Assembly (NCBI GenBank): GCA_049297395.1
Contig: JBAQUG010000497.1
Span: forward strand, 5,516-69,515
Source of the DNA: Victivallales bacterium
GTDB lineage: Bacteria; Verrucomicrobiota; Lentisphaeria; Victivallales; GWF2-50-93
Direction: 5' to 3'
Length of the DNA: 64,000 nucleotides
Part shown: positions 1 to 64,000 of the stretch, one piece after another
How the letters are laid out: each line of letters begins with the position of its first letter
How positions within the stretch are numbered: the first letter of the stretch is position 1
Translations under genes and position numbers: made by a program
The notes under the pieces: model-generated
What the model saw: only the letters and a program-made list of their open reading frames with translations
What the model was told of the DNA's origin: nothing
Databases searched by the model: none

Positions 1-2
1 CG

Positions 3-794
3 ATTGCAACTGAATATCGGGCTTTCCCTGCAGAACGCACGGCATTAAAGAGACTTATCGAGCATAGTGTCGACGGGCTTATCCTTGATATTTGCGACGA
101 GTCGATCAAGCGGGACGAGTTCTCCCGCCTCGCCAACTTCAATGGGCCTGTCATCCAGATTGAATACAGCAGGGCCAGTTTTTCAACTGACACTGTCTCC
201 ACCGACGACCTTGAGGGCGGGCGCCTGGCCGCGAAACACCTTCTTGAACTTGGACATCGCCGCATAGCCTTCTGCCGCTATGGTGAAGGGCGTTCCACAT
301 GCGATGGGCGCTTAGCCGGTTTCAAGAGCATGCTCGACGCCTATGGCGTCAAATTTGATCCGGCCTTGGAAGTCATGCTTCCCGCGCATGCTCCAAATCC
401 GCAGGGAATCTTCATTAAAAACCTGAAAAAAATCCTTTCCCTTCCCGGGGGGATCCGTCCGACCGCAATTTTCGCAACCATGGATCCACTTGTTCCGGAC
501 ATATATGAAGCGGCGGCGGAACTTGGATTGAAGATACCGCACGACCTGAGCGTAGTGGGATATTCCGATTTCGATATAGCCAGGTTTCTGGAACCGAAAC
601 TGACCTGCATCAGGCAGGATGGACTCGCTGTCGGTGCTGAGGCCGTCAGGCTTTTCTTCCAGCGCAGGGATAACCCTGAATCCCCATTGAAATCCTCCGT
701 GCTTCCAGTGGAACTGGTAGTCCGCCAGTCGACAGCTGTCGCTGCAAATTTTTCTTTAAAAAAGAAAAATAATAAAAGGATGGGATTGAAATGA
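3..794 (+). CDS. LacI-family transcriptional regulator, effector-binding (PBP type 1) portion; 5' end lies outside the window
   Basis: Frame +3 is open from base 3. Translation [33 protein letters not shown]...[20 protein letters not shown]...[13 protein letters not shown]...[54 protein letters not shown] shows typical LacI/GalR sugar-binding blocks. The stop overlaps the next start (ATGA at 791-794). Confidence 0.85.
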
Positions 795-1552
795 ACAAAC
801 ATCAATGTGAACACAGACGGCAATTGAAAATTGGCAACACCTTTACCTTGATAGAATTACTCGTCGTAATCGCGATCATCTCCATTCTGGCATCATTGCT
901 CCTGCCGGCGCTCAGCAATGCAAGGGAGGCGGCCAGGGCCAGGCTCTGCATGTCCAACGAAAGACAGATCATGCAGGGATTGTATTTCTATGCGGACGAC
1001 TATAATGAGTTCATGCCGCCCTGCTACTCAGCCAGCTTCGGGGTGGCGGGTTGGCCATCCATAAGATTTTTTGACGGCTGGGTTGCCTGGGCAATGGTCT
1101 ACACAAAAGACTGCACCTTGGAAAATGCCGCCCGCTCGTATGGCTCCGGCGGTACAAAAGGAATATGGGACTGCCCGACAAATCCGTTGCCGTATTGTCA
1201 AAACGGCCTTGCAGGGAACTATGCATATAATCAGGATCTGGGGTATCCCGCTGGTTATGGAGCACCGCTGCGCTGGAAGAATCCTTCGGGTCTCGCAATG
1301 CTGGCCGATGGAGGAAATTATAATTTATACACACCTCCTGCGTATTCTAAAAACTACTGGGAGATAGGGGGCACATTCGCCAGGCAGTGCAACGTGGGGG
1401 TGCTATATGACAGATTCAGGGATGGCTGGCACAGCAGGGGGTACAACATAGGCTTCCTGGACATGCATGCAGAATGGGAGAAGCTCGCTGATAACAAGGA
1501 GATCCCTGGAAAGTATTTCCCTTCATGGCTCCATGACCATGGGCAGTGGTAG
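791..1552 (+). CDS. Prepilin-type N-terminal cleavage/methylation domain protein (DUF1559 / H-X9-DG pseudopilin-like), P1
   Basis: The N-terminus [46 protein letters not shown] is a class III signal/methylation motif. The C-terminal [17 protein letters not shown] resembles the H-X9-DG box (DM variant). An in-frame TTG at 824 would give a shorter [13 protein letters not shown] leader. The gene leads the + strand CAZyme operon. Confidence 0.85.
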
Positions 1553-1575
1553 TAAATATTCACTGAATATTTACT
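1551..1575. promoter_or_regulatory. Perfect 12+1+12 bp palindrome AGTAAATATTCA-C-TGAATATTTACT overlapping the P1 stop codon; operator or intercistronic hairpin candidate
   Basis: Read directly: 1551-1562 is the reverse complement of 1564-1575. No U-run follows, so it is not a classical terminator. It lies between P1 and A1. Confidence 0.35.
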
Positions 1576-1676
1576 TGTAATGCACATGAAATGCTCTGTA
1601 ATATAGCAATTAGATAACATGAGGTGCAATACGGACAATGAAAACATATGATTATTGCAAAACACAGGAGTGCACG

Positions 1677-4600
1677 ATGTTTAAAAAGATGAAATGGACT
1701 GCGTTGGCGGTGGGATTGACAGCGTCTCTTCTGGCTTCGGCAGCGTTCGCCGCGGAGCCTGTCCGCATAGAGAAAAAAGCGATCGAATTCAGTTCCACAA
1801 CGTTGGATGCAAAAGGGGTGGAAGATGTCAGGAAGATCAATATTTTAAGAGGAGGAGGCGAGGCGGAATACACGTTTGACATTCCCGAAACCGGCTGGTA
1901 TGAACTATATGTTACCGCGGCCCAATGGGCGACCGACCTGTTTCTGGACGGCAATTTTCTGATTTATACGCCTTTTGAGAGCGGTGTCTGGGAGAACAGC
2001 AAGGAGAAAGGCAATTTCAAGGTTCTGAATCTCCACCTGGCAAAAGGCGCACACGCCTTGAAGTTCTCAAGACCCTGGCATCCCGGACTTCCCTATATGA
2101 CTAAATTTTCCCTTGAATCCTCAAAGGATATAACCGGGATGGTTTCTCTTAACCTTAAAAAGGACTGCCTTGTTTTCAGGAAGGGAGAGGAATTTCCGGC
2201 AACACTCGTCTCCTCAAAATTAAACGAACAGTCAAATCTTGTCCTTACCGTCACGGATGTCGAAAAGAACAGGGAATTAGTAAAAAAAGAGTTGACGATA
2301 CCTGCTGGAAATGGAAATCATAAGGAGGATCTTGTTTTCCCGACAACGGACGAGGGCGTGTTCGATGTCAAAATAACGGATAAGGATGGAAGACCCTGCG
2401 ACAGGATTGTCCAGTACCTGGTTATTGACACTAAAAAAGATATTGCAGGGGTCAAGGAACTGAAAAAGGAGCTTGTCGGCACGATTGACGCCGGGAAGAA
2501 GGAGCCCGACTATTTTTCAGGGAAGACACGGGTGGTGGATGCGGGATTCGGTCCTTACAGGGAATCAGGAAATAAAGGCAGGGAATCGGGCGTTGAAGCT
2601 GCCGATTGGTTTGCCTATACCTTGAGCCTGCCCGCCATTCAGGAACCATACCTGCTTGAGATAGAGTATCCTGACAATGACAGGAGAACCTGTCCAATAG
2701 TTCTTTGCGAAAGATATGGCAATCCGGAGCCGGCGCTTGGATATTTTACAGGCGGTGTATATCCATTATCGGACAAAATGCTGATGCAGGAATTTTATTT
2801 CTTTCCGCGGGACAAGGATCCCCGGCTCTTATTTTACAACTGGGACAGCGGACAAAGGGCGGCGGTGAGCAAGATCAATATTTATCGTATAACCGAAGGC
2901 TTCCCTGTATTGGACACAAAGGTTTCCGAGCGCCTTTATGGAATCTATCAGGAGGAGCCGCTCCGCTATGTCAATTTCTATGGTGGAATGCCGGAAGGCG
3001 ACAAATGGGCGAATCTATGGAAGCCCGCGGAAAGAGTCGGGCAACTGTCAAATTATGCGGGTATAAACCTGTGGAATCCGACAATAGCTGTCTATGGGAA
3101 TATGCTCTGGCCGGGAAAGACAATACCAGGATACCAGATTGGCATTCTTCCGCCTGGTCCGGCCACGCTTAAAGAACCGATAAAAAAAGATGTGATGAGG
3201 CTGATGCTTTTAACCTGCGAAAAATATAAGATGAAGTTTGTAGGAGATCTGCATATACCGCCTACCAGTGTTTTAATGGAATATCTTGATAAAAGATTTG
3301 GCGGAAAAGGGACTCTGTCCGATGACGGGCCGCAAAAACCATGGCTGACTGTGTCAAACAAGGGGGAGGTTGGACTGAAAAGCACATACAAGCCCTACTA
3401 CAATCCTGTATATCCCGGAGTTCAGGAATGGGCATCGGATGTGTTCAGGGAGATTGTGGAAAGATATAAGGACTCTCCTGCGTTTGAAGGGATTTCAATG
3501 CGGTTTATGGGCTGGTGTTTTGGTGGATTCCAGACATTCGCCTCAATAAACTGGGGATATGAGGACTATACAATTGAATTGTTTGAAAAAGAGACCGGGA
3601 TAAAGATTCCTGTTGGCAAAGATGATCCGGAAAGATTCAAGAAGCGATATGAATACCTGATGGCAAAAAACTATGACGAATGGGTGAACTGGAGATGCAA
3701 AAAGATTAATGATTATCATAACAAGCTCGCGAAAATATTAACCGATGCAAGACCCGACATAAAATTCCATTTATTCCTGTGCGGCGCAAATTTTGGATGC
3801 GATGCGACGCAGGAAGACTATGAGATGAAAGGATGGACCGGCGTGTTAAAGGAGTCGGGAATTGACGCATCCTTATATTCCAAAAACCCTTCCATCAGAA
3901 TATATGAGGGCCGGGGTTATCCGGATGGCGGAAACCGTGGCGATGAAAAACCGCTGACTGTGGCGGAGTCAAGGGACCATACATATTCCTCGGAACAGAT
4001 AAAGGCGGTGGAAAAGGCTGTTGGGGATGGAACGGTTTCCGCCCTGTATTTTGGCACAAACCACGAGGGCGGGTATGTAAAATATGAAAAGCTCGGATAT
4101 TCGCAGAAAGAAGTCACATCAAATAGCAAGACAATATACCCTGACTCGACGGTGAATCCGGCCGGGATACACTATCTTGAAAGGTTTGCGAACGCGATGG
4201 CGGATGGAAATATCGTATGGCTCTCTGATGGGAGTCATGGATATGAATTGGGCCAGCCGATGTATTTGAGGAAGTTCCTGCCCGAATACAGGGCATTGCC
4301 TGCTATCGGAATGAAACCTTTGGAAAAAACAGATCCGGTCGCGCTGTGGCATGGAAAGGACAAGGGGAAGACGTATTTCTATATTGTCAACAGGACATAT
4401 TATCCCGTCGAGGCGGAAGTATCGTTTGCAGGAAACCCGCAGATTAAAAGGATGACGACGGATGAGAAGGTAAAAACTGAAAGGGATGCATTAAAAATAA
4501 AACTGGAGCCATACCAGATTATTTCCTATCAGGACGCTTCAGGCTCCACGCCAAAATCAATAAGCGTGAAGGTGCCTGAAAAAGAAAAGGGAATCCTGGA

Positions 4601-5810
4601 AAGACAGATTAAGGATGCGGAAAAGCTGATAAGGCAGGAGTCATCGGAAATAACGGTCCTGGCGCTGTCGCCTGTGGATCTGAAGAATGCTGAAAAGAAG
4701 ATAAATGAGGCGAAGGAACTGTTCAATGGAGGGAAATACTGGAAGACAAGACAGACTTTGCTGCATAAATATCTTATAAAGGCGTATGAGGCTCTGGGTT
4801 CGTATCCCGAAGGGCTCTTCTCCAGGAAGATGCCGGATATTCCCGGGAATGCGATGCTTCCTGAAAAGATCCTGGAAAATACGAAAGACAAGGCAAAGGC
4901 CAGAGCGGTGGATGCGGAGGAGATAACAAAAGCGCTGTCGGGAACAAAGGTGTTCATATGCGAGGATGAAACAAAATTCAGCATTGATGTCCCGTACAGG
5001 AATAAATACCGGATCTGGTATTCGGCCATTATAGACGAGTCGTTCCAGAGACCGGCTATCTTGATCGACGGGAAACCAATAGAAGAGATGGGGATGACGA
5101 AAGAACTGCTTGCGGAAAGAATCATATCCAGGCCGCTTGTCCTTGAGAAAGGAAGGAAGGAGGTGACGATAAAGAAGGGCGATAGGAAGAGCTCCCTTTT
5201 TTATTTGTTTCTTGAGCCTGTGTACAGGGATATGGAGCCTGATTCCTTCATGGCGATAGGACCGTTTCCGGCGGTGGCGGACACAAGGAACGCTGAAGAA
5301 TTCACCAAAAGGATGGATGAAATTTCAGGGCCTGAAAAGGAGCTGGATTTCACAAAGGGATACGAGGGGCTGAATAATAAGACAGTAAACTGGAGGAAGC
5401 CGGTTGGTAAAGTTGACATGAAGGGCAATATGTGCGACCCGTCTGCGTCAAATTATGTGGATTTATATACGACATTTGGCGTGATGAGCAGCATGATAGG
5501 CTATGCGGCAACCTCAATTGAAAGCCCCGATGAAAGAGACGCGGAGATTAGTTTTGGCGTTGACTATTGGGCGAAGATGTGGCTGAACGGGGAACTGATA
5601 TTGAAACCCGGGGACAGGCCGCTCGCGCCGCCTAAAAAAGGAGAAATGAAAATACAGGTGAAATTAAAGAAGGGTGAAAACATTCTTCTACTGAAGATCC
5701 ACGCAGGCAGCGCCGGCAACGGCTTCTGGCTGGCGATCAGCGATCCGGGCGACCTGAAAATATCGCCCATGCCCCGACAGGGAATGGCTGCCGTCGGAGC
5801 AGGAGCTTGA
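1677..5810 (+). CDS. Giant secreted glycoside-hydrolase-like protein, paralog A1 (jelly-roll / Ig-like / TIM-barrel-like core / beta-sandwich / helical linker / two jelly-rolls)
   Basis: The ORF is 1638-5810. AGGAG at 1666-1670 precedes ATG 1677, giving MFKKMKWTALAVGLTASLLASAAFAAEP (signal peptide). It is block-wise homologous to 16079-20272, 45911-50983 and 58171-62430, and more distantly to 24516-29294. Examples: FAYTLSLPAIQEPYLLEIEYPDNDRR, AAVSKINIYRI, NWGYEDYTIELFEKETGIKIPVGKDDPERFKKRYEYL, YFYIVNR. Confidence 0.85.
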   Translation: MFKKMKWTALAVGLTASLLASAAFAAEPVRIEKKAIEFSSTTLDAKGVEDVRKINILRGGGEAEYTFDIPETGWYELYVTAAQWATDLFLDGNFLIYTPFESGVWENSKEKGNFKVLNLHLAKGAHALKFSRPWHPGLPYMTKFSLESSKDITGMVSLNLKKDCLVFRKGEEFPATLVSSKLNEQSNLVLTVTDVEKNRELVKKELTIPAGNGNHKEDLVFPTTDEGVFDVKITDKDGRPCDRIVQYLVIDTKKDIAGVKELKKELVGTIDAGKKEPDYFSGKTRVVDAGFGPYRESGNKGRESGVEAADWFAYTLSLPAIQEPYLLEIEYPDNDRRTCPIVLCERYGNPEPALGYFTGGVYPLSDKMLMQEFYFFPRDKDPRLLFYNWDSGQRAAVSKINIYRITEGFPVLDTKVSERLYGIYQEEPLRYVNFYGGMPEGDKWANLWKPAERVGQLSNYAGINLWNPTIAVYGNMLWPGKTIPGYQIGILPPGPATLKEPIKKDVMRLMLLTCEKYKMKFVGDLHIPPTSVLMEYLDKRFGGKGTLSDDGPQKPWLTVSNKGEVGLKSTYKPYYNPVYPGVQEWASDVFREIVERYKDSPAFEGISMRFMGWCFGGFQTFASINWGYEDYTIELFEKETGIKIPVGKDDPERFKKRYEYLMAKNYDEWVNWRCKKINDYHNKLAKILTDARPDIKFHLFLCGANFGCDATQEDYEMKGWTGVLKESGIDASLYSKNPSIRIYEGRGYPDGGNRGDEKPLTVAESRDHTYSSEQIKAVEKAVGDGTVSALYFGTNHEGGYVKYEKLGYSQKEVTSNSKTIYPDSTVNPAGIHYLERFANAMADGNIVWLSDGSHGYELGQPMYLRKFLPEYRALPAIGMKPLEKTDPVALWHGKDKGKTYFYIVNRTYYPVEAEVSFAGNPQIKRMTTDEKVKTERDALKIKLEPYQIISYQDASGSTPKSISVKVPEKEKGILERQIKDAEKLIRQESSEITVLALSPVDLKNAEKKINEAKELFNGGKYWKTRQTLLHKYLIKAYEALGSYPEGLFSRKMPDIPGNAMLPEKILENTKDKAKARAVDAEEITKALSGTKVFICEDETKFSIDVPYRNKYRIWYSAIIDESFQRPAILIDGKPIEEMGMTKELLAERIISRPLVLEKGRKEVTIKKGDRKSSLFYLFLEPVYRDMEPDSFMAIGPFPAVADTRNAEEFTKRMDEISGPEKELDFTKGYEGLNNKTVNWRKPVGKVDMKGNMCDPSASNYVDLYTTFGVMSSMIGYAATSIESPDERDAEISFGVDYWAKMWLNGELILKPGDRPLAPPKKGEMKIQVKLKKGENILLLKIHAGSAGNGFWLAISDPGDLKISPMPRQGMAAVGAGA
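5250..5807 (+). other. Shared C-terminal jelly-roll module, copy in A1
   Basis: MAIGPFPAV...GPEKELDFTKGYEGLNNKTVNWRK...SPDERDAEISFGVDYWAKMWLNGE...LKKGENILLLKIHAGSAGNGFWLAISDPGD. The pattern (V.LNG...KG.N.L.V) resembles galactose-binding-domain-like / GH2 sugar-binding jelly-rolls. Confidence 0.7.
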
Positions 5811-5813
5811 ACC

Positions 5814-7484
5814 ATGAACCGAACGGGTTTAATAATTCTCGTTTTTGCCTGTCTCACAGGCCTTTGCGCCATTGCCGATGACATCCCCCGCCTGGAGTTC
5901 CAGAAGATCATCGGCGACATGCGGGGCAGGGGCATGCAGAACTTGTCGGTGACGGTCGCCGATGATGGTGCGGCCTATCTCCTCATGAGTGAAGGGCGCA
6001 TCGCCGTCTTCAATCCAGACGGGAAATATGCAAGAAGCCTGGATGTCCGGCTGACCTGGCCATTCAATCATCAATACATAAGCGCGTGGGGAAGGCGGGT
6101 ACTGCTTGGAGATTACAAGAAGGACTATCCATGGGTGTTCTCGGAACGTCGCGCCGGAGACGCACCTGGACGCTTCAGGAATCCATCCATGGCGGCGCCG
6201 GACAAGGATGGCGCACTCTACGTGGCCGACACGGGCAACAGCCGCGTCCAAGTCTTCGATGCCGGGAAGGAAAACTCTCCAGGGCACGTCATCAGCCTGA
6301 ACGCCAAGCCGTTGAGGCTCGATGTCAGGAACGGAACACTGGCGCTGCTTCTCGACGATCAGACTCTGCGCGTGCTTGATCTCAAAAACAGCCCGGACAT
6401 GGAACTGGGATGCGTGAAAACAGGTCCCGGTGCAGTGGCCGTCGCTCTCACCCCCGACCATGCGGTACTCGTTGCGTTCAACACCGGCCCCGACAGGAAT
6501 TTCCTGAAGAAATATCAAATCGACAAGGAGAGCGGCAAGCTTAAAGAATCCTCGACGATCGCCCCGTCCTATATCGATCAATGGCCGAACCTCTACCCGG
6601 TCGGGATGCCGATGACATCGGCTCCGGACGGATCCATATGGTTCGCTACATCGTATTTCGGACGCATCCTCGCCCTGGATCCCGTCACCGACAAGATCAC
6701 GGAGAAGATCAGGTCCCTGGGGAGCTATCCCCTCTGCGTGGGTTTCGGCTCCGATGGGAAACTCTTCGTGGGCGGCAGCGCCAAGTCCAAGTCAGGAGGC
6801 AGGAGAATCCAGACCATGCCGTTGGACGATCCCGCGTCCCCGGCCACCGAGTTCCCCAATGACAAAGACCTCTACAACGAGGATGGTGTCCCAGTCTGGT
6901 CGATCCTGCCGGACAAGGACGGCGGCGTCTTCGTCAGGATCATCGAGGAAGGATATCAAAAAGGCTGGCCCGCCATGACGATCAAGAAAGTCCTTGCCGA
7001 CGGAACCATGAAGCCTTTCGTGGATTTCGGACATCTGTACGCGAAACGGACGACCTTCCACCCGGCGGGAACCGTGTACTCGATGCAGTTCGACAGGAAT
7101 GGGGATATAATCCTGGCGGCATTGCCTCTGGTGGCCGTCTACAGGATCGCTCCTGACGGGAAAATAGTATGGGAAGCAGGGCTGGAGCCGCAGGGAGGGG
7201 CCGACAAAATTGAATTCGGAGCGCCACGCGCAACGGCCATCGACAGCCACGGCCGCATCTGGGTGGCCGACACTGCCAAGAACAAAGTCTTCTGCCTCTC
7301 CCCTCGGGGCAAACTGCTTTTCGAGTACGGCACGCGCGTCAACGTGGACGACATAGAGGGGAAAGGCTTCGATAATCCCAGCGCCGTCGCCATAGCCACT
7401 GTCAACGGGGCCGACTTCCTCTATGTCGGAGACTCGGGCAACCAGCGGATCGTGAAATACAGGATCATGGAAACGCAGAAGTAA
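5814..7484 (+). CDS. Secreted NHL-repeat beta-propeller protein
   Basis: Signal peptide MNRTGLIILVFACLTGLCAIADD. NHL-type repeats ALYVADTGNSRVQVFD, IWVADTAKNKVFCLSPRGK, LYVGDSGNQRIVKYRI. The ATG lies 3 nt after the A1 stop. It is homologous along its whole length to the C-terminal 603 aa of A3. Confidence 0.85.
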   Translation: MNRTGLIILVFACLTGLCAIADDIPRLEFQKIIGDMRGRGMQNLSVTVADDGAAYLLMSEGRIAVFNPDGKYARSLDVRLTWPFNHQYISAWGRRVLLGDYKKDYPWVFSERRAGDAPGRFRNPSMAAPDKDGALYVADTGNSRVQVFDAGKENSPGHVISLNAKPLRLDVRNGTLALLLDDQTLRVLDLKNSPDMELGCVKTGPGAVAVALTPDHAVLVAFNTGPDRNFLKKYQIDKESGKLKESSTIAPSYIDQWPNLYPVGMPMTSAPDGSIWFATSYFGRILALDPVTDKITEKIRSLGSYPLCVGFGSDGKLFVGGSAKSKSGGRRIQTMPLDDPASPATEFPNDKDLYNEDGVPVWSILPDKDGGVFVRIIEEGYQKGWPAMTIKKVLADGTMKPFVDFGHLYAKRTTFHPAGTVYSMQFDRNGDIILAALPLVAVYRIAPDGKIVWEAGLEPQGGADKIEFGAPRATAIDSHGRIWVADTAKNKVFCLSPRGKLLFEYGTRVNVDDIEGKGFDNPSAVAIATVNGADFLYVGDSGNQRIVKYRIMETQK

Positions 7485-7579
7485 CGCGTCTTTACAAAAA
7501 CGCGGGGTCAGTTCCGTACTTTTCCCTCGTGCCTCGGGAAGAAGTCCTGGGACCGACCCCAGTAAAACTGACGCGTTAC
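7481..7579. repeat. Structured intergenic repeat R1, copy 1 (nested hairpin of about 99 nt)
   Basis: The core aaaaacgcggggtcagttccgtacttttccctcgtgcctcgggaagaagtcctgggaccgaccccagtaaa is nearly identical to 24406-24474. The outer stem GTAACGCGTC (7481-7490) pairs with GACGCGTTAC (7570-7579). It overlaps the stop codon of the NHL gene. Confidence 0.7.
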
Positions 7580-7643
7580 AAGCAGAATGATTGAATGGGT
7601 TTTTTAAAAACGTTTTCTATAATTTTTCGAAAGGGTCTGAAAC

Positions 7644-9359
7644 ATGAAGGAAGGAACAAGTATGAATGTAAAAAGAAGACAGATTGCAGGATCCGGCGCC
7701 ATACTCCTGGGTTCGTGCCTCGCCTTGGGGCTGATCTCCCAGCCAGTTTGCCACGCCGAGTCCATGATCCTGCTCAAACCGACAGCGACGTGGAGTGTCA
7801 CGGGAAAAGACGATGTCCAGCAGCTGAAGCATCTGGCGTCCGGCATCGGATGGGAGTTTGAACCGAACGCGGACACGGCTGCCGGTCTCAAGAAGATTGG
7901 CGTCAAGACTATCCGCTGCATCAACGTGGATCCATTGCCGGGCAGCTTCAACAAGGAGGGGAAATTCGTCGTCGGCAAACCAGACCGTCTATTGTCCCAT
8001 CTGGCGACGTGCCGTGATGTCGGAGCCAATCCGCACATTATCATCGCCACGGGGATGCTGCCTGAATTACGCCTCGGCGTCGAGGACATCCCTGAATCAC
8101 AGCGCGGACTTTTCGGCAACCAGACCTCTAAGACTGTTTTCGGTCCGAAGGACTGGGGGAAGTTCCAGAAATATTGCATGTCTTATTTTGAATACATCCT
8201 CATCGACCAGAAATTTCCGGATGCCCGTTTCGAGGTGGCCAACGAGCCTGACATAGGAGGAGCCATCCACCCTTTCCCGCCCAAGCCGGCAATGGGTTCA
8301 CGAGCGTTGTACGAGGGCTACTTCAATCTCTATAAGAACGTCTCCCTCGCTGCTACGCAGTTTGAGAAGGATCATCCCGGAATACACGTGACGCTGGGCG
8401 GACCGGCAATAGCCTGGGCGTTCACATTCAAGTTCGGCGACTTCAACTGGGCGGAGCGTTTTCTGCGGGATTGCGGCGAACAAAAACTGAAGCTCGATTT
8501 CCTAGGAGTGCATTATTACGGCAATATCAGTTCATTGGATGGCGAGTATTCCGCCAGCTATCCCCCTTTCACCGGAATGTTGAAAACCACAAAGACGGCA
8601 CGCGACCGGTACTGTCCCGGACTGCCAATCTGGATTACCGAATGGGGCGCCAGCTACCATACCAACAACTCCCCTGCTTCCGTAATCAGCGGCAATCACA
8701 TAGGAGCCGCATGGTCGGCGGCATACCTGGACACCATGCTCCAAAGCGGCGTGGACGGAGCCCTGTATCTCGTCACAACCGACCTGCGCCAGCAAAACAA
8801 GGAAGGGAAATTTGAAAACGTGTGGGGATGGCCGAGCCTGTTTGTGAATCCTGCGGTTTTCGGCAAGCCATACCCAAAAGCGCCGTACCATGTTTTTGAA
8901 ATGGCTTCCCGCCTGGAAGGCACGCGCGTGGAAGCCACACGCGGAAGTGAGACCGTCAACTGTTTTGCCTCAGCAGATAAGGAAAAGAAGCGCGTCACTG
9001 TCATGGTCTGGAATTACGGGTGCAGGCTCCCCGAAGGCGGCCCGGCGGTCGAAAACGCCACCCGCGAAGCGGTGATCCTGCGCATACGCGACGCCGATAC
9101 CTTCTTCGGGACTGGAGCGGTCCATATGAAGCGATGGCTCGTGAGCGAGACCGTAAGCAACGCTTTCTATCTATTCCAGAAGGAAGGCAAAGTTGACTCA
9201 CGCGCCGAACTGCAGCAGGTGGATGAAGGAACATTTTCAGTCGTTGACGGCATGGCAGATATCGGTTTTTCCGCGCCGCCGTCAAGCGTCTCCTTCATTG
9301 AAATCTACGCTCAGCCTGAGACAGTTCAGAAAGAGGAAGACAAAGGAAAGACCCCTTAG
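7644..9359 (+). CDS. Secreted clan GH-A glycoside hydrolase, GH39-like
   Basis: FEVANEPDIGG is an NEP acid/base-type motif and LPIWITEWGASYH is a TEW nucleophile-type motif. Also LDFLGVHYYG. Signal peptide MNVKRRQIAGSGAILLGSCLALGLISQPVCHAES. The alternative ATG at 7662 has the better Shine-Dalgarno sequence (aaggaaggaa). Confidence 0.65.
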   Translation: MKEGTSMNVKRRQIAGSGAILLGSCLALGLISQPVCHAESMILLKPTATWSVTGKDDVQQLKHLASGIGWEFEPNADTAAGLKKIGVKTIRCINVDPLPGSFNKEGKFVVGKPDRLLSHLATCRDVGANPHIIIATGMLPELRLGVEDIPESQRGLFGNQTSKTVFGPKDWGKFQKYCMSYFEYILIDQKFPDARFEVANEPDIGGAIHPFPPKPAMGSRALYEGYFNLYKNVSLAATQFEKDHPGIHVTLGGPAIAWAFTFKFGDFNWAERFLRDCGEQKLKLDFLGVHYYGNISSLDGEYSASYPPFTGMLKTTKTARDRYCPGLPIWITEWGASYHTNNSPASVISGNHIGAAWSAAYLDTMLQSGVDGALYLVTTDLRQQNKEGKFENVWGWPSLFVNPAVFGKPYPKAPYHVFEMASRLEGTRVEATRGSETVNCFASADKEKKRVTVMVWNYGCRLPEGGPAVENATREAVILRIRDADTFFGTGAVHMKRWLVSETVSNAFYLFQKEGKVDSRAELQQVDEGTFSVVDGMADIGFSAPPSSVSFIEIYAQPETVQKEEDKGKTP

Positions 9360-9374
9360 AAGAATATTTCAGGG

Positions 9375-11732
9375 ATGAAAAAAATGATTGAGAAAAATGT
9401 TTCTTGTCCGGCAGAAATGCCAGCCTCCTACAACGTCGTGTTTGAAAGTCCGTCGGTGGACTCTCTCGACTCGATGCCCCTGTCCGGCCGTCTTGGCGCG
9501 GGGGCGAACGTGTGGGTGCAGGACGGCTCGATCTGGATTTACCTGGCCCACAGCGGAGCCTACGACGAGCAGGGGCGTCTTCTGAAACTCGGCTGCCTGC
9601 GCGTCACGCCCGAGGACAAGTCGTTTGCAGACGCGGAAAATTTCCGGCAGGAACTGGATTTGGCGACCGGAGCGATCCGCATCCATGCCGGTGATTTCAA
9701 GGCGGAACTATGGTTCGCCGGGGAGACGCTGATCCTCGAATCAGCGTCAGAGAAAGCCCTCGCCTTGGACATCGCATTCGGCACCTGGCGCGACCGCAGG
9801 CGCGACGGTCTTCTGCTCGACATGAATGGTGTCCAGAGCATGCAGGCCGACCAGGTGACCGCGGATTCTTCCGGCTTTTTCTTCTTCCACCGCAACGCAG
9901 ACTTTTCCGTCGATGTGACTGCCAAGGCGAAAGAACAGGGAATTCCCGCCGAGTCTGCGCTCGATGCCACCTCGCACCGTGTTTGCGGCGGCGCCGTGGC
10001 CGTTGGCGGCGGCCTTTCCAGACCGGTGGAATCCACCGTGCAATGGCAGCACTGGAGCGGCAAAGCCTGGACCGGGCGCACCTCCGTGCGTCCGACGCAT
10101 GTGATTGCGATACGGCTTGGCGCGAAAATCGATGCCGATCCCCGGCAGTGGTGCGCCGATGCGAAGTCCGCACTCGCCACGGACGCCCGTAAATCAGCCA
10201 GGTCCGGAGAGCTGGAACTCTGGACCGAATTCTGGTCTCGCTCGCACGTTATCGTCAACCCGGAGGCGAAAGCTGACGATCCCGGCTTCCTCATCGGCCG
10301 AAACTACCAGCTCTTCCGTTATATGCTCGCCTGCAACCGCGGCGGCGAGCTGCCGCTGCTGTTCAACGGAGGCATCTTCACCACGGACAACAGGCCGGGG
10401 CGGATCAATGGCAATAACAACGATGAGCTTCCCATTGCCAGGGAAGGCGACAGCACCCCGGATTTCCGCCGCTGGATGTTCTGTTCCTTCATGTCGCAGA
10501 ACCAGCGCTGGCTCGGCTGGCCGGCGCTTGCCAACGGCGATGCTGATCTGCTCTTGCCGTCATTGGCATTTTACCGCGACCGTTCCGCCACCGCCGCCGC
10601 ACGTGCGAAAACCAATGGAGCGGAAGGGGTGGTCTATCCGGAGCCTCTTGATGTCTGGGGTCTCTGCTGCGTGTCCCCTCAGCCCGACGGCCTCTGCGGC
10701 GCCAGGCATCTGACCTACCATTTCTCCATGATGCTCGAGCACGCCTGGATGGCCCTGCAGGCGCACGACGCCCTTGGCATCCCGCTCACGCAGGATCTTT
10801 CATGGATTGAAGGCACGGTTTTATTCTACGACAGCTTCTACCGCGCTTCCTGTAAAAAACGTACTGGCAGGGAAACCGGAGATGACGGCAAGCTGGTGAT
10901 TTACCCTGCCTGCGGTCTTGAATACGCCGGCGGAGCCACGAATCCGATCGAGGTTGTGGCTGGACTGAAACGCGTCACAGCCGGCCTGCTGGCCCTGCCG
11001 GATCTCTCCGCAACTTCACGCTCCCGCCTGCAGCAGATCCAACCTAGACTGCCTGAGCTTCCATCCGGCATGCGCCAGGGGCGTCCCTCCCTGCTGGCCG
11101 CCAAATCCTTCGAACTCGAATACAACAAATGGGAGCCTATAGAAATGTATGCCGCCTGGCCGTACCGCCTGGTTGGCATCACCCAGCCTGAAACCCTGCA
11201 GCTGGCCCGCGACACTTGGGAGACCGTGCCCGCCGACCGCGCCCGCCTGTGCACGCAGGACTACTCGTGGATGGCCAATGTTGTGAACATGGCGGTGCTC
11301 GCCTGGCCGGATGAAGCGAAGAAGCGCGCCATCTACAAGATGGCAAACAACAGCTCCCCGCAGGCCCGGTTCCCCGCTTTCTTCGGTCCAGGCCACGACT
11401 GGCTGCCCGACCACAACTGGGGCGGTTCCGGCATGACCGGCATCCAGGAAATGCTGCTGGCCCCCGAACCCGGCTCCAACGGAAAACTCCATCTCTTCGC
11501 CGGCTGGCCGCAGGAATGGGACGTTGACTTTAAGCTGCATGCGCCAGGCCAGACGATTGTCGAGGGCGTGCTGCACAGCGGCAGACTGGTGTCATTGAAA
11601 GTGACTCCGGCCTCCCGCGCCAATGATATCGTCAACTGGCTTGGTAAAAGCCCGGCCTATCAGCCGGGATCCGACGGTGATGGAGGCATGGGAAAGGACC
11701 ATAAAAAATCCGATGCCAGTCCAATGTCTTAA
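9375..11732 (+). CDS. Putative (alpha/alpha)6-barrel glycoside hydrolase, GH95-like (DUF5703_N-type N-terminus); no signal peptide
   Basis: The N-terminal SMPLSGRLGAGANVWVQDGSIWIYL and the central IGRNYQLFRYMLACNRGGELPLLFNGGIFT resemble GH95-type blocks (..LFQYGRYLLISSSR..NLQGIW). The assignment is from memory only. Confidence 0.5.
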   Translation: MKKMIEKNVSCPAEMPASYNVVFESPSVDSLDSMPLSGRLGAGANVWVQDGSIWIYLAHSGAYDEQGRLLKLGCLRVTPEDKSFADAENFRQELDLATGAIRIHAGDFKAELWFAGETLILESASEKALALDIAFGTWRDRRRDGLLLDMNGVQSMQADQVTADSSGFFFFHRNADFSVDVTAKAKEQGIPAESALDATSHRVCGGAVAVGGGLSRPVESTVQWQHWSGKAWTGRTSVRPTHVIAIRLGAKIDADPRQWCADAKSALATDARKSARSGELELWTEFWSRSHVIVNPEAKADDPGFLIGRNYQLFRYMLACNRGGELPLLFNGGIFTTDNRPGRINGNNNDELPIAREGDSTPDFRRWMFCSFMSQNQRWLGWPALANGDADLLLPSLAFYRDRSATAAARAKTNGAEGVVYPEPLDVWGLCCVSPQPDGLCGARHLTYHFSMMLEHAWMALQAHDALGIPLTQDLSWIEGTVLFYDSFYRASCKKRTGRETGDDGKLVIYPACGLEYAGGATNPIEVVAGLKRVTAGLLALPDLSATSRSRLQQIQPRLPELPSGMRQGRPSLLAAKSFELEYNKWEPIEMYAAWPYRLVGITQPETLQLARDTWETVPADRARLCTQDYSWMANVVNMAVLAWPDEAKKRAIYKMANNSSPQARFPAFFGPGHDWLPDHNWGGSGMTGIQEMLLAPEPGSNGKLHLFAGWPQEWDVDFKLHAPGQTIVEGVLHSGRLVSLKVTPASRANDIVNWLGKSPAYQPGSDGDGGMGKDHKKSDASPMS

Positions 11733-11838
11733 GCGTATGCAAATTTTTCCGGACGTTTGGAATTTATTGGGGCATTAAAAATTACGGCTCTTTGGCCGCC
11801 TATTTCAATCGTATAGGAAATTTATTTTAGTGTTCAAG

Positions 11839-11864
11839 GTAGGGACGGCTCTCCGTAGCCGTCC
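11839..11864 (+). repeat. GTAG-headed hairpin (REP-like): GTAG-GGACGGC-tctccgta-GCCGTCC
   Basis: Read directly. The format (GTAG followed by a 7-bp palindrome) matches the REPs at 13797, 62573 and 63890. Confidence 0.5.
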
Positions 11865-12100
11865 GTTCTTAGGCGGCGCGTTACTGAGAAAGCGCCCTGC
11901 CTTTAACGCTTCGCGTCAAATAATTCCCGGCAAAGCCGGTTAAGTCAAGGTCGGTTGGTATGGGATAATTCCGGTTACAGGAACGGCTAATTCCCTCTTC
12001 CTGATCGCGGTAATCCCAGCCAAGCCGACTGCACGAGTTTTATTGATGAGCGACCTGTCCCCGGTAGTCTTGGCGGAGCGGGAAGCGAATCCGTTGGAGT

Positions 12101-12134
12101 GCGCAGACGGAATTCCATGCAGTCTGCGCTTTTT
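12101..12134 (+). terminator. Rho-independent terminator, + strand
   Basis: GCGCAGAC (12101-12108) pairs with GTCTGCGC (12122-12129). The stem is a perfect 8 bp with a 13-nt loop, followed by TTTTT (12130-12134). Confidence 0.7.
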
Positions 12135-12149
12135 GACCACGCATGGCTG

Positions 12150-12184
12150 AAAAATGCAGAGCGGTGACTTTGTCACACGCACTC
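12150..12184 (-). terminator. Rho-independent terminator, - strand (downstream of the CE7 gene)
   Basis: The minus-strand RNA is GAGUGCGUGUGAC-AAA-GUCACCGCUCU followed by GCAUUUUU. The stem is about 11 bp with one bulge and one mismatch. It ends 16 nt from the + strand terminator (back-to-back pair). Confidence 0.55.
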
Positions 12185-12311
12185 CCGGGTAAGGCCGAAG
12201 CTCCTGACATAAAAACAGAAATACAAGAGATAAGTTCTTAACAGGATTGCTGTTCCCAACCGCGAGGATCGCGGTGGGAGACCGTCGTCGGCAAATCATC
12301 CGAAAGCCAGT

Positions 12312-13772
12312 CTATTTCGCAAAGACCTTGTCCAGCCATCGCCATGCGCGTCGGTCGAACTCAGCCGACCAGTCGTGTCCGAGTCCCGGCAGGGCGACAA
12401 CTGTCTTGTCCTTGCTAGCAAGACGCTTGTAGACGGCCCATATGCTGGTGGGAGGCGACACCGGGTCAACCAAACCGGCATTGAACATTACAGGACAGCT
12501 GATATCAGGCGCGAAATTCATCGGATCATAGTATGCGATGCAGTGTCCGTCGACATCATCCGGCGCAGGAGGCGCGCCTCTGAGATCCATGCCGTCTGAT
12601 TTCGTCCTGTCCTTGAATTTCGGATCCCATGGCTTGTCCCATGGCTCGTCAAGGCCGTTGCATCTGGCGACCCAGTGCAGTTCCGGATAATTCGGAGAAT
12701 TCGCGATGCAGGGCACGATGGCGCTGACCCTCTTGTCCAATCCCGCGACTACTACGCTCAGGCGTCCTCCCTGGCTTCCACCTGCGGCGGCTACGCGTTT
12801 CACATCGACATCAGGCCTGGAGCAGAGATAGTCGATGGCACGGGCGGCACGCAGATACAGATCGTGGAAATAGTTCTTCTCGATCGGTTCAAAGACGAAA
12901 TTATCGTTGTATCCCGGAATCGGTTCATATTTCGGCAGATCCACATTCTGTCCATGGACCTGGACGTCGATTGCCACATAGCCATGGCGTGCGTGCTCAA
13001 GCGGGCGCGGTCTGGCGTTGAAACCCGCTCCAGGCAGGACCAGCATGGCGGGGAAAGATCCTTTGCCGACAGGTTTTGCGAGCCACGCGTATACGCGTCC
13101 GCCGTCGGGGCCCGCGAAACTGATCTTGCACGATTCCACTTCCTCGCATTTATGTCCTTCAGGATCATAGTCGGCAGGCAGGCAAGCACTCTTGAGGTTG
13201 TATTCATCAATTTCCTTGCCCTTGAAAACTTTTACTTCATCTTCAATTTTTGCATCAAGGGGAACGGTGGCGTAGTCCGCCATTGCCTTGTCCCAGAACT
13301 TGCGGAAATCCGCCGGACGTGTTTCACGGACAGGCATTTCGGAAGCCTTCCATCCGAAGACGCATATTCCATCCAATGGACGTTTCACGTTCTTGTCCGC
13401 GCTTGGGAGCCCCGTGTCGAGCAGGACCCGCAGATCATAGAATCCCGGCTGGAGATCAGTGGTGTCGATCCGGATCTTGAAACGGTTCGGAGGAAGAGCT
13501 TCGGCCTTGCCTGAACGGAACGCCTTCTGGACCATGTTGCGGTGGAGGGTCCAGGTCATGCCGACTCCGTGCAGTCCGGCCTGGCAGATGATTTCAATTT
13601 CCTTTCCGTTATCGAAAAGCAGGTCTTCCGACTGATGGCAGTAGAAGGCGAATTCGGGTTTTTGTGGTGGCGAACATTTCTCGCCATACGGCATCGCGAG
13701 ATTGAGATTCATCGCACTGGCTCCAAAATTAAGTGTGGCAACGGCGAGTGCCGTCAATATTGCTTTATTCAT
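12312..13772 (-). CDS. Secreted carbohydrate esterase family 7-like acetyl(xylan) esterase / deacetylase with N-terminal Ig-like extension
   Basis: GGSQGG nucleophile motif (AAGGSQGGRLSVV). AXE1-like blocks: LVLPGAGFNARPRP..HGYVAIDVQVHGQ, YLRAARAIDYLCSRPDVD, and C-terminal LPGLGHDW. Signal peptide MNKAILTALAVATLNFGASA. GGGGAG Shine-Dalgarno 7 nt upstream. Confidence 0.7.
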   Translation of the reverse strand: MNKAILTALAVATLNFGASAMNLNLAMPYGEKCSPPQKPEFAFYCHQSEDLLFDNGKEIEIICQAGLHGVGMTWTLHRNMVQKAFRSGKAEALPPNRFKIRIDTTDLQPGFYDLRVLLDTGLPSADKNVKRPLDGICVFGWKASEMPVRETRPADFRKFWDKAMADYATVPLDAKIEDEVKVFKGKEIDEYNLKSACLPADYDPEGHKCEEVESCKISFAGPDGGRVYAWLAKPVGKGSFPAMLVLPGAGFNARPRPLEHARHGYVAIDVQVHGQNVDLPKYEPIPGYNDNFVFEPIEKNYFHDLYLRAARAIDYLCSRPDVDVKRVAAAGGSQGGRLSVVVAGLDKRVSAIVPCIANSPNYPELHWVARCNGLDEPWDKPWDPKFKDRTKSDGMDLRGAPPAPDDVDGHCIAYYDPMNFAPDISCPVMFNAGLVDPVSPPTSIWAVYKRLASKDKTVVALPGLGHDWSAEFDRRAWRWLDKVFAK

Positions 13773-13796
13773 GAATGTCTCCCCTTTTTATTTAAT

Positions 13797-13819
13797 GTAG
13801 CACAGGCATCCTGCCTGTG
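13797..13819 (+). repeat. REP element (GTAG + CACAGGCA-tcc-TGCCTGTG)
   Basis: atGTAGCACAGGCATCCTGCCTGTG. It has an 8-bp perfect stem. It is one of four copies of the same REP. Confidence 0.75.
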
Positions 13820-14005
13820 GCATCTATTCTCTCCTGAAACTCGAGTATTTTGTTTGTAGTAGGCGAATTTATACGCCGTTATTCTATTTCAAGAACGCGC
13901 AATTAATTGCGCTACTGCCAACAAATCCAAGACAAACTTTCTCCTTCGCAAAGTCCATGGCGGACAAGAAAGTTTGAACTTCAACTAGCTTTTTAATTTT
14001 AAGAC

Positions 14006-14028
14006 CACAGGCAAGATGCCTGTGTTAC
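14006..14028 (-). repeat. REP element, inverted partner (head variant GTAA)
   Basis: The + strand reads CACAGGCAAGATGCCTGTGTTAC, the reverse complement of the REP consensus. It forms an inverted doublet with 13797-13819, spaced about 186 nt. Confidence 0.7.
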
Positions 14029-14044
14029 ATTATGTTTTTAGAAC

Positions 14045-16063
14045 TTATTTCCCCGCCGCGCCGTCGAGGAGGAATTCGTAGTTCCGGATCCACGTCGCAG
14101 TGGCGCCAGGTTCGAGCGAGACTTTCGTGAACGGCTCGCAGGACACCTGTCCCTCGCTGAGGAACACGCCCATTCTTGAGACGATGAAATCACCGCCTAT
14201 CCGGATTCCCGCCGCCGTGCCTGGCGTAGTGATGGTGGTCGCCACGTCGCGTGCGTCAGGCGCCCAGCCTTCAAGCGGGACGAATTTGGTTTCCACCTTG
14301 TCCGCCGTAACTACTAACTTGTTACCCTCTATGGTTCCAATTTTAGAGATGTCTGCGGTGGTCTTCGGCGGGAATGTGAACGATACCGTCAATCCTTTTT
14401 CCACGGGTTTCCGGTCGAGGGACATGAAGTTGTGGGCGTACTGCTCGGCGTCGATGCGCTGTTTTCCGGTGTTGGTCAGCGTGTGCTCGATCAGCAGGAC
14501 CGGCCTGCCCGGAACAAGTATGAGTTTCTTGACGTAGCGGTAGCTCCATCCACGCGGACCGTCGGCCTCCTGGACGAACTCGATACGATCCTTTTCAGCC
14601 TTAGTGGTCCACCCGAACATCTTGATTGGCCAGTAGGTGCAATACCACAGGTGGTTGGGATGGTATGGCTTCTCGTAGAGGCCGACACCCAGCTTGATGA
14701 ACGGTTCGCCGGGCTTGGCGTCGTCGTAGGCTATCGCCTCGAACCACTCTTCGCATGGACCGCAGCATTCGCCGGAGTTGAGAGGGGAGTGGACGGCAGG
14801 GGCGTCGAGGAAGAATGTGTGTCCGTCACGTTCAAGCTTGGTAATGATTCCCGCCTGCTCGAAACGGTTGCCGCGGTAGTAGCCCTTCTCAAGGTCGGGG
14901 ATGGCTACGGTCGCGGTGACGATTCCATTGGTGATGACGGTCGAAGGCCAGTCGCCGACATGGATCTTTGTGTCCATCTCCGGCAGGGCCTCGGCCATGA
15001 ATTTAACATCTCCTGGATTGCTCATGACGAGCTGCACGGACGCATCTCCGGCACTGGGAGGAATCTCGACGACCATGCGGTTGAGGCCAACCCTCATCTC
15101 ATGTGAAAAACCTTTTGTGGAAAATACCTTCGCCGCCTCATCGTACGAGCCGTTGAGTTTCCTGCCGTCGATGTAGAACGACGTGCCCTTAGGGCATGAG
15201 AGCTTGAACTTGTACTCCTGAGCATGGAACTTCATCGGTGAGAAAATATGGCTGACCAGGAATAGGGTGTCCTCCGGTGATTTCCGGGAAATGACTGATG
15301 AACCGTCCGTTGCCGGCTTAGTCTCCGACCAGGCTATCTCTTTTTTATCCTGCAGCTGCCGGATAAGTCCAACCTCATCTTTTTTCAGGAGTGCCGCCCT
15401 GACCGCCTCAACATCGCCCGATGCAAGCTCGGCAGCGCGCCACGCGGATGCGGGAACAGGAGCAAGCGGCCACGGAATATACCCAGAGAAGACAAGCCCT
15501 TTGATGGTGTCACTGATGGCGGCCGAGAAACCGCCGCCTGTCTTTTCGGAGACACATTTGACCAGCAGTTCATTCATTCCCGTCTTGAACTCGGCGGAAA
15601 AAACGGCGGAGGCGCCAGGGGTGAGCTCTCCGGCGACAGAGCCGTTCACCCATACTTTCGCAGGCACATCCGACTGGAAGGCTATTGACGCCTTGCCGTT
15701 GGCCTGGCTTTCGATGTAGCTGACGGCAAAGAATATGCCTGGTTTTTCAGCACGTCCCTTTGCAGCGGGAACTATCTTCCTGGAATTAACTTCCTGGCAT
15801 CCGCTCCAGTAAATCATCTTTCCATCCTCTCCCTGATACCGCGTACAGAAATTGCGCAGCTTCTCAGGAGGATATTCCTTCGCCATCGCCGCAGCGGCAT
15901 CGCCTCCTTCAACTGCGAAAGGGCCTATGATGGACCAATATTTACCGATTGTCTCAACGTGTCCGGCAGGCGGGAAAGTTTCCGCAACCGCGTTCGCAAA
16001 CTGCATTGACAGCGCCAGCATGGACGCGGCCAGAAGTGCAGCACCTTTTATTCTAAGACTCAT
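14045..16063 (-). CDS. Secreted protein: N-terminal copy of the shared jelly-roll module plus a C-terminal beta-sandwich domain (mutarotase/DUF4432-like? unassigned)
   Basis: Signal peptide MSLRIKGAALLAASMLALSMQFANAVA. The module covers aa 43-190. The C-terminal EADGPRGWSYRYVKKLILVPGRPVLLIEHTLTNTGKQRIDAEQYAHNF is reminiscent of aldose-epimerase-like folds (weak). GGAGGG Shine-Dalgarno at 16072-16077. The start lies 15 nt after the A2 stop. Confidence 0.6.
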   Translation of the reverse strand: MSLRIKGAALLAASMLALSMQFANAVAETFPPAGHVETIGKYWSIIGPFAVEGGDAAAAMAKEYPPEKLRNFCTRYQGEDGKMIYWSGCQEVNSRKIVPAAKGRAEKPGIFFAVSYIESQANGKASIAFQSDVPAKVWVNGSVAGELTPGASAVFSAEFKTGMNELLVKCVSEKTGGGFSAAISDTIKGLVFSGYIPWPLAPVPASAWRAAELASGDVEAVRAALLKKDEVGLIRQLQDKKEIAWSETKPATDGSSVISRKSPEDTLFLVSHIFSPMKFHAQEYKFKLSCPKGTSFYIDGRKLNGSYDEAAKVFSTKGFSHEMRVGLNRMVVEIPPSAGDASVQLVMSNPGDVKFMAEALPEMDTKIHVGDWPSTVITNGIVTATVAIPDLEKGYYRGNRFEQAGIITKLERDGHTFFLDAPAVHSPLNSGECCGPCEEWFEAIAYDDAKPGEPFIKLGVGLYEKPYHPNHLWYCTYWPIKMFGWTTKAEKDRIEFVQEADGPRGWSYRYVKKLILVPGRPVLLIEHTLTNTGKQRIDAEQYAHNFMSLDRKPVEKGLTVSFTFPPKTTADISKIGTIEGNKLVVTADKVETKFVPLEGWAPDARDVATTITTPGTAAGIRIGGDFIVSRMGVFLSEGQVSCEPFTKVSLEPGATATWIRNYEFLLDGAAGK
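15494..15937 (-). other. Shared jelly-roll module, N-terminal copy
   Basis: WSIIGPFAVEGG...EYPPEKLRNFCTRYQGEDGKMIYW...GIFFAVSYIESQANGKASIAFQSDVPAKVWVNGS...FKTGMNELLVKCVSEKTGGGFSAAISD. The order of blocks matches the C-terminal copies. Confidence 0.6.
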
Positions 16064-16078
16064 AATTTTTCCCTCCGC

Positions 16079-19000
16079 TTATTTAATATTATTGCTGATT
16101 GAAATGTCTCCGGGATCGCTGATGTAGCAGGTGAACCAGTTGGCCACCGTGCCGCCATGGGATTTCACTATCAGGATGTTCTGGCCTTTCTTAAGATGAA
16201 CCTTTGCAGGAAGCGGACGCCACCCGTTGAAGAAGCAGCCGTCATCGGCGACAAGTTCCGGTTTCCTGTCCGTCTTGAGCTGTTCGCCGTTGAGCCAGGC
16301 ATTCGCCCACCAGTCGCAGCCGATCAGTATTTCGGCATCGCGTTCATCAGGCGAGTTTATGTATGTCACCGCGTGGCAGACCCCTCTGTCCTGGACTTTC
16401 GCGCGGTAGAGGAAGCTCAATCCCGCGTTTTCGTTCATGTGCGGAATTCCGCCGCGGACTTCGTCGCTGTATTCCCATTTGAGTTTTTTCCCGCCAACGT
16501 CGAATTCAGCTTTCATGTCGGCTTTGTCCGCAGGAATATCATTTCTGGAAACTGCTTCCTTGATAAGCTCACCCTTGGCGCCGGAGTACCACTTGGTCGG
16601 GAATGGTCCGACAGTCATCCAGTTTGGAGAAGGGATAGGATGGTATTCAGGCTGGAGCGTCACTCCATAGATCCCGAACGGACTCTGCCCCTTGATTGAA
16701 AGCAGGGCTGTGCCGGCCTTCAAACTCACGACAGGGAAAACCGTCTTCTCAGGATTTCCGGGTGTCCTGCATACGGCGATCACCGGCATGTTCACGGTTC
16801 CGAGCGAGACCATCATCGCGCATGGCTTGTCGGAGCAGTGGCCTATTGAAAGCCTGTAGCGTCCGTCCACTGGAACAGGGATGTTTGCTTCGAAAATGCC
16901 ATTTTCCGCCTTGAGGATTTTTGTGAAGAGCCATTCAGGATTATATGTCGAGGAATCAATCTTCTTAATTTTTGAAGCATCCCTGAGAGTCTTCTCAAGA
17001 TCGTCGGCAGTGAGCATCAGTGCGGCTGCTATATCCGTGCCGCCGCGGTTCTCCGTCTTCAACGCGCCGATGCCGAGACGGCGGTGGAGCTGCCCCTCGG
17101 GCCATTGCGCGAGAAGGTTGAAGACCTTGATGACCGGAGTGGATGACAGGACAGTCCGCGCCCTCCACCAGTGATGCTGTTCGGCGGCATTCCACGCGTC
17201 ATTCACAGCTGACAGGAATGCTTCGCGGTCCTTTTCTGCGACGTCGTTCTTGCGCGAGCCTGAAGATATCTCATCCGCCAGCTGCTGGCAGAATGCGATG
17301 CGGTCGCGGACGAGGGATATTTTTTCAGCGGGGACTGCGATTTCAACGCCGGCTATTGCGGCTCCGCGTTTTGTTTTGAACGCCCTTATCTGGAAAGGCT
17401 TCAGGGTCATGTTGATCTTTCCTTCAGGCGCGGCAGTCTCTTCTCCTGTTCCAAGCGAGAGGATCTTGCCACAGTCTTTCAGCTGGATGCTGACAGGGAT
17501 TTCGTATGACTCGCGGTTGACGGCGTAGAAATAGAATCCGTCATCGCATTTCTTGAACCATACGGCCACCGGATCGCGGGCCGCCTCGAAAGGAATGAAG
17601 GGCTCTTTTGGAAGCTGTTCAAACTCGGCGAGCCATTCGCGGTATTCATCGGGGCGTCCGAACGTGTAGCCCATTCCGCCCTGGCGCAAGGCGCCTGAGT
17701 CCTGTTCCGCGACCGCGCATGCGAGCTTCTCCAGGGCATTGCGCCCGGCTCCTTCAGCCGCGCCGTTGTTGCCGCTGTCAGTCCTTGTGTCCTTCAGTTC
17801 CGGAAGACCGAATGCCGAAGTGTGGACCTGCTGCTGATCCTCGAAATAGGCGTTTCCAAATCCGAAGGCGCGCTCACGGCCAAACCCGAGCGCGAATTTA
17901 TCAGGGCTTGAGAGGCTGTCGCTTACTCCGGCGTCTGCAACAAGATCGCCGTGGTCGCGGCGTCCGTACGTTCCGCTTGGATAGACCGATATGCCGGGTT
18001 CGTCTGCGAGTTTCGCAAGATCCAGCCCGATCTCCAGCAGCGCACCTTTCTCTGTTCCGAAATATGAACCGAAAGTCAGATCCATTCCCTGTGCTGCATC
18101 TCCGTAGTAGGGGAGATAGAGGACGGCTTCGGGATTTGCCTTCCTGATCCTGTCGCGGATCTGGCGGTAATAGTCCAGCATGCGGCCGTTGCGCCAGGCA
18201 ATCCACTTTGGCAGCATCTCCTTTGATGTGAGGAAATCGAAGCGCTTCTCGAAACGGTCTGGCGAACCCGCCTCTCCGGGCACCTTGATTCCGCTGTCCT
18301 TCTGGAACTGCGACATGTCCCAGTCGCCATATCCCCAGTTCAGGCTGGGAAGACCGTTCCAACCCTGCCACACCCATGACATCAGGCGCAGTGACACGCC
18401 GGAAAAAGCCGGTGTATCCGCCAGCTTGTCCGACAGTTCGCCTACGATCTTGATATATTTTCCCTGGATCGCCGGATGCAGCGGATTCCAGGTTGAACAG
18501 AACCAGCTGCCTCCACCGCCCATTGAGCTTGTGCCGAGACGGCTCCAGATGTAGAGGTCCTCCATCTTCGGATCAAGCTTGTCGACGATTTCAGCATTGA
18601 ACCAGGCCTGTCCGGAAAGGTGCAGCTCCGGGATGTACTTCATTCCGAATTTCTCGCACATGAGGGCTACGATGCGCGGAGCGTCGTACGGCTGCACGAA
18701 CCAGCCCTCCAGTTCACTTGAGTTGTATGTCAGTCCCTGGTAGATGGCCTCGGTAGGGGATACGGCGTTGAAGCCGTGGTACTGGCAGAGCCGCAGGTAG
18801 CGTTCAATGGCCAGGAAGTCTTTTGCAATCGGGGTAAGCTCCTTCGGAGGTACAGCATGCTGCAGCCAGCGCGTGGGCTCCTCCATCCAGTGGATCATAA
18901 GCCTTCCTTCGGGACGCGTTGCCGGGCCTCCGACAAGACCGTCTTCAATTTTATATACGCGGATTTTCGAGGCCGCCGCCCGCATCCCGGGATTCTTGCT

Positions 19001-20272
19001 GAGAATTGCAGCCCTGACTTTCGTGCCGCGCGCCCAGAACAGAACTTTTTCGGTGTGCATCTTATTGGAAATATCGAAGCAGTCGCCTGTCTCATATCCG
19101 CCATAGAGCTGGCATGACATGTCTTTCTCCGGTTCAGCCACGAAGACATTCACTGTCCTGCGGTCGTCGTCAGGATAATCCACTTCCAGAAGGTAGAGTT
19201 CCTGTTTTTTTGGCACGTCGATGTCGTATGCGAACCCGGAATTGTATTTCAGGTGGCCGGGCAGTTTCGGGGGTGACGGAAGTTTGACATCGGTATTGTC
19301 TCCGCCTTCGCGGTATTCGCCGGCTGCGGATTTCGCAATCCGCGTAGGTTCGGTGACTTCCCAGAATTTCTCGTTCGCCTTTATTTCCTTGCCCATGTCC
19401 TTCTGGGTGACGCAGTCGATGTCATGGATCAATGTCTTGCGCATCTCTTTTGGAAATCCGGCATTTTTAGTGTCGACAACTGCGAACTGTCCGGCGCGGA
19501 ATTCGCTCGGATGCAGTAATTTCCCATCGACTTTCGCCATGACCTGGAAGACGCCTTCCTTCGGGCATTCGATCTTGACCGTCTTCGTCTTGGGTTCATC
19601 TCTGGAGGAAAACTCCACATCGCCTGCCGCCTGCAGCGGGGCTTCAGGAGCCAGAAGATTTTTCAAAAAGAGTTCGTAGCGTGTACTGGCTCCTGGCATG
19701 CCGCCTGTCACTTTGATCTTGTAGCTTTCGCCGGCACGGATTACATCATATCCGTCGCGTTCAGCCGAGATGGAGCATTCAGGCCTGCCCTTTGCTGGAA
19801 CCAGTTCAAATGCGGCCGGCAGGATACCGGGGAATCCGAGACGGCGCAGACGCAGGACATGCTTGCCTTTTGTCAGCCAGAGATTGCATTCCTTGTACCA
19901 GCGTCCCTGTTCGCCCGGACGGGCCTTTGCTTCGATGTCGTCATTCTCGGAGATCACAAAGTTGAGGACAGTTTTCCCGTCGACAAATAGATCGCGTGGC
20001 CACCCGGGGACACCATCTTTTTCCAGCAGCTCGAACCAGCCGTCGGCAGGGATGTCGATGTCGTATTCCGCCCAGCCGCACATCTCGTTTATGATGCCGT
20101 TCTTCTTCTTCTCCGCCAGCTTCGCCTCGTCATTCGAATACCATTTGATCAAAGACCGGTCGAAACTCCATACGTCCCGTTTGACTACGGGTTTTGACTC
20201 TGTGCCCTGCGAATAAACGGCGGAGAGCGACATGAAAGCCAGAACCGCGATCATCAATGCTTTTTTCATCAT
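16079..20272 (-). CDS. Giant secreted GH-like protein, paralog A2
   Basis: The ORF runs to 20317. The start at 20272 (MMKKALMIAVLAFMSLSAVYSQG) is chosen because its first 8 codons match the A3 start almost base for base (ATGATGAAAAAAGCATTGATGATCGC versus ATGATAAAAAAAGCGTTGATGATCGC). Family blocks: FAYDIDVPKKQELYLLEVDYPDDDRR, NWGYGDWDMSQFQKDSGIKVPGEAGSPDRFEKRFDFL, FYFYAVNR. Confidence 0.85.
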   Translation of the reverse strand: MMKKALMIAVLAFMSLSAVYSQGTESKPVVKRDVWSFDRSLIKWYSNDEAKLAEKKKNGIINEMCGWAEYDIDIPADGWFELLEKDGVPGWPRDLFVDGKTVLNFVISENDDIEAKARPGEQGRWYKECNLWLTKGKHVLRLRRLGFPGILPAAFELVPAKGRPECSISAERDGYDVIRAGESYKIKVTGGMPGASTRYELFLKNLLAPEAPLQAAGDVEFSSRDEPKTKTVKIECPKEGVFQVMAKVDGKLLHPSEFRAGQFAVVDTKNAGFPKEMRKTLIHDIDCVTQKDMGKEIKANEKFWEVTEPTRIAKSAAGEYREGGDNTDVKLPSPPKLPGHLKYNSGFAYDIDVPKKQELYLLEVDYPDDDRRTVNVFVAEPEKDMSCQLYGGYETGDCFDISNKMHTEKVLFWARGTKVRAAILSKNPGMRAAASKIRVYKIEDGLVGGPATRPEGRLMIHWMEEPTRWLQHAVPPKELTPIAKDFLAIERYLRLCQYHGFNAVSPTEAIYQGLTYNSSELEGWFVQPYDAPRIVALMCEKFGMKYIPELHLSGQAWFNAEIVDKLDPKMEDLYIWSRLGTSSMGGGGSWFCSTWNPLHPAIQGKYIKIVGELSDKLADTPAFSGVSLRLMSWVWQGWNGLPSLNWGYGDWDMSQFQKDSGIKVPGEAGSPDRFEKRFDFLTSKEMLPKWIAWRNGRMLDYYRQIRDRIRKANPEAVLYLPYYGDAAQGMDLTFGSYFGTEKGALLEIGLDLAKLADEPGISVYPSGTYGRRDHGDLVADAGVSDSLSSPDKFALGFGRERAFGFGNAYFEDQQQVHTSAFGLPELKDTRTDSGNNGAAEGAGRNALEKLACAVAEQDSGALRQGGMGYTFGRPDEYREWLAEFEQLPKEPFIPFEAARDPVAVWFKKCDDGFYFYAVNRESYEIPVSIQLKDCGKILSLGTGEETAAPEGKINMTLKPFQIRAFKTKRGAAIAGVEIAVPAEKISLVRDRIAFCQQLADEISSGSRKNDVAEKDREAFLSAVNDAWNAAEQHHWWRARTVLSSTPVIKVFNLLAQWPEGQLHRRLGIGALKTENRGGTDIAAALMLTADDLEKTLRDASKIKKIDSSTYNPEWLFTKILKAENGIFEANIPVPVDGRYRLSIGHCSDKPCAMMVSLGTVNMPVIAVCRTPGNPEKTVFPVVSLKAGTALLSIKGQSPFGIYGVTLQPEYHPIPSPNWMTVGPFPTKWYSGAKGELIKEAVSRNDIPADKADMKAEFDVGGKKLKWEYSDEVRGGIPHMNENAGLSFLYRAKVQDRGVCHAVTYINSPDERDAEILIGCDWWANAWLNGEQLKTDRKPELVADDGCFFNGWRPLPAKVHLKKGQNILIVKSHGGTVANWFTCYISDPGDISISNNIK
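16082..16621 (-). other. Shared C-terminal jelly-roll module, copy in A2
   Basis: WMTVGPFPTKW...SPDERDAEILIGCDWWANAWLNGE...FNGW...HLKKGQNILIVKSHGGTVANWFTCYISDPGD. Confidence 0.7.
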
Positions 20273-20355
20273 CGTCATAATCCCTTCGTTTCTGTTAATA
20301 TATTTTTTTAAAAACATCTTTGCTTAATCGAACCATTCAATGATGCGTCTCTTCG

Positions 20356-23300
20356 TCAGTGCTTCTGTTCGGGGAATTTGTCTTTTGACGCTGAATATCC
20401 CAGATCGCCTGGGTCGATGATCTGCGCTGCGAACCGGCTCCCGCCTGATCCGCCATGGCATTTCACAAGCAGCGTGTTGACTCCTTTTTTCAGTCTGATC
20501 CTGGCGCAGGTCGCATTGGTGCTCGTGAAGGAAGCTCCGTCCTGCTGCACTTGGGAGGCGGCTCGCTCGCTGTCCACCAGCTCGCCGTTGATGTATGCAT
20601 TGGCCCACCAGTCGCAGCTGAGCACCAGCTGTGAGCTTCGGTCGTCCGGAGAGTTGATGAAGGTGACGGCAAAGCAGACTCCCCCCCGGGGCAGTTTTAA
20701 AATGTGGGTGAAGTTCAGTCCGCTCTGCATGTAGGGGGCGCTCGTGTCGTCCCTGTTGTCCCACTTCAAATCTTTATCATCCATTCCCTTGTAGACAGCT
20801 TCAAAATTGATTTCCTTTTCCGGTCCATAGACGGTGGACATCGCTGCGCGCACTGCTTCGGCTTCCTTGCCACCGGGGGCGAACCCGCTTTTGAAGGGGC
20901 CGATGAAGCGCCAGGCCGGGGCGGGAAGATCGCGGTAGACCGGCTCGAGACGCAATCCGGCCAGCGCCAGCACGGCAGGGCCTTTGATCATGAACGGACA
21001 CGGAGATTCCTTGATGACGACATCGGTGCGTGCCGTATTTAGGCGGCCGGGCTCGGATCGGATGCCCGCCACGGACTTGCCACTGATTGAGATCTGCGCC
21101 TCGACCGTCTGGGCGCCAGAGACGAAAGTTTCGACGACCAAACGGTATTTGCCGGGACCAGGCGGGGTGAGTGACATCTCAAAAACACCATCTTCGCTGA
21201 CAAGCACTTTGGTTTTCGGCAGTTTCGGATCAAGCGATGACGCCTCCACCATCTTTACCGCCTTTGTCTGTTTCATGGCGGGCAGGAGTTCGGAAGCGCT
21301 GAGTTCGTCCCGGTACCGGTAGAGGTCGCTTCCATTCCACAGGACCGCCTGCAGGAAGGGCGAGTTCTTTTCCGGTCGCACAAAGTAGCGGCCTATGCCG
21401 TTCACCGTCAATTGGACGGCCTTAGCCGCTTCCACGCGCAACGGCAACGGACCGTCGCCAGTCACATCGACGCGCCGACCATCCGGCGATATGGATACTT
21501 CCCATTTCGCCGGCAGTGATGGAATGCTGATCGTGACCACCTCGCCGGAGGGAAGGGGAGAGCGGACACCATTGCGGACCAGTTGAGTAGCACCAAGGCG
21601 CAGACAGCGCGCTACTGCTCCCGGCGTTCCGCGCACAACGAGATCTGTCCCGTCATTGCTGACATGGAACACCCCGTTTCCGCTCCTTACATATTCAATG
21701 CCGCGGCATATGAGCAGACTGCCATTTACGGCTGCGTAACCTATTGGAACCGATTGGTTCCTGCTGAGGAACGAAACCGATGCCATGGAGGCGTCGGTTT
21801 GAAGTTCGCCTTTGACCGGGACGCCATTAACGCTTCCGCCGACAAGGTCGACTCCCGCTGCCGAGCGGACAAGCGCCATTTGTCCGTCGCCATCCCGCGG
21901 CAGCTCGATGGAACGGCCATCGTTTTCACTGTGGGGCGCGAGCAGCGAGAGGAACCGTCCGTTGATTCCGCGCTGGACGGCGTGCAATACTGGATAGCCG
22001 GTTGTCTTTGCCCGGTCGACATTGAGTTTCACATTTTGGTTGCCGAGAAAGACGCCATCCAGTATGCCGCGGCGAGTGTCGATCTTTTCCCAGGGGGGGC
22101 GATTGGCATCGGCCGGTCCGGCGTCTTCAGCTGTGAAGACGATGAAAGGATCTCCGGAGACGGGCAGATCATCTCCAGGTGTCCACGTTTGATCACGGGT
22201 GAAGACTGCGGCGGCCACGCGGCCGCCGCTTCCGCAGATAAGCTCGAAGCGCAGCGGTGAACCGTCGGCGATGGTGATCTCCGCCTTGCCGCCGGGGAGT
22301 ATCGGCAGCCAGTTCCAACCTTGACGGTATGCGCCGCGGCCAAAGGCGGCCGCCACGGAGATGCCGTTGACGACGAATGTGTTGGAGCACCATGACTGCA
22401 CGAAAGGCTCGCCGCGGACCAATGCCCAGCCGTGGTAGACGCCGCCCGCCACTCTGTCCGCCCGCCACGCCATGGCCGCACCATTCGTCATGGAGCGCAG
22501 AACCTTGCCGCCGAAACGCTCCTGGATCGTGAAACGACGGCCGTCGACGCGCAGCGTGTTGCCGGCGACGGTGCGCGCCAGCCAGTCGTACTCATGTTCC
22601 TGATCGTCGGCGCGGAGATCGTCCGCAACCAGCACGACAGGTCCGCTCGCTCCGCGGAGGAACAGGCAGCGGCGGTCGGCCTGGCGGACCGGATTGTATG
22701 GACGCCAATGCCATGGGCCGATGATGTCGCCGTCAAGCACCCGGTCGTAGGCCAGCTTGAGGTCGGAATCCAGGATGTCGGCGTAGCTGGAGAAATCCAC
22801 TGAGCGGATGAAGGCGTCCGAACCGCCCTCGATCTGCTCCTGCGCCTTGCCGTCGATGTGGACGATGTTGTGGTCGCGGGAGCTGTAGTTGCCATAGCCG
22901 GAATCTGCGATGAAGCAGGTTCCGTTTGATGCGAGACAGAAGCTTCCCTGGTCGGCGTGCGTGTGGCCGGCGCGCAACGGCGAGGTGTTGAAGAAAAACA
23001 CCGCATCGTCGACACCCCATCCATTCCGGCAGAACACCAGGCCGCGGTCGGCGAACCATCGCCCTGGCGGAAGGGCGCTCCGATCACCAGCCTTCTCCTC
23101 CGGCCAGCCGTTGATCAGCGCCACGGTTGTGTCGGGAAGTACGCCAAGCCCGGCTTTGACCGAATTTTGGTAAACCCACCTGCCCATCGGACCCAATTCC
23201 TTCCCGATGAAGCTGGCGAAGGCGGCCGACTGGAACTCGCCGTTGGACTTGTTGTAGTCGAACCCCTCGTATCCCCACGGCAGGGCCTCATAAGCCAGCC

Positions 23301-24198
23301 ATTCCGGAACGCGTGGCAGATTGGTAGTCGTGATCATGTCGACGCCGCGCCGGCGCAGCATGATCAATGCGTGCGGAAGGGTGTGGGTGCCGAAATTCAT
23401 AGGGTATTGGATGCCCTCGGTCATGGCTCCCTCGGCGCTGATCCCGTTGTCCAGGAATTCACGAAGTTTCGCGGCCGCCGCCGCCGCAGTAGGAGGGAAA
23501 TACCCGTCCTCCCCTTCGATGGCGAGGTCGCAGAATAGCTGTCCTATTGCGCATAGGCATGTCCAGTTGGTGCAGTTGCGGCCGTTGGCCATGGGACCGT
23601 CCAGCCACCAGGAGGAGGCGTACATGTCGAGGGAAGGCTTGCCGACCATCGAGGCGAGGATGCGCCGCGACCGTCCGCGTTCCTCGTCGTTCAACAGTTC
23701 ATACAGCCAGTCGTAGGCCAGGGCCGACTCCATGTCGCCCCAGTTCTCCTCGGCCTTGAGTTCGCCGTCAGGAGGGAATCCCGACATCCAGATGCGGAAC
23801 ATCTCCAACGCCATGCGACCGTCCTCCTTGTCGCCGGTGATCTGATAGAGCAGGGCGGCTTGCCGGAGCTGTGGCCGGAAACCGCTCCACTGTTTCCGGC
23901 ATTCCTCGAGCCAAGCCGGGTTCATCTTTTTCAACTCTTCGATGATGTTTCCGGCGAATGCACTGCCACGCAGATTCTTCACCAGTTCCTTGCCGACCGT
24001 CGTCTCCGCCCTGGCCCGGATGGCCGGAAGATCACCCTTGGAGAAAAGCAGGCGTGGATGTGTTCCTGCCGGGAGCGGGGATTCCCCGATGGACTCGACG
24101 GGGGCGTCTGCAAAAAGTGAAATGGAACTTGAAAAACAGATGGCGCCGGCGGCGCATGCCGCGGCCACCCATTGACTTGAGATCCGCATTTTCTCCAT
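20356..24198 (-). CDS. Secreted polysaccharide lyase, heparinase II/III-like (alpha/alpha toroid + beta-sandwich), with Ig-like repeats and the shared C-terminal module
   Basis: HPRLLFSKGDLPAIRARAE at the N-terminus. NCTNWTCLCAIG is an NW block. RAGHTHADQGSFCLASNGTCFIADSGYGNYSSRDHNIVHIDGKAQ is the Hepar_II_III signature pattern. Signal peptide MEKMRISSQWVAAACAAGAICFSSSISLFADA. Confidence 0.7.
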   Translation of the reverse strand: MEKMRISSQWVAAACAAGAICFSSSISLFADAPVESIGESPLPAGTHPRLLFSKGDLPAIRARAETTVGKELVKNLRGSAFAGNIIEELKKMNPAWLEECRKQWSGFRPQLRQAALLYQITGDKEDGRMALEMFRIWMSGFPPDGELKAEENWGDMESALAYDWLYELLNDEERGRSRRILASMVGKPSLDMYASSWWLDGPMANGRNCTNWTCLCAIGQLFCDLAIEGEDGYFPPTAAAAAAKLREFLDNGISAEGAMTEGIQYPMNFGTHTLPHALIMLRRRGVDMITTTNLPRVPEWLAYEALPWGYEGFDYNKSNGEFQSAAFASFIGKELGPMGRWVYQNSVKAGLGVLPDTTVALINGWPEEKAGDRSALPPGRWFADRGLVFCRNGWGVDDAVFFFNTSPLRAGHTHADQGSFCLASNGTCFIADSGYGNYSSRDHNIVHIDGKAQEQIEGGSDAFIRSVDFSSYADILDSDLKLAYDRVLDGDIIGPWHWRPYNPVRQADRRCLFLRGASGPVVLVADDLRADDQEHEYDWLARTVAGNTLRVDGRRFTIQERFGGKVLRSMTNGAAMAWRADRVAGGVYHGWALVRGEPFVQSWCSNTFVVNGISVAAAFGRGAYRQGWNWLPILPGGKAEITIADGSPLRFELICGSGGRVAAAVFTRDQTWTPGDDLPVSGDPFIVFTAEDAGPADANRPPWEKIDTRRGILDGVFLGNQNVKLNVDRAKTTGYPVLHAVQRGINGRFLSLLAPHSENDGRSIELPRDGDGQMALVRSAAGVDLVGGSVNGVPVKGELQTDASMASVSFLSRNQSVPIGYAAVNGSLLICRGIEYVRSGNGVFHVSNDGTDLVVRGTPGAVARCLRLGATQLVRNGVRSPLPSGEVVTISIPSLPAKWEVSISPDGRRVDVTGDGPLPLRVEAAKAVQLTVNGIGRYFVRPEKNSPFLQAVLWNGSDLYRYRDELSASELLPAMKQTKAVKMVEASSLDPKLPKTKVLVSEDGVFEMSLTPPGPGKYRLVVETFVSGAQTVEAQISISGKSVAGIRSEPGRLNTARTDVVIKESPCPFMIKGPAVLALAGLRLEPVYRDLPAPAWRFIGPFKSGFAPGGKEAEAVRAAMSTVYGPEKEINFEAVYKGMDDKDLKWDNRDDTSAPYMQSGLNFTHILKLPRGGVCFAVTFINSPDDRSSQLVLSCDWWANAYINGELVDSERAASQVQQDGASFTSTNATCARIRLKKGVNTLLVKCHGGSGGSRFAAQIIDPGDLGYSASKDKFPEQKH
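20359..20913 (-). other. Shared C-terminal jelly-roll module, copy in the lyase
   Basis: WRFIGPFKSG...YGPEKEINFEAVYKGMDDKDLKW...INSPDDRSSQLVLSCDWWANAYINGE...RLKKGVNTLLVKCHGGSGGSRFAAQIIDPGD. Confidence 0.7.
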
Positions 24199-24305
24199 CC
24201 TTCCATTTTAAATTTTTCTTGAACTCAAACCCATTCATCCAACAATCCATCCGTCATCCCGTGGAATGACTGTGTTCCAGCTCCATTCCTTGCGCGATAT
24301 ATTGA

Positions 24306-24314
24306 GTATATCAT
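24306..24314 (-). promoter_or_regulatory. Extended -10 element TGATATACT (internal promoter candidate for the lyase gene)
   Basis: The minus strand reads ..catgttacaTGATATACTcaat. This 9-mer is identical to the three full promoters at 30016, 54088 and 62468. There is no good -35 (GCCGAA at the 17-nt spacing). Confidence 0.4.
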
Positions 24315-24390
24315 GTAACATGCATTCTTCGGCATCGGATGGCAAGTCCAACCCGTGATTTTTTCACGCATTTATTTGCAGGGCAGTAAT

Positions 24391-24483
24391 GGCTCAGGCT
24401 TTATAAAAACGAGGGGGCGGTACCGTACTTTTCCCTCGGGCTTCGGGAAGAAGTCCTGGGACCGACCCCGTAAAGGCTGAGCC
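24391..24483. repeat. Structured intergenic repeat R1, copy 2
   Basis: ggctcaggctttataaaaacgagggggcggtaccgtacttttccctcgggcttcgggaagaagtcctgggaccgaccccgtaaaggctgagcc. The core matches 7496-7566. The outer stem (GGCTCAGG../..GGCTGAGCC) differs in sequence from copy 1 but is again self-complementary. Confidence 0.7.
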
Positions 24484-24515
24484 AATACGCAGGACGGGAG
24501 TACCTTGCCGTGATC

Positions 24516-27500
24516 CTATTTTCCCGTCTCCGGCGGTGTCGGGCTGTACTTCTGGTCTCCCGGATCGCTGACCGCGAAATTGGCATTCCACCCATCCCGG
24601 CCTGTCGTTGTCTTCACCAGCAGCTTGTTCCATCCGGCGTTCAACAGGATCGTCTTGCTGGCGAATTTCCCCCAGGGGCCGGAGATGTCCAGTACCGGCT
24701 CGTCGTTCAGCCAGACCCTGCCATCCCAATCCATGGCATAATACAATATGACGTTTCGTCTGCCAGGGCTGTATATCCACGAAGCAAGATACGCGATCCC
24801 GCTCCCCGGGATGCCATAATTTTTGATATGGACATAGGGGTAGTATTTTTCCAGCAGCTTGACATACTTGTCATCGCCGATGTCAATCTGCCTCCACTGG
24901 ATAGACTTGCCATCCATGCCCTTGTATTCGGAGGAGAGGCTGATCTCCTTTTCGGGAGGGAACGTCGCTTTCGCATAACATTCGCTTCGTTTCTCCCACG
25001 TGTACGGCTTCCCGTCCTCCACATTAAAATCAAAGAGTCCGATCGCGCTCCACTTCTTAATCGTGACAGGAGGCAGGAACGCCATTTCCATCGAACTGAT
25101 CGCCAGTCCGTTGGCGCCTTCGCTGGTCAATGTCATGTCATAAAGACCGCTGTTTATTGACAGCGGCACCGACAGGACATTGCGGATATGCCTTGTCTCG
25201 CCGTAGCCCTCTCCGATTGTTCCAACCGTCTTTCCATTGAACCCGACCTTGATCGGGCCGTAACCCTTTCCGAACAACCCCCTTATCCGGAGTTCGAACT
25301 GCCCCGCTGTCGCCGTGCTCGCATGGTAAACCGTCTTGCCGGACGGTATCACGACAAAATCCTCCTCCGTGTATTGAGCTAATTTTGCGAGTTTCGCAGC
25401 ACCCTCCGGCTTGAAGTTGTGCTGGAGCAGATATCCGGCATTGCCGGAGCAGACGGCATAGTCCTCCATGCCATCCGGCCAGCCAAAGGCCTCCAGCCAC
25501 CATCTGCGCTCCGAGGCGATGCGCTGGATGAGAAATCCGGCCTTCAGATACTCTTTGTCACGCCAGGCCTTATCTACAGGATTGAATGAGCCGGCGAATG
25601 TCTCAATCGCATCGCGTCTGTCCCATTCGCAGGTGTCCTTCACTCCAGCCGCGCATCCGCCCGCGCCGACGAAGACATGTTTCATGTCCCCGGCGGCGGC
25701 GTTTATTTTCCGCAGGAACTCAACCTGTTTGCCAATCCGTTCAATCTCGTCTGGCCGCACTTGGATATTCATCCCTTCAATTGATGTGATTCCCTTTGCC
25801 GCGAAAAGCGCAGGCATGAACGGATCCAGCGACACATTGACCACATTCCCCTTTGCCGCGAGCGTTTCGCCGCTGACAAGATCTTTCACCCCGTCCGCGT
25901 CCTTGGGCAATGAAATCTCAAGTTCCCTCCTATAGGGCGTCTGGTTGACCAGATAGAACACGAGCTCTTTCCCATGAAATATCCAACCGGTCTTGTCTTG
26001 TCTCTGGGCCGACCAGCAGACGACTACCGGCTGATCTGAGCCTTTACCGGCGAACCGCTCATACTTCAAGTCCGGGATCGCCCGGAATACCCGCACGAAG
26101 GAGCGCAGTCCCTCGTCAACTGGCGAAATGCCCCAGAGTTCACCGCAGACTATCCTGTCAAGCTGTCCTGCCGCCAGCGCTTTGGCCGGCTGCTCCAGCT
26201 GGCGGGGATGTCCGATCAATGCGAAGTCATGGCACAGATTCCTAATATAAGCCGTATCGCCAGGCGTAAAGTTCTCAATATTGCCGCGTATCTCCGCCGG
26301 TTCACGCACATCGAAGTTTGCGAACGCGACAGGGTCGAATCCATTCAATTCAATGTTCTCGTCATTGCCGCCCCTGAATTTCTCCCATTTTTCAAAACCA
26401 ATATCCCGGCGCCCGGCAAGGCTGGCATAATCAATTCCGCTTTCACGTGCAGGCGCTATTTTCCATGCGGCGTAGGCGCCGCTGTACAGCCGGGCGGAAG
26501 GCGCATTGCGGCGCAGTTCCGCCACTCCTTCCTCAAGCAGGCTTTCTACCTTCTGGCAGCGCCAGTCAATCCATTTGTCGCGGAGATCGTCCTTGAGCAG
26601 GTGTTCCCGGCGGAGTTTGAACCGCTCATCCCCGGCATTGGCCACACCGATGGAAACTCCTGTCTCCTTTTCAAAGAGAGACACCGTAAAATCATCGTAC
26701 CCGTTGGAGTCCGAAATATAAAAGGGGTCGAATCCGGACTGCCATGGAGTCCACCACCTCAGACGCACCCCGGCAAAGGACGGGAAGCCGCCGTACTGCC
26801 TGCTGATTTCTCCGAGCACGGTGGTGAAATACTTGCGTGACGCAGGATGCGCAGGATTGAGAATGCGATGCGTCCATCCGCTTCCTCCGTCGTAGCACTT
26901 CCCATTGGAGTCGGTTACGAAAAGTTCGTCCGCCGCCTCATATCCGCATTTGCGGGCGAAATGCTGGACGGCTCCTTCCGACAATCGGGAAACCATCAGG
27001 TCCGCCACCATCCGGGCATTGTTCTTCTGTCCGGTCATGAGCAGCATCTTGAAAATATCGCGTTCAATGGGGTCGACCAGCCGCCCGCGGCCTCCGGTAC
27101 TGTAAACATCCTGTCCTTTGGGAAGATGGGGGACGCCCTGCAGGAAAGTCATGTTGTATGACAATGCCGGCACCATGATCAAGTTATCGCCCCGATATCG
27201 GGACAGGCGGGTGTATCTTTCAGCTCCGGCATGCAATGCACGCCAATCCTGATAGAATCCTCCTCTGAGATTGCTGAGCAGGCCGGATATAAAATCATTG
27301 CCCTCCCAAAGCGGAGGCATTGTGCTTTCAAATGCCCATATATTGGTTTGTTCGCTGTCGGCGCCGAATTCCCTTTTCTGCTCCCAGCCGCCTGCCGGTT
27401 CCGGCAATGGAGGAAGACCTTCCGGCAGCTCATACAGTTCAATTTTTGAAATGGCACCCTCCCTGTTCAACCTGGAATTATGGTTGCCGTTGTGGCAGAC

Positions 27501-29294
27501 CGTAAAAACATCGACCGCCCCGCTGTTCGGCCACACAAGGAATGAAAGGGTGCTGAAGGGACCTGAGACGTCCGCATTTCCGGAGTCAAGCATGGAGCCA
27601 TTGGCCCAGCTTGTAACCTGATCAATGGCCTGTACCACGACTATCCTTCTCTTGTCGTTGGGAATTGTAGCCACTACAAGATGCGCCTTCCCGGGCTTTT
27701 TTACTTTCAACGTATATGCAAACCAGTCCGGAGAGATATAACTCGCCCCCGATTTTTTTTCCCCTTCCCTGACACGGCGGTATTTCTTGGTTTCTGCGTC
27801 TTTTATATAGTAGCATCGCCTGTCCAGTTCGACGCCGGCATTGCCGGTAAGGCGGTAACGCCCAACCGGGCTGTCCACCACCCGGCTCGTCCCGTTGTCG
27901 CGGAACTTATGCTCCGCATCCTGCGTCAATGTGCAGTCAACGCTGTCAACCAGCTCCCTGCGGATCTCGCCAGTGGAAGCGCCGCCTTTGGGCAACGGCA
28001 TGGGGGTCGGGTCAATAACCACGAACGCCCAGGGTCCGTCGATGATCTTGCCGGATGCGTCCTTGACCGTGTATTCAAATGCGCCTTCAGTATTGCTGGG
28101 ATAGCTTATGCTTGCTGACAGGTGGCTGGCTTCCTTCGCGAGTTTGCCTTCCCCGGTCCAGACTGGTGTCTTGCTCCCGCGCTGTTCCTTCACCTCGAGG
28201 AGGAAACGTTCCCCGGCACCGACCATTTTCTCCACTTTTATTGTCAGTGGTTCGTCTTTCGCCAATATCATGTCATCGCGATCCATGCCGTTCTTGTCGA
28301 CCGCATGGATACCGATGTCAACCGTGTCGCCGGAATGGATTTTGGAAATGCCGATACGCATCTGCGGCATGAGCTCATCCATTTTATCCACCCAGGGATA
28401 CGGGGAATCGACACGGTAAATTGCCAGCGTGTGCTTTCCTGCCTTGAGATGGCGCAACGCTCCCGCCCGATGGAGGAAATCAAGGGCGTAGCCTTGTTTC
28501 ACGCCAGGATCAAGACGGCGTTCCCCCTGGAGATAGAACAGTGGCTTATCGTCAAACCAAGCCTTGAACCAGCGAGGCGGATCAATAGGACCGATTGCTA
28601 TTTCATACAGCCCCTCGTCTTTGATTTCAAAACTGGTAGTGCGCTGGTTGAAGATTTCATCCCGCCATTTTTCCAGAAGGATATCCGGGCGCCATGCCAG
28701 CTTTTCCTCCGAGTCCTTCACCGTGTGCGACAACGCCTCGGGGGGAATCAGTTTGAAATCGGATGCACCAGGCTTTTGCCACTTTATAACAGCCTTCATC
28801 AGTTCGCGGCTTGATTTCCTTGTCGCATCAGGTCTGGCGCCGTCATATTTCAAATAGAGGGTAATGGGAACAGTCCCGGCATCCAGCCGGATCTTACCTG
28901 TGCCATCAACCGGACACTTTATCCCATTGACTTTCAACTCCGACTCCACTTCCTCAATCTTGAATTTATATTCACCTTCTGTAGGGATGGAAATGCTGCT
29001 ACGGCAGGCCATGGACCAGCCCTGGGCACGATGGAACTCCGCGCCTTTCGCCGGATCGCTGTTTGCCGCCGGCCACTTCAACTTATTGATATCCGCACTG
29101 ATATCCGCGCCATTGGCGACAAAACTGCCGCCGTAAAACCAGAAGGTCGGCTCTCCATAGTAGTGGACTACCCACCCCGGGGAACTGGACTGTTGTGCGT
29201 CAGGCTCAGCAGCATGACAAAAGAGCAGAGCGCCAAACGAGATGCAAATGAGGATCAATTTCCATAACGGTTTACTTCCTGAAAGGTTCTCCAT
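24516..29294 (-). CDS. Giant secreted GH-like protein, divergent paralog A5, with N-terminal PA14-like domain
   Basis: Signal peptide MENLSGSKPLWKLILICISFGALLFCHAAEP. PA14-like region GWVVHYYGEPTFWFYGG...WSMACRSSISIPTEGEYKFKIEEVESELKVNGIKC. Family blocks: FAYTLKVKKPGKAHLVVATIPNDKRR, GAISKIELYEL, NGYDDFTVSLFEKETGVSIGVANAGDERFKLRREHL, WIDWRCQKV, VFYLVNQ. Confidence 0.8.
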   Translation of the reverse strand: MENLSGSKPLWKLILICISFGALLFCHAAEPDAQQSSSPGWVVHYYGEPTFWFYGGSFVANGADISADINKLKWPAANSDPAKGAEFHRAQGWSMACRSSISIPTEGEYKFKIEEVESELKVNGIKCPVDGTGKIRLDAGTVPITLYLKYDGARPDATRKSSRELMKAVIKWQKPGASDFKLIPPEALSHTVKDSEEKLAWRPDILLEKWRDEIFNQRTTSFEIKDEGLYEIAIGPIDPPRWFKAWFDDKPLFYLQGERRLDPGVKQGYALDFLHRAGALRHLKAGKHTLAIYRVDSPYPWVDKMDELMPQMRIGISKIHSGDTVDIGIHAVDKNGMDRDDMILAKDEPLTIKVEKMVGAGERFLLEVKEQRGSKTPVWTGEGKLAKEASHLSASISYPSNTEGAFEYTVKDASGKIIDGPWAFVVIDPTPMPLPKGGASTGEIRRELVDSVDCTLTQDAEHKFRDNGTSRVVDSPVGRYRLTGNAGVELDRRCYYIKDAETKKYRRVREGEKKSGASYISPDWFAYTLKVKKPGKAHLVVATIPNDKRRIVVVQAIDQVTSWANGSMLDSGNADVSGPFSTLSFLVWPNSGAVDVFTVCHNGNHNSRLNREGAISKIELYELPEGLPPLPEPAGGWEQKREFGADSEQTNIWAFESTMPPLWEGNDFISGLLSNLRGGFYQDWRALHAGAERYTRLSRYRGDNLIMVPALSYNMTFLQGVPHLPKGQDVYSTGGRGRLVDPIERDIFKMLLMTGQKNNARMVADLMVSRLSEGAVQHFARKCGYEAADELFVTDSNGKCYDGGSGWTHRILNPAHPASRKYFTTVLGEISRQYGGFPSFAGVRLRWWTPWQSGFDPFYISDSNGYDDFTVSLFEKETGVSIGVANAGDERFKLRREHLLKDDLRDKWIDWRCQKVESLLEEGVAELRRNAPSARLYSGAYAAWKIAPARESGIDYASLAGRRDIGFEKWEKFRGGNDENIELNGFDPVAFANFDVREPAEIRGNIENFTPGDTAYIRNLCHDFALIGHPRQLEQPAKALAAGQLDRIVCGELWGISPVDEGLRSFVRVFRAIPDLKYERFAGKGSDQPVVVCWSAQRQDKTGWIFHGKELVFYLVNQTPYRRELEISLPKDADGVKDLVSGETLAAKGNVVNVSLDPFMPALFAAKGITSIEGMNIQVRPDEIERIGKQVEFLRKINAAAGDMKHVFVGAGGCAAGVKDTCEWDRRDAIETFAGSFNPVDKAWRDKEYLKAGFLIQRIASERRWWLEAFGWPDGMEDYAVCSGNAGYLLQHNFKPEGAAKLAKLAQYTEEDFVVIPSGKTVYHASTATAGQFELRIRGLFGKGYGPIKVGFNGKTVGTIGEGYGETRHIRNVLSVPLSINSGLYDMTLTSEGANGLAISSMEMAFLPPVTIKKWSAIGLFDFNVEDGKPYTWEKRSECYAKATFPPEKEISLSSEYKGMDGKSIQWRQIDIGDDKYVKLLEKYYPYVHIKNYGIPGSGIAYLASWIYSPGRRNVILYYAMDWDGRVWLNDEPVLDISGPWGKFASKTILLNAGWNKLLVKTTTGRDGWNANFAVSDPGDQKYSPTPPETGK
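24519..25052 (-). other. Shared C-terminal jelly-roll module, divergent copy in A5
   Basis: WSAIGLFDF...FPPEKEISLSSEYKGMDGKSIQW...SPGRRNVILYYAMDWDGRVWLNDE...LNAGWNKLLVKTTTGRDGWNANFAVSDPGD. Confidence 0.6.
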
Positions 29295-29343
29295 TTTTCA
29301 TTTCCCCTTGTTTTTTATTCAAAATTTGATTTGTTTAAATTGC

Positions 29344-29955
29344 TTACAAATCACCAGGAACAGGATAATCCTTGCTGGTAAGATAATAATTCATATCCCA
29401 GGAAGGAAAGTTACCGTCGAAATTCCCTTCAGGATTGTCGGGACATGTGAAAAACTTTGTATGGCCGCCATTGGGCTTCAGGTTTTTCGTGATGTCCAGG
29501 CCTACAAGAGGGGCAATCTTAAACATCCAATTGTATGCTTTTGCGGTCGAACCGGGAAGATTCGGGGTCGGGGTCGTATCGGCAATATGCTCGTTCCAGT
29601 CCCCCGCATAAAGAATATTGGCGGCGTCCATCTGCCGCAGGGTGTTTTTACAGCTAATTTTCTTCGCTGTATCCTTCGCGCTTTTCAGCGCGGGCAGCAG
29701 CATTGCAGCAAGAATTGCGATGATCGCAATCACCAATAAGAGCTCAATAAGCGTAAACACTTGTTGAACTTGCCTCCGCTTCCGCTTCGGGCAGAACTGC
29801 CCGCTGGCTGCGGCTGGTACGGTCACCAGGGGTTCTATTATCCGCCGGAGCAATAAGATGAATGCAAGATGCCGGATGCAGGTCGCTAGATTAGAATGTC
29901 TGGCGTCCTGGCTCCTGGAAAAAAGCTTCTTCCCCGCCCCAGTCTTGGTATCCAT
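29344..29955 (-). CDS. Prepilin-type N-terminal methylation domain protein (short pseudopilin-like), P2; true start uncertain
   Basis: [45 protein letters not shown]. The ATG at 29955 leaves about 70 aa before the FTLIELL motif, with no closer ATG. The next gene (A5) starts 49 nt after the stop. A consensus promoter sits at 30016-30044. Confidence 0.75.
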
Positions 29956-30015
29956 CGGACACGCCCTCCAATATTAGGATATACAGGTATAAATATATTA
30001 TATCAATATAAAGTC

Positions 30016-30044
30016 AGTATATCAATGTATCATGGCAAAGTCAA
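30016..30044 (-). promoter_or_regulatory. Sigma70-type promoter TTGACT-N17-TATACT with TG extended -10 (drives the P2-A5... operon)
   Basis: The minus strand reads TTGACTttgccatgatacatTGaTATACT. The spacer is exactly 17 nt. The predicted TSS is near 30009, 54 nt upstream of ATG 29955. Confidence 0.65.
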
Positions 30045-30085
30045 GGGCTGTCCTGAAGAAATTAATTTAAATGAAAAGTTGTGGT

Positions 30086-30463
30086 TCAGTGAATATTTGC
30101 CTTGTAATTTACACCCGGCAGACTGCGGAAATGATTATCCTGCGTCCATAGGATTGCCCCATGGGAACGTGCAGTTGCATAGATCAGGCTGTCCGCCATG
30201 GGCAACTTGTACTTCAGGCTGATTAGAGCCGCACTGAGAGCCACGTCTTCAGTAATGTCCACAATGAGCCCTTGTTTCATCTGGGCTACGGCTTGAAGGG
30301 CACGCGCTTCATCGGCTGCAATATTGACCTTCTTGAAGACCTCGTATAGACAGATAACCGGCACAATCAATGCATCCGTTTTCTCAATGGGGCTTGTAAA
30401 ATAATCGGCATTGGCTTCGGCAAAGAAATATTCGATCCATCCCGATGTGTCAACAAGGTTCAT
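30086..30463 (-). CDS. vapC: PIN-domain ribonuclease toxin VapC
   Basis: MNLVDTSGWIEYF (Asp5), LYEVFKKV (Glu), and DSLIYATARSHGAILWTQDNHF (Asp..Asp) are the canonical PIN acidic residues. There is a 4-nt overlap (ATGA) with the upstream antitoxin gene. Confidence 0.85.
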   Translation of the reverse strand: MNLVDTSGWIEYFFAEANADYFTSPIEKTDALIVPVICLYEVFKKVNIAADEARALQAVAQMKQGLIVDITEDVALSAALISLKYKLPMADSLIYATARSHGAILWTQDNHFRSLPGVNYKANIH

Positions 30464-30669
30464 GTACGATCATCCTTTTCGCGAATGAACGTTGAGTCCA
30501 GGCCATGCAGGAACCCCTGCATTTTACGCATTGGACGAGTCCGGACAAGCTCAATCCTGTCGTCAAAACTTAATATCTGGAGTTTCTCTCCCGGCTTGAT
30601 GTGTGTCCGCTCCCTTATTTCCTTGGGAATAACAACCTGATATTTTGGAGAAACAGTTACCGCGTTCAT
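30460..30669 (-). CDS. vapB: AbrB/SpoVT-type antitoxin VapB
   Basis: MNAVTVSPKYQVVIPKEIRERTHIKPGEKLQILSFDDRIELV is a swapped-hairpin AbrB/MazE-like fold motif. AGGTGA Shine-Dalgarno lies 5 nt before ATG 30669. The ORF-track start at 30678 is a GTG. Confidence 0.8.
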   Translation of the reverse strand: MNAVTVSPKYQVVIPKEIRERTHIKPGEKLQILSFDDRIELVRTRPMRKMQGFLHGLDSTFIREKDDRT

Positions 30670-30747
30670 ATCGATCACCTTTTAGTTGTACGATAATCTG
30701 ATCGATGCGGCTTGTCAAGCCCTGAAATCATTGCTGTCATATTATTT

Positions 30748-32562
30748 TTACATCCCTCCCCATGCGGACAGTTTCCGTCTGAGCAGCGGGGCGTATTCCT
30801 CGCCAAGGCTGAACACGCCGGTCTTCGGGTCGGGAGCGATCCGTCCGCACTCATACTGGAGATTATTCCTGAACGCCATGTCCAGGTGCTCCTCCACATC
30901 GGCCATAGATTTGGTCTCGCAGAGATCCAGGGCGACGATATTGCCGGGATTGAAGTGCTTGATCATGACCGCCCGGCCGGCATGCTGATGCTGGCTGACA
31001 GGCACATCATACGTGCGCACGAGATCCTGGCAGTCCGTGAAATGCGGATGCGCCGTACACCCCAGCATCTGCGCGTCGGGTTTGATCTCTTTCATCAGGT
31101 CGTACCAGAGTTTCTGGTGGCGGTGGATGAAACGCTCCTCGCCGCGCCATTCCGGATTGTGGATCGGAAAGACAGGATGGATCTTGTCAGCCATGAAGTC
31201 GAGTTTCAAGCCGTCGGCGTCGAGACATCCCCTCTCGCCGCTGAACCAGTGGTGAACCATTGGCGCGACATACTCCTTCTGGACTTTCGGATTGGAATAG
31301 TCAACAAGCGGCATGCCATGCCGACCGAGCACACCACCTCCGCAGAGCCATTCCTTCCTGGCGAGCATGTCCGAGCCTTTGAAATAGTCATACGGTGCGA
31401 TCCACAAAATCGCCTTCATGCCCATTTTGTGGATGCGGTCGATCTGGGCGCGCAGATTTGGGAACTTTTTGGGATTCGGTGTCCAGTCGCCACGGATCTT
31501 CTCCCATCCGGCGTCGATGATCACCGTCCCGAACGGATATTTTTCCTTCTCTATGATATCCAGAAGATGGTCGAGCATTGCTGCATCGAAGGCCTCCACC
31601 GGATCCTTGCCGGTGAACGTGTCGCCGGGGAATGCGTAATAGGCGGCATTGCCGCTGAGATATCCCTGGTCGTTCCAGGTACAGTATGCGGGGTGCAGCC
31701 ACCAATGGGGGGCTTCCCTGTGCGAGAGTCGCGGAATTTCGCCGTCCTCCTCAAGCATGTGCACATAATGATCGACGCTTTTCCACGCGTCGCCGTGATG
31801 GTCCAGCCAGAGATAAAGTCGTGGAGCTTTGGCCGTCGAACCTGCTGAAACCGCAAAACCGTTTTCACCTCCGTAGTTGAAGCGCAGCTTTTCCAGACGC
31901 TGCCCGCCTACGGACAGTTCAAGTCCGAATCCCTGCGGAAGATCTCGGGCGGCGAGCCCCATCATCACATCGTCCCTCTGGAAAAGCATGATCGACGGAC
32001 GCGGCGTGAACTGCCAGTCGTAGGAATAAGTGCTGAGTTCAGTTTTCCTTGCCCACTGTTCGACGATCTCCCTGTTGAATCCCGGCGACAGGAGATCCTC
32101 CATCTTCCTGCCGCCCTGGTAGAGATTGTGTGTCTCAAACGTGGCCGTATGCCCATGCCGGTTGCGCCAGTGGTGGACATGGAAGAGATTCAGCTCCAGC
32201 CCCGGTTCAAGGATGTTCCAGTTGGCCACGGTGAGATCGCGCCGTGCCTGGACCGATGACGACAGCTCGATATGGTCAGGATAACACAGAAGCTCCGTCA
32301 CCAGCGGGCCATACGAGGCGTTGGACGAGGTTCCCGTCATGGAAACACGCACCGCCCCCTTTGCCGCCTGCTCGACACGGATGTCCGAAACACTCCATTC
32401 GGATGGGACACCATGAAATTCAGGCTTGTAGATCAACGGTGTCTTCATCTGGAACAGAATGTGCGTCGTCCTCGGATCAATCAGGGCGAAACGTTCCCTT
32501 CCAATCTCCAGCCGGTAATCAAAGAAACTGATTGTCGTCACGTCTTTCGTAATCTTACTCAT
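30748..32562 (-). CDS. Cytoplasmic clan GH-D alpha-glycosidase (GH36/GH27-like alpha-galactosidase type)
   Basis: VIIDAGWEKIRGDWTPNPKKFPNLRAQIDRIHKMGMKAILWIAPY matches the D(D/A)GW..GDW...KFP...Gmk..lW..P pattern. LKLDFMADK corresponds to the KxD nucleophile-region block. No signal peptide. AAGGAG Shine-Dalgarno. Confidence 0.6.
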   Translation of the reverse strand: MSKITKDVTTISFFDYRLEIGRERFALIDPRTTHILFQMKTPLIYKPEFHGVPSEWSVSDIRVEQAAKGAVRVSMTGTSSNASYGPLVTELLCYPDHIELSSSVQARRDLTVANWNILEPGLELNLFHVHHWRNRHGHTATFETHNLYQGGRKMEDLLSPGFNREIVEQWARKTELSTYSYDWQFTPRPSIMLFQRDDVMMGLAARDLPQGFGLELSVGGQRLEKLRFNYGGENGFAVSAGSTAKAPRLYLWLDHHGDAWKSVDHYVHMLEEDGEIPRLSHREAPHWWLHPAYCTWNDQGYLSGNAAYYAFPGDTFTGKDPVEAFDAAMLDHLLDIIEKEKYPFGTVIIDAGWEKIRGDWTPNPKKFPNLRAQIDRIHKMGMKAILWIAPYDYFKGSDMLARKEWLCGGGVLGRHGMPLVDYSNPKVQKEYVAPMVHHWFSGERGCLDADGLKLDFMADKIHPVFPIHNPEWRGEERFIHRHQKLWYDLMKEIKPDAQMLGCTAHPHFTDCQDLVRTYDVPVSQHQHAGRAVMIKHFNPGNIVALDLCETKSMADVEEHLDMAFRNNLQYECGRIAPDPKTGVFSLGEEYAPLLRRKLSAWGGM

Positions 32563-32586
32563 TCAAAATTCTCCTTGTCCAGTCCA

Positions 32587-32853
32587 TTATTTAGGAATTG
32601 TAATTCTTATTATCCTCTGGTTGTCAGTGTTTTCTTCGAGAGTTATGTCGCCCTGTTTGAGGTCCGCTCCTGAATTCAGCCAGCCGCCACCGCGCCAGCT
32701 CATGTCAAAATGGATGGCGTGGTCCTCGCCTTCCTTGAGCTTGCCCTGTTCAATGTATTTTTTCGTGGTTTCGCCCCATAATCCATCTCCGCGCGGGAAA
32801 AGATCGACGGGTTTGCTGGACAGTGAATTCAACATCCGTTCCTTGTGAGTCAT
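32587..32853 (-). CDS. Small hypothetical protein (88 aa); N-terminus resembles the start of URO-D/MtaA-like proteins, possibly a gene remnant
   Basis: MTHKERMLNSLSSKPVDLFPRGDG.. resembles the usual M-T-x-x-ER-x-L-x-A-L-x-G-x-x-x-D-R-x-P opening of uroporphyrinogen-decarboxylase-like proteins. The ORF stops after 88 aa, against about 350 aa normally. It lies 24 nt upstream of the GH36-like gene. Confidence 0.3.
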   Translation of the reverse strand: MTHKERMLNSLSSKPVDLFPRGDGLWGETTKKYIEQGKLKEGEDHAIHFDMSWRGGGWLNSGADLKQGDITLEENTDNQRIIRITIPK

Positions 32854-33027
32854 AAATAAAATTCCTTTATGCTTGTTTGAGTATCGGTGGATACAAATAT
32901 TGCCAAATATCAGAATTTATAGTGGTTATAAGGGGAAAAACAATTATTTCGACATGCTTCATTTTCCATTTTACACTTTTATCTTTGGAGATCAATGGAA
33001 ATAATCCAAATTCTGTTCCGTCCAATG

Positions 33028-33465
33028 TCAGGAATCAGGTAATTCAATCGTATAGGAAATTGTATTTTTGAGGCCATCCGGCAATTCGCCATAAGCGAAT
33101 GAATCCGTCTTGACGCAGATACCGCTGTTCTTTTTCGTAATTTTGAAATTACCGTCGTTTTGTATCATGTTCCACGAGAAAATATCAGTCGCTACTTTTC
33201 CGTGTTCATCATTGACACTAAGGTGGATCAGCCACACATGAGGAGACAACCAGCGCATGCGTTGCCTTCAGTCATGATCGTTTTGAATCATCTCCATGTA
33301 ACTGCCACAGGTGCTGTCGCCCCAGCCTTCATTGGCGATAAACACAGGCTGTTGCCGGGTATCCGTGAGTCCGTCGTTGAGAGAGGTCATCCAACTCTGC
33401 GTGCAGTTCCCCATTTGCCCGTAAGCGGCCTTGACACCAGAGCCAAGGAGACACTTTTCAGGCAT
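33028..33465 (-). pseudogene. Small ORF pair in one frame separated by a single TGA (65 aa + 76 aa): either an interrupted 146-aa gene or two tandem mini-genes
   Basis: 33268-33465 and 33028-33258 are in the same frame. The junction reads ..MIQNDHD-TGA-RQR-MRWLSPH... GGAGAC Shine-Dalgarno precedes ATG 33465 and GAAGG precedes ATG 33258. Both halves contain MIQND. No homolog recognised. Confidence 0.35.
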
Positions 33466-33492
33466 GAAGTCAAAGTCTCCTATGAAATCTGG

Positions 33493-34380
33493 TTACCTTG
33501 AAAGCTTGTTAAAGAACTGGATGGCCTTACCTTTAGCAGTATCGATGATTTTAAACTTTCCGACGAAGGCTCCATTCTTTTTAATGTCTATTTTACCGCT
33601 TTTCCTCATTTTATGGTATTCTGCTTCTTTAATTATATTAATTTTACCAGCCATATCTCCGTCGAGGAAAAATGTTGTGGCGCCATCGGGTTTCAAAGGG
33701 TTTGCCGAAGCTATTTCTTCATTTGTCCGAACCCTATTCGAGATACGACAGGAAAGAATGGTGGCGGGAGCCAGGTTAAGACTGCCTATACTAAAAAGAT
33801 CATTTTCAGAAAAGGAGCGAATGCCATTATCTTTTTGGGTGAAATTTCCTCTGCAGCACAACTTGCCGTCTAAAAACATTTCGACATGTAGTACATCATT
33901 ATCAATCTTCCAAGTCACTGCAAGCAAATGCCATTCACCTCGCAACAACCATTTCCCCTTGTCTTTGTTGCCGGGAATCGTTAAACACCCATACCTAGCA
34001 GGGGGGGAGGTTTTTGTTTCTGCATAATAGTTAGTGTTTGCAAACGCAATGGAGTGCGCCCCTTTTTGCTGAGCCATAAAAACAGCAAATTTTGGAAAAT
34101 CCTTTTCAGTCTGTCCACCAGCCTTGTCAAGGATATTCAAAAAGGGGAATGGATAGCAATCAGACTCGTCTATACGAAGATAATCGTCGAATGAATAATC
34201 CAGGTAAAACCATGTCTCAAGAGTACCCTCCTTGATATTGATAGCCCCGTTCAATGGCGCGAGGAACATCCCTGCGTCAATTTCCTTGGCTTTGCCATCT
34301 TCCGCTCCAGAACTAAATGATGCAAGCACAAATGCTGTAATCACCGCCAGAACAATGTTGCGAAAACAATTATATTTCAT
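33493..34380 (-). CDS. Secreted concanavalin-A-like lectin / LamG-domain protein
   Basis: Signal peptide MKYNCFRNIVLAVITAFVLASFSSGAEDG. LamG-type blocks: GTLETWFYLD, EWHLLAVTWKIDNDVLHVEMFLDGKL, FSIGSLN...SCRISNRVRT. GGAGGA Shine-Dalgarno. The gene is markedly AT-rich. Confidence 0.6.
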   Translation of the reverse strand: MKYNCFRNIVLAVITAFVLASFSSGAEDGKAKEIDAGMFLAPLNGAINIKEGTLETWFYLDYSFDDYLRIDESDCYPFPFLNILDKAGGQTEKDFPKFAVFMAQQKGAHSIAFANTNYYAETKTSPPARYGCLTIPGNKDKGKWLLRGEWHLLAVTWKIDNDVLHVEMFLDGKLCCRGNFTQKDNGIRSFSENDLFSIGSLNLAPATILSCRISNRVRTNEEIASANPLKPDGATTFFLDGDMAGKINIIKEAEYHKMRKSGKIDIKKNGAFVGKFKIIDTAKGKAIQFFNKLSR

Positions 34381-34507
34381 CTTGATCCTCCATAATAATT
34401 ATAACGAGTTAGTCGTTCTTTTTAGTGATCTGCTCTATTCTATCAGCATGCCCTGGGCCGAAGCACGTTCCTTTACCATGGTTCCGAGGCGTACGGCCTC
34501 GTCCTTA

Positions 34508-36376
34508 TTATGGAAGTTTCTCCGCATCCGTGGTGACAAAGACAGGGCTGGCGTAGGTGATACCGCCGTTGCGCTGCAGTGCGCGGAAATAGTAGTGGGT
34601 GTTTTTGGCAACCCTTCCCAGCGGAACCTTCAGGTCGATGTCGAGCTCATCGGACGAGCCAGCCCAGACAGCCCGGCCGTCGGAGATGATCTCCATGACC
34701 TGTATTGCATCGTCTGCACTGAGGAGTATCCTCGCCACCAGAAGTTCATCCTTCTGGACAGAAAGCTCGCCCCCGCCCAAAACACCATTGACCGTAAAGT
34801 GGACAATCGCCCGAGTGTCCCACACCGCCCAGGTGTGTCGCGCCGAGAGGGCGTTGAACACATTCTGACGTTCCAGACGGCCAGTCCAGACGCCAGTGAG
34901 AATCACGCTGTAGATGGGATGCGCCCCCGAGCCTTCGCATTCAGCGAATGCCCTGCCGGGATAGCCGCAGTGGTTGTCCGTCCCGCCCGTGAAACCAAGC
35001 TTGTAGCCCATCTTTAGTGCATCCTGCACCGAGGCGTGGTTGTTCTGATGCCATCCACGCCAGGAATCCTCGCAGACATCCATTTCCTGGTTACCCCGGC
35101 ATTGGAATATCTCCACCAGCCGTATGTAATCCTTTCCCTTGCCCCAGGGGTATGGATGCCAGTACGGGGAGTCGTCTTCCTGCTTGCGGGACTCTGAGAC
35201 GGCATTTGGATGGTGTGGGATCGCGATGAAATCCTTCTGTCGCGAAAGTTTTTCCACGAATATTTCGGGATTGCCGGCGGAGACGCCTGCCGAACCGTTG
35301 CAGACCAGCGGGTGATCTGGAGTGGTGAAGTAATAGTTCTCATGTCCACGGTCACCACCGTTCTCCCAGCCGAATAGGGTCGTAAATTCGCCGGGGCGGT
35401 TGAAGTCCTCCAAAACCGTGACAGTGTTTTTCCAGTCCTCTCCTGCGGTTCCATGATCGCTGGGGGCGGCGAAGTCCATGTTCAGGCCATCGCGGGCGAA
35501 TTGCAGGGCCTGGGAGAGCTCTCTCTGCCCATCCCCGGAAATATCTGTATGCCAGTGGAATTCGCCATAGGCTGGACGAAGCCCACCCTGCATTTCAGAC
35601 CACACAGGATTTCCAGTGACCACCAGTTTGTCTACGACACGTTGTCCATTGGAAATGTTTTCTCCAAGATCAAGCGAGTTCATTGCGATGGTTGCTTTCA
35701 GCCGTCCTACGCCGTTAGGCCTGTCAAGGTGGACAATCTTGGTTTCAGACAGCTCCTCCCGCCACTGTCGGCCGTTCCATTCCAGATCCATAGGCACCTC
35801 CCTTGCGAATTTCGCAGGGTTGCCGAAGCGGTCCTCAGGAACCATGAGGGTGCGTATACTGCCATCGGCTCCTGGAAACGGACGGCTGTAGATTGAGAAC
35901 CGCTCCACTGGTCCGGCCACCACTGTCATCTCGCAATCCGAGTCCAGCTCCTTCCTGGCTTCCGGAACCGGGGCGGATGGATTGAACGGGTTGCGGACAT
36001 CGGTGATCCACACGGACAGTATCTCGTTGATGCCCGCCCAGACATGCGGTATCATGGTGAGGCTGATCGCAACTTCCTGTCCCTGGCGGACACCGTAGGG
36101 TAGTGTCGCGCGGATGATCATGTATTTTGAGCGGGAGAAGACGTTGTTGAACATTTCCGAGATCGACGGACGGAGCTTCCAGCGGAATGTGACATCCGCA
36201 CCATCGATCGACATCTTCGCATACCGCCAGGAGATGAAGGAGCGCAGACGGTGGCAGCGGAGTTCGATCTGCGTGCCCGGCACGTAGTGTTCCTCCGCCT
36301 TCCAGACCAGGCGGTAGTCGAACTGGCGGAAGAGCGTGCAGTGCGCTTGCACCTTGTTGGCTATTTCAAGAGACAT
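34508..36376 (-). CDS. PHP-domain (CehA/McbA- or DUF3604-like) metal-dependent hydrolase with N-terminal Ig-like region; no signal peptide
   Basis: YGEFHWHTDISGDG is the HxH..D metal motif, with FAAPSDHG and IAIPHHPN as further His clusters. This matches the PHP/CehA pattern. Function in glycan processing is unknown. Confidence 0.5.
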   Translation of the reverse strand: MSLEIANKVQAHCTLFRQFDYRLVWKAEEHYVPGTQIELRCHRLRSFISWRYAKMSIDGADVTFRWKLRPSISEMFNNVFSRSKYMIIRATLPYGVRQGQEVAISLTMIPHVWAGINEILSVWITDVRNPFNPSAPVPEARKELDSDCEMTVVAGPVERFSIYSRPFPGADGSIRTLMVPEDRFGNPAKFAREVPMDLEWNGRQWREELSETKIVHLDRPNGVGRLKATIAMNSLDLGENISNGQRVVDKLVVTGNPVWSEMQGGLRPAYGEFHWHTDISGDGQRELSQALQFARDGLNMDFAAPSDHGTAGEDWKNTVTVLEDFNRPGEFTTLFGWENGGDRGHENYYFTTPDHPLVCNGSAGVSAGNPEIFVEKLSRQKDFIAIPHHPNAVSESRKQEDDSPYWHPYPWGKGKDYIRLVEIFQCRGNQEMDVCEDSWRGWHQNNHASVQDALKMGYKLGFTGGTDNHCGYPGRAFAECEGSGAHPIYSVILTGVWTGRLERQNVFNALSARHTWAVWDTRAIVHFTVNGVLGGGELSVQKDELLVARILLSADDAIQVMEIISDGRAVWAGSSDELDIDLKVPLGRVAKNTHYYFRALQRNGGITYASPVFVTTDAEKLP

Positions 36377-36409
36377 GAGAGATCCTTTCCAAGTTTTGAA
36401 TTTCTTGTT

Positions 36410-38305
36410 TCAATAATGTTTTTCATCACTATTCAGAATCTGTTTTTCTTCAGAGGACATCATGAAGGTCTTGATATTCTCCTCCGTGGGAGCAATAACT
36501 TCCTTAGGTGGCACATGAATAAATTCGCTGATGCGGGGAAGACGTTGAAAAATATCATCCAATCCAGCGTCCAGCAGTGTTTCGACTTGATGCGGATCGT
36601 ATGGCAGTCCTTCGTCACCCTTCTGATAGGATCCCGGACAGAAGAGGAGAATCGGAGAATCGTAGTATGGCACGAGCACCGCAAAATTGCCAAAATGAAT
36701 ATGCGCAGCCGCCCGAAAGTGGGTCACCTGTTGAAGACCGCCGACACACAGTCCCAGTTCTCCGCTTTCAGGATCCAGCGCAAGTTCGATACGCTGTCGG
36801 TCGGACGCAGTGAAATCCCCATGAATCCGCATCATCAAAAAGGCAATCATTTTCTGCTTCAGATCAATCCGCTGTGATTGGCATTCCGTCAGGACATACA
36901 AATTGTTGAAGCAATACTCGTCCCGTTTCAAGTCAAAGAGAGCGCACTCTTCACGTCGCGGGGTATACACCATCTTCCAATCACGATAAACAATGGACCG
37001 AATAAGATAATGCTCACAGAGCGAGACGCGGTCTGCATCCCGCGTCTGTGCTCCAAGTACGCGAGGCGCGAGACTTTTACCCTCATGCCCGCCCGGCGCG
37101 TCCAATCCGGCCAATTCGAGCGCCGTGCTGTATACATCCACCAATTCAACCGGCTGGCTGCAACGCCCCGGGCGTTCCGAGGAAACCGACAGACATGGTG
37201 CCGGCCTGATGATCAGAGGTACACGGACGATCTCTTCGGAAGCTACATGCGTTCCTTTGTCAAAAAGCCCGCGATAACCAGCCTCGTCGCCATGATCGGC
37301 AGTAAAGATTACACTGGTATTTTGATCCAAGCCCAATGCCCGCAAATGAGACATCACGCGTCCGATTTCAGTGTCAATGAATTGTATCAGCATATTATAT
37401 GTCGCTACCACAAAACGGAACTGCCTGTCTCCTAGGACATGGCGCGAATGGCCTTTTGCGTAACAGGTAAAAAGGGACGGTGTCATGGTACGGCAGTCAT
37501 CGTCCGTTGGTTCAGGCCAGAGATTCAGTGAATCAGGCGCAATCCTATCAAACCATTCTGAGGGAAGAGTGTGGGGATAATGAGGCCTGTCGTAGGTCAG
37601 CCATGCGAAAAATGGTTTGGCCTTTTTCTTAGCCTGCTCCAAAAAATCAAGACACGTGCTTGTCGTATATGTTTCCAGGCTTCCAGCCAACGGAACATCT
37701 GATCTGACGCTTGACCTGACAATGAGAGGCGAACTGTCATCGGAGTCCGACGCGAAGACGAAAGGACTGGGGGGCGTAGCAGACTTGCCCATGAGAGATT
37801 GCGGAACATGCCCGTGGATTTGATCATTCGGCCAGGGATAGCCGCGTTGTTCGCAGAACGCCTTGTAATGATTGCCCGCTGGACGCGCCAGATCGACTTC
37901 CTCCGGGAGCGTCGGCGCGCAAACATCGTACTGCCAGCGATTTGATCCGATTGACAAAACATGAAATTTCCCGAAAGCGCCGGTCAAATATCCGGATGAA
38001 TGAAAAACATCCTGAAGCCACGGAATGTCGCTGCGGCATTCTCCGGTAAAACCGAACTGTTGTGTCGTGGTGCAATAACGGCCGGACAGCATGGAAATGC
38101 GGGACGGCAGGCAGATCGGGTTATTGCAGCGGGCTTGCTCAAAGAGCACGCCTTCCTGCGCCAATTGATCCAGGTTTGGAGTATGTACCTGCGGATTGCC
38201 CAAAATGCTCAGACAACGCGCATTCCACTGGTCGCACTGGATCAGCAGGATGTTGTGGGTGTTTCCTGGATTCGAGGGGGAATTTATCGAATGTAGTTTG
38301 TTCAT
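36410..38305 (-). CDS. Cys-type S1 sulfatase (formylglycine-dependent), apparently cytoplasmic, with a C-terminal extension of about 150 aa
   Basis: ILLIQCDQWNARC...HTPNLDQLAQEGVLFEQARCNNPICLPSRISMLSGRY contains the C-x-P-S-R sulfatase signature. Also FTADHGDEAG. The ATG at 38305 gives MNKLHSINSPSNPGN with no hydrophobic signal. The ORF-track start at 38338 is a TTG abutting the P3 stop. Confidence 0.85.
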   Translation of the reverse strand: MNKLHSINSPSNPGNTHNILLIQCDQWNARCLSILGNPQVHTPNLDQLAQEGVLFEQARCNNPICLPSRISMLSGRYCTTTQQFGFTGECRSDIPWLQDVFHSSGYLTGAFGKFHVLSIGSNRWQYDVCAPTLPEEVDLARPAGNHYKAFCEQRGYPWPNDQIHGHVPQSLMGKSATPPSPFVFASDSDDSSPLIVRSSVRSDVPLAGSLETYTTSTCLDFLEQAKKKAKPFFAWLTYDRPHYPHTLPSEWFDRIAPDSLNLWPEPTDDDCRTMTPSLFTCYAKGHSRHVLGDRQFRFVVATYNMLIQFIDTEIGRVMSHLRALGLDQNTSVIFTADHGDEAGYRGLFDKGTHVASEEIVRVPLIIRPAPCLSVSSERPGRCSQPVELVDVYSTALELAGLDAPGGHEGKSLAPRVLGAQTRDADRVSLCEHYLIRSIVYRDWKMVYTPRREECALFDLKRDEYCFNNLYVLTECQSQRIDLKQKMIAFLMMRIHGDFTASDRQRIELALDPESGELGLCVGGLQQVTHFRAAAHIHFGNFAVLVPYYDSPILLFCPGSYQKGDEGLPYDPHQVETLLDAGLDDIFQRLPRISEFIHVPPKEVIAPTEENIKTFMMSSEEKQILNSDEKHY

Positions 38306-38338
38306 GGTATTTTTCAGTTCAACTCTTCTCCATCGCAA

Positions 38339-39265
38339 TTATTGGTTTTCCGTGACACCTGGCATCCCCTGGGTTACAGAGGTGCGCACATCTTTAACCG
38401 ATAAGGTATCCCCATGCCCATCAGCGAAAACAACATTCGCCTTCTTCAAATGGCGCAGATCTGTCTCTGTACCGGCGTTTGTCCATATAGTTTCCCCATC
38501 ACACAGATAAAAGTAATACGAGTTATTATACCATTTAGTCTCAGAGTGGTAGAGCAAAGAGGATGGCTTTGTTAACTGGCTGCGCCGAAAGAGGCCGCGA
38601 TCAAGGAAACTGTTACCACCGGGGGCGTTCCACAGACCTGCGCCCCCCCCAGTCCATACGAACCAGACGTTAAGTCCGTAGGTCGTGGAGTTGCCGTAGT
38701 TACCCGCCGCCGACGATCCCGTCTCCGGCACCGGGATACTTATAGATTGGCAGGCCAGTGATTTCCCGTCCATTTTGTATAGTGCGTACAGACCATGGAT
38801 ATGTAAAGGATCACGCCCACTCCAAGAGGCTGGAGGCAGGTAGTCGTTGAAGTCATCTGAAAAAAATGACGAGAAAGAGAACACCTGCTTGATGTTGCTC
38901 ATGCAGCTCGCCCGCTTTGCATAATCCTGTGCGTTTTTAAGGGCAGGAAGAAGCATTGCGGCAAGAATTGCAATGATCGCTATTACTATTAATAGTTCTA
39001 TTAAAGTAAATCCCCGCCTTGCTATGCAGGTCCTCGGCTTTACCTCATCGACCAGCAGGGTCGAGAACTGTCGCGGTGCGTTGCAACGCCCGTTCCCAGC
39101 TCCCTCCTCATTAAATGCAGCATGCGGATTTGACATTTCGCTTCGCTCCATTGCTGGCAACGCCAGCCGGTCTCGCTTTGCTCGGCACCCCACACTATGC
39201 TTTCCTGTTGTTTTCCTGTCAAGGTTTATGAGACCTATTTGACCGGCAGCCCTTTCAAGATTCAT
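38339..39265 (-). CDS. Prepilin-type / DUF1559 pseudopilin-like protein with exact H-X9-DG box, P3; start uncertain (39265, 39325 or later)
   Basis: [47 protein letters not shown] has the canonical G|F cleavage context. C-terminal [14 protein letters not shown] strong AGGGAGG Shine-Dalgarno precedes ATG 39265, but that leaves about 90 aa ahead of the cleavage site. Confidence 0.8.
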
Positions 39266-39378
39266 ACATACCTCCCTTATGTAATCAGAATATAAGCCAA
39301 GTTCCATATAAAACCCATACTCCATCTATATCTTTTCTTTGCGCTTCTGTTTTCATATTGAAAGATTTACAATTTGAT

Positions 39379-42300
39379 CTATTGCAGGAACATGGATCCG
39401 TAGAGGGTGTGCTTCCTTCCTCTCATTATGGCATGGAAGAGCTCTAGACCAGCCCTGGAGCCGTTGCTGTCCTTATCATTGATGAGCAAATCTATTCCGA
39501 TAGGCTTGCCCTTCTCAACTTTTTCCAGGCCGATTTGCGCCCAGGGAACGGTAATTTTATATGTGGTGATGAGGGCATTGTCATCACGGGAGATTTCCAT
39601 GGGGAAGTCCTTGGTGACATCGCCCAGACTGAGTTGTTTTTTGTTAAATGAGTCATGCCTCCAGGCAATATTCCTGCCGTTGGAGCGAGCGAAGGATAGG
39701 CTGGAGAGCTTCTTTGTGAAAATGTCTGCAAGCGGGTTGTAGAGTTCGTCGAACTCGGGATGGGTGTCAAATGCCACTTGCAGGTCGTCTTCCAGCCAGA
39801 GAATATCTCCGGGCTTGTTCTGGTCAAATTCATCGTCGTTGACACTGACAATGATATATAGGTTTGCATCGTCCCAGGTGAAGGTGGCAGTGGCCGAATC
39901 GACTCGACCGGAGGAGCCCTTGCCGCTCCAGGAGATGGTGTTCGGAATCTTTCCTTCACTGGGTTCGCCGACGCGGTGTGCGGAGAGGAAATTTATTTTC
40001 TGGGAGGAGCGGATAGTGTCCATGCCTTCCGGCTTTGCGGCGAGCTCGATGGAGTAGGTAGTGCCCGGCTTTGCGGTCTTGAAAGGGAAAAATGTTTTTG
40101 CCGTGGCGTTGGCAGGGAGCAGGAGTTCTTTCTCACGTGTGCCATTATCGTCGATTTTGAGTGAAATGGAGGCGTTTACGGGAAGAGGGGAATGGTTTTT
40201 CAAGGAAACGGATACGCCAAGGCAACCCTCTTGGAGAGCAGGTTCGCCCCGTGGGATGCTGACAGATCCGCAGACTTGGATCCATTTTGTGCTTTTACCG
40301 GCACAGATGGGATATGGACCAGCGGGAACGGAGGCGTCGATTGAGATGGAGAAGAGGGCACCCCCGTTTTTTTTAGTATCAATGCCTATTCCGAAAACAT
40401 TGAACAAGGAATCCCAAAAGGAGAAGCGATTTCCTTCCGTTTTTGTCACGGTAAAGCCAGTTGGGAGTGAGGGTTGACCCTCCAACCGAAGTTTGAAGCC
40501 TGTGCCAGGGAAGGCGGTGGCGACGAATGAGTCTTTCCGCAGAGGCTTCCCGTAGAGTTCCGGAGAAAGACCTTTCAGGTAGAGGACACTGGGCGATACA
40601 TCCAGATTGATACAGGAGTCTTTTGGCGTGATTGCAGTTGTGTTGCCCATCATGTCAACGAGTTCCAGCGGGGTTCCGGAGGAGGTATCCTGGTGGACTT
40701 TAAGAAGCACCCTATGGTTTTGCTCCACAGACCAGATGGTAAGAACGGGTTCGCCCTCCTTAATGAAGAGATAGGAGTAGATGTCGGAGCCGAAGAAAGG
40801 GAGATCCGAGAGGGGGGCGGCTCCTTCGAGCTGGTCGACGCAGACGGCGTAGGCGGGGAGTACGGGCTTTGGGGAAAGATCAACGTCATTGCAGTCGGGA
40901 GACCATTTGAAATCCTGGTTGAGAACGTAGCAGAGTCCCCAGGAGTTGTTCGGATCTGTGACTGATAGATCCAAGGTGTAGAAAATAAAGTGGGCTTTGA
41001 GGCCTTCGCCCTTGAGGATGATGGCGGCGCGGGTATGCCACTGGGCCTGTTCCTTGGCGCGGTCGCTGCCACCGTACTGGGACATATAGCCCAGTTCCGT
41101 GTTGTAGATATCCATGTCCTTGCCGCCATTATGCTTTCTGATGACATCACTGAGGTCGCGGACACCCTTGATCAGTCTGTATTCCGGCGGCGGCGGATTG
41201 TACAGGTGGGTATTTACGGCATCGATATATTTGCCGAGACCGGCCTGGAAGAGGGTGTCCACCCAGGGAGCATATTCAGTACCGCACACGCAAGGACCGA
41301 TGAGGATGGCATCATCGTCCTGAGTCTTTATGACGGTTCTGGCCTGTTTGTAGAGCTCGACGATATCTTCCGAACTGTAGGCTGGCTTCCATGCCGGCCA
41401 TGCAGGATCGTTTTTTATGTGTTCTTTTGTATTGGCGTTGATTTCCCATGCAACATCATAGACGTGATTCTTCATGTGCGGGTAGAGGTGTTTTTCAACC
41501 TTGATGTAGTCGGTGAGGTGGTCCTGGAAGTAATTCCACTTGAAACCAGGGAATTCTCCCGGGGTGTCAGACCTGGCCCATCGAGGGATTACCAAGTTGA
41601 AAAGGAGGTTCAGCAGATGGAGTTCAATTTCGGGACGGGGACTTGAAGTGGAGATCCGGTCGCTGGCCCATTTTGCCGTGCCGGAACTGCGGTCGGGCTT
41701 TTCGGGCTCAATGTTCCAATTGTCATATTTTGAATTCCAGCAGACACCAAGGAGCTCTTGAATGCCATGGTCATTCCCTCCGGTATGCAGGCCGAAGAAT
41801 GCTTTGGAGAGATATTTTTCCCTTCGGGCGTTGTTTTCCGAGATGGTTTTGGGCATGACGGCAAAGGTGGCGCGTCCTTGTCCGAGAGTGCCCCCTCCAA
41901 GTATGCAGGAATCCTTTTCGATACGCGTGCCTTTGGAGTCAACCCACCAGGCACGCATATCGTAGTAGCCAGAGGGCATTGAACCGAGGGAAACCTTGTA
42001 GGTCTTTCCGGAAGCGTCGGATGGTTTGAGAGTGACCTTGGCGGTCTCTTTGCCGAAATAGTCGGACACGATGAGCTCGACGGCACTTGCGCCGACTGGA
42101 AAGGAATTTGCTGTGAATGTAAATTCAACTGGTTCATTGCGCTCATATATGTTGAGACCTGGCTTGGAAGAAGTGGTCTTTAGGCCGACAGTGGCGTTTT
42201 TGAGTAACTTGTAAAGGAATACTTTCTGGATATAGACGGATCCATTGTCGACGGCGATGTTTTGGAGGCAGATGTATTTCACTTTCGAGCAATCAAAATC

Positions 42301-42837
42301 CTCCTTGGATTTTGATTCTTTTAGTGGGGCAACGCTGTTGAAGGGGAAGATAATGCTGGTCAAGACCATGCCACGATCAATGAAGGCGGGGGCGGCTTGT
42401 ACACCGTAGAGGGCGGAGTCGCCGCACTCGAACTGGATGATACTCAACCATCTTCCCGGTTCACGTACACCTAATATGACGCAGATGCCATCGGCGTCCT
42501 TCCAGGCAGAGGCATCCTCAATGTGTCTTCCGAGGCTGAACCCTTCGCCTTTACTGGCCTCCTTGAAGTGGAACTCTCCTTTGAAGAGTGAGAGGGGCTG
42601 TCCATTGCAGAGGATTTGGTGGCCAAAAGAGATGGTTGAGTTGGCATTTGGGCTGCTTTGGAAATGCCAGAGGGGATCTGGGTTTTTATCGAATGAGCCC
42701 AGGAGGAGGGTTTCCTGATACTGCGATGACACGGCATCCGCAGTCAAGGTCTCCTCGGCGGAATAGGAACTGGACATGAATCCCCAAAAGCAGAGAGTGG
42801 CGGATAACGTTTGAAAAATAACTTTCGCAAGACTCAT
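39379..42837 (-). CDS. Secreted multidomain protein: N-terminal beta-sandwiches, clan GH-A-like TIM barrel, C-terminal CBM9-like domain
   Basis: The signal peptide MSLAKVIFQTLSATLCFWGFMSSSYSAEE starts at ATG 42837. The upstream ORF extension to 43047 is non-protein-like. VYDVAWEINANT and DIYNTELGY are GH-A strand-4/strand-7-like motifs. TFTWDDANLYIIVSVNDDEFDQ..WLEDDLQVAFD is the CBM9/DOMON-like signature. Confidence 0.6.
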   Translation of the reverse strand: MSLAKVIFQTLSATLCFWGFMSSSYSAEETLTADAVSSQYQETLLLGSFDKNPDPLWHFQSSPNANSTISFGHQILCNGQPLSLFKGEFHFKEASKGEGFSLGRHIEDASAWKDADGICVILGVREPGRWLSIIQFECGDSALYGVQAAPAFIDRGMVLTSIIFPFNSVAPLKESKSKEDFDCSKVKYICLQNIAVDNGSVYIQKVFLYKLLKNATVGLKTTSSKPGLNIYERNEPVEFTFTANSFPVGASAVELIVSDYFGKETAKVTLKPSDASGKTYKVSLGSMPSGYYDMRAWWVDSKGTRIEKDSCILGGGTLGQGRATFAVMPKTISENNARREKYLSKAFFGLHTGGNDHGIQELLGVCWNSKYDNWNIEPEKPDRSSGTAKWASDRISTSSPRPEIELHLLNLLFNLVIPRWARSDTPGEFPGFKWNYFQDHLTDYIKVEKHLYPHMKNHVYDVAWEINANTKEHIKNDPAWPAWKPAYSSEDIVELYKQARTVIKTQDDDAILIGPCVCGTEYAPWVDTLFQAGLGKYIDAVNTHLYNPPPPEYRLIKGVRDLSDVIRKHNGGKDMDIYNTELGYMSQYGGSDRAKEQAQWHTRAAIILKGEGLKAHFIFYTLDLSVTDPNNSWGLCYVLNQDFKWSPDCNDVDLSPKPVLPAYAVCVDQLEGAAPLSDLPFFGSDIYSYLFIKEGEPVLTIWSVEQNHRVLLKVHQDTSSGTPLELVDMMGNTTAITPKDSCINLDVSPSVLYLKGLSPELYGKPLRKDSFVATAFPGTGFKLRLEGQPSLPTGFTVTKTEGNRFSFWDSLFNVFGIGIDTKKNGGALFSISIDASVPAGPYPICAGKSTKWIQVCGSVSIPRGEPALQEGCLGVSVSLKNHSPLPVNASISLKIDDNGTREKELLLPANATAKTFFPFKTAKPGTTYSIELAAKPEGMDTIRSSQKINFLSAHRVGEPSEGKIPNTISWSGKGSSGRVDSATATFTWDDANLYIIVSVNDDEFDQNKPGDILWLEDDLQVAFDTHPEFDELYNPLADIFTKKLSSLSFARSNGRNIAWRHDSFNKKQLSLGDVTKDFPMEISRDDNALITTYKITVPWAQIGLEKVEKGKPIGIDLLINDKDSNGSRAGLELFHAIMRGRKHTLYGSMFLQ

Positions 42838-43167
42838 GGGAAAGATGCTTGGCAGCAACTCGATTACTAAACAGTTTAGAGATAGTTGATCTTCTGAAAT
42901 ATTTTGTCGAGCAGGCATATGACATCTTCCTGTTTTATACTTTCTTTGTATTCCCGTTGCCTTGACAATATTATGAGGCCTGTACCCTGTCAAGACAAAA
43001 TTTTGATTTAGTGGATTACTAAAGGTTACATTATGGTGACATATCATGAATATGTTCCATGCATATGATTGACATGATGCATATGGCAGTTATCGTAATA
43101 ATCAAAGATGAGAAGCACTATTCCCCTTCAGGGCGAATATCATTAAGGAATAAGGAGAGCTTCGATT

Positions 43168-44232
43168 ATGAAGGAACTGGATCCGAATTCGTCAATCCCT
43201 CTTTATCTTCAGCTCCGGAAGGCTCTTTGCCATCAGATACTGACAGGAGACAGATCGGAGTATCTTCCCAGAGAAGTGGATCTTTGCCGGCGCTATGGTG
43301 TCAGCAGGCGCACAGTTGCTCGTGCCATGGCATTGCTTGTCAGCGATGGCATAGTACAGCGTATCAAGAGAAAAGGCACTTTGATACGGCTCCGTCCAGA
43401 AAAATCACTGGAGGGTCGAATAGGGTTGGTTTTCCCGATCTCCAATCAATGGGAGACTTTGCTTCAGGGGATGCATGACACTGCGGCCAAGTCAGGATGC
43501 AGTTTGATTATTTTCCCTTATGACTGGTTCAATCTGGCGGACGAGCGCCGTGCGCTCATGATCGCCAGCAGCAGCAGCGATGGGTTGATAGTCTATCCCA
43601 ATGCCGAGGAATCCGACCGCAGTCCAATCGCCGACCTCCACGATGTCGGATATCCGATTGTGCTCCTGGATCTTTATTTTGACGACTGCGACTGCTCATA
43701 CGTCGGGATGGATAATTTCCTATGCGCCTGCAAGCTGACCGAAGCGTTGATCCAAAAACCGTCTGACAGGATAGGCATTATACACGTAGCGGTGGTAAAA
43801 AGCCAAATCAGCGTTCGGCAGCGTGTGGCTGGATTCCATAAAACCTTGGAGCAGCATCAGATCAAATTCGACGAGTCCATGGAACTCATACTTCATTCTC
43901 GTGATCGTGATGAAAATCTTGAAAGGATAAGCTCATTCCTCAAAAACACCTCCCTTGATGGAGTGTTCGTAACGAGTCAGTATTGTTATCCATGGCATAA
44001 TTTGGACAGCCTGGATTTTTCAAGACTGAGGGTTTCCACCGTTGGCTCGAGGCAGTACTACTCCAGCCGCCTGAATTTAAACTACGCTGAACTGCCGGAA
44101 GAAGAGATCGGGCACATGGCCATAGAGCTGTTGAAAGAGAAAATCAACGCTCCCTCCTCCAGATCCAAAAGGATCCAGGTCGCCCCCATTTTCCATTGGC
44201 GGCAGGAAAAGGCACAGTTGCAATCGATTTAG
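43168..44232 (+). CDS. GntR-type winged-HTH regulator fused to a LacI/PBP1-type sugar-binding domain
   Basis: IPLYLQLRKALCHQILTGDRSEYLPREVDLCRRYGVSRRTVARAMALLVSDGIVQRIKRKGTLI is a GntR HTH. It is followed by a periplasmic-binding-protein-like fold (IGLVFP..., GLIVYPN, IVLLD). It is divergent from 39379-42837. Confidence 0.8.
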   Translation: MKELDPNSSIPLYLQLRKALCHQILTGDRSEYLPREVDLCRRYGVSRRTVARAMALLVSDGIVQRIKRKGTLIRLRPEKSLEGRIGLVFPISNQWETLLQGMHDTAAKSGCSLIIFPYDWFNLADERRALMIASSSSDGLIVYPNAEESDRSPIADLHDVGYPIVLLDLYFDDCDCSYVGMDNFLCACKLTEALIQKPSDRIGIIHVAVVKSQISVRQRVAGFHKTLEQHQIKFDESMELILHSRDRDENLERISSFLKNTSLDGVFVTSQYCYPWHNLDSLDFSRLRVSTVGSRQYYSSRLNLNYAELPEEEIGHMAIELLKEKINAPSSRSKRIQVAPIFHWRQEKAQLQSI

Positions 44233-44246
44233 AGATTCCCTAACCT

Positions 44247-45359
44247 TTATTTTAAACTTTGATACTTACGTCCTTCATATCGTTTATCCGGCAGGTGAAC
44301 CAGTTGGCGCAGCACTCTTCCTTCCTGTTTCCTTGTATTCGTGGCGATTGGACCACCGATGCTTCTTCTTTCGATGAAATCAGTAGGGACAAGTGTCAGT
44401 TTTGGCGGAAGTTTTTCCTGCTCGATCCAGTCGATGATGCAATTCGCGGAAATACGCCCTATCTCCTCGGGATGCTGTTCCACGGTCGCTATCGGGGGGG
44501 TATGATAGATTCCCTCATCGAGGTTCGCATATCCGACAAGGGCGATGTCATCGGGAATGGAGAGTCCTTTTTCAGACGCGGCCTTCGCAAATCCAATGGC
44601 GGCCAGGTCCGAAGGCGCGAAAAAAGCGCTCATCCTGTTCCTGGCGGTGATGAGTTTCCTTCCGGCGTCAAGGCCGGCATCGGCGGAATTGTTGGAAGCG
44701 CCTTCGTCTATCAGCTCGGGCCTGTAGGGGATGCCGGCCTCAGCCAATGCCGCCTTGTAGCCGAGGAAACGGGGCTGGTATTTTTCAGTCTTTATTGTTG
44801 TCGCTGTCCTTATTGTCCCTATCCTGACATGCCCGAGCGCGATCAGGCGCCGCACTGCATCCTTCGCGCCGGTGAAGTCGTCGCTGGCGACGGAATGGAT
44901 CCAGGGTAGTTCATAAGGATGATCGATGTTGACAACAGGTATCTTTATCTTCATGAGATCCTTTTGAGCATCGCCCAGGGGCGAAGGAAGCGCGACTATG
45001 AATCCGCTGACCCTGAACTCCCGGAGCCGCATCAGGATGGCTTTGAACCTCTCATAGTTGCTCATGGTCTGCGTGATAATGACATGATAGCTTTTTTCTG
45101 AAGCGCTCTTTTCTATTTCATCGAGGATCCTGCCGAAGTAAGAGTTCTGGATTGCGGGGAGGAGCACGGCGATCAGGCGGGTGTTGCTGCTGCGCAGCGC
45201 CTGGACAAATGCGTTCTTCTGGTAGTCGTGGCGTCGGAGAGCCCTCTTTATCTTCTTTCTCAGCTCCGGCCCGACCTCGCCGTTCCGTCCATGGAGGACA
45301 TAGCTCACCGCCGCTATGGAGGTTCCGACTTCTTCAGCTATCTGTTTGAGTGTCGCCAT
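44247..45359 (-). CDS. LacI-family transcriptional regulator (full length)
   Basis: MATLKQIAEEVGTSIAAVSYVLHGRNGEVGPELRKKIKRALRRHDYQKNAFVQALRSSNTRLIAVLLP is the LacI HTH plus hinge, followed by a PBP1 domain. Confidence 0.9.
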   Translation of the reverse strand: MATLKQIAEEVGTSIAAVSYVLHGRNGEVGPELRKKIKRALRRHDYQKNAFVQALRSSNTRLIAVLLPAIQNSYFGRILDEIEKSASEKSYHVIITQTMSNYERFKAILMRLREFRVSGFIVALPSPLGDAQKDLMKIKIPVVNIDHPYELPWIHSVASDDFTGAKDAVRRLIALGHVRIGTIRTATTIKTEKYQPRFLGYKAALAEAGIPYRPELIDEGASNNSADAGLDAGRKLITARNRMSAFFAPSDLAAIGFAKAASEKGLSIPDDIALVGYANLDEGIYHTPPIATVEQHPEEIGRISANCIIDWIEQEKLPPKLTLVPTDFIERRSIGGPIATNTRKQEGRVLRQLVHLPDKRYEGRKYQSLK

Positions 45360-45487
45360 GAATGTAACTTAAATATTTAAGTCGATTTGTCAAGAAGCGG
45401 TGCTGATTTATTTTATTTTTTCCTGGAGTATGTAGACGGGTAACCGTCAAACTGGGTGACACAGCCTCATTTCGCGTATTAGACTAT

Positions 45488-45547
45488 GGCGTCCCGAACG
45501 CCCAAAACAGCCTCGGGACGCCTCGTGCCGGTTTCGGCGAAACCGGC
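45488..45547. repeat. Tandem perfect hairpins in a repeat-rich intergenic region
   Basis: GGCGTCCCGA (45488-45497) pairs with TCGGGACGCC (45513-45522), 10 bp. GCCGGTTTC (45527-45535) pairs with GAAACCGGC (45539-45547), 9 bp. Further elements in the region: GTAG-ACGGgtaaCCGT at 45431, GTTGGGCT..AGCCCGAC at 45665-45705, and two ccagcttaacg..ctccggca direct repeats. Confidence 0.6.
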
Positions 45548-45910
45548 ATACTTCTTACAAGCAGATTCGAATGCCCATAGCCAATACCAGCTTAACGGCT
45601 ACGTAAACGCCCTCCGGCAGTGGGTGTATTGAGGCCAATAGGTTTTTTCATGCAACAACAGTATGTTGGGCTTTCCTGCCCTGAGCCTGTCGAAGGGAGC
45701 CCGACAATTCTTAGATAGGCGGGTTAAAACCCACCTTACTTATGAGGCAAAAGCACCCAGCTTAACGCTTACCTCCGGCATTCCGCCCACTAGGAAATAT
45801 GTCTTGAGAATGTCAAGTATTCGTTGGTATAATGTGAAAATATCCACGTTTTGCCAACGTATAACGCGTGTACGGGGATCCCTTGGATGGTTTAAGCGGG
45901 ACCTTAATAG

Positions 45911-48900
45911 TTACTTTATCATGAACTTTACGATCCGCTGGTTGCCGACATCCGCGACATAAAGCCACTCAATTCCTTTTGCGTCCTTGATCGCGGCAAT
46001 CCCGGTCGGTTGGCGGAATGACATGCCGTCACGGTCGTCGAGAGTTCCAAACTTGCCATAGGACTTGAGGAATTTACCTTTTGAGTCAAGACAGACGAAA
46101 TTGTTTCTGGCGGGTTCGGTCAGCCAGACATGTCCGCTGCTGTCGGTGGTGATCCCGATTGGCTGGCGGAACGGGGTTGAACCATGTCCCTGGTGCGGAT
46201 CGAATTTGTCCTGCCAGATGATTTCAGCTTTTTGAGAGAGGCAGGTGACCGAGCGTGTTCCGCCGCCTGCAATGAATATTTTCCCGTCGGTTCCCAGGTG
46301 GAGTCCGTAATCGCCCCATGGCAGGGTGCCGCCGAGATGGATCAGTTTTTCCCTCTTTCCGTCGTCAGGGGAGTATCGGAAAATTGTCACAGTCGGTCCG
46401 CCAGCTTTAACTTCCGGATCGTCGAGCCGGAGGATCAGTCGCCCGTCGGATTCGACCTCGAGATCTGTAGGCGAGTACGACCAGTTGTCAAAGAGCGGCT
46501 TGTCTCCATTGAGCATTTTGGGTTTGTCCCAGCCGGTTGCGGTTTTCGCGCAGCGGTATACGTTCATGCCTCGGCTGTTGCTGTAGAAACCGAAATTGGA
46601 TGCCAGGTAGATTGAACCGTCCGGCGCCAGCGCGAACGACTGGATATCGGCATTAGGAAGCCCGGGATCATAGGCGATCTCGATGGTATCCGGAGTTCCA
46701 GGAGTGAGACGCATCAGCTTGTTGTGCGCCAGATAGTAGATCTTTCCACCGTTCACCTTGAGCTGGGTGGTTCCCTTCAAACTTTGTGTCTGCATTGATG
46801 AAAGTCCCGGGATCAGATCGCGTCTCGCTTCCAGTCCATTCCTGAGGATGAAATATTCCCTTGCGACAACACCGTTTGTTTCCTGCTGGAATCCTATGGC
46901 GATGCCAAGATCAGGGCTGATCGCAAGCGCGGTTGCCTTGGCTGGAAGGTTGAAGGACCATGATTTTGCGAATTTCGCATCTGATCCTCTATCAAAGCAG
47001 AGTATGGCCGTACCGTCGGAGTTCGTTGCAAGCATCTTCGAGCCGTCAGGAAAAACTGCGAGCTTCCCAAGCTTTTTAAATTCGTCCGAGGTAAGGGATT
47101 CAATTTCCTTGCCTGATGACGAAAACACTTTGATCCCGTCTGCCGAGACGAGGTAGATGTTGTCCTTTGCGTCCACTGCGCCGCCGGAGGCGGTGGTGTC
47201 CGCCAGCTTGTTGCTCGGCGTGCCGTTGACAGAATAGTCGAATGACATTGTGCCGTCTTCACGGAATTTATAGACGCCTTTCATGTCCGCAGGTTCGGGG
47301 CAGGTGAGATATGGATTGCCCCATTTGTCTATTGCCAGCAGCGAACTTCGCATTCCCGGCACCGGGAATCCGTATCCCCATTCGAGACGGAGAAGCCTTC
47401 CGGTGTTCGTCTCGTAGAGTGCGGGCTGGGTATGCCATGACATCGCGGCCAGACGCTTGTCCGGAGTGAGCCTCAGTGACCATGTGTCGAGGTACCTGGG
47501 ATTGGCAAGCTGCGCCCATCTCGGATCTCCTTCATCAGGCGTGTGGGCAAGATTGAGGGAGAGGCATTTCAGGTAGTTGCCATCCCTGTCGAAAAGCATT
47601 ACCTGCTCATGCGACGCAGCCCAGAGATTGCTTTCGGTGTCATATGCCAGATCGGTGATCGTTGAAAGGCGGCCGCGCACGTCGCCGATTATCGACTGCA
47701 AACCAAGGAAATCGACTTTGGGCGCATCCTTCACATCGGTGAAACCGTGCGGGATCTTGCGTTCGAGAAGGCCGCTCGGGAATCTGCCGTTGATGTCGTA
47801 TACTCTGACCAATGATGAGCGCTCGAGATTTCCCTTCGCCTGCCAGAACCGTCCTTCGCCGTAGGCCCTGATGGATTCATTCAGCAGGCGCATCGCCTCG
47901 CGGGCGTCGGGTTCGGAAAGTTCCGGAGCAGTCCGGCGGTAACGCAGATCATTGAGGAGATCCTTGGCGAACGTGATCATCGGGAGGAGTTTAGCCGATA
48001 TTTCCGGAGGCACCTCAACAGAACAGTTCTTAATCGAGACATTGCCTCCTTCAGCGCGGAACGAGCGCAGCATGAACGGTTCGAGTTCGAATGACAATGC
48101 CTTTCCGTCCTTGAGGGTGAGAGGTTCGCCGCCTGCGGCAGGGACGACTTTGGAGGCGTTTGCCGTTGAAAGTTCCACCTTCACATTTTTCGGCAGCCTG
48201 TTGACAGCATAGAAATAGAATCCGGGACTGATTTTCAGTTTGTCGGCCTCCTCCTTCTTCACTTCGCGTGTCCAGACTGCGACCGGATCGCGCGCCTTTT
48301 CGAAAGGAATGAACTTCAATGCTGGCAGCGCGCGGAATTCGCGGAGGAACGGGCTTAAAACCGGAGGTGTGCCGAACATCCATCCGTTTCCGCCGTTCAC
48401 AAAGAAGCTGGTGTCGGAATCCGCCATGGCGATGGCGTAGAGCTCGCGTTCATTTATGCCGCTAGGAGAGCTGCAGTCGAAGGCGCAGTAGCCTTTTTTG
48501 CCGCCCAGCTTTTCCCAGTCCAGGTTGTCATTGACCTCGTAGTAGTCGGTATAGATTGAAAAACCGCGGTCACCGAGTCGGGCGACAGTTTTGACATCCT
48601 CCGCATAGAGAGGATCGGACTTTTTGGCATCGCCGACCGGGGTTGAATATCGGCGCCCGTATCCGCCGCCCTGCACGATTACAAATCCGTCTTCGGCCGC
48701 ATAGCGGCGGTAGTCCATCCCGATCTCACGCATCTGTCCGAGTATGTCCTGGCTGTAGGCCTCTTTTGGATCCGGACCGAAATAGTTGAGGAACAGTTTT
48801 GCATCCGGTTTAGCCTGCCTGATCCTGTCGCGTAGCCTGCAATGGTAGTTAAATATTTTGTCGCAGCGCCAGCCGATCCACTTTTCACGCGCCGTTCCGG

Positions 48901-50983
48901 TTAGGAAGTCGAAGCGCTGGCGGAATCTTTTCGGATCTCCCGCCTTGCCGGGAACCTTCATGCCCGTATCCTTTTCAAACTGCGCAACTGTCCAGTCGTC
49001 ATATCCCCAGTTCAGGCTGGGCAGGGCGTTCCATCCCTGCCACTGCCAGGAGAGCATGAGGCGCGTAGAAATTCCCGCGAATGATTCGCAGTCACCGAGG
49101 CGGTCGGCTAGTTCGCCAAAGACGGAAATGTACATGTCCTGGATTTTAGGATGCAGGGCGTTGTAGCCGGCGGCCTTCCACCCGAACGAAGTCCCGCCAT
49201 CGCGGTTACGGATGATGTATTCCTCGGCAGTCGGCGCAATATGCAGTATCGATTCCTTCTTTCCATCATTTTCCTTTTCTTCATTCCATACGCCCATGAT
49301 GTGCTTGTCAAACCAGGCCTGTCCGCTGAGATGGAATTCCGCGACATATTTGCCGTGGTATTTTTCGGCCATCAGCGCGACCACCCTTGTCATGTCGTAC
49401 GATTCGCTGAAATATCCGTCGAGTATCTTGCTGGGATAGGCGTTGTACTGGTAGACGTTCGCGGTCGGGAACATCAGGTTGGCGCCGAGATACCTGTTCC
49501 ATTGGCCCCAGCGGTCGAGAGTGGTCAGATGTTCAATGAGCCCTGCTGGTCCTTCTCCCGCCTTTGCGCCGAAGAAGCGCATCCATCTGGGTCCCTCCTC
49601 GAAATAGAATCCCATGACGCGGCCGCTGGCAGGACCTGATGGACCGTCTGGCAGCGCGGAGTCGACCCTGTCGATCTGTATCTTTGCGGCGGCCGCCCTG
49701 TATCCAGGCACCAGGTTCAGGACCGCGACTACGATTCCTTCTTTCTTAAGAGGATAGAAAAACGCCTCGTGGGTCAGCAGGGAATTTGTCAGAGGATATT
49801 GGTCTCCGGTTTCCACGCCACCGGTCAAAGTGATGCCATTTCTGCCATCGGCGCCATCGTTGGTCCAGAATCCCATGCTGCGCCGCTCGTCGTCGGGATA
49901 AGTGACTCTCAAACGGTAAAGATGGTCCGTGTCCGGCAGGTCAAACTTATAGGAGAATCCATCGGTAGCCCAGTGATCCGACGTTCCTTTCCCAGACGAT
50001 TCACGGTACTTGCCAAATGGCGATTCGACAATTCTGCTTTCGCCGTCCTTTTCAAAAAATGTCTTGTCCTTTTCGACGGACTTTCCGTTGATGGTCTGGT
50101 TCACGCAGTCGATTTCAACAACCGTAGAAGTCTTTAGTTCGGCGGCCGGCGCCGGCGGATTCTTCGTGTCGATCACGATGAACATCCCGGCCTTGAGATC
50201 GGCGGGCCGTGAAAGTTTCTCCCCGGACTTGATGAGGAGCTGGAAGACTCCCTGCTGTGGGAACTCTATTTCAACTTCCTTTGAGATCGGTTCGGCGCTT
50301 ACGGGGAACTCCACTGTTCCGCATGGAGTGATCTCCTTGGTGTTCTCATTGCGGACGACGAGATCGTAGGATGCAGGGACCGTGGTTCCGCCGGAAAACG
50401 AAATCCTGATCTTTGTGCCGGCGCGGACGACGTTGTGGCCGACACCGGTTGCGCGGATGCAGCCTGCAGCTTCACCGTCCGTGCTTCTAAGCTCCCACTT
50501 GCTCGGCAGTGCTCCTGGAAAGCCCAGGCGGCGGATCCGGAGGGTATGCTTCCCTTCCTTTAGATAGAGGTTGGCCTCCTTCCACCAGGTGCCTTTTTCC
50601 CCTTTCCGGGATGCCAGGTCACTGTCTTCCTTATGCGAATATGTCAGGAGGAAAAGAATCCTGCCATCGAGGTAGATATCCCGGCTCCAGCCTGAGACGC
50701 CGTCTTTCTCCATCAGTTCGAACCAGCCGGATTTGGCGATAGTGAAATCATATTCGACCCAGCCGCCGGCGCCAAGGATGGTTCCCGCAACCTTCTGATC
50801 CTCCATCGACGAGATCCAGCCCTTCACTCCTGGCTTGAGCAATGCTGCAGGCCATTCCAGTTCCGAACGGTCATAGCTCCAGACATCGCGGGTGATGACA
50901 GGTTTTGTCTCAGCACCCTGAGGGTATACGGCAGATGCTGAAAGGAACACTGATGCAGCGATCATCAACGCTTTTTTTATCAT
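45911..50983 (-). CDS. Giant secreted GH-like protein, paralog A3, with a C-terminal NHL beta-propeller in place of the jelly-roll module
   Basis: MIKKALMIAASVFLSASAVYPQG is the signal peptide. Family blocks: FSYKFDLPDTDHLYRLRVTYPDDERR, NWGYDDWTVAQFEKDTGMKVPGKAGDPKRFRQRFDFL, FYFYAVNR. The C-terminus ..IEWLYVADVGNQRIVKFMIK is NHL-type. The ATG lies 1 nt after the GH29 stop. Confidence 0.85.
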   Translation of the reverse strand: MIKKALMIAASVFLSASAVYPQGAETKPVITRDVWSYDRSELEWPAALLKPGVKGWISSMEDQKVAGTILGAGGWVEYDFTIAKSGWFELMEKDGVSGWSRDIYLDGRILFLLTYSHKEDSDLASRKGEKGTWWKEANLYLKEGKHTLRIRRLGFPGALPSKWELRSTDGEAAGCIRATGVGHNVVRAGTKIRISFSGGTTVPASYDLVVRNENTKEITPCGTVEFPVSAEPISKEVEIEFPQQGVFQLLIKSGEKLSRPADLKAGMFIVIDTKNPPAPAAELKTSTVVEIDCVNQTINGKSVEKDKTFFEKDGESRIVESPFGKYRESSGKGTSDHWATDGFSYKFDLPDTDHLYRLRVTYPDDERRSMGFWTNDGADGRNGITLTGGVETGDQYPLTNSLLTHEAFFYPLKKEGIVVAVLNLVPGYRAAAAKIQIDRVDSALPDGPSGPASGRVMGFYFEEGPRWMRFFGAKAGEGPAGLIEHLTTLDRWGQWNRYLGANLMFPTANVYQYNAYPSKILDGYFSESYDMTRVVALMAEKYHGKYVAEFHLSGQAWFDKHIMGVWNEEKENDGKKESILHIAPTAEEYIIRNRDGGTSFGWKAAGYNALHPKIQDMYISVFGELADRLGDCESFAGISTRLMLSWQWQGWNALPSLNWGYDDWTVAQFEKDTGMKVPGKAGDPKRFRQRFDFLTGTAREKWIGWRCDKIFNYHCRLRDRIRQAKPDAKLFLNYFGPDPKEAYSQDILGQMREIGMDYRRYAAEDGFVIVQGGGYGRRYSTPVGDAKKSDPLYAEDVKTVARLGDRGFSIYTDYYEVNDNLDWEKLGGKKGYCAFDCSSPSGINERELYAIAMADSDTSFFVNGGNGWMFGTPPVLSPFLREFRALPALKFIPFEKARDPVAVWTREVKKEEADKLKISPGFYFYAVNRLPKNVKVELSTANASKVVPAAGGEPLTLKDGKALSFELEPFMLRSFRAEGGNVSIKNCSVEVPPEISAKLLPMITFAKDLLNDLRYRRTAPELSEPDAREAMRLLNESIRAYGEGRFWQAKGNLERSSLVRVYDINGRFPSGLLERKIPHGFTDVKDAPKVDFLGLQSIIGDVRGRLSTITDLAYDTESNLWAASHEQVMLFDRDGNYLKCLSLNLAHTPDEGDPRWAQLANPRYLDTWSLRLTPDKRLAAMSWHTQPALYETNTGRLLRLEWGYGFPVPGMRSSLLAIDKWGNPYLTCPEPADMKGVYKFREDGTMSFDYSVNGTPSNKLADTTASGGAVDAKDNIYLVSADGIKVFSSSGKEIESLTSDEFKKLGKLAVFPDGSKMLATNSDGTAILCFDRGSDAKFAKSWSFNLPAKATALAISPDLGIAIGFQQETNGVVAREYFILRNGLEARRDLIPGLSSMQTQSLKGTTQLKVNGGKIYYLAHNKLMRLTPGTPDTIEIAYDPGLPNADIQSFALAPDGSIYLASNFGFYSNSRGMNVYRCAKTATGWDKPKMLNGDKPLFDNWSYSPTDLEVESDGRLILRLDDPEVKAGGPTVTIFRYSPDDGKREKLIHLGGTLPWGDYGLHLGTDGKIFIAGGGTRSVTCLSQKAEIIWQDKFDPHQGHGSTPFRQPIGITTDSSGHVWLTEPARNNFVCLDSKGKFLKSYGKFGTLDDRDGMSFRQPTGIAAIKDAKGIEWLYVADVGNQRIVKFMIK
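45914..47722 (-). other. NHL/beta-propeller region of A3 (last 603 aa), homologous to the free-standing protein 5814-7484
   Basis: LQSIIGDVRGR aligns with FQKIIGDMRGR at the start. At the end, FRQPIGITTDSSGHVWLTEPARNNFVCLDSKGKFL..FRQPTGIAA..WLYVADVGNQRIVKF aligns with FGAPRATAIDSHGRIWVADTAKNKVFCLSPRGKLL..FDNPSAVAI..FLYVGDSGNQRIVKY. Confidence 0.75.
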
Positions 50984-50984
50984 A

Positions 50985-53219
50985 TCACCGGGCTTTCATC
51001 TTTATGTCTTCCATGTCGTTTATCCGGCATGTGAACCAGTTGGCACAGCTGCCGCGATGACATTTGACGAGGAGGATATTGCTTCCTTTCCTGAGGTGTA
51101 TTTCCGCCGGGCCGGGCTTCCATCCGTTGAACTGCGAACCGTCCTCGGCCATGGCCGAAGCTGGACGGCATCCGGCGAGGGGACTGCCATTGATCCAGGC
51201 TTTCGCCCACCAGTCGCAGCCGATAAGAAGGAGAGCCTTGCATTCCTTTGAGCTTATAATTTCCGTCCTGGCATAGCATACCCCGCTGTGCCTGGAACCG
51301 CAGCGGTATGGAAAGTCGACACCAATGTCCGAATGTTCGCCTTCGCGAAGCTTGGAATGCTGCCACCTGACTTTATCTTTTCCAATTCCCTGATAGGATT
51401 TTTTCAAGTCGAATTCCTTCTCCGGGGGGAAAACCGTGGACATTGCCTTGCGAACTTCGCAGACAGGAGCCTGCGGCCCGAATGCCGTGGGGAACGGTCC
51501 GATGGTCAACCAGTTCTCTGAAGGAATGGGTTTCCAATGGGGCGTGACTTTCAGAGCGTAGATTCCGAGTTTCTCAATTGATTTTATCAACAGCCTGTGA
51601 TGTCCATGTGAAAGGTGCTTGTTCTCCAGGATTACAGTATCAGGGCATCCTCCGTAACGCAGGAGGCCCACAGGTTTCATCAGATCACCGTCAAGACGTA
51701 TCTCAATGGAAGATGCTTTTTTCGTGATCAGTCCGACGGCTATGTCGTAGACCCCGTCCGCCGGCACTGCAATATTCAAAATTGGAAACAGGCTTTCCGG
51801 CAATGAAAAAACAGTCCGTCCAGTCCAGCCCGGACACCATTTGGACGAGTCGGAGCCGACAAGGGTTCTGGAATTTTGGATGAGAATTTTAAGCGGCCTC
51901 CCCTCTATGACAGGAGGTTCGGGCGGTGAAAAACGGTCGCTGTCCTGGCCGAGTACCGGAGCCTCCCCCTTTTTCATGCGGATACCGTTCCTGGCATGGC
52001 CTAGCGTATCGGCGGGGATGCCGAAAGTCTTTGATTTAATGGAAAGAACCTCAGGTAGATTGTCATGGGAGATCTTAGGCAGGCCGCCAACATCTATTGT
52101 CATGTCCGATTCCGTTTTTATTTTCAGTTCTGAATAGCCTTCCAGGATGCAGGCTTCGAAATTCCTGGAATTGAGACCTTCCAGCCGGATGTTTTTTCCT
52201 GTGTTTCTGGAAATGAAGAAGAAGGCCTTCTGTCCTTTTGATGTTACCGGACCACAGGCGTGGTTGGCTTCGCTGTATGCGGTGCGCTGCGTGCCGTAAA
52301 TGGCGTCGCCGTTTGTCTTGAGCCATTTCCCTATTGTCTCGAGTCGTTTTGTAAATTCGGGCTGGATCGTGCCATCGGCCTTTGGGCCGACATTGAGGAG
52401 GAGGTTTCCTTCAAAGCGTGCCGCGTAGATGAGGCAGTCAATTACTTCCTGCGGGGATTTGAAATTCCTGTCCGAAGGGTTGTATCCCCAGCTTTGATTG
52501 AGGGTCATGCATGCCTCCCAGCGCTGTCCGGCCGCCGGTGCGGTGACGTGCTGCTCTGGCGTGATGAAATCCTCATGAAGACCCGAGCGATCATTGATCA
52601 ATATGTCGGGCTGTAGACGGCGGACCATTGCATTCAGCTCCCTGGAGCGCCAGTATTTCGCCTGCATTTTGTCGTCCTGCATCCCCGGTACGACTGCGCC
52701 GTCATACCAGAGCATGTCTATCCTGCCGTAATTGCCCATGATTTCACGGACCTGTGCATGGGATTCCTTCACCATTGCCGCCCAGCCCTTGGGATCGGCT
52801 GTGGGTCCAGTAAGGATTGCAGGCCATTGCCAGCTCATGACAGAATGATACAGTCCGATCCGGAGCCCGGCCCTGCGGCATGCGTCGACGAATTCCCTCA
52901 CGAAGTCGCGTCCCGCCGCAGTTTTTACGGAATTGTAGTCGCTCACCTTGCTGTCATACATTGCGAATCCGTCATGATGCCTGGTAGTGAATACCATGTA
53001 CTTCGCACCGGCCCTTACTGCGAGATCCGCCCATTCTTCGGCATTGAACTTATCGGGGGGATTGAACTGTTCTGTGAGCCTGTTGTATTCCGGCTTCGGG
53101 ATCTTCTCCTTGAACATCACCCATTCCCCGCGCCCCCATATCGAGTAGATCCCCCAGTGTACGAATATTCCGAATTTTGCTTCATTGAACCAAGACTGTC
53201 CCGTCTTTCGATTTTCCAT
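50985..53219 (-). CDS. GH29 alpha-L-fucosidase with beta-sandwich linker and the shared C-terminal jelly-roll module; no N-terminal signal peptide
   Basis: WFNEAKFGIFVHWGIYSIWGRGEWVM, MVFTTRHHDGFAMYDSKVSDYNS and IDMLWYDGA are canonical GH29 blocks. The N-terminus MENRKTGQSW lacks a hydrophobic segment. Confidence 0.85.
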   Translation of the reverse strand: MENRKTGQSWFNEAKFGIFVHWGIYSIWGRGEWVMFKEKIPKPEYNRLTEQFNPPDKFNAEEWADLAVRAGAKYMVFTTRHHDGFAMYDSKVSDYNSVKTAAGRDFVREFVDACRRAGLRIGLYHSVMSWQWPAILTGPTADPKGWAAMVKESHAQVREIMGNYGRIDMLWYDGAVVPGMQDDKMQAKYWRSRELNAMVRRLQPDILINDRSGLHEDFITPEQHVTAPAAGQRWEACMTLNQSWGYNPSDRNFKSPQEVIDCLIYAARFEGNLLLNVGPKADGTIQPEFTKRLETIGKWLKTNGDAIYGTQRTAYSEANHACGPVTSKGQKAFFFISRNTGKNIRLEGLNSRNFEACILEGYSELKIKTESDMTIDVGGLPKISHDNLPEVLSIKSKTFGIPADTLGHARNGIRMKKGEAPVLGQDSDRFSPPEPPVIEGRPLKILIQNSRTLVGSDSSKWCPGWTGRTVFSLPESLFPILNIAVPADGVYDIAVGLITKKASSIEIRLDGDLMKPVGLLRYGGCPDTVILENKHLSHGHHRLLIKSIEKLGIYALKVTPHWKPIPSENWLTIGPFPTAFGPQAPVCEVRKAMSTVFPPEKEFDLKKSYQGIGKDKVRWQHSKLREGEHSDIGVDFPYRCGSRHSGVCYARTEIISSKECKALLLIGCDWWAKAWINGSPLAGCRPASAMAEDGSQFNGWKPGPAEIHLRKGSNILLVKCHRGSCANWFTCRINDMEDIKMKAR
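50988..51512 (-). other. Shared C-terminal jelly-roll module, copy in GH29
   Basis: WLTIGPFPTAF...FPPEKEFDLKKSYQGIGKDKVRW...CKALLLIGCDWWAKAWINGS...FNGW...HLRKGSNILLVKCHRGSCANWFTCRINDMED. Confidence 0.7.
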
Positions 53220-53250
53220 GTCTGATTATTCTATCCTTTTCATTAAGATA

Positions 53251-53976
53251 TTAAAATTCCGCTGCACCTGCATCTTTTATAAGCCATTTCGACGCCTGGG
53301 GAAATGGATACGCTTCTGGTAGGCCAGGAAACACACTGGCTCCAAGAGCCTGGGCATGACCGTCAAAGAAAAGGGTGTTGCTTCTGCCTCCGAACCATAC
53401 GCCGTTTGATGCCTGCCTGCCGCCGTGACGAAGTGAAATATTGCCGGTAATGTAGAACTCCGTCCACTTGAGACGAAGCTGGCCTGCGTCATTGCTGTCC
53501 ATGAAATTGATTTTGGAGCTTGGCGATTTGAACTCCGAGAGCTTGCAGGTTATTCCAAGGTTGGGGGAATCATCATTGCTGTTGACGTGTGCATTCTGCC
53601 CCCAGGAAGGATGGTTTCCGTTGAAAATCCCGGTCGGATTGTTCGGGCACACGAGAAAAATCCCCGCAGGCTGCTTGTCCATCGGTTTGCAGCTCTTGGA
53701 GGAGTCGAAGCCCAGGTATTCGGCGATCCTGACATATTCAGTGCAGCCCGCCTGGCTGTAAGGAAGGGGAACGTCTTTCCTGTCGGCAATATATTCGTTC
53801 CAGTCCATTATATACATTGCCTCAGCCGCGCCAACCGACTTGAGCTTGTTGATGCAGTCGATCTGCTTGGCCAGTTCCTTTGCATTCTTCAGCGCGGGCA
53901 GCAGCATCGCCGCAAGGATTGCGATGATCGCAATAACCACAAGCAATTCGATCAGTGTGAACAGATGATTTTTCAT
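53251..53976 (-). CDS. Prepilin-type / DUF1559 pseudopilin-like protein, P4
   Basis: [48 protein letters not shown] starts at ATG 53976. The ORF-track start at 54048 is a TTG. C-terminal [13 protein letters not shown] is a DGH box. GH29 starts 31 nt after the stop. Confidence 0.85.
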
Positions 53977-54087
53977 GGCAGCACCTTGCACGTTTATTAT
54001 ACTCCTTTGCCCTGTCGGAAAACTGCCATCGTGCCCGGATGGATTCAAAACCTGAACCTGCCGCTGCCCGGCTGCGATGACAATGGC

Positions 54088-54116
54088 AGTATATCACTAT
54101 ATCATAAACATGTCAA
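54088..54116 (-). promoter_or_regulatory. Sigma70-type promoter TTGACA-N17-TATACT with TG extended -10 (drives P4-GH29-A3)
   Basis: The minus strand reads TTGACAtgtttatgatatagTGaTATACT. The spacer is 17 nt. The last 16 nt are identical to the promoter at 62468-62496. Confidence 0.7.
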
Positions 54117-54117
54117 G

Positions 54118-54131
54118 ATCCATGCATGGAT
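54118..54131. promoter_or_regulatory. Perfect 14-bp palindrome ATCCATGCATGGAT abutting the -35 box; operator/activator-site candidate
   Basis: Read directly. It lies 1 nt upstream of the TTGACA box of the P4 promoter. Confidence 0.4.
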
Positions 54132-54152
54132 TTGTTATCAATTATCCGTGCG

Positions 54153-56741
54153 TCATAGGGTAAAGCGCAGTTCCTCCCCGGCTTGGACAGTCATGCTTTT
54201 CTTTAGCAGGATACGGTCTTCTTTGATGATTGAGAACTCCACCGTCCCGTTCCGGTATTCGAGTTTCTCCGGAATAGAGGGAAGCTGCAGTTCCTGGATT
54301 TTCAGCGTGCCGTATCTGACTGATATGCTTGCATGCTTTTCAGCCTGGATGTATTCACCCCATGCCGAACCCAGACTCCAGAAACATCTGAACCCGGAAC
54401 CCGCCACAACGGGAAGGAAACCGAGAAAGCCACGCGTCATATCATATTTGAAGCCGCTGAAGGCGTTGATCAGGGCATATGACGCCATGCTCCTGGCGTA
54501 ATTGCTGCCGCATTCGAACTCGTTCCAAGGATTGCGCCGCCGTCCGTCATACCGCTTCCGGATCGACTCGACCACCTGCATTCCTTCATCCATCATACCG
54601 TTCATGATCATATGGCAGGCTGCCGCCCACTCGAACCCGTGCATCGTCTCGCTGGCGTAGGGTATCGGAATGATCGGTTTTCCCTTTTGATCCGGCCATG
54701 TGCAGATCTGCATTCCCTGCTCGTCGTTGACGCTGTAATTGCGCCATTGGTTGACGATGCCGCGCATGGAAGTCCTGAAATTGTATTTGAACAGGGACTG
54801 CAATGTCTTTTTTGTCTTTCCCGGGTCGAGGATTTCCCCCAGGCCGTAGAGGGAGGCGTACCATTGCGGAAGATGCATGTCGATCTGGCATCCGTTCCCG
54901 ATCTGGTATTTGATTTTTCCATGTTCGTTGTCCCAGTATATCTCTGCGGCAAGGTCTTTGCCGTTATGGGAAAAGGTCTTGAGCATATCGCGATCATCAA
55001 GGGAGATCTTTTGGAAGTAGTATTCGCCGTTGAACAAATGCTGGTCGGTCCATGCCTTTCCCCTGGCGAAGATGGAACGGCACTCGGATGCGAATTCCGG
55101 CTCCTCCAGTGCATCGGCCATGCCTGCTGCAGCCTTCAGCGCTCCGAGATAATGTCCGTTGAGCCATGCGTTCGGGCCGAACAGTTCCATGTCCAGCGTA
55201 TGATGCTGACGCCCGTCAATCACTCCCTTCCTTTCCGGATCCCAGCGGTCGTAGTTCCTGCTGCTCCATGCATACTGCAGTGATTTCTTCACGGCGGGCC
55301 AGTGCTGCCTCAGCCAGCCGGTATCCCCTGAGATTTTCCAGTCGCGCCAGGTTTTCATGATGTCGCCGAACTGGCCATCGACACACGGACGGCGGAATTC
55401 GGCCGTCGCTTTTATTCCGAGCGGCAGCATGATGCGGAAATGGCAGGCGCCATCTTCATCAATGCTGTATTTATAATGCGCCGAGCGCATTGAACGCTCC
55501 AACGACGGGAAGAGGAATGGCAGCGCCTGTGCGTAATTCCATACATGGGTGCATGAGCCTTCGCAGGAGCCGGCATGGGAGGCGACACCCTCCCAGCCGT
55601 AAAAAGTGCCATCCTCAAGGCGCAGGCATGTCGGACTTTTCAAAATTGAAAGATTGGCTGAAATACCGTCCAGCGCCGATTCCGGAAGCGTCGATGCAAA
55701 AAGCGTGTCATGGAAAAGCCGGGTGTCATGGCGGAGCATGGTATAGGACTCCATCGCATAGCGTCCGCTGTCCGCAGAATCGTTCCACCGTGTGGCGTAC
55801 CAGTTTTTCCAGCGGTTGGGAATACTGTTTGCCGCCGCCATTTCATCGGCGTTGGAGTTCCAGTCGTTCCTGCGGTTCGGGACGTTCCAGGAAATGACAA
55901 ACCTGACGGTGCGGCTTTCGCCGGGGACCAGACGGAAATGAGCTGCAATCAGCCCGGTATTGCGGTTGCCTGCACCTGATTTGTAATTGCGGTTGAGGAA
56001 TCTTCCAGGAGCGGTGAAGTCGTTCCAGAACACCTCCAGATCATCAAACCATCCGCCGTGGAACCAGTATTCCTGGAAGCTTGTCTCCGGCGCGTCGGTG
56101 CTCAAGGTGAGATCCCCGTAGTCGAATCCGGACTTGTCGCCTCCGTGTTCCAGTACCAGCTGTTTGACGCCTCCCGATTCCGAATAGCGGTTGAAGGCAG
56201 TCTGTGTCTTGAACGGATTCGCCAGCACTCCGGCCACGGTATAATCGATTTCATCCTTGCCTGTATTGGACAAAGTCACTTCGAAGCAGGCCGCCGGCAG
56301 GCTTGAATTCACATCGTCGCCGGGAATGAAGGGGCTCCACGCGCATAATTCTGCCTTGCCGGGGAAGTCCTGATCCTCCAATTCAATCCAGGCGAACGGA
56401 TATTCGCCTTTGAATGCGTGCTCGCGGAAATGAGGCATGCCGCAAAGGGTCTCACGGGCGGCGCCCCATCCGTAACCCTCATAAGTATTCTGCGCCAAAT
56501 TGCTGTAGTGCCCGGTATAGGGCGGCTGCAGGTCGCCCTGCAGGATGCGTGTATCAATGACTGCGCCGTTTTTCTCCGCCTTGACCGCAAAATGGCTCAT
56601 GCCGTTGAGGCTGCCCTTGTTCGAGCAGTTGAATATCTCCCAGTCCAGCAGGCGACCGTTTCCTCCAAGGCCTATGCATCCGCTGCCGATTCCGCCCAGG
56701 GGGAAGGAAATCTGGCTTGTCTTCTCTCCACGGTAGATCAT
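54153..56741 (-). CDS. GH116 family beta-glycosidase (GBA2 / non-lysosomal glucosylceramidase-type); cytoplasmic
   Basis: MIYRGEKTSQISFPLGGIGSGCIGLGGNGRLLDWEIFN is the hallmark GH116 N-terminal motif. A C-terminal (alpha/alpha)6 DUF608-like region follows. AGGAG Shine-Dalgarno. Confidence 0.85.
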   Translation of the reverse strand: MIYRGEKTSQISFPLGGIGSGCIGLGGNGRLLDWEIFNCSNKGSLNGMSHFAVKAEKNGAVIDTRILQGDLQPPYTGHYSNLAQNTYEGYGWGAARETLCGMPHFREHAFKGEYPFAWIELEDQDFPGKAELCAWSPFIPGDDVNSSLPAACFEVTLSNTGKDEIDYTVAGVLANPFKTQTAFNRYSESGGVKQLVLEHGGDKSGFDYGDLTLSTDAPETSFQEYWFHGGWFDDLEVFWNDFTAPGRFLNRNYKSGAGNRNTGLIAAHFRLVPGESRTVRFVISWNVPNRRNDWNSNADEMAAANSIPNRWKNWYATRWNDSADSGRYAMESYTMLRHDTRLFHDTLFASTLPESALDGISANLSILKSPTCLRLEDGTFYGWEGVASHAGSCEGSCTHVWNYAQALPFLFPSLERSMRSAHYKYSIDEDGACHFRIMLPLGIKATAEFRRPCVDGQFGDIMKTWRDWKISGDTGWLRQHWPAVKKSLQYAWSSRNYDRWDPERKGVIDGRQHHTLDMELFGPNAWLNGHYLGALKAAAGMADALEEPEFASECRSIFARGKAWTDQHLFNGEYYFQKISLDDRDMLKTFSHNGKDLAAEIYWDNEHGKIKYQIGNGCQIDMHLPQWYASLYGLGEILDPGKTKKTLQSLFKYNFRTSMRGIVNQWRNYSVNDEQGMQICTWPDQKGKPIIPIPYASETMHGFEWAAACHMIMNGMMDEGMQVVESIRKRYDGRRRNPWNEFECGSNYARSMASYALINAFSGFKYDMTRGFLGFLPVVAGSGFRCFWSLGSAWGEYIQAEKHASISVRYGTLKIQELQLPSIPEKLEYRNGTVEFSIIKEDRILLKKSMTVQAGEELRFTL

Positions 56742-56814
56742 AATGCTGCTCCTGTTTTGATGTTTATATATTCCGGATATACATTATGGATATTATAAAT
56801 GATGCCATTGGCAA

Positions 56815-57690
56815 ATGGAATGTAATTTTAAGGAAATAACTTATACTTTTATGGGAAGACTGGATAGGCATGACCTGGAGCAGCTCAGCAGCTGCCTTGA
56901 GCTGGCGCTTCTTGAAGCCTCGGAAGTGTCATTTACTTTTACCGGCCGCAACCGGCACTCGTTCAACAGGATTTTCCTGGTCCTCCACGAAAGAGGCGGA
57001 AACAATTTCATCCGCAATCATACCCCAGGATCGGATCAGCGGCTGAAAATGACCAGGAGGATGATTTATTTCATGCCTGGAAATACTGATCTTGAATTCA
57101 GCTTCAATGCCGACATGCGCTTCATATCATTCCACTTCCACCTGAATCTGTTCTCCCATTTCGACGTGTTTTCAGGACAGAGGACCTGCGCAAGCATTCC
57201 TGATGAAAAAGGGATCTGCGGGGAAATGTCCGACATTCTTAATTCTTCCGGTTATGATTTACAGAACCTATGCCGCCTGCAAAGCATGCTGATCGCCCTT
57301 GCAGGGGATTTCATCGAACCCGGCAATGCCGGCCTGGACAGGCTGGATTTCCTTAACAGCAAGTATTCCGCAGTTTTTGAATACGTCAGGAATAGCGCCG
57401 ATGCCACGACTGGCATCGATGATCTTGTGGAAGCCGCAAAAATGTCAAGGGATTCGCTTTCCCGTGAATTCTCCAGGGATTGCGGCATCCCTCTGAAGAA
57501 ATACTTGAACCGCAACCTGATCCGGAAAGCGGAGAAGCAGCTGCTTGAACCAAAGGCGACTGCCCGAATGGTGGCGGAAAAACTTAAATTCAACAATGAA
57601 TATTATTTCTCACGCTTCTTCAAGAAGAACACCGGCACGACAACGAGGGATTACCGGGAGCAGATGCAGACACACAGGATGATGGATTAA
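56815..57690 (+). CDS. AraC-family transcriptional regulator
   Basis: C-terminal dual HTH: IDDLVEAAKMSRDSLSREFSRDCGIPLKKYLNRNLIRKAEKQLLEPKATARMVAEKLKFNNEYYFSRFFKKNTGTTTRDYRE. It is divergent from the GH116 gene, with a 73-bp gap. Confidence 0.9.
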   Translation: MECNFKEITYTFMGRLDRHDLEQLSSCLELALLEASEVSFTFTGRNRHSFNRIFLVLHERGGNNFIRNHTPGSDQRLKMTRRMIYFMPGNTDLEFSFNADMRFISFHFHLNLFSHFDVFSGQRTCASIPDEKGICGEMSDILNSSGYDLQNLCRLQSMLIALAGDFIEPGNAGLDRLDFLNSKYSAVFEYVRNSADATTGIDDLVEAAKMSRDSLSREFSRDCGIPLKKYLNRNLIRKAEKQLLEPKATARMVAEKLKFNNEYYFSRFFKKNTGTTTRDYREQMQTHRMMD

Positions 57691-57783
57691 TGGATTTTTG
57701 AATTTATTCGCCTTTGGCTAATTACTGGATTATTGGGTTTGAGTTCAAGAAAAACCACGGATGCTTGAACGCCCCTTCGGGCA

Positions 57784-57963
57784 TTAGCGGATCTTGTCGA
57801 TGACGTTGTTCCAGTATAGCTGGATGAAGAAATCGCGGGTTCCCTCCTCACCGAACTCAAAGACCTCGTCAATCGTTTTCCCGAGCTCGTTGATTGTCAG
57901 ACCCGCGCGGCGTTCATCTGGGTCCGTCGACCGGTAGAGACTCAATTTCCTGTAACGGAACAT
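57784..57963 (-). CDS. Small hypothetical ORF (59 aa), below the ORF-track cutoff
   Basis: MFRYRKLSLYRSTDPDERRAGLTINELGKTIDEVFEFGEEGTRDFFIQLYWNNVIDKIR has a protein-like composition. AGGAA lies 6 nt upstream of the ATG. The competing 61-aa ORF at 57687-57872 is Ser/Arg-rich junk. No family recognised. Confidence 0.3.
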   Translation of the reverse strand: MFRYRKLSLYRSTDPDERRAGLTINELGKTIDEVFEFGEEGTRDFFIQLYWNNVIDKIR

Positions 57964-57983
57964 AGTTATTCCTAGACATTATT

Positions 57984-58008
57984 GAGGCAATTTAAAATTG
58001 CCTCTTTT
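57984..58008 (+). terminator. Palindromic hairpin GAGGCAATTT-A-AAATTGCCTC followed by TTTT (+ strand terminator candidate)
   Basis: A 21-nt perfect palindrome at 57984-58004 is followed by TTTT at 58005-58008. On the minus strand no U-run follows. Confidence 0.5.
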
Positions 58009-58023
58009 GATCTGATTGCTTAG

Positions 58024-58093
58024 GTTGGTGTTCACAACTTTAGTGTGTCTTGGTATTCAATATGTAAGACACGCTGAAGCCGTGAACACCAAC
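58024..58093. repeat. Nested perfect hairpin (12-bp outer, 7-bp inner stem) just downstream of A4
   Basis: GTTGGTGTTCAC (58024-58035) pairs with GTGAACACCAAC (58082-58093). The inner stem is GTGTCTT (58045-58051) with AAGACAC (58066-58072). It is flanked by the similar direct repeats gatctgattgcttagg and gatcttattgcttatg. Confidence 0.5.
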
Positions 58094-58170
58094 GGGAATA
58101 CTGCCCACACAACCGCTTTTCCCGTAGATCTTATTGCTTATGTAATAATCTACCTGAAGCTTACATGCTA

Positions 58171-61100
58171 TCAAGGTTTCGGCGAAAGGGTGATTCCCTT
58201 CTCGTCGGTGATATATGCCGAGAACGCGCTGCCGCCGCTGCCGCCCTGCTGCTTCACAAGAAGCGTGTTCACACCCTTCTTGAGCTTCAGGACACCCCAG
58301 TGGACGGCGGACCAGGTTGTGAAATCCGAACCGCAGTCGGCCTTGACTTCCGGCTTTACGTTTGTGGTGATCGGCTCGCCGTTGAGGAAGGCCTTCGCCC
58401 ACCAGTCAACGCCCATATAGAAAAGCGCGGTCCTGTCTTCATTGCTGTTTATAAAGGTCACCGCATAGTTGAAGTCCGCACTTGAAGACTTGGTCCTGAC
58501 AGGCATGTCCACCCCCAGGTCCCCGATTTTTCCGACGATGCTGCTGGACGACGTGCTCCAGCGGCGTTCGCTTCCGTCAGCATCCTTGTATGTTGCCGAA
58601 AGGTCGATCTTCCCTTCAGGCGGATATTTCTGGTCCATCCCCTTTTTCACGAATCTGCCCTCAGGTCCGCGCCCGGCCATGTGAAGCCCCCAGTAGCTGG
58701 CGAAAGGTCCGACAGTGGACCATGCCATGTCCGGCATGGGGTTCAGGACAGGAAGAATCTTAAGCCCGTAGACGCCGAACGATCCGTCGCGGCGGATGGC
58801 CAGGCGGTTCTTCCCCTTCTTCAACGACACGCGCGGGAACGCCGCCGTTTCCGGCATTCCCGGCTGGATCGTGATGCACGGGGCGGCAAGGCTGACACCG
58901 TTTATGGAGGCGGTTGTGACGCCCATGCCTTCGGCAACATGCCCCAGGTGGAATATGTAGTCGCCATCGGCAGGGATGTCCAGATCGAATTCAATCGTTC
59001 CATTTTTAGATTTCAAAACTTCATGGCCGTCCCATTCCGCGTTGTAGGTGGTAGATGGAACTTTTTCAGGAACTGTTCCAGCCGCCATCTTCATGAGCCC
59101 GGCGGCGGCGGTTACGCCCTCATCGGTTTCCCAGTGATCGCCTTTCCTAGGGGAAAGGAGACCTGGGAATTTCGTTATCACCTGTCCTTCCGGCATTGCA
59201 GAGATCTTTTCGTAGACCAGCATCATCGGCGCCATCGACAAGGCGGTCCTGCTGCGCCAGACATGGCCGAGGCGGTATGCCTCCCAGGCCTGTTCGAGAT
59301 TCTTCAGATAGGCCGCGCGGAGCTTTTCGCTGACGTCATTCCTGCGAATTCCGCAGGTTATGGATTCCGCGATCTGCTGTGAGAAAGCGAGGCGTTCATG
59401 CAGCGCCTTCATGTTTTCTTCCGGCACAGTCGCCTTCGCCTCTGCAATTTTGGCGTCTTTTCCGGTCTTGAATGAACGCAGGGCGTACGGCTGGAGAGTC
59501 AGGTTGAGGCATCCTTTTTCCAGCGATGTCTTTTTCCCGTTCACGGTCGATGTCACGCTGTCTGCGCCGGTCAATGTTATTTTCACCTCAACCGGGAACC
59601 GCTCGCGGTTTACAGCGTAGAAGAAATAGTTATTAGTTATCAGTGATTGGTTATTTGTATTTTGCTGGCCACCGTCCACCGGCAACTGGTCACTCTTCCC
59701 GCTGTGCCATACCGCGACAGGGTCGCGTGCTGATTCGACGCTTTCAAATGGCACCGCCGGTATCGATTCGAATTCCGAGAACCATTCGTTCCATAGGCCG
59801 GGATCTCCGAACATGTCGGAATTCCCGCCGTCGCGCAGTATCGCCGAATCCTGTTCCGCCAGGACTACCGCGAATTTCTCAAGGCTGTTCCTGCCTGCCG
59901 CCAGGACCGCGGAACAGTAGTAGGGCATATCGCCTTTCTTGACGCCTTTGACTCCGAGCTTGTCGCAGGGCCAGTATGTCGCCAGTTCGTGATAGGTCAT
60001 GTAGGCCGCGAAGCTGCGGACCTTTCCGAAACCCGACGCCACGTTGTCAGGATCGAAGAATCCGTCGTAGATAGCCTGTTCCGAGGAAGTGGTGTTCCTT
60101 GAACCGTAGCGCGACACGGCCATAACCGCGATGCCGTCCGTCTTCTTCAGGCGATCCAGGTCGATACCCATCTCGTAGAAGCGGCTTTTCTTGCCGTCAG
60201 GGATCTTGAAACACGGATCGCAGTCGCCGTCGCCGGCAATTATGAAGTTGACATCCTTCCTTCCATCCTGGATCCGGTCGCGGATCCTGAGATGGTAGTC
60301 CATCGTCTTGTCGCTGCGCCATTTCATCCATTTGCCCTTCACGTCCTTGGACACGAGGAAGTCGAAGCGCTTTACAAAACGGTCGGGATCGTCGTTTGAA
60401 ACAGGAACCTTCACGCCGGTTTCCTTTTCAAACTGCTTCATTGTCCAGTCTCCATAGCCCCAGTGCAGTCCGGGTATGTTGAAGTCGCCCCTGAACAGCC
60501 ATGCATCTGCGCGTACGCAGATTCCTTCGAATGCCGGTGAGTCACGGAGCTTGTCGGCCAGTTCGCCCATGGCGTTCACCCATCGTGTCTGGATGGCGGG
60601 ATGGAAGGTGTTGAGATCGCATGCTGCGAATCCAGTACCCTTCATGGCGCCGGTGCAGCTTACCGACCGTACATCCTCGGGATTCTCCACTTCCTTCGGC
60701 AGGACTACCATGTTGAGGTACCACTGCGTCGGGAAGACTTCCGGCATGTAGCGCATGCCATATTTTTCGCATATCAGCGCGAGAAGCCTGGTCTCGTCGA
60801 AATCGCTGGTGAGGAAGCCGTCGAGATATTGGGACCTGTAGAACGCCTCCTGGTAGCCGACTCCGAGACCTGTTATTCCGTTGAAGCCGAAATACCGGAC
60901 AAGCCGCGCCCATCGGTCAAGTCCTATGAACGCCCTGACGGACTGCGGAGCCCCCCTGTGGGTGAGATGGATGTTGGTCAGGAACCTCCAGCTGAGGGCC
61001 TCCTCATACCAGTGGATGGCGGAACGTCCATTCTTCCATTCGACTTTTGTCGCGGGAAGCTCGCCGTCGAAGCGGTAGATGTTTATCTTCGACGCCGCGG

Positions 61101-62430
61101 CCCTGTGCCCGACCTGCTGGCTGATCACGCAGATCTGGATATTGTCCGAGGCGGCCCAGAAGACACTCTTCATATTCCTTGATTCATTTGATATGGGGAA
61201 TATTCCTCCTGTCTCGTAGGATTTGCTGTATGAACTGCTGCCTTCGACAAAGCCTCCGGTCTTCCTGTCGATCTGTATCAGGGGAACTGTAACCGAACGG
61301 CGCATGTCGTCCGGGAATTCCAGTTCTATGAGATAGGGTACGCCAGCTTCGGGAAGATCGAAACGATATGCAAATCCTGAATATGATCTGGGAATTTCCG
61401 TCGGGGTCAGAGGTACTTCGACATCGGCTCCGTAGCAGTTGTTGCTTTCACGGTATTTGCCGGCTTTCGACTCCGAAACCCGCGTGGCGCCGTTGCATTC
61501 CCAGTAGTTTTCACCGGTTACTACAGGCTTGCCGTCAATCGTATTCGCAACGCAGTCGATCACCCTCACAAGCGACGGTTTCCCACCCGGCCTCAAAGCT
61601 GCGTTTACATCGACAACAACAAATTCGCCGATCCTGAACTCGCTCGGACGCAGAAATTTTCCATTAGTCTCGGCCAGCAGTTCGAAGACCCCTTCCGCAG
61701 GACATTGAATTTCAACGGTCTTCTCAACGGGTTCAGCGCTTGGCTCGAAATTGACTGTCACGCCAGTAGCTTCAGGGGCGGCTTTCGGATCGAGCAGATT
61801 TGCCCTTAGCAGTTTGTAACTGGCTGCCGAATTTGTTCCTCCTCCCAGGACTTTGATCTTCAGTTTTTCTCCGGCCCTGACGACATCGATAATAGTTTTG
61901 GAGGCTGATACCGAAGCTTCCGGACGCTTTTCAGAAGATTTGAATTCCCACGCATCAAAGATTCCGTGCGGAAACGAGATCCTGCCTACGCGGCGGATGT
62001 TCATTTCGTGCTTTCCCTTTTTAAGGAACAGGTTTGCGGTTTTCGCAGTTTCCTTTGATATGAAATCCCCTTTGTCTCCCGAGCGTAGTTCGCCGGAACG
62101 GTATATGAAATTTCCATCTATGACAAGGTCATGCCCCATCTGGCCGAGAGGATTTTTCAGGAATAGCTCATACCATCCGTCGGCCGGAATATCGATATTG
62201 TAGGTGGTGTTCCAACCCTGCGGAGCCCCTTCCTTCGGCCAGGGCTGATCCCGCTTCGGTTCGCTGGTGAACGGACGTCCATCGCCCCACTCAACCTTTG
62301 TGAAGTCCCAGAAGCTCCCTGACATGCCGGATGCTGGAGATTCCTTCGGTTCGGCGGAGGCTTTTGATATGAGGACGGGAATTATAAACGCACCTACGAA
62401 AGCCGCAAGCATGAACTTATCCATTGGCAT
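58171..62430 (-). CDS. Giant secreted GH-like protein, paralog A4
   Basis: MPMDKFMLAAFVGAFIIPVLISKASAEP is the signal peptide. AAGGAG Shine-Dalgarno. Family blocks: FAYRFDLPEAGVPYLIELEFPDDMRR, AAASKINIYRF, HWGYGDWTMKQFEKETGVKVPVSNDDPDRFVKRFDFL, YFFYAVNR. Confidence 0.85.
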   Translation of the reverse strand: MPMDKFMLAAFVGAFIIPVLISKASAEPKESPASGMSGSFWDFTKVEWGDGRPFTSEPKRDQPWPKEGAPQGWNTTYNIDIPADGWYELFLKNPLGQMGHDLVIDGNFIYRSGELRSGDKGDFISKETAKTANLFLKKGKHEMNIRRVGRISFPHGIFDAWEFKSSEKRPEASVSASKTIIDVVRAGEKLKIKVLGGGTNSAASYKLLRANLLDPKAAPEATGVTVNFEPSAEPVEKTVEIQCPAEGVFELLAETNGKFLRPSEFRIGEFVVVDVNAALRPGGKPSLVRVIDCVANTIDGKPVVTGENYWECNGATRVSESKAGKYRESNNCYGADVEVPLTPTEIPRSYSGFAYRFDLPEAGVPYLIELEFPDDMRRSVTVPLIQIDRKTGGFVEGSSSYSKSYETGGIFPISNESRNMKSVFWAASDNIQICVISQQVGHRAAASKINIYRFDGELPATKVEWKNGRSAIHWYEEALSWRFLTNIHLTHRGAPQSVRAFIGLDRWARLVRYFGFNGITGLGVGYQEAFYRSQYLDGFLTSDFDETRLLALICEKYGMRYMPEVFPTQWYLNMVVLPKEVENPEDVRSVSCTGAMKGTGFAACDLNTFHPAIQTRWVNAMGELADKLRDSPAFEGICVRADAWLFRGDFNIPGLHWGYGDWTMKQFEKETGVKVPVSNDDPDRFVKRFDFLVSKDVKGKWMKWRSDKTMDYHLRIRDRIQDGRKDVNFIIAGDGDCDPCFKIPDGKKSRFYEMGIDLDRLKKTDGIAVMAVSRYGSRNTTSSEQAIYDGFFDPDNVASGFGKVRSFAAYMTYHELATYWPCDKLGVKGVKKGDMPYYCSAVLAAGRNSLEKFAVVLAEQDSAILRDGGNSDMFGDPGLWNEWFSEFESIPAVPFESVESARDPVAVWHSGKSDQLPVDGGQQNTNNQSLITNNYFFYAVNRERFPVEVKITLTGADSVTSTVNGKKTSLEKGCLNLTLQPYALRSFKTGKDAKIAEAKATVPEENMKALHERLAFSQQIAESITCGIRRNDVSEKLRAAYLKNLEQAWEAYRLGHVWRSRTALSMAPMMLVYEKISAMPEGQVITKFPGLLSPRKGDHWETDEGVTAAAGLMKMAAGTVPEKVPSTTYNAEWDGHEVLKSKNGTIEFDLDIPADGDYIFHLGHVAEGMGVTTASINGVSLAAPCITIQPGMPETAAFPRVSLKKGKNRLAIRRDGSFGVYGLKILPVLNPMPDMAWSTVGPFASYWGLHMAGRGPEGRFVKKGMDQKYPPEGKIDLSATYKDADGSERRWSTSSSSIVGKIGDLGVDMPVRTKSSSADFNYAVTFINSNEDRTALFYMGVDWWAKAFLNGEPITTNVKPEVKADCGSDFTTWSAVHWGVLKLKKGVNTLLVKQQGGSGGSAFSAYITDEKGITLSPKP
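58174..58722 (-). other. Shared C-terminal jelly-roll module, copy in A4
   Basis: WSTVGPFASYW...YPPEGKIDLSATYKDADGSERRW...INSNEDRTALFYMGVDWWAKAFLNGE...LKKGVNTLLVKQQGGSGGSAFSAYITD. Confidence 0.7.
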
Positions 62431-62467
62431 GACTCCTTGTTGCTACTTTGAATTTAAATTTTGTCCG

Positions 62468-62496
62468 AGTATATCACTATATCTCTATGGAGTCAA
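62468..62496 (-). promoter_or_regulatory. Sigma70-type promoter TTGACT-N17-TATACT with TG extended -10 (drives A4)
   Basis: The minus strand reads TTGACTccatagagatatagTGaTATACT. The spacer is 17 nt. The predicted TSS is near 62461, about 30 nt before ATG 62430. Confidence 0.7.
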
Positions 62497-62572
62497 ACGC
62501 AACCTGGGATTTTATTTGCGGAATAATTATGGAAAATGTGCTTTTACTCAGCTCCGACATTTCTTAAACAAT

Positions 62573-62595
62573 GTAGCACAGGCATCTTGCCTGTG
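62573..62595 (+). repeat. REP element (GTAG + CACAGGCA-tct-TGCCTGTG)
   Basis: aatGTAGCACAGGCATCTTGCCTGTG. It has the same consensus as 13797-13819. Confidence 0.75.
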
Positions 62596-62658
62596 ATTTT
62601 TTCTGACGTTTGGATTTTATTTTTTAAAAAAGTAACTCGGGCATTCCTGCCAGAAAGA

Positions 62659-62681
62659 CACAGGCAAGATGCCTGTGCTAC
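62659..62681 (-). repeat. REP element, inverted partner
   Basis: The + strand reads CACAGGCAAGATGCCTGTGCTAC(at). It forms an inverted doublet with 62573-62595, with a 63-nt spacer. Confidence 0.75.
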
Positions 62682-62728
62682 ATTCTCCCATTCCTCGAAA
62701 TTAAGATGGTACATGCTAAAGCACGTAC

Positions 62729-63784
62729 CTACTCCATCCCCGCCGCCTGCGGGGTATAGCCGCGCTCATGCAGGAGATCGTATATTTTTCCTATTACGGG
62801 CCCATTCTGCAGAATGCTGCCGAGGAACCACCAGTAGAGAGATGATTCTTCGGTCATGGCATCAAGGCAGTATTCGAAGAACTCAGCATCATCGGCGAAC
62901 TTGTGCCCCAGCCCGACCACGTCATGGTCCTTGTACATGCCCTCGGTCAGATGCAGCGCCAGCACTGCCGAACCGCTGAATTCGCGGATAAGGGTTGCCG
63001 GATCGTCTGAGTTGCCAGGATTCCAGTTGAACGCCCGGATGTTTTTCACCTGCCGGATATTGTCGAAATAAGGAGCGCGCCAAGTGCAGGAATGGTAGAA
63101 GAGAGGGCCGACCGCCTCCGCAATGCGGTTGACATAGGGAATGCTGAACTCCGCATGCATGGCGGGCGAGATCAAACTCATGGTGTCGTCAGCCAGCATG
63201 GTGCCTGACCCGGAACACCAGATCAGAGGGAATCCGCATGGATTGTACCTGTCGCCTGCCGCCTGCTGGATGAGGCGGATATATTCAATCTGGAACCTGG
63301 TGACCTTGTCCAGCAGTTCATGGATCGCTTCCGGATACTCGATCAGTGCCGTGTAGAAGGATTCATCCCACATCAGTTCGACAATTCCCAGAGGCGACTG
63401 GATATCCGGATTGCGCACACGGTCTCCCTGCGGAATGGTGCGGACCAGTTCGGCTGTCAGCTTGATGATTTCTCCAGTCCTTCCGTTGCGCGGATCTGGA
63501 ACCGCCAGTCCATGCACCTGCGCCGGATCGGTTATCAGCGGCTTTATCCATTCCTTGTCTTCGCTTATCTTTACAGGCTGGCATCCGAAAGCCAGCGGCG
63601 CGATGCAGGTGCTTCCTCCGCCACCGTGGGTACGGTATGGCGTCCAGTCCCAGAGAGGCATTGCATTCAAGCGTGCGCTCCTGGTTTCACCGCCATTGCC
63701 TGAATAGTAGCAGAACTTCTGTCTGGGATTGGCAAAAGCCTGTTCAAGACGTGATGCCATCTGTTCCCGGTTCCGAGCCGACAT
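62729..63784 (-). CDS. Uroporphyrinogen-decarboxylase (URO-D)/MtaA-like family protein (tentative); cytoplasmic
   Basis: The start at ATG 63784 (MSARNREQM) follows GGAGGA at 63791-63796. The TIM-like pattern ..MLADDTMSLISPAMHAEFSIPYVNRIAEAVGPLFYHSCTW..FDNIRQVKNIRAFNW.. resembles URO-D-like proteins (D..sp..f.ef..Py...i......H.CG). Weak, from memory only. Confidence 0.4.
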   Translation of the reverse strand: MSARNREQMASRLEQAFANPRQKFCYYSGNGGETRSARLNAMPLWDWTPYRTHGGGGSTCIAPLAFGCQPVKISEDKEWIKPLITDPAQVHGLAVPDPRNGRTGEIIKLTAELVRTIPQGDRVRNPDIQSPLGIVELMWDESFYTALIEYPEAIHELLDKVTRFQIEYIRLIQQAAGDRYNPCGFPLIWCSGSGTMLADDTMSLISPAMHAEFSIPYVNRIAEAVGPLFYHSCTWRAPYFDNIRQVKNIRAFNWNPGNSDDPATLIREFSGSAVLALHLTEGMYKDHDVVGLGHKFADDAEFFEYCLDAMTEESSLYWWFLGSILQNGPVIGKIYDLLHERGYTPQAAGME

Positions 63785-63889
63785 ATGATATCCTCCTGTT
63801 TTAGCGCATAAACTTATTTTCAACAATATCAATACAAGTAGTATCAATATGAGCTGATTGCAAAAATATAAAAAACTGTTGCCGATTAA

Positions 63890-63913
63890 GTAGGGCGGTC
63901 ATTCTTGGCCGCC
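63890..63913 (+). repeat. GTAG-headed hairpin (REP-like): GTAG-GGCGGTC-attctt-GGCCGCC
   Basis: Read directly. The stem is 7 bp including one G-U pair. The format matches 11839-11864. Confidence 0.45.
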
Positions 63914-64000
63914 ATCTTGTCGGGATGTTCCTGAGAGCAGGTACGTGCCCTGGTCGCCTATGGCGCCGCCGCAGGCGGGTAAACTTTTATTGGCCTTTCG

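Follow-up and report, generated by a model that had tools for sequence, protein, structure and literature searches.

Four pilin-like genes (PP1–PP4) in a 64-kb stretch of DNA, hereafter the window, from what is probably a Victivallales (Lentisphaerota) genome are members of carbohydrate-degradation clusters, and in Lentisphaerota-type loci such genes preferentially follow a LacI/GntR-PBP/AraC regulator gene and precede a gene for a large exported protein. The first-pass annotation had placed the pilin genes in CAZyme clusters; this membership is genuine and regulator-controlled, and it recurs in relatives. The same annotation had every pilin gene leading its operon, but these genes do not consistently come first: what is conserved at the 5′ end is a LacI/GntR-PBP regulator gene rather than the pilin gene. 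The most plausible explanation is a cluster-specific pilin role with the machine encoded elsewhere; as our leading, still tentative, proposal, PP1–PP4 may be divergent DUF1559-related, cluster-specific partners of large exported enzymes on a shared machine. This association of pilin-like gene, regulator and large exported enzyme appears to be undescribed so far.

Pilin-like genes and their surroundings

A six-frame scan of the 64-kb window identified exactly four prepilin motifs of the FTLIELL type, at 842, 29757, 39010 and 53961, and all four corresponding products passed the TIGR02532 model (20.2–35.2 bits, cut-off 16.3). On this basis the four prepilin-type genes annotated previously are real and have no further counterparts in the window. 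The main features are listed below, with operon structure defined by gaps and a crude custom ORF caller, and signal peptides by a hydrophobicity window only.

1..794, + strand: LacI-family regulator (Peripla_BP_3, E = 2e-22), frame open from base 3, 5′ end beyond the window
791..1552, + strand: PP1, pilin-like (N_methyl and TIGR02532 matches; DUF1559 22.8 bits, cut-off 23.3), Thr at −1
1638..5810, + strand: 1390-aa exported protein, next after PP1, with a GHL10 domain (42.6 bits) and signal-peptide-like N-terminus; giant-family paralogue
5814..11732, + strand: co-directional NHL/SGL (556 aa), GH39-like (571 aa) and DUF5703_N (785 aa) genes (Pfam matches), gaps of 3, 159 and 15 nt
24516..29294, − strand: 1592-aa exported giant-family paralogue (weak GHL10 match, paralogy, signal peptide), next after PP2
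29344..29955, − strand: PP2, pilin-like ORF, motif at 29757, Val (GTG) at −1
30016..30044, − strand: near-consensus sigma-70 promoter upstream of PP2 (TTGACT-17-TATACT, extended −10 TG)
34508..38338, − strand: sulfatase (642 aa) and DUF3604 (622 aa) genes (Pfam matches), the two after PP3
38339..39325, − strand: PP3, pilin-like ORF, motif at 39010, extended at the N-terminus by at least 42 aa that carry a degenerate second pilin motif
39379..44232, both strands: CBM9-containing 1222-aa gene (−) and divergent GntR-HTH/PBP regulator (+, 43168–44232), from Pfam
45911..53219, − strand: GH29 fucosidase (744 aa; Alpha_L_fucos, E = 1e-89), then a 1690-aa exported giant-family paralogue, downstream of PP4
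53251..53976, − strand: PP4, pilin-like (TIGR02532, homologues), Leu at −1
54088..54116, − strand: near-consensus promoter upstream of PP4 (TTGACA-17-TATACT, extended −10 TG)
54153..57690, both strands: GH116 (−), co-directional with PP4 and 176 nt upstream of it, and divergent AraC regulator (+, 56815–57690), from Pfam
58171..62496, − strand: exported 1419-aa member of the giant family, with no pilin gene but preceded by the same 29-nt promoter motif (62468–62496)

Several structural details reported earlier were reproduced. The LacI stop and the PP1 start share the 4-nt ATGA at 791–794, PP1, PP2, PP3 and PP4 are separated from the co-directional gene that follows by 85, 49, 0 and 31 nt (33 nt for PP3 if an ATG is taken as the sulfatase start), and the extended −10 TG is present in both near-consensus promoters. 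The 64-kb window contains no gene for a filament, a T2SS or a prepilin peptidase, and the Pfam matches of its genes include no SusC/TonB-dependent transporter or SusD.

Regulators and exported proteins beside the pilin-like genes

We examined 34 loci assigned to Lentisphaerota, from a sample in which a pilin gene was the entry point to every locus; four of them (L001–L004) were assigned by similarity to the window rather than by taxon label, and L003 and L004 derive from a MAG labelled Chitinivibrionia. In these loci, a LacI, GntR-PBP or AraC regulator lies directly upstream of 11 of 45 pilin genes versus 11 of 303 other genes (p = 1.3e-5), often overlapping, and the 27 co-directional upstream neighbours include Peripla_BP_3 (12), GntR HTH (9), LacI HTH (2) and AraC (1) proteins. 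Most regulator stops fall 5–140 nt from the pilin motif, ATGA overlaps between the two genes occur in the window, L012 and L165, and consensus promoters precede the regulator in L001, L010 and L031. The gene after the pilin gene encodes at least 600 aa in 22/32 cases versus 60/249 for other genes (p = 9e-7), with a signal-peptide-like N-terminus in 22/32 versus 69/249 (p = 9e-6), and the Pfam content downstream is mostly carbohydrate-related (DUF4838, CBM9, AXE1, GH43, PL, sulfatase). Verrucomicrobiota and Planctomycetota loci showed no enrichment for leader position, upstream regulators, large next genes or signal peptides.

These neighbourhoods persist in relatives. PP4 orthologues keep the 1419- and 1690-aa giants and GH29 as neighbours despite altered gene order: the PP4 orthologue is mid-operon in L002, clustered with orthologues of GH29 and the 1690-aa giant (61% and 77% identity), and lies behind the giant gene in L003, while orthologues of the 1419-aa giant adjoin PP4 orthologues in L002, L003 and L004. 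Overall, orthologous pilin–enzyme neighbourhoods are retained at 57–77% protein identity. The giant paralogue family has five copies, and exported giants of 1412, 1419 and 1280 aa have no pilin gene alongside. Hydrophobicity windows detected no signal peptide in the enzymes directly following PP3 and PP4, neither in the sulfatase and DUF3604 proteins nor in GH29, whose earlier proposal as candidate cargo is thus not supported.

We propose a conserved module in which a sugar-responsive regulator gene would be followed, often with overlap or at a distance of a few tens of nucleotides, by a pilin-like gene and then by a gene for a large exported CAZyme-like protein, each pilin-like gene being an integral, presumably co-transcribed member of a LacI/GntR-PBP/AraC-controlled cluster. 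The near-invariant N-terminal helix (a 24-letter stretch with Glu5) would insert every paralogue into a common apparatus encoded elsewhere, either a type IV filament or a T2SS-like machine, and the variable head could engage its cluster's own large exported enzyme for outer-membrane passage or retention at the cell surface. The pilin-like gene would then be a cluster-specific accessory and not an operon-defining leader.

Alternative explanations

Alignment of the paralogues shows Glu5 and the entire alpha-1N segment to be invariant and the heads to be highly variable. This pattern also suits a reading, modelled on minor pilins that bind DNA and modular pilins that carry lectins, in which the heads would bind the polysaccharide of their cluster and a retractile type IV pilus would reel the substrate in. 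Lectin modules on modular pilins (PMC8179133), xylan-regulated pili in Caldicellulosiruptor (bioRxiv 10.1101/614800) and, as summarised in PMC11131199, fibre-mediated dextran binding in Planctopirus provide precedents. Co-location with CAZymes and sugar-responsive regulators is consistent with such capture, as is the lack of SusC/D, ABC, MFS or other transporters in the 64 kb, although several glycosidases have no signal peptide. However, neither Pfam and profile searches nor structure matches revealed a recognisable carbohydrate-binding domain in the heads: the AlphaFold2 (AF2) model of PP4 is a pilin-like lollipop (pLDDT 88.7, helix 8–58 plus an alpha/beta head) whose PDB matches are pilin alpha-1 helices only. 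Capture also leaves unexplained why a large exported protein is the immediate downstream partner, and together with the missing Gly(−1) this makes it an unlikely account, if the strongest competitor.

Canonical prepilin peptidases need Gly(−1). This residue is missing in three of the four window genes, so canonical processing of these copies is, judging from their residues, in doubt; of 50 copies from the Lentisphaerota-assigned loci and window, only 9 have Gly or Ala at this position, versus 55 of 60 in other phyla. If the helix stays uncleaved, it might instead hold a binding or sensor domain at the inner membrane, facing the periplasm; that domain would act alongside the presumably co-transcribed LacI/GntR-PBP regulator, sensing oligosaccharides or handing them over, for instance. 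The tight, often translational, coupling to regulator genes and the Pfam name of the family, SBP_bac_10, are in line with this, but we consider it somewhat less probable again than capture: the invariance of Glu5 and alpha-1N fits contact with an assembly machinery better than mere anchoring in the membrane, the AF2 model resembles a pilin, and LacI-type regulators are cytoplasmic and have no need of a membrane partner.

That each CAZyme operon is led and defined by its own substrate-specific pseudopilin, as SusC/D marks Bacteroidota PULs, was the original suggestion, and is now improbable. Loosely, the leader claim stands: three of the four window pilin genes head tight multi-gene units (post hoc hypergeometric p = 0.022), two have strong promoters, and with leading regulators ignored the pilin gene is the first structural gene in 19/34 cases versus 12.5 expected (p = 0.015). 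Strictly it fails, since PP1 is gene 2 of its unit, behind LacI, and co-directional CAZyme genes lie 112 and 176 nt upstream of PP3 and PP4 (53–112 nt for the CBM9 gene before PP3). The predicted enrichment at 5′ ends was likewise not borne out in the 34 Lentisphaerota-assigned loci (first in unit 13/35 versus 12.2 expected, p = 0.44), and a non-regulator structural gene precedes 9–14 of about 44 pilin genes, in addition to the mid-operon PP4 orthologues and the other two phyla. Pilin genes are also absent from about nine of the window's CAZyme-type units, one of which is preceded by the promoter motif seen at PP2 and PP4; therefore not every operon encodes its own pilin, nor does the pilin gene define operons as SusC/D does.

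Equally improbable is that adjacency is meaningless, with numerous pilin-like genes, recombinogenic because their 5′ ends are near-identical, piling up functionless in plastic CAZyme regions: they do make up 12% of locus genes, PP2 is a decayed copy (an in-frame internal deletion removed about 91 residues, including the conserved C-terminal RH...DGH block, such that 72% identity to Victivallales protein P0016 over residues 56–192 jumps to the C-terminal tail), degenerate second motif copies precede PP2 and PP3, and the LacI genes of the window and of L002, orthologues with 71% identity, precede non-orthologous pilin genes, yet placement relative to regulators and large exported proteins is strongly non-random (p about 1e-5 to 1e-6) and the pilin–enzyme neighbourhoods have been maintained. 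Further rearrangement scars also speak for this reading. A VapBC pair lies 130 nt upstream of PP2.

Comparison with known systems

The closest family is the uncharacterised, PVC-expanded DUF1559/H-X9-DG family (PF07596 SBP_bac_10; TIGR04294), which shares with the window proteins a class-III-like N-terminal signal, length and taxonomic range. Membership, as annotated, holds through relatives and not through direct matches: homologues come from Victivallales/Lentisphaeria and many carry PF07596, including those at 35–52% identity, but all four window proteins score under curated cut-offs (PP1 22.8 vs 23.3 bits, no DUF1559 match for PP2–PP4, PP3 HX9DG 16.5 vs 19), and Lentisphaerota-type copies mostly differ from the family at −1. 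PP3, the only window copy with Gly(−1), also has the only exact H-X9-DG, and a C-terminal N.LF.DGH block is conserved in the alignment except in PP2. Our literature search found no paper linking this family to CAZyme operons.

Like Bacteroidota PULs, the window clusters co-localise CAZymes, a sulfatase and regulators with a variable, cluster-specific non-enzymatic component; unlike them, they have no SusC or SusD, most CAZyme units lack a pilin gene, and where there is one its position varies. With T2SS pseudopilins GspG–K they share an N-terminal helix matching the GspG/GspH models, a predicted lollipop shape and, in relatives, the NCBI annotation "type II secretion system protein", but scores of 29–35 bits are far under the GspG equivalog cut-off of 88.85, and the window genes lie outside any gsp operon, as single, dispersed members of enzyme clusters with many paralogues. 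The type IV pili of the fibre degraders Caldicellulosiruptor bescii, Ruminococcus and Fibrobacter (bioRxiv 10.1101/614800, PMC3672088, PMC4704652) also tie polysaccharide-regulated pilins to polysaccharide degradation, through one complete pilus locus near enzyme loci, whereas the window has many single pilin-like genes, at least one per enzyme cluster, with assembly genes not nearby. Modular and minor type IV pilins (S. sanguinis PilB/PilC, ETEC CofB–CofJ; PMC8179133) similarly join a constant pilin module to a variable functional head, and a secreted protein uses CofB as its adaptor (PMC8179133); the window pilins differ in having no recognisable grafted domain, and are encoded not in pilus operons but in catabolic operons behind sugar-responsive regulators.

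Four pilin-like genes in a carbohydrate-degradation region

ORF listing combined with Pfam and NCBIfam scans identified the window as a dense carbohydrate-degradation region, encoding GH29, GH116, GH31, GH39-like, AXE1, heparinase-II/III-like, sulfatase, DUF3604 and DUF5703_N enzymes along with CBM9 and LamG proteins. These CAZymes are co-localised with two LacI, one GntR-HTH/PBP and one AraC regulator, and so form a CAZyme gene cluster in the dbCAN CGC sense (a CAZyme plus a regulator or transporter within two genes, as quoted in a passage of PMC11131199). No transporter (SusC/D, ABC, MFS, SSF or TonB-dependent) was found in the 64 kb, no SusC (TonB-dependent transporter) or SusD Pfam family in ORFs of at least 200 aa, and no RNA family by Rfam. 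The GH29, GH116, GH31, sulfatase, DUF3604 and DUF5703 proteins have no signal peptide and are presumably cytoplasmic. A six-frame motif scan returned exactly four FTLIELL-type N-termini, confirming the prepilin-type genes (PP1-PP4) named in the first-pass annotation.

Prepilin-type genes of the window
791-1552, + strand: PP1, motif at 842, Thr at −1
29344-29955, − strand: PP2, motif at 29757, Val at −1
38339-39325, − strand: PP3, motif at 39010, Gly at −1
53251-53976, − strand: PP4, motif at 53961, Leu at −1

All four proteins passed TIGR02532 (22.7, 20.2, 35.2 and 21.7 bits; cut-off 16.3). As for their proposed DUF1559 membership, homologues number in the thousands, are labelled Victivallales or Lentisphaeria and often carry PF07596 (including PP4 homologues at 35-52% identity); the proteins themselves fall short of it, PP1 scoring 22.8 against the PF07596 cut-off of 23.3 and PP2-PP4 giving no match. 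H-X9-DG is exact in PP3, yet its TIGR04294 score is 16.5 against a cut-off of 19; PP1 has H-X9-D-M, PP4 has DGH without a His at the H-X9-DG spacing, and the region is deleted in PP2. No Gsp pseudopilin equivalog was matched, the best being GspG at 29-35 bits against 88.85. Among named relatives, proteins from Victivallales MAGs come closest: the P0002 cluster (76% to PP4) and P0016 (72% to PP2). No contig encoding P0013, P0014 or P0054, or the window's PP4, is on record.

The proteins share a pilin-like fold with an invariant machinery-facing helix and variable heads. Each has Glu at +5 and a hydrophobic alpha-1N of ~20 residues, and in a 25-sequence alignment E10, one 17-residue segment and two cysteines are invariant and an N.LF.DGH block is conserved, the heads being otherwise merely 25-50% identical. 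An AlphaFold model of PP4 built from this alignment (pLDDT 88.7) has a 50-residue N-terminal helix on an alpha/beta head. Compared with the 72%-identical P0016, PP2 has lost ~91 residues in frame, including the N.LF.DGH block; the C-terminal tail remains, as do a strong promoter and an ATG supported by an RBS, and the −1 codon is GTG, so that a leaderless start (M-FTLIELL) is possible. In the long N-terminal extensions of PP3 (39060-39020), PP2 (29860-29800), P0012, P0013 and P0016, a degenerate second pilin motif (e.g. FTPIELLVACQPKPWRRP) precedes the true FTLIELL by 15-25 residues; it may be a scar left by recombination or a leader of unusual form.

Several other features were recorded in the window. 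Genes are sparse in two long gaps (32563-33492 and 45360-45910), where the only ORFs are short and doubtful and Rfam gave no match. An 82-nt intergenic repeat with internal inverted repeats (7490-7571 and 24399-24480, 85% identity) follows two unrelated genes that lie on opposite strands; possible identities are a REP/MITE-like element and a terminator module. A 57-nt stretch (44257-44313 and 50993-51049, 84% identity) is common to a LacI 3' end and the GH29 3' end, read in different frames; the end of the LacI protein seems to have arisen from a piece of an enzyme gene, in which case the stretch would be a rearrangement scar.

Association with regulators and large exported enzymes

For comparison we used 80 further loci from species-representative genomes, with a simple longest-ORF caller and units drawn by intergenic gap. 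The Lentisphaerota set is small, with 46 pilin genes in 34 loci: 30 so labelled plus L001-L004, close relatives placed with them because they resemble the window (a MAG labelled Chitinivibrionia is the source of L003 and L004). Loci were ascertained through the pilin gene, and the background in this set is the neighbouring genes rather than a random genome sample; against it, a LacI, GntR-PBP or AraC regulator lay directly upstream and co-directional for 11/45 pilin genes versus 11/303 others (p = 1.3e-5). Pfam assigned 12 Peripla_BP_3, 9 GntR, 2 LacI HTH and 1 AraC among 27 upstream co-directional neighbours. Typically 5-140 nt separate the regulator stop from the pilin motif; ATGA-type overlaps occur in the window, at locus L012 and twice at L165, and consensus extended −10 promoters precede the regulator gene at L001, L010 and L031.

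The downstream side is similarly biased in the Lentisphaerota set. A linked co-directional gene follows 29/46 pilin genes versus 120/286 others (p = 0.01); the next gene encodes at least 600 aa in 22/32 versus 60/249 cases (p = 9e-7), and its N-terminus is signal-peptide-like, by a hydrophobicity-window call checked against window proteins only, in 22/32 versus 69/249 (p = 9e-6). Downstream Pfam content is mainly carbohydrate-related (DUF4838 five times, CBM9 three times, AXE1, CBM_4_9, GH67N, GH43, rhamnosidase, polysaccharide lyase and sulfatase). These enrichments make the PP1 order, in which a LacI gene overlaps PP1 by ATGA as first annotated and a 1390-aa exported protein follows, the archetype of the arrangement, the second half of which also fits PP2, with a 1592-aa protein after it, and PP4, after which come GH29 and then a 1690-aa protein. 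A scan of metagenome contigs, mostly short and with G/A(−1)-type copies, gave a weak replicate: two of five Lentisphaerota-type (non-G/A) copies had an upstream regulator versus 0/43 G/A copies. The association of regulator, pilin-like gene and exported enzyme is real and apparently undescribed, open-access papers having yielded nothing on this module, on a pilin-CAZyme operon link or on Gly(−1) loss.

The large exported proteins include five paralogues of 1390-1690 aa with 21-37% mutual identity (BLAST), seen outside the window only in its closest relatives L002-L004. The 1390-aa protein alone reached the GHL10 threshold, two scored below it and two had no Pfam match; a PDB sequence search found no solved relatives. 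Six enzymes, GH29 among them despite its lack of a signal peptide, share a C-terminal domain (DNA repeats D3/D4) ending in ...N.LLVK.H.GS.G..F...I.DPGD..., which from motif resemblance is probably a carbohydrate-binding-type beta-sandwich; a sorting signal was judged less likely and set aside.

Giant paralogues and carriers of the shared C-terminal domain
1638-5810: giant with the domain
16079-20317: giant with the domain
20356-24198: enzyme with the domain
24516-29294: giant with the domain
45911-50983: giant
50985-53219: enzyme with the domain
58171-62430: giant with the domain

Gene context was also compared for close PP4 orthologues (57-76% identity).

Gene order around PP4 orthologues
L002: LacI, pilin, 75 aa, 1732 aa, PP4 orthologue, 1432 aa, 1685 aa, GH29
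L003: AraC, 1405 aa, PP4 orthologue, GH31, GntR, 1469 aa

By BLAST, neighbours at these loci are orthologous to the window's 1419-aa (50-52%), 1690-aa (77%), GH29 (61%), GH31 (73%) and 1412-aa (61%) genes. The PP4 neighbourhood is conserved with its genes in varying order, and the pilin gene does not come first.

Possible roles of the pilin-like proteins

The pilin genes are tightly linked to sugar-responsive regulators and large exported proteins, and pilin-enzyme neighbourhoods are conserved. Each pilin-like protein may be co-expressed with its own cluster, judging from units drawn by gaps; it would dock with a type IV filament or T2SS-like machine that all of them share and whose genes lie elsewhere, and could serve the adjoining large exported enzyme in export or surface retention. 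We favour this combination tentatively, as quite possible though short of probable. Against this reading stand the sulfatase and DUF3604 genes (PP3) and GH29 (PP4), which lie directly downstream and encode no signal peptide, several exported giants with no adjacent pilin gene, and the absence of machinery genes from the window, where no prepilin peptidase, assembly ATPase or platform gene was found in 64 kb. Across all pilin-like genes, just one nearby gene for filament or secretion machinery was seen, a GspD-type secretin at locus L166 (3154-4950), on an 8.6-Mb Victivallales chromosome, ~5 kb upstream of an operon of LacI, PL-like and pilin-like genes.

Pilins that capture glycans are a rather unlikely alternative. 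The heads are variable and polysaccharide-linked type IV pili are a precedent concept in fibre degraders (in part of PMC4704652); PDB comparisons of the PP4 model matched pilin alpha-1 helices only, and what follows the pilin gene tends to be a large exported protein.

Processing bears on a further alternative. Canonical prepilin peptidases (PilD/GspO) require Gly at −1, present only in PP3. Across Lentisphaerota-assigned loci and the window almost any residue occurs there (G 5/50, A 4/50), versus G/A in 55/60 Verrucomicrobiota and Planctomycetota copies. The scarcity of G/A with an invariant Glu5 points to a peptidase of different specificity or to no cleavage, which implies, as far as sequence can tell, that Lentisphaerota-type processing is non-canonical or absent. 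A binding or sensor protein that stays uncleaved, is anchored in the membrane and acts together with the regulator would accord with the latter and with the upstream regulators; we think it unlikely.

Operon position and comparison with known systems

In the first-pass annotation each pseudopilin leads its CAZyme operon and defines it as SusC/D would. The gaps to the next co-directional gene (85, 49, 0/33 and 31 nt for PP1-PP4) and two near-consensus promoters with extended −10 elements, TTGACT-17-TATACT (30044-30016) and TTGACA-17-TATACT (54116-54088), were reproduced, and three of four pilin genes head multi-gene units in the window (post hoc hypergeometric p = 0.022). First position itself holds only in a loose sense. 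PP1 comes second in its unit, after the translationally coupled LacI gene; a 1222-aa CBM9 gene lies co-directionally 53-112 nt upstream of PP3, by the start codon chosen (the motif is 103 codons into the ORF, with an RBS-supported ATG at 39266); GH116 lies 176 nt upstream of PP4; and PP2 follows a VapBC pair. This pair (30086-30678, − strand), a 125-aa PIN toxin overlapping a 72-aa AbrB/SpoVT-like antitoxin ORF by 4 nt, has the GH31 gene on one side and the PP2 promoter on the other. Nor does every CAZyme operon have its own pilin, ~9 CAZyme-type units in the window lacking one by gap criteria.

The promoters belong to a 29-nt motif, TTGAC-N8-GATAYAKTGATATACT, with three occurrences versus 0 expected.

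Copies of the 29-nt promoter motif (tandem GATATA-GT-GATATACT)
30016-30044: copy upstream of PP2
54088-54116: copy upstream of PP4
62468-62496: copy preceding the 1419-aa gene, a unit that lacks a pilin gene

Genes carrying the motif may be regulated together, or the motif may simply be what a strong promoter looks like in this organism. Its shared GATATAGTGATATACT was considered as an operator and set aside, as it could not be told apart from the promoter consensus, overlapping as it does the extended −10 element. A fourth TGATATACT lies at 24305-24313, upstream of the heparinase-like gene.

Across all loci, 25-31% of pilin genes and 21-25% of other genes lead units. Pilin genes in the Lentisphaerota set were strictly first in 13/35 cases versus 12.2 expected (p = 0.44); ignoring leading regulators gave a modest excess (19/34 versus 12.5, p = 0.015), and Verrucomicrobiota and Planctomycetota loci showed no leader enrichment. 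The strict leader rule was thus rejected on 84 loci, and a SusC/D-like leader is very unlikely, even though the earlier interpretation is partly supported in spirit. Non-functional hitch-hiking of pilin genes is likewise improbable beside their conserved neighbourhoods, PP2's deletion notwithstanding.

Few unexplained gene expansions in the PVC superphylum are, to our knowledge, as large as that of DUF1559-type pilin-like proteins. The module offers a genomic marker for choosing pilin-enzyme pairs, bears on how enzymes for complex or sulfated glycans are exported, or such glycans taken up, without SusC/D, and corrects the leader gene as a PUL marker ahead of its use in annotation. A more specific version of the favoured reading, which we regard as doubtful, is that in Lentisphaerota the type IV pilin scaffold supplies many operon-specific, non-canonically processed envelope adaptors (no Gly at −1), each co-transcribed with the sugar-responsive repressor of its cluster and paired with one large exported enzyme, and all together giving one shared filament or secretion machine its substrate or cargo specificity. 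If true, it would be a third organising principle of polysaccharide utilisation, beside SusC/D and ABC-SBP, and a first functional assignment for DUF1559. Passages of PMC4807772 and PMC5352709 mention DUF1559/H-X9-DG merely as an expanded PVC family of unassigned function, and a section of PMC11131199 calls Planctomycetota CAZyme clusters functionally uncharacterised, with no mention there of pilin-like members. The concept has a precedent in modular or minor pilins that serve as adhesins or as adaptors for secretion (in part of PMC8179133). The arrangement differs from a Bacteroidota PUL, in which SusC and SusD are adjacent, and its pilin-like proteins resemble GspG, among the T2SS components GspG/H/I/J/K, at the N-terminal helix only.

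Follow-up and report, generated by a model that had tools for sequence, protein, structure and literature searches.

Five paralogous, probably glycan-cleaving proteins with a barrel at the edge of GHL10 in a Victivallales bacterium

Introduction

To our knowledge, a small number of GHL10 (Pfam PF02638; DUF187/COG1649) members have been characterised, and these in part. Those with known activity, C. difficile Cwp19 (PDB 5OQ2, 5OQ3) and E. coli DigH (YddW), work on peptidoglycan. In Cwp19, Asp196 is a likely catalytic or stabilising residue, and in Cwp19 as in GHL10 at large a conserved glycine (Cwp19 G328) ends strand β7 (PMC5765458). PgaB, a (β/α)8 exopolysaccharide hydrolase, has a β4 Asp and a β7 Glu (summarised in PMC5765458).

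Here we describe five paralogous genes (A1–A5) in a 64,000-nucleotide stretch of DNA from a Victivallales bacterium (the window). We propose, with a probability of roughly 0.6, that they encode secreted multi-modular glycoside-cleaving enzymes of a GHL10-related clade that depolymerise a complex heteropolysaccharide together with partner enzymes.

Results

A1–A5 are members of ancient subfamilies

All five open reading frames put forward in an earlier, sequence-only reading of this DNA are present (Table 1), and pairwise BLASTP (E 1e-29 to 0) bore out its view that they align with one another; they are true paralogs. A2 shares 37% identity with both A5 (over 1389 aa) and A4 (over 1113 aa), each at E = 0, and 27% with A1 from end to end (E 6e-127). 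A3 stands apart, at 21–26% identity to the other copies (E 1e-29 to 1e-34); its N-terminus is extended by a further region, 10 aa are inserted after β1 and a deletion lies around β6, with its key residues kept. Summed, the five products amount to 7503 aa and their genes to 22.5 kb, or 35% of the window, close to the one third estimated before. The earlier remark that so much coding capacity for a single enzyme type is unusual is justified, with the qualification that the five copies are ancient subfamilies and not recent duplicates, so that each probably has its own linkage or side-chain specificity. Clustering at 50% identity divides the wider clade into at least 2123 groups, in which every named member is annotated as hypothetical; a public collection holds a protein identical to A4 (P0046).

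A signal peptide is recognisable at the N-terminus of all five proteins, which would be exported by the Sec route. In A1 and A2 a typical signal peptide opens at an internal Met codon, and these starts, which the earlier reading had chosen and Table 1 gives, are more plausible than those of the longest ORFs.

Table 1 Positions of A1–A5, parts of A1 and A2, and neighbouring genes in the window.
Feature	Position	Strand	Remarks
A1	1677..5810	+	1377 aa from Met at 1677; start of longest ORF, 1638; after the signal peptide, N-terminal beta modules, barrel and beta-sandwich (~2898-4589), shared C-terminal module
A2	16079..20272	-	1397 aa from Met at 20272; longest ORF starts at 20317
A2 conserved beta-sandwich	18938..19450	-	aa ~290-460, N-terminal to barrel; AlphaFold2 and conservation
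A2 (beta/alpha)8 barrel	17618..18910	-	aa ~470-900; DSSP of AlphaFold2 models, conservation, Foldseek, hhalign
A2 C-terminal module	16079..17014	-	~300 aa; BLASTP
A3	24516..29294	-	1592 aa; most divergent copy
A4	45911..50983	-	1690 aa; C-terminus is an NHL/SGL beta-propeller
A5	58171..62430	-	1419 aa; nearest copy A2 (37% identity)
NHL/SGL beta-propeller gene, stand-alone	5814..7484	+	directly 3' of A1; Pfam NHL 55 bits, SGL 46 bits
672-aa protein	14045..16063	-	directly downstream of A2; recurrent family neighbour
Heparinase-II/III-like protein	20356..24198	-	1280 aa; between A3 and A2; Pfam Hepar_II_III_C 34.3 bits
Prepilin-type N-methylation-motif protein	29344..29955	-	directly upstream of A3; Pfam N_methyl
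Similar N_methyl gene	791..1552	+	before A1
Similar N_methyl gene	53251..54048	-	before GH29 and A4
GH29 alpha-L-fucosidase	50985..53219	-	Pfam Alpha_L_fucos 301.7 bits; shared C-terminal module

A confident barrel is flanked by many accessory modules

AlphaFold2 models built on A2, including one of aa 30–1100, were confident (pLDDT 91.9 and 90.8, pTM 0.92). Within aa 30–1100 they place N-terminal beta modules, a conserved beta-sandwich, a (β/α)8 barrel, a further beta-sandwich and a helical linker in succession, an order that the sequence-only reading had anticipated. The pre-barrel beta-sandwich, for which a Pfam search to E ≤ 1 returned no match, is marked by conserved D301, Y335-R336-E337, Y364, P382-D383-D384 and R387, and includes the YPDDxRR block. 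The motifs quoted in the earlier reading were all found in the sequences; the description of two of them as near-invariant was overstated, since A1 has YPDNDRR and A3 has IPNDKRR for the YPDD block, and the AA[AV]SKI.[IV]Y[RK] strand is not matched by A3 or A4.

C-terminal to the linker, BLASTP identified a module of ~300 aa common to A1, A2, A3, A5, the GH29 fucosidase and the heparinase-II/III-like protein: A2 residues 1107–1407 match GH29 residues 443–741 (37% identity, E 3e-57), and A2 residues 1102–1408 match residues 966–1269 of the heparinase-II/III-like protein (33%). A Pfam search with this module found no match. A4 has an NHL/SGL beta-propeller in its place, with N-terminus and barrel as in the other copies. 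The non-catalytic beta-sandwich modules, this one included, probably target the enzymes to their polymer, and its presence in four of the A copies and in the fucosidase and the lyase-like protein encoded in their operons argues for one common substrate.

Most highly conserved barrel residues lie at or just past C-terminal strand ends

DSSP of the AlphaFold2 models resolved eight β/α units in the A2 barrel, as the proposed TIM-barrel-like centre would have it. The conserved set (A2 numbering) comprises R472, E479, E480, Y526, N611, R644, W648, Y663, D665, W705, W708, R709, G785, Y824, E826 and G880, and most of the highly conserved positions sit at or just past the C-terminal ends of strands. 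Over 193 family rows from clusters at 50% identity, conservation was 99% for R472, E479, Y526 and R644, 100% for Y663 and R709, 93% for D665 and E826, and 90% for Y824; a careful subfamily alignment found the key residues kept in all five copies. The Glu-Glu pair E479/E480 follows β1. Strand β4 ends in R644, in agreement with the earlier remark that no NEP acid/base motif is present, and the D665 motif follows after an insertion of ~20 residues. E826, present in all five subfamilies, lies three residues past the DSSP end of β7.

Such an arrangement would place catalysis at the C-terminal barrel face. D665, which the profile alignment matches to Asp196 within the DD[Y] motif of Cwp19 and GHL10, is one candidate catalytic residue; E826 is the candidate catalytic glutamate, just past β7, which is the catalytic-Glu strand of GH42, PgaB and beta-mannanase. 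E479/E480, Y526, R644, Y663 and Y824 would line the active site. Alternatively, A1–A5 could be pseudo-enzymes that bind carbohydrate or capture polysaccharide at the surface and hand it to true enzymes, as might be suggested by a β4 that carries Arg instead of a canonical NEP or DD signature, by the many CBM-like beta modules in the A2 model, and by the presence among the fold matches of a non-catalytic TIM barrel (7upv, BZR1-type beta-amylase). We regard this as unlikely, given that the polar and charged strand-end residues are 93–100% conserved across at least 190 representatives at no more than ~50% identity, that the same residues recur in all five subfamilies in a pattern typical of an active site, and that the Asp aligned with Cwp19 Asp196 is kept.

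Structural neighbours are (β/α)8 glycosidases

When the modelled barrel was compared with solved structures using Foldseek, all top matches were (β/α)8 glycosidases. The best of them (GH14, Cwp19, PgaB and GH42) had TM-scores of ~0.5–0.6 at 10–13% identity, a modest similarity that fits what is expected of any TIM-barrel glycosidase. The layout had been said to recall GH42 or GHL10 barrels, and both are indeed among the nearest folds, beside GH14 and GH153. By sequence, an NCBIfam search with A1–A5 returned nothing, PDB sequence and profile searches with the family returned nothing meaningful, and among curated families and solved structures none matched the family. No characterised GH or PL family was matched with its catalytic residues in place in the Pfam, NCBIfam and PDB searches.

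GH14 beta-amylases (1B90, 3VOC) gave the lowest Foldseek E-value (2.6e-10; TMq 0.50–0.55, with 1b90 at 0.50 and 13% identity). They show no sequence similarity to the family, however, and starch-related neighbours are absent near A1–A5; the likeness is that of a generic barrel, and as the Pfam GH14 HMM was unmatched, membership was rejected. The C-terminal domain of GH153 PgaB (4P7N, 6AU1) is among the best folds (TMt ~0.6), and its β4 Asp and β7 Glu resemble the proposed D665/E826 arrangement. PgaB differs in its domain architecture and in its setting (a pga operon versus a catabolic cluster), and its structurally aligned residues are 10–11% identical to the family; no PgaB chain appeared in the PDB sequence or profile searches, and assignment to GH153, for which fold likeness spoke, was not adopted. 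GH42 beta-galactosidases (clan GH-A; 4UNI, 4OIF) likewise have a barrel followed by a beta-sandwich (TMq ~0.5) and a Glu near the end of β7, but their Asn-Glu acid/base at β4 is replaced in the family by Arg644. Of the clan's acid/base and its Glu nucleophile at the end of β7, only the β7-side Glu is present. With no match to Glyco_hydro_42 or any other clan-A HMM, GH42 and clan GH-A were also set aside.

The genomic neighbourhood points to polysaccharide catabolism

The GH29 gene immediately precedes A4 and has the same orientation. The product of the stand-alone propeller gene is homologous to residues 1494–1689 of A4 (29% identity, BLASTP), and the pairing of an A1-type gene with a propeller gene recurs in a related locus (L012). 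The 672-aa protein had no match in Pfam, NCBIfam and PDB searches; its homologs adjoin family members in eight related loci. The heparinase-II/III-like protein also has a weak HepB-like match in NCBIfam. Pfam further identified GH116, GH39-like and GH31-like proteins, an AXE1 esterase, a sulfatase and a CBM9 protein in the window, which also encodes LacI-, GntR- and AraC-type regulators.

Related loci repeatedly contain GH29 fucosidases, a family of 500–670-aa proteins and pseudopilin-like genes. Where related loci extend over 15 kb or more (17 loci), GH29 occurs in six and homologs of the 672-aa protein in six, and the loci that bear these genes span Armatimonadota, Lentisphaerota, WS1 and Clostridia; of the 45 related loci, 8 have an N_methyl homolog beside a family gene. 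The link to fucose comes from the gene neighbourhood in 7 of the 45, a minority.

Some of these neighbours raise the question of whether cleavage is hydrolytic at all. A1–A5 might instead act on a uronic-acid or sulfated polymer by lyase beta-elimination or by transglycosylation, with Tyr as base and Arg as charge neutraliser. Such chemistry would be in keeping with the conservation of Arg644, Arg709, Tyr526, Tyr663 and Tyr824, with the heparinase-II/III-like and sulfatase neighbours, and with the propeller that is fused to A4 and encoded next to A1; several polysaccharide lyase families have a beta-propeller fold. We know of no polysaccharide-lyase family with a (β/α)8 barrel, however, the fold neighbours are all hydrolases, and conserved carboxylates occupy the β1, β4-loop and β7 positions, so that we consider a non-hydrolytic mechanism improbable, even with Cwp19 being described as a lytic transglycosylase in the title of PMC6016235.

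The core is remotely related to GHL10

A1 passes the Pfam GHL10 gathering threshold (27.9 bits) with 42.6 bits (E 5.6e-11) over profile positions 99–227 (129 of 311). A3 (21.6 bits), A4 (18.9) and A5 (13.8) fall below it and A2 was unmatched, while 10 of 26 family members match at E ≤ 1e-3. Profile–profile comparison of the family core (179 rows) with DigH orthologs using hhalign gave 95.6% probability (E 1.3e-8), in an alignment confined to core positions 41–279, that is β2–β5. DigH and Cwp19 are close homologs (E 5.5e-100) that both carry the DD[Y] motif, and in the Foldseek ranking for the barrel Cwp19 (5oq3) comes second (E 1.3e-9, TMt 0.57). In the hhalign alignment DigH FDDY pairs with Y663-[G/D/E]664-D665-[W/Y]666, which sets the second Asp of Cwp19 D195-D196-Y197 against D665, with Gly, Asp or Glu in place of the first and the aromatic residue kept. 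Around E826 and Cwp19 G328 the profile alignment is unreliable. The earlier statement that the core could not be assigned to a named family holds in that no characterised family was matched, and gives way to a remote assignment to the GHL10 superfamily, at the edge of which the core would, from profile comparison, be a divergent clade.

Cwp19, a peptidoglycan hydrolase/lytic transglycosylase, and DigH, which cleaves denuded glycans, are the only relatives of known activity that sequence comparison detects, and the Asp aligned with the second Asp of their motif is retained. A1–A5 might accordingly cleave peptidoglycan glycan strands, as hydrolases or lytic transglycosylases that serve to lyse bacteria, to feed on necromass or to remodel the cell's own wall. 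The relationship is distant, however, and covers only part of the barrel; the first Asp is often lost and Arg, Glu-Glu and Glu are added; domain searches of the family found no LysM, SPOR, CWB2 or other wall-binding domain; and the genes around A1–A5 encode GH29, sulfatase, esterase and lyase-like proteins as well as regulators of the sugar type, with GH29 accompanying the family across phyla. A role on peptidoglycan seems to us unlikely.

Discussion

We infer that A1–A5 are probably active as glycanases, by a hydrolytic mechanism, and that their polymer is probably a fucose-containing heteropolysaccharide, anionic or decorated, on which they would work with fucosidases. Under LacI/GntR/AraC control, A1–A5 together with GH29, acetyl-esterase, sulfatase and other GH-like enzymes would depolymerise it. 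Peptidoglycan, the target of known GHL10 members, is not suggested by the genomic context of A1–A5.

Compared with Cwp19 and DigH, the family has the same (β/α)8 barrel, homology over β2–β5, an N-P-x-x-P-x-x-Q segment before α3, a W-R motif on α4 and, in D665, a probable equivalent of the second Asp of DD[Y]. Proteins of the Cwp19/DigH type are ~400-aa single barrels from a cell-wall context, whereas A1–A5 are 1400–1700 aa long, carry at least six extra domains and belong to a context of polysaccharide catabolism. The family further differs in the ~20-residue insertion between β4 and the Asp motif, in a first Asp that is often Gly, in the invariant Arg that ends β4, in the Glu-Glu after β1 and probably in the conserved Glu after β7, where Cwp19 and GHL10 have their conserved Gly, and four of the five copies miss the Pfam threshold.

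Five full-length paralogs in the window

The five long open reading frames that the sequence-only reading had placed in the window were all present at its coordinates, and together they take up 22.5 kb of the 64 kb. The starts at 1677 (A1) and 20272 (A2) are better than those of the longest ORFs, since a basic, hydrophobic, Ala-rich signal peptide begins immediately at each and the resulting N-terminus resembles that of A4. All five giant proteins look like they begin with a Sec signal peptide. In all-against-all BLASTP, homology extended over the full length of A1–A5, with 37% identity for A2/A5 (1389 aa, E=0) and for A2/A4 (1113 aa, E=0), 27% for A1/A2 (E 6e-127), and 21–26% for A3, the most distant copy (E 1e-29 to 1e-34). 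The motifs previously listed for the copies were all real; two were not invariant, having exceptions in A1, A3 or A4. G+C content was 48% at positions 1–4000, covering most of A1, versus 55–60% in the region of A2 and the heparinase-like gene (16000–24000), a contrast that may reflect different histories of the operons.

Positions of the giant paralogs, their modules and selected neighbours (window coordinates; lengths of A1–A5 are those of the longest ORFs)
Feature	Position	Strand	Length (aa)	Remarks
A1	1677-5810	+	1390	
A2	16079-20272	-	1412	modelled copy; source of residue numbers
A2 pre-barrel beta-sandwich	18938-19450	-		aa ~290-460 (DSSP of model)
A3	24516-29294	-	1592	
A4	45911-50983	-	1690	
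A4 NHL/SGL beta-propeller	~45911-47960	-		in place of the shared C-terminal module
A5	58171-62430	-	1419	
NHL/SGL beta-propeller	5814-7484	+		stand-alone gene after A1
Gene downstream of A2	14045-16063	-	672	
Heparinase-II/III-like gene	20356-24198			
Shared module therein	20356-21300	-		BLASTP
GH29 fucosidase gene	50985-53219			
Shared module therein	50985-51900	-		BLASTP
Pseudopilin-like	791-1552	+		directly upstream of A1
Pseudopilin-like	29344-29955	-		directly upstream of A3
Pseudopilin-like	38339-39325	-		directly upstream of the sulfatase gene
Pseudopilin-like	53251-54048	-		directly upstream of GH29-A4
DUF5703_N protein	9375-11732	+		
PIN-domain (VapC-like) ORF	30086-30463	-		between the A3 operon and the GH31-like gene

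A glycosidase-type barrel related to GHL10

An AlphaFold2 model of A2 residues 30–1100, made from an alignment of 50 sequences, reached a mean pLDDT of 91.9 and a pTM of 0.92. DSSP of this model delimited beta-rich modules (aa ~45–290), the pre-barrel beta-sandwich, eight alternating strand/helix units (aa ~470–900), a second beta-sandwich (aa 917–993) and a helical bundle (aa 997–1070). Because the whole multi-domain model (1071 residues) drew only generic GH13 and GH2 matches in Foldseek (TM < 0.26), the barrel was modelled alone (A2 462–905; pLDDT 90.8, pTM 0.92), again giving eight units and, as the sequence-only reading had anticipated, a (beta/alpha)8 barrel. Foldseek with the barrel model matched solely (beta/alpha)8 glycosidases, each at 10–13% identity: GH14 beta-amylase (E 2.6e-10, TMq 0.50–0.55), Cwp19 of C. 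difficile (E 1.3e-9, TMt 0.57), the PgaB hydrolase domain (TMt ~0.6) and GH42 beta-galactosidases (TMq ~0.5), with GH35 and GH20 ranking after.

At the level of sequence, GHL10 (PF02638, DUF187) was the only relevant Pfam model for A1–A5. A1 scored 42.6 bits against it (cutoff 27.9), over profile positions 99–227 of 311 only; A3, A4 and A5 fell under the threshold, A2 had no match, and 10 of 26 diverse family members matched at E<=1e-3. No NCBIfam model matched any of the five, and no PDB chain was meaningfully matched by the A1 or A2 sequence or by the family profile; profile matches to 4h41, a 'putative alpha-L-fucosidase' (E 0.057), and to maltose-binding-protein fusion tags (chance similarity of FEKETGIKV) were discarded. 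E. coli DigH/YddW served as the bona fide member of GHL10; its match to Cwp19 has E 5.5e-100. When the family core (179 rows) was compared with DigH orthologs by hhalign, core positions 41–279 (beta2–beta5) aligned with 95.6% probability (E 1.3e-8), beyond which the global alignment is unreliable; the DigH-side profile was of low diversity, the homologs listed being orthologs at 75–100% identity only. From these searches, the core is, as modelled, a genuine glycosidase-type barrel, and GHL10 appears to be its sole sequence-detectable kin, with the core lying outside GHL10's own. The suspicion of a GH42- or GHL10-type barrel was thus borne out as a traceable GHL10 link.

At E<=1, Pfam gave no match for the isolated N-terminal, pre-barrel and C-terminal modules or for the product of the gene at 14045-16063. 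The GH29 fucosidase and the heparinase-II/III-like protein end in homologs of the C-terminal ~300 aa of A1, A2, A3 and A5, and the last ~150 aa of this stretch are homologous to the N-terminus of the 14045-16063 product; the shared module probably has a common role in binding or targeting. The stand-alone propeller and the one fused to A4 share 29% identity, and a pair of A1-like and propeller genes recurs at a related locus (L012). That the propeller is fused in A4 and separate beside A1 implies that the giant protein and the propeller work together.

Conserved residues and candidate active site

Conservation across 193 aligned rows was mapped onto the secondary structure of the barrel model. 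Conserved positions were R472 (99%) at the start of beta1, E479 and E480 (99% and 94%) directly after it, Y526 (99%) after beta2, N611 (87%) before alpha3, R644 (99%) at the end of beta4, W648 (97%), G662-Y663 (99% and 100%) and D665 (93%) past the same ~20-residue excursion, W705, W708 and R709 (100%) in alpha4, G785 after beta6, Y824 and E826 (90% and 93%) directly after beta7, and G880 (98%) within beta8. The pre-barrel sandwich is as conserved as the barrel (D301, 96%; Y335, R336 and Y364, 98%; P382-D383-D384, 99%, 95% and 90%; R387, 100%; 193 rows), and could serve as an active-site lid, a metal site or a second site.

Because hhalign pairs the F-D-D-Y of DigH with Y663-[G/D/E]664-D665-[W/Y]666, D665 would be the counterpart of Cwp19 Asp196, which the authors of that structure singled out as catalytic or intermediate-stabilising (PMC5765458). 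PgaB, GH42 and beta-mannanase carry a catalytic Glu on beta7, where GHL10 has a conserved Gly (PMC5765458); the DigH paper names no catalytic residues. The best candidates for catalytic carboxylates would be D665, on its homology to Asp196, and E826, on where it lies with respect to the beta7 Glu of the neighbouring folds; we put this pair at somewhat short of an even chance.

In a first alignment the beta7-side Glu seemed lost from A1 and A3; a subfamily-aware alignment overturned this ('NHE' and '[IV]E'). All five copies keep the full set, beta7-side Glu included, and therefore are probably active. Non-catalytic binding proteins are an improbable alternative, since the conservation pattern resembles an active site. 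We favour active glycan-cleaving enzymes of a GHL10-related kind, with a rough probability of 0.6.

Clade size and copy history

With a profile of the five window cores, the E<=1e-3 cutoff gave 2123 representatives (50%-identity clusters), of which 880 also passed E<=1e-30. Complete proteins among the matches listed were mostly ~1000–1700 aa, with the barrel starting near residue 400–470, and most clade members searched against Pfam had no domain at all. A word-indexed search found 45 relatives, of which all that were named were called hypothetical. When one genome per species was scanned, 45 loci turned up, every one of them in a metagenome-assembled genome and many from groundwater or soil projects (judged from record titles), in Victivallales, Lentisphaeria, Armatimonadota including Capsulimonadaceae, Planctomycetota, Kiritimatiellia, Chthoniobacteraceae, WS1, Chitinivibrionia, Burkholderiales and Clostridia. 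The nearest was in a Victivallales MAG (88% identity to A2), and the window probably comes from that order. Exact-sequence searches found no contig for A2 or P0046 (identical to A4), and two short Logan contigs only for the GH29 protein.

Several MAGs were multi-copy, ~14 of the 45 loci having at least two adjacent copies; the Armatimonadota soil MAG SMAG_U4744 had copies on at least nine contigs (L001, L006, L008, L009, L013, L015, L017, L026, L029), the best at 61% identity to A2, suggestive of exchange between Armatimonadota and Lentisphaerota. For each window copy, 18–54 of 183 sampled external proteins were closer than its best in-window paralog (A2, 62% to an Armatimonadota protein; A3, 83% to P0060; A5, 71% to P0021), so A1–A5 appear to be old, separately conserved subfamilies.

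Genomic context

The family genes lie within co-directional strings: pseudopilin-like, A3, heparinase-like, A2 and 14045-16063; GH116, pseudopilin-like, GH29, A4 and a LacI-family regulator; and pseudopilin-like, A1 and NHL propeller. Further neighbours in the window are GH39-like, DUF5703, AXE1-type esterase, GH31-like, sulfatase, DUF3604 and CBM9 genes and GntR and AraC regulators. The DUF5703_N protein matches structure 9hyq_A ('DUF5703 domain-containing protein', E 3e-87); no paper found mentions DUF5703. The PIN-domain ORF scored 67.7 bits against Pfam PIN.

Among the 17 related loci of at least 15 kb, a GH29 catalytic-domain gene occurred in 6, a 14045-type gene in 6 and a pseudopilin-like gene in 5, and a string of A2/A5-type, A4-type, 14045-type and GH29 genes recurred in Capsulimonadaceae, Victivallaceae and Lentisphaeria. 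As a random 20-kb stretch holds a GH29 gene in only a few percent of cases (rough estimate), the GH29-family association is real. The product of 14045-16063, which had no Pfam, NCBIfam or PDB match and whose homologs are recurrent family neighbours (8 loci overall), may be a further unrecognised enzyme of the same pathway. Homologs of the four small prepilin-type N-methylation-motif proteins, one of which is also DUF1559-like, flank family genes in 8 of 45 loci; these proteins may be a pseudopilin-based partner in substrate capture.

Catabolism of a fucose-bearing polysaccharide, rather than cell-wall work, is what the context points to: GH29 and esterase genes recur, the regulators are of sugar type, and the GH29 and lyase-like proteins have a binding-type module in common. 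From the sulfatase and esterase, the polymer would be decorated as well. Cleavage of peptidoglycan, the activity of Cwp19 and DigH, is consistent with the homology, fits this context poorly and is very improbable. A non-hydrolytic lyase or transglycosylase route would be compatible with the Arg and Tyr residues and with neighbours suited to an anionic polymer; having no known precedent for this fold, it is just as remote. Specificity for fucose polymers is itself doubtful, and we rate it below the proposed catalytic pair.

Discussion

Under the favoured reading of A1–A5 as glycan-cleaving enzymes, the proteins would be exported by Sec, bind polymer through their beta modules and cut glycosidic bonds at the C-terminal face of the barrel, in a site lined by E479/E480, Y526, Y663 and Y824, with invariant Arg644 as a possible recognition point for a sulfate or carboxylate. 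The linkages or decorations attacked would differ among the five subfamilies, with side groups trimmed by GH29, esterase, sulfatase and other GH-like enzymes.

A bolder proposal is a new CAZy-level GH family, sister to GHL10. Its re-arranged centre would combine an insertion-displaced Asp with Glu-Glu after beta1, a new Glu past beta7 and a beta4 Arg for an anionic group. In uncultured Victivallales, Armatimonadota and Planctomycetota of groundwater and soil, the family would provide the missing endo activity, cutting the backbone of heteropolysaccharides that contain fucose or are sulfated/acidic. The NHL propeller, whether fused or adjacent, would join the pseudopilin-like partners in a system dedicated to capture and cleavage. 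Taken jointly, these elements make a speculative picture with the odds against it.

Being TIM-barrel glycosidase-like proteins with a traceable GHL10 link, A1–A5 are not categorically new, and what the family offers is a tangible target for cloning, not a conceptual surprise. No description of the clade was found in the literature on GHL10/DUF187, COG1649/UPF0748, DUF5703, new fucanase families and Victivallales fucosidases; its at least 2100 sequence clusters include no experimental member and no curated model, and this genome gives it a third of a 64-kb catabolic region. Once defined, the activity would name thousands of 'hypothetical' proteins, probably establish a GH family or sub-clade that is new and has an uncommon arrangement of the active site, and indicate which complex glycan feeds subsurface and soil Lentisphaerota and Armatimonadota, a fucose-rich microbial or plant polymer being one candidate. 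The clade is a distinct, large, uncharacterised variant with its own multi-domain architecture and an apparently altered active-site layout. It differs from known GHL10 members in its genomic association, and its conserved Glu on the beta7 side may set it apart from the conserved Gly of GHL10, the profile alignment being unreliable in that region.

Follow-up and report, generated by a model that had tools for sequence, protein, structure and literature searches.

A recurrent C-terminal beta-sandwich module on glycan-degrading enzymes of a Victivallales bacterium, a candidate glycan-recognition domain

Resemblance to described domains

Jelly-rolls of the GH2 N-terminal, galactose-binding-like type (Glyco_hydro_2_N, Glyco_hydro_2_N2, RhaB_D2, BetaGal_ABD2) are beta-sandwiches that always occur in carbohydrate-active enzymes, cytoplasmic ones included. 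The same can be said of the module described here, which recurs in seven proteins encoded in the window (the whole 64,000-nucleotide stretch of Victivallales DNA that was analyzed). The module shares the signature "...(W)LNG..v ... L..G.N.L.V.v" with these domains, which provide its best Foldseek matches (6d89, 6d1n and 6ncw, probability 0.99-1.0) and its sole recurring sub-threshold Pfam matches. However, it reaches no Pfam gathering score (best E 0.001), the TM score is only ~0.40-0.44, and the module is C-terminal whereas the GH2 domain is N-terminal. Unlike the GH2 type, it carries an N-terminal extension of its own (~60 residues; W..IGPF, PPEKE, Y.G..GK...W), is paired with a weakly CBM6/35-like domain and has many unrelated catalytic folds as hosts.

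PA14 domains (PF07691) are embedded in enzymes (GH3 KmBglI, GH31 alpha-xylosidases) and also occur in lectins (MpAFP, the Flo/Epa adhesins). They are beta-sandwiches of module-like size with an accessory role in glycosidases, as seems to be the case for the module, and several match its fold (7kmp, 2xvk, 3ac0, 6x7j and 2xjr; TM 0.40-0.46). The module core, G.D..a..w.nG, aligns with positions 63-89 of the PA14 profile, which are matched by distant multi-copy relatives. Yet none of 35 family members has a PA14 Pfam match at E<=1, PA14 is usually inserted or N-terminal, and the module shows no evident counterpart of the calcium-binding Asp-Asp pair found in lectin-type PA14, with D-W-W at the presumed equivalent position. 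CBM35 and CBM6 are likewise beta-sandwiches appended to glycan-degrading enzymes, often C-terminally, but their matches to the module are weak and non-significant (4qb1, E 0.05; 2w3j, TM 0.43-0.53). Moreover, the module is ~40 residues longer, has no flexible linker and is also found on enzymes without a signal peptide. Like T9SS C-terminal domains and dockerins, the module is placed strictly C-terminally on a wide variety of enzymes within a single organism. In contrast to these, it is much larger, is carried by apparently cytoplasmic proteins and can also be N-terminal, internal or in tandem; comparison of sequence and fold showed no relationship to them, and neither a matching machinery nor a scaffold was observed.

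Seven module copies and the adjoining domain X

Translation confirmed seven homologous module copies, each within a long ORF, at the coordinates proposed in the first-pass annotation (Table 1). All seven have the block order W..IGPF, PPEKE, Y.G..GK...W, SP..R, G.DWWA.AWLNGE, LKKG.N.LLVK, DPGD over ~175 residues; FNGW, originally listed as a shared block, is confined to the A2 and GH29 copies. Pairwise BLASTP gave identities of 25-46% and E values from 8e-50 (A2/GH29) to 7e-6, and each copy matches one or more of the others at E<=1.4e-14; the A5 and P672 copies are the most divergent. When the window was translated in six frames and searched with an HMM built from the seven copies, all seven were recovered (E 5e-81 to 1e-49), with no eighth. 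As originally described, the module lies at the extreme C-terminus of six hosts, with the stop codon 6-20 residues past the last conserved motif. In P672 (672 aa), it spans aa 43-190 directly after the signal peptide, and relatives P0010, P0015 and P0072 have the same order of module followed by P672 C-domain.

For six of the seven hosts, what is shared exceeds the block of ~150-185 aa first proposed: it is a rigid cassette of ~280 aa, consisting of domain X (~100 aa) with the module immediately after it, and BLAST alignments between A1, A2, A4, A5, the lyase and GH29 span ~300 aa. An HMM for X placed it next to the module in six of seven window copies and in 76 of 77 occurrences among relatives. 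A short, conserved junction ("..P.YR.LP...W..IGPF") joins the two, and no Pro/Thr-rich linker separates X from the module. Domain X itself is weakly CBM6/35-like, as judged from faint profile matches to CBM6 and CBM35 (8j3x, E 0.01; CBM_35, E 2.5e-4 in P0043). No stand-alone protein of signal peptide plus module was found among short relatives, all of which are fragments.

Table 1. Module copies, X domains and the cassette-free paralog A3 in the window
Feature	Coordinates	Strand	Evidence
Domain X, upstream of A1 module	4938..5237	+	X HMM E 1.8e-33; weak CBM6 profile matches in PDB
Module, C-terminus of A1 (ORF 1638-5810, 1390 aa, GHL10-like)	5250..5807	+	HMM E 1e-61; host GHL10 Pfam match
Module, N-terminus of P672 (ORF 14045-16063), without X	15494..15937	-	Translation, HMM
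Module, C-terminus of A2 (ORF 16079-20317, 1412 aa)	16082..16621	-	Translation, HMM E 1.6e-76
Domain X, upstream of A2 module	16631..16927	-	X HMM E 2.9e-39
Module, C-terminus of heparinase II/III-like lyase (ORF 20356-24198)	20359..20913	-	Translation, HMM, Pfam
Domain X, upstream of lyase module	20923..21216	-	X HMM E 1.2e-32
Module, C-terminus of A5 (ORF 24516-29294, 1592 aa)	24519..25052	-	Translation, HMM E 7.7e-55
Domain X, upstream of A5 module (divergent)	25065..25343	-	X HMM E 3.4e-19
A3, paralog of A1/A2/A4 without cassette (family negative control)	45911..50983	-	BLAST, module HMM, NHL Pfam match
Module, C-terminus of GH29 alpha-L-fucosidase (ORF 50985-53219, 744 aa)	50988..51512	-	Translation, HMM, AF2 pLDDT 94
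Domain X, upstream of GH29 module	51522..51824	-	X HMM E 3.1e-37
Module, C-terminus of A4 (ORF 58171-62430, 1419 aa)	58174..58722	-	Translation, HMM E 4.4e-71
Domain X, upstream of A4 module	58732..59031	-	X HMM E 7.4e-38

Fold, hosts and inheritance

The AlphaFold2 model of the module is a beta-sandwich (pLDDT 94, pTM 0.91) that continues up to the final residues of the chain. In Foldseek comparison with the PDB, it came closest to GH2 N-terminal domains, to PA14 of both the enzyme-embedded and the lectin type, and to CBM35 (probability 0.9-1.0), although similarity to these folds is weak (TM 0.40-0.46; best E 1.7e-3). Searches of Pfam, NCBIfam and PDB sequences returned nothing significant (best PDB E 0.05), and neither PDB sequence nor Foldseek comparison gave a significant match to any CBM family of known ligand. 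Sub-threshold profile matches were to RhaB_D2, Glyco_hydro_2_N, CBM35 and GH35 jelly-rolls, and the jelly-roll repeats of P0129 matched with an hhalign probability of 93%. Together, the model and profiles indicate that the module is a genuine folded domain of the galactose-binding-domain-like class (GH2 N-terminal, PA14, CBM6/35), and by sequence it forms a new family outside every described one. The earlier assignment to this class is therefore upheld, and the carbohydrate-binding role proposed with it is a prediction from fold class, sub-threshold profiles and the nature of the hosts. In a set of 113 domains drawn from every host type, residues W1, W50, D100, W102, N108, N145, K150, R91 and E31 are 82-100% conserved, a pattern that would be compatible with a common binding site. 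Conservation of the NG and G.N.L.V motifs reflects the structure typical of this fold and is not evidence for a ligand site.

Every identified host, in the window and among relatives, is carbohydrate-active: GHL10, GH29, Hepar_II_III_C, BD-FAE esterase or pectate-lyase-like beta-helix. The hosts had been described as catalytically unrelated, but BLAST placed A1, A2, A4 and A5 in a single paralogous family, so the independent contexts number four rather than seven. The lyase ORF corresponds to NCBI MFZ2657770.1, which begins at a later start codon. Paralog A3 starts 1 nt past the GH29 stop and aligns with A2 and A4 up to ~aa 1078 only; it has no match to the seven-copy HMM, and its C-terminal region shows NHL-repeat matches in Pfam and similarity to ORF 5814-7484.

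Of the seven hosts in the window, six have a Sec signal peptide. None of 61 module-bearing GH29 proteins has one, the window GH29 likewise lacks one, and these enzymes are therefore predicted to be cytoplasmic. The cassette is present in all GH29 forms of ~700-770 aa (71/71) and absent from all relatives of ~400 aa (0/41), whose catalytic domains are 47-53% identical; we conclude that it is an add-on. These results favor a dispensable accessory domain, most probably a glycan-binding one, over a sorting tag.

The family is large: a threshold of E<=1e-10 yields 1,527 cluster representatives. The module lies within 10 residues of the protein end in 129 of 154 relatives, and each of the 30 copies located in genome loci ends within 43 residues of a verified stop, so placement is not random and the terminal bias is stronger in this global survey than in the window. 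N-terminal (P672, P0072), internal (P0010, P0015, P0120) and tandem (P0039, P0061, P0080) copies also occur. Across Lentisphaerota, Planctomycetota and Armatimonadota, modules fall for the most part into groups defined by the type of host enzyme, the usual pattern for enzyme domains passed on by inheritance, which suggests that the module is old and was inherited with its enzymes; the same gene set was found again in several phyla. Pseudopilin genes adjoin several orthologous loci and are conserved at full length in close relatives only. No cohesin-like repeat scaffold was found in the window or in 28 loci.

Candidate roles of the module

We favor, with modest confidence, a role as a non-catalytic glycan-recognition accessory domain that acts in cis, within a cassette inherited with its enzymes. 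The cassette would be an old part of a conserved glycan-degrading set of giant GHL10-like "A" enzymes, a heparinase II/III-like lyase and a GH29 fucosidase, joined in other genomes by esterases and beta-helix enzymes, and each enzyme lineage would have inherited it in Lentisphaerota, Planctomycetota, Armatimonadota and further phyla. The module may anchor or align each enzyme to a structural element that the substrate of the system and the oligosaccharides produced from it have in common, which would suit both the exported enzymes and the cytoplasmic fucosidase. Because a free end is probably the easiest site for domain addition, with the N-terminus occupied by the signal peptide or catalytic domain, the C-terminal position could be explained without a sorting function.

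The first-pass annotation had also suggested a sorting or assembly tag, and its observation of terminal placement stands. We nevertheless consider it very improbable that the module is a secretion, sorting or envelope-anchoring signal of the T9SS type, possibly cleaved by export or attachment machinery. Such a signal would fit the strict C-terminal position, a domain that reaches the last residues and the Sec signal peptides of most window hosts, but T9SS-type sorting requires the signal peptide that module-bearing GH29 proteins lack, and N-terminal, internal and tandem copies occur. In addition, models for TIGR04183/Por_Secre_tail, PEP-CTERM, LPXTG and dockerin gave no match, the module is not followed by a hydrophobic or basic tail, and its size, 175 aa with an obligatory partner domain of a further 100 aa, is well above that of known sorting domains. 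Grouping by host type also counts against any tag. A dockerin-like module, which would dock the enzymes on a common partner (NHL propellers, pseudopilins or each other) to build a multi-enzyme complex, is doubtful as well. In its favor, the module is common to most enzymes of one conserved system and is strongly biased to the terminus, A3 has its NHL-matching region in place of the cassette, pseudopilin genes are neighbors at several loci, and natural fusions put the module immediately before the P672 C-domain. However, the GH29 hosts are apparently cytoplasmic and the others exported, so that one shared complex would be impossible. The lack of a cohesin-like scaffold, the restriction of full-length pseudopilins to close relatives, and a fold class of sugar-binding domains with no dockerin or cohesin signal also speak against docking.

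Compared with glycan recognition, an integral role is unlikely but deserves more weight than either tag. Here, the cassette would shape the structure or active site of its enzyme by packing on the catalytic domain or driving homo-oligomerization, and its loops would set substrate length or specificity, as for PA14 in GH3 KmBglI and GH31 alpha-xylosidase and for the GH2 N-terminal domain. Two binding modules on a cytoplasmic GH29 are unusual for classical CBMs, a point against glycan recognition, and the absence of a linker together with the likeness to enzyme-embedded domains (GH2-N; PA14 in GH3 and GH31; best matches 6d89, 7kmp, 2xvk and 3ac0) also fits packing on the catalytic core. The short conserved junction, the lack of stand-alone module proteins, co-divergence with the host enzyme and the presence of the module in a cytoplasmic enzyme point the same way. 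Against this, the cassette is attached to no fewer than four unrelated catalytic folds (TIM-barrel GHL10-like, GH29, (alpha/alpha)-toroid-type lyase and P672 C-domain), to which relatives add esterases and beta-helices, and a single conserved interface for all of them is unlikely. GH29 catalytic domains of ~50% identity are complete without the cassette, and its polar and aromatic residues are conserved over all host types rather than host by host.

The module and its hosts in the window

The first-pass annotation had described seven copies of one module with a shared block order (W..IGPF ... DPGD), and translation, BLASTP and HMM searches bear out both the copies and their positions. Once translated, the seven stretches (148-186 aa) align clearly and match one another pairwise at E values from 8e-50 (A2/GH29) to 7e-6, with identities of 25-46%. 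Every copy finds its best partner at E ≤ 1.4e-14 (BLASTP). An HMM built from the seven copies recovered exactly these sequences from a six-frame translation of the whole window (E 5e-81 to 1e-49), with no eighth copy. Six copies had been said to end close to the stop codon, and their tails past the last conserved motif are indeed 6-20 residues long.

Module-bearing hosts and other features of the window
Feature	Coordinates	Strand	Remarks
Pseudopilin-like gene	791-1552	+	N-terminal methylation motif
A1 (GHL10-like)	1638-5810	+	module at extreme C-terminus
NHL protein (556 aa)	5814-7484	+	
AXE1-like esterase	12312-13772		
P672 (672-aa protein)	14045-16063	-	module = aa 43-190, straight after signal peptide
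A2 (GHL10-like)	16079-20317	-	module at extreme C-terminus
Lyase (heparinase II/III-like)	20356-24198	-	module at extreme C-terminus; NCBI MFZ2657770.1
A5 (GHL10-like)	24516-29294	-	module at extreme C-terminus
Pseudopilin-like gene	29344-29955	-	N-terminal methylation motif
GH31-like protein	30748-32562		
Pseudopilin-like gene	38339-39325	-	N-terminal methylation motif
A3 (paralog without cassette)	45911-50983	-	
GH29 (alpha-L-fucosidase)	50985-53219	-	module at extreme C-terminus; identical to retrieved relative P0163
Pseudopilin-like gene	53251-54048	-	N-terminal methylation motif
A4 (GHL10-like)	58171-62430	-	module at extreme C-terminus

Full-length BLAST places A1, A2, A4 and A5, together with A3, in one paralogous family. 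This leaves four independent host contexts: the GHL10-like A family, a Hepar_II_III_C lyase, the GH29 fucosidase and P672. Thus, the module does sit on unrelated enzymes, as first proposed, but four of its seven hosts are paralogs. A3 can be aligned with A2 and A4 only to about residue 1078, beyond which a C-terminal region with NHL-repeat matches stands in place of the cassette. This region resembles the separate 556-aa NHL protein, and A3 orthologs from other phyla (related loci L003, L006, L016 and L018) likewise carry no module.

The proposed repeat length of 150-185 aa fits the individual copies, but the common unit is longer: approximately 300 residues are alignable among A1, A2, A4, the lyase and GH29 (full-length BLAST). 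The additional sequence corresponds to a domain of about 100 aa, here called X, that lies just upstream of the module and forms with it a cassette of about 280 aa. In the window, an X HMM matches the six hosts with a C-terminal module (E 3e-19 to 3e-39) and no other sequence, and among relatives the module follows immediately after 76 of 77 X domains. A short, conserved junction ('..P.YR.LP...W..IGPF') joins the two domains, and it contains no flexible linker. X itself has weak similarity to CBM6/CBM35 (8j3x, E 0.01; CBM_35, E 2.5e-4 in the relative P0043).

Two further features of the hosts were noted. The lyase gene region (20001-24000) has a G+C content of 0.60, compared to 0.48-0.58 for the rest of the window, which may hint at a different origin. 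After the signal peptide, A5 and its relatives start with 'GWVVHYYGEPTFW' or 'GLVVTYYGNPTF', resembling the start of a PA14-type domain; Pfam PA14 has no match at E ≤ 0.01 in the A5 N-terminus.

Fold and sequence family

An AlphaFold2 model of the module based on a 35-sequence alignment is an all-beta sandwich with two short helices (pLDDT 94, pTM 0.91); it supersedes an earlier, mediocre seven-sequence model (pLDDT 78.6). When this model was compared with the PDB by Foldseek, nothing was found at E ≤ 1e-3. The best matches (E 1.7e-3 to 2e-2, TM 0.35-0.46) are GH2 N-terminal sugar-binding domains, PA14 and CBM35, led by the GH2 domains 6d89, 6d1n and 6ncw with probabilities of 0.99-1.0. In profile searches of PDB sequences, the best hits are a GH35 beta-galactosidase jelly-roll and the Xyn30D CBM35 (E 0.025-0.05; 4qb1 at E 0.05-0.09). 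Neither the window copies nor 35 diverse family members reach the cutoff of any Pfam-A or NCBIfam model. This holds for every named Pfam family of the galactose-binding-domain-like superfamily at gathering threshold, and the CBM_35 and CBM_6 profiles give no match to these sequences. Recurring sub-threshold Pfam matches are limited to RhaB_D2 (19.4 bits, cutoff 27, 5/35 members), Glyco_hydro_2_N (E 0.009, 1/35) and Glyco_hydro_2_N2 (E 0.036, 3/35). Comparison with CBM families by HMM and Foldseek therefore places CBM35 among the best folds, but yields no significant Pfam or PDB family match.

The PA14 structures found by Foldseek come from GH31 alpha-xylosidases, the GH3 enzyme KmBglI, MpAFP and Flo/Epa adhesins (7kmp, 2xvk, 3ac0, 6x7j and 2xjr; E 2e-3 to 2e-2, TMq 0.35-0.46). 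These matches point to the fold class of PA14, but they are not close ones. At the sequence level, PA14 (PF07691) has no match at E ≤ 1 in the seven window copies or the 35 family members, and PA14 matches occur only in distant multi-copy relatives. One of these, P0039, scores 23.5 bits, below cutoff. The other, P0129, reaches 48.6 bits summed over its repeats, with no single stretch significant; a single repeat has no PA14 match and resembles only BetaGal_ABD2, weakly. We therefore rejected the identification of the module as PA14, since this summed score is the sole one above threshold. The module core is linked to the P0129 jelly-roll repeats by hhalign with a probability of 93%.

Across 113 module domains from all host types, W1 (92%), W50 (100%), R91 (87%), D100 (96%), W102 (82%), N108 (99%), N145 (99%) and K150 (98%) are conserved. 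N108 and N145 lie, together with the equally conserved G143 (99%), in the '..NG..' and 'G.N.L.V' strands. The galactose-binding-like jelly-roll first suggested from the sequence is thus supported as a fold class by the high-confidence model, the GH2 N-terminal matches and the conservation of N108, G143 and N145. As modeled, the module is a predicted beta-sandwich jelly-roll of the galactose-binding-domain-like superfamily, which includes GH2_N, RhaB_D2 and the BetaGal jelly-roll. The literature on Victivallales CAZymes, PA14 with GH29, GHL10, DUF1559 and new CBM families yielded no description of it. In sequence, the module forms a new, unannotated family, absent from Pfam, NCBIfam and the PDB, but its kind, the CAZyme beta-sandwich accessory domains, is well known. 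New families of this kind turn up regularly, and the advance is useful but incremental.

Distribution, inheritance and the GH29 size classes

Word-indexed homolog searches with module profiles gave just 5-12 short fragments, and an exhaustive HMM search over 1.84 billion cluster representatives was used instead. This search identified 7,659 proteins at E ≤ 1e-3, 1,527 at E ≤ 1e-10 and 108 at E ≤ 1e-30. Other proteins that carry the module are carbohydrate-active too, namely BD-FAE esterases, pectate-lyase-like beta-helix proteins and more GHL10-like proteins. All short relatives are fragments, and a stand-alone lectin form was therefore rejected. A scan of species-representative genomes, run with the four closest copies (the seven-sequence alignment having no sufficiently conserved stretch), gave 28 loci in Victivallales, Planctomycetota (Pirellulales, Phycisphaerae), Verrucomicrobiota, Armatimonadota, Omnitrophota and Chitinivibrionia. 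All 30 module copies in these loci end 0-43 residues before a verified stop codon. Of 154 retrieved sequences, 129 have a last copy that ends no more than 10 residues from the C-terminus, and in 141 the distance is at most 25 residues; 32 have tandem copies and about 10 have internal or N-terminal ones.

Non-terminal placements, apart from tandem copies, include N-terminal modules in P672 and P0072 and internal modules in P0010, P0015 and P0120. P0010, P0015 and P0072 continue from the module into about 300 aa homologous to the C-terminal half of P672 (aa 371-665; E 5e-59, 2e-21 and 7e-52, respectively), so the N-terminal copy in P672 belongs to a recurrent architecture and is no oddity. P0010 appears to be fused from an A2-type and a P672-type protein, and the corresponding genes are adjacent in the window, separated by 15 nt. 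Neither Pfam nor the PDB contains a match to the P672 C-domain, and a PDB search with the whole protein was also empty. In the evolution of domain architectures, domains are gained mostly at protein termini. Because of this, and because the N-terminus holds a signal peptide or catalytic domain, the C-terminal bias needs no special function.

In a neighbour-joining tree, modules from different phyla mostly cluster according to the type of enzyme that carries them. Those of GH29 and A4 resolve as clean clades; the A2-type and lyase-type sets each break up, and two A2-type copies fall among the lyase type. This grouping, and the recurrence of the gene set in other genomes, indicate that the seven copies did not arise by recent shuffling. 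Recent intragenomic shuffling or gene conversion was rejected because identity between copies is just 25-46% and the majority cluster with their orthologs in other phyla. The cassette is of old origin and has been stably inherited with each enzyme of a conserved system.

Six of the seven window hosts have a clear Sec signal peptide. The exception is GH29, which lacks one and has a stop two codons ahead of its ATG. Proteins closest to the GH29 catalytic domain (115 homologs, P0163-P0277) form two size classes at similar identity, and neither class has a signal peptide. The larger (~700-770 aa) carries the module at the C-terminus in 71/71 homologs of at least 650 aa and X in 70/71; a hydrophobic signal-like leader was found in 0/61 scorable module-bearing homologs. 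The module is present in none of the 41 complete homologs of ~390-470 aa (47-53% identity). These size classes identify the cassette as an add-on, since a closely related catalytic domain manages without it, and the leader results indicate that it functions on a cytoplasmic protein as well as on exported ones.

Function of the cassette and the surrounding gene set

From fold and context, we infer that X and the module together form a cis-acting, non-catalytic glycan-recognition cassette, a reading we hold to be somewhat better than an even bet. It draws on the fold class, on hosts that are exclusively carbohydrate-active enzymes and span many catalytic folds, on the CBM6/35-like domain that accompanies the module, on the dispensability of the cassette for the catalytic domain, and on aromatic and charged residues that modules of all host types conserve. 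The GH29 results are compatible with such a cassette if it recognizes a glycan motif found in both the polymer and imported oligosaccharides. They are also in keeping with a structural or oligomerisation role. The main rival, a structural, active-site-shaping or oligomerisation domain, is favored by the missing linker and by the kind of domains that match best in fold; we regard this role as rather doubtful. Of the two readings in the first-pass annotation, the conservative carbohydrate-binding one is thus the better, with fold and context in its favor.

The alternative in that annotation, a sorting or assembly tag, retains the mostly C-terminal placement (129/154) but is weakened by the signal-peptide-less GH29, the non-terminal copies and the lack of any tag-model match. 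T9SS CTD cargo all carry a Sec signal peptide, whereas the module occurs on GH29 proteins that have none; T9SS CTDs are exclusively C-terminal, whereas the module has N-terminal, internal and tandem copies as well. The T9SS CTD (TIGR04183/Por_Secre_tail) has no match in Pfam scans of six hosts at E ≤ 0.01 and A4 at E ≤ 0.001, or in an NCBIfam scan of the modules at E ≤ 1. PEP-CTERM and LPXTG signals, which have no NCBIfam or Pfam match, consist of a motif, a hydrophobic helix and a basic tail, in contrast to the hydrophilic tails of the module. A secretion, sorting or envelope-anchoring signal would be hard to reconcile with the GH29 sequences, and we consider a secretion or sorting tag very improbable indeed. 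A protein-protein assembly module is unlikely, given that a cytoplasmic GH29 alongside exported hosts argues against a single shared extracellular complex. Dockerins are duplicated 22-residue calcium-binding helix-loops, unlike the predicted all-beta sandwich; dockerin (PF00404) has no Pfam match in the window copies and hosts, and no repeated cohesin-like protein is found in the window or the 28 related loci. It is quite improbable that the cassette is not mainly a sugar binder but a system-specific docking device tethering enzymes, for example to NHL propeller proteins or pseudopilin fibres. With such docking, PVC and Armatimonadota bacteria would have a cellulosome-like organisation based on a new type of module. 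If instead the module binds glycan, it represents a new, widespread CBM-like family with approximately 1,500 cluster representatives at E ≤ 1e-10.

A2, A3, A4, the lyase, GH29, a P672-like protein, an AXE1-like esterase, a GH31-like protein and pseudopilins recur together in several phyla, often in the same order (L003, L006, L015, L016, L018 and L020, from Victivallales, Planctomycetota, Phycisphaerae and Armatimonadota). Together they constitute a conserved degradative system that horizontal transfer may have spread. The module marks this multi-enzyme system in Lentisphaerota, Planctomycetota, Verrucomicrobiota and Armatimonadota. Its members include giant GHL10-like enzymes, a heparinase II/III-like lyase, a GH29 fucosidase and esterases, and the system is arguably of greater interest than the module itself. 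A cassette profile would improve CAZyme annotation in these poorly studied phyla and offer a handle on the target polysaccharide.

One of the four pseudopilin-like genes in the window has a weak, sub-threshold DUF1559 match. Similar genes adjoin module-bearing enzymes in several related loci (L002, L006, L012, L016, L018, L020 and L021), and full-length orthologs of the gene at 53251-54048 adjoin A4 orthologs. On the minus strand (50981-50987), one nucleotide separates the GH29 stop codon from the A3 start codon (TGAtATG), which suggests that translation of the fucosidase, a protein without signal peptide, is coupled to that of a giant enzyme that has one. Finally, L020 (a Victivallales MAG) and L021 (a Chitinivibrionia MAG) have apparently identical A4, pseudopilin and GH31-like stretches, with a module-tree distance of zero and the same pseudopilin BLAST statistics, yet are assigned to different phyla; one of the two contigs is probably mis-binned.
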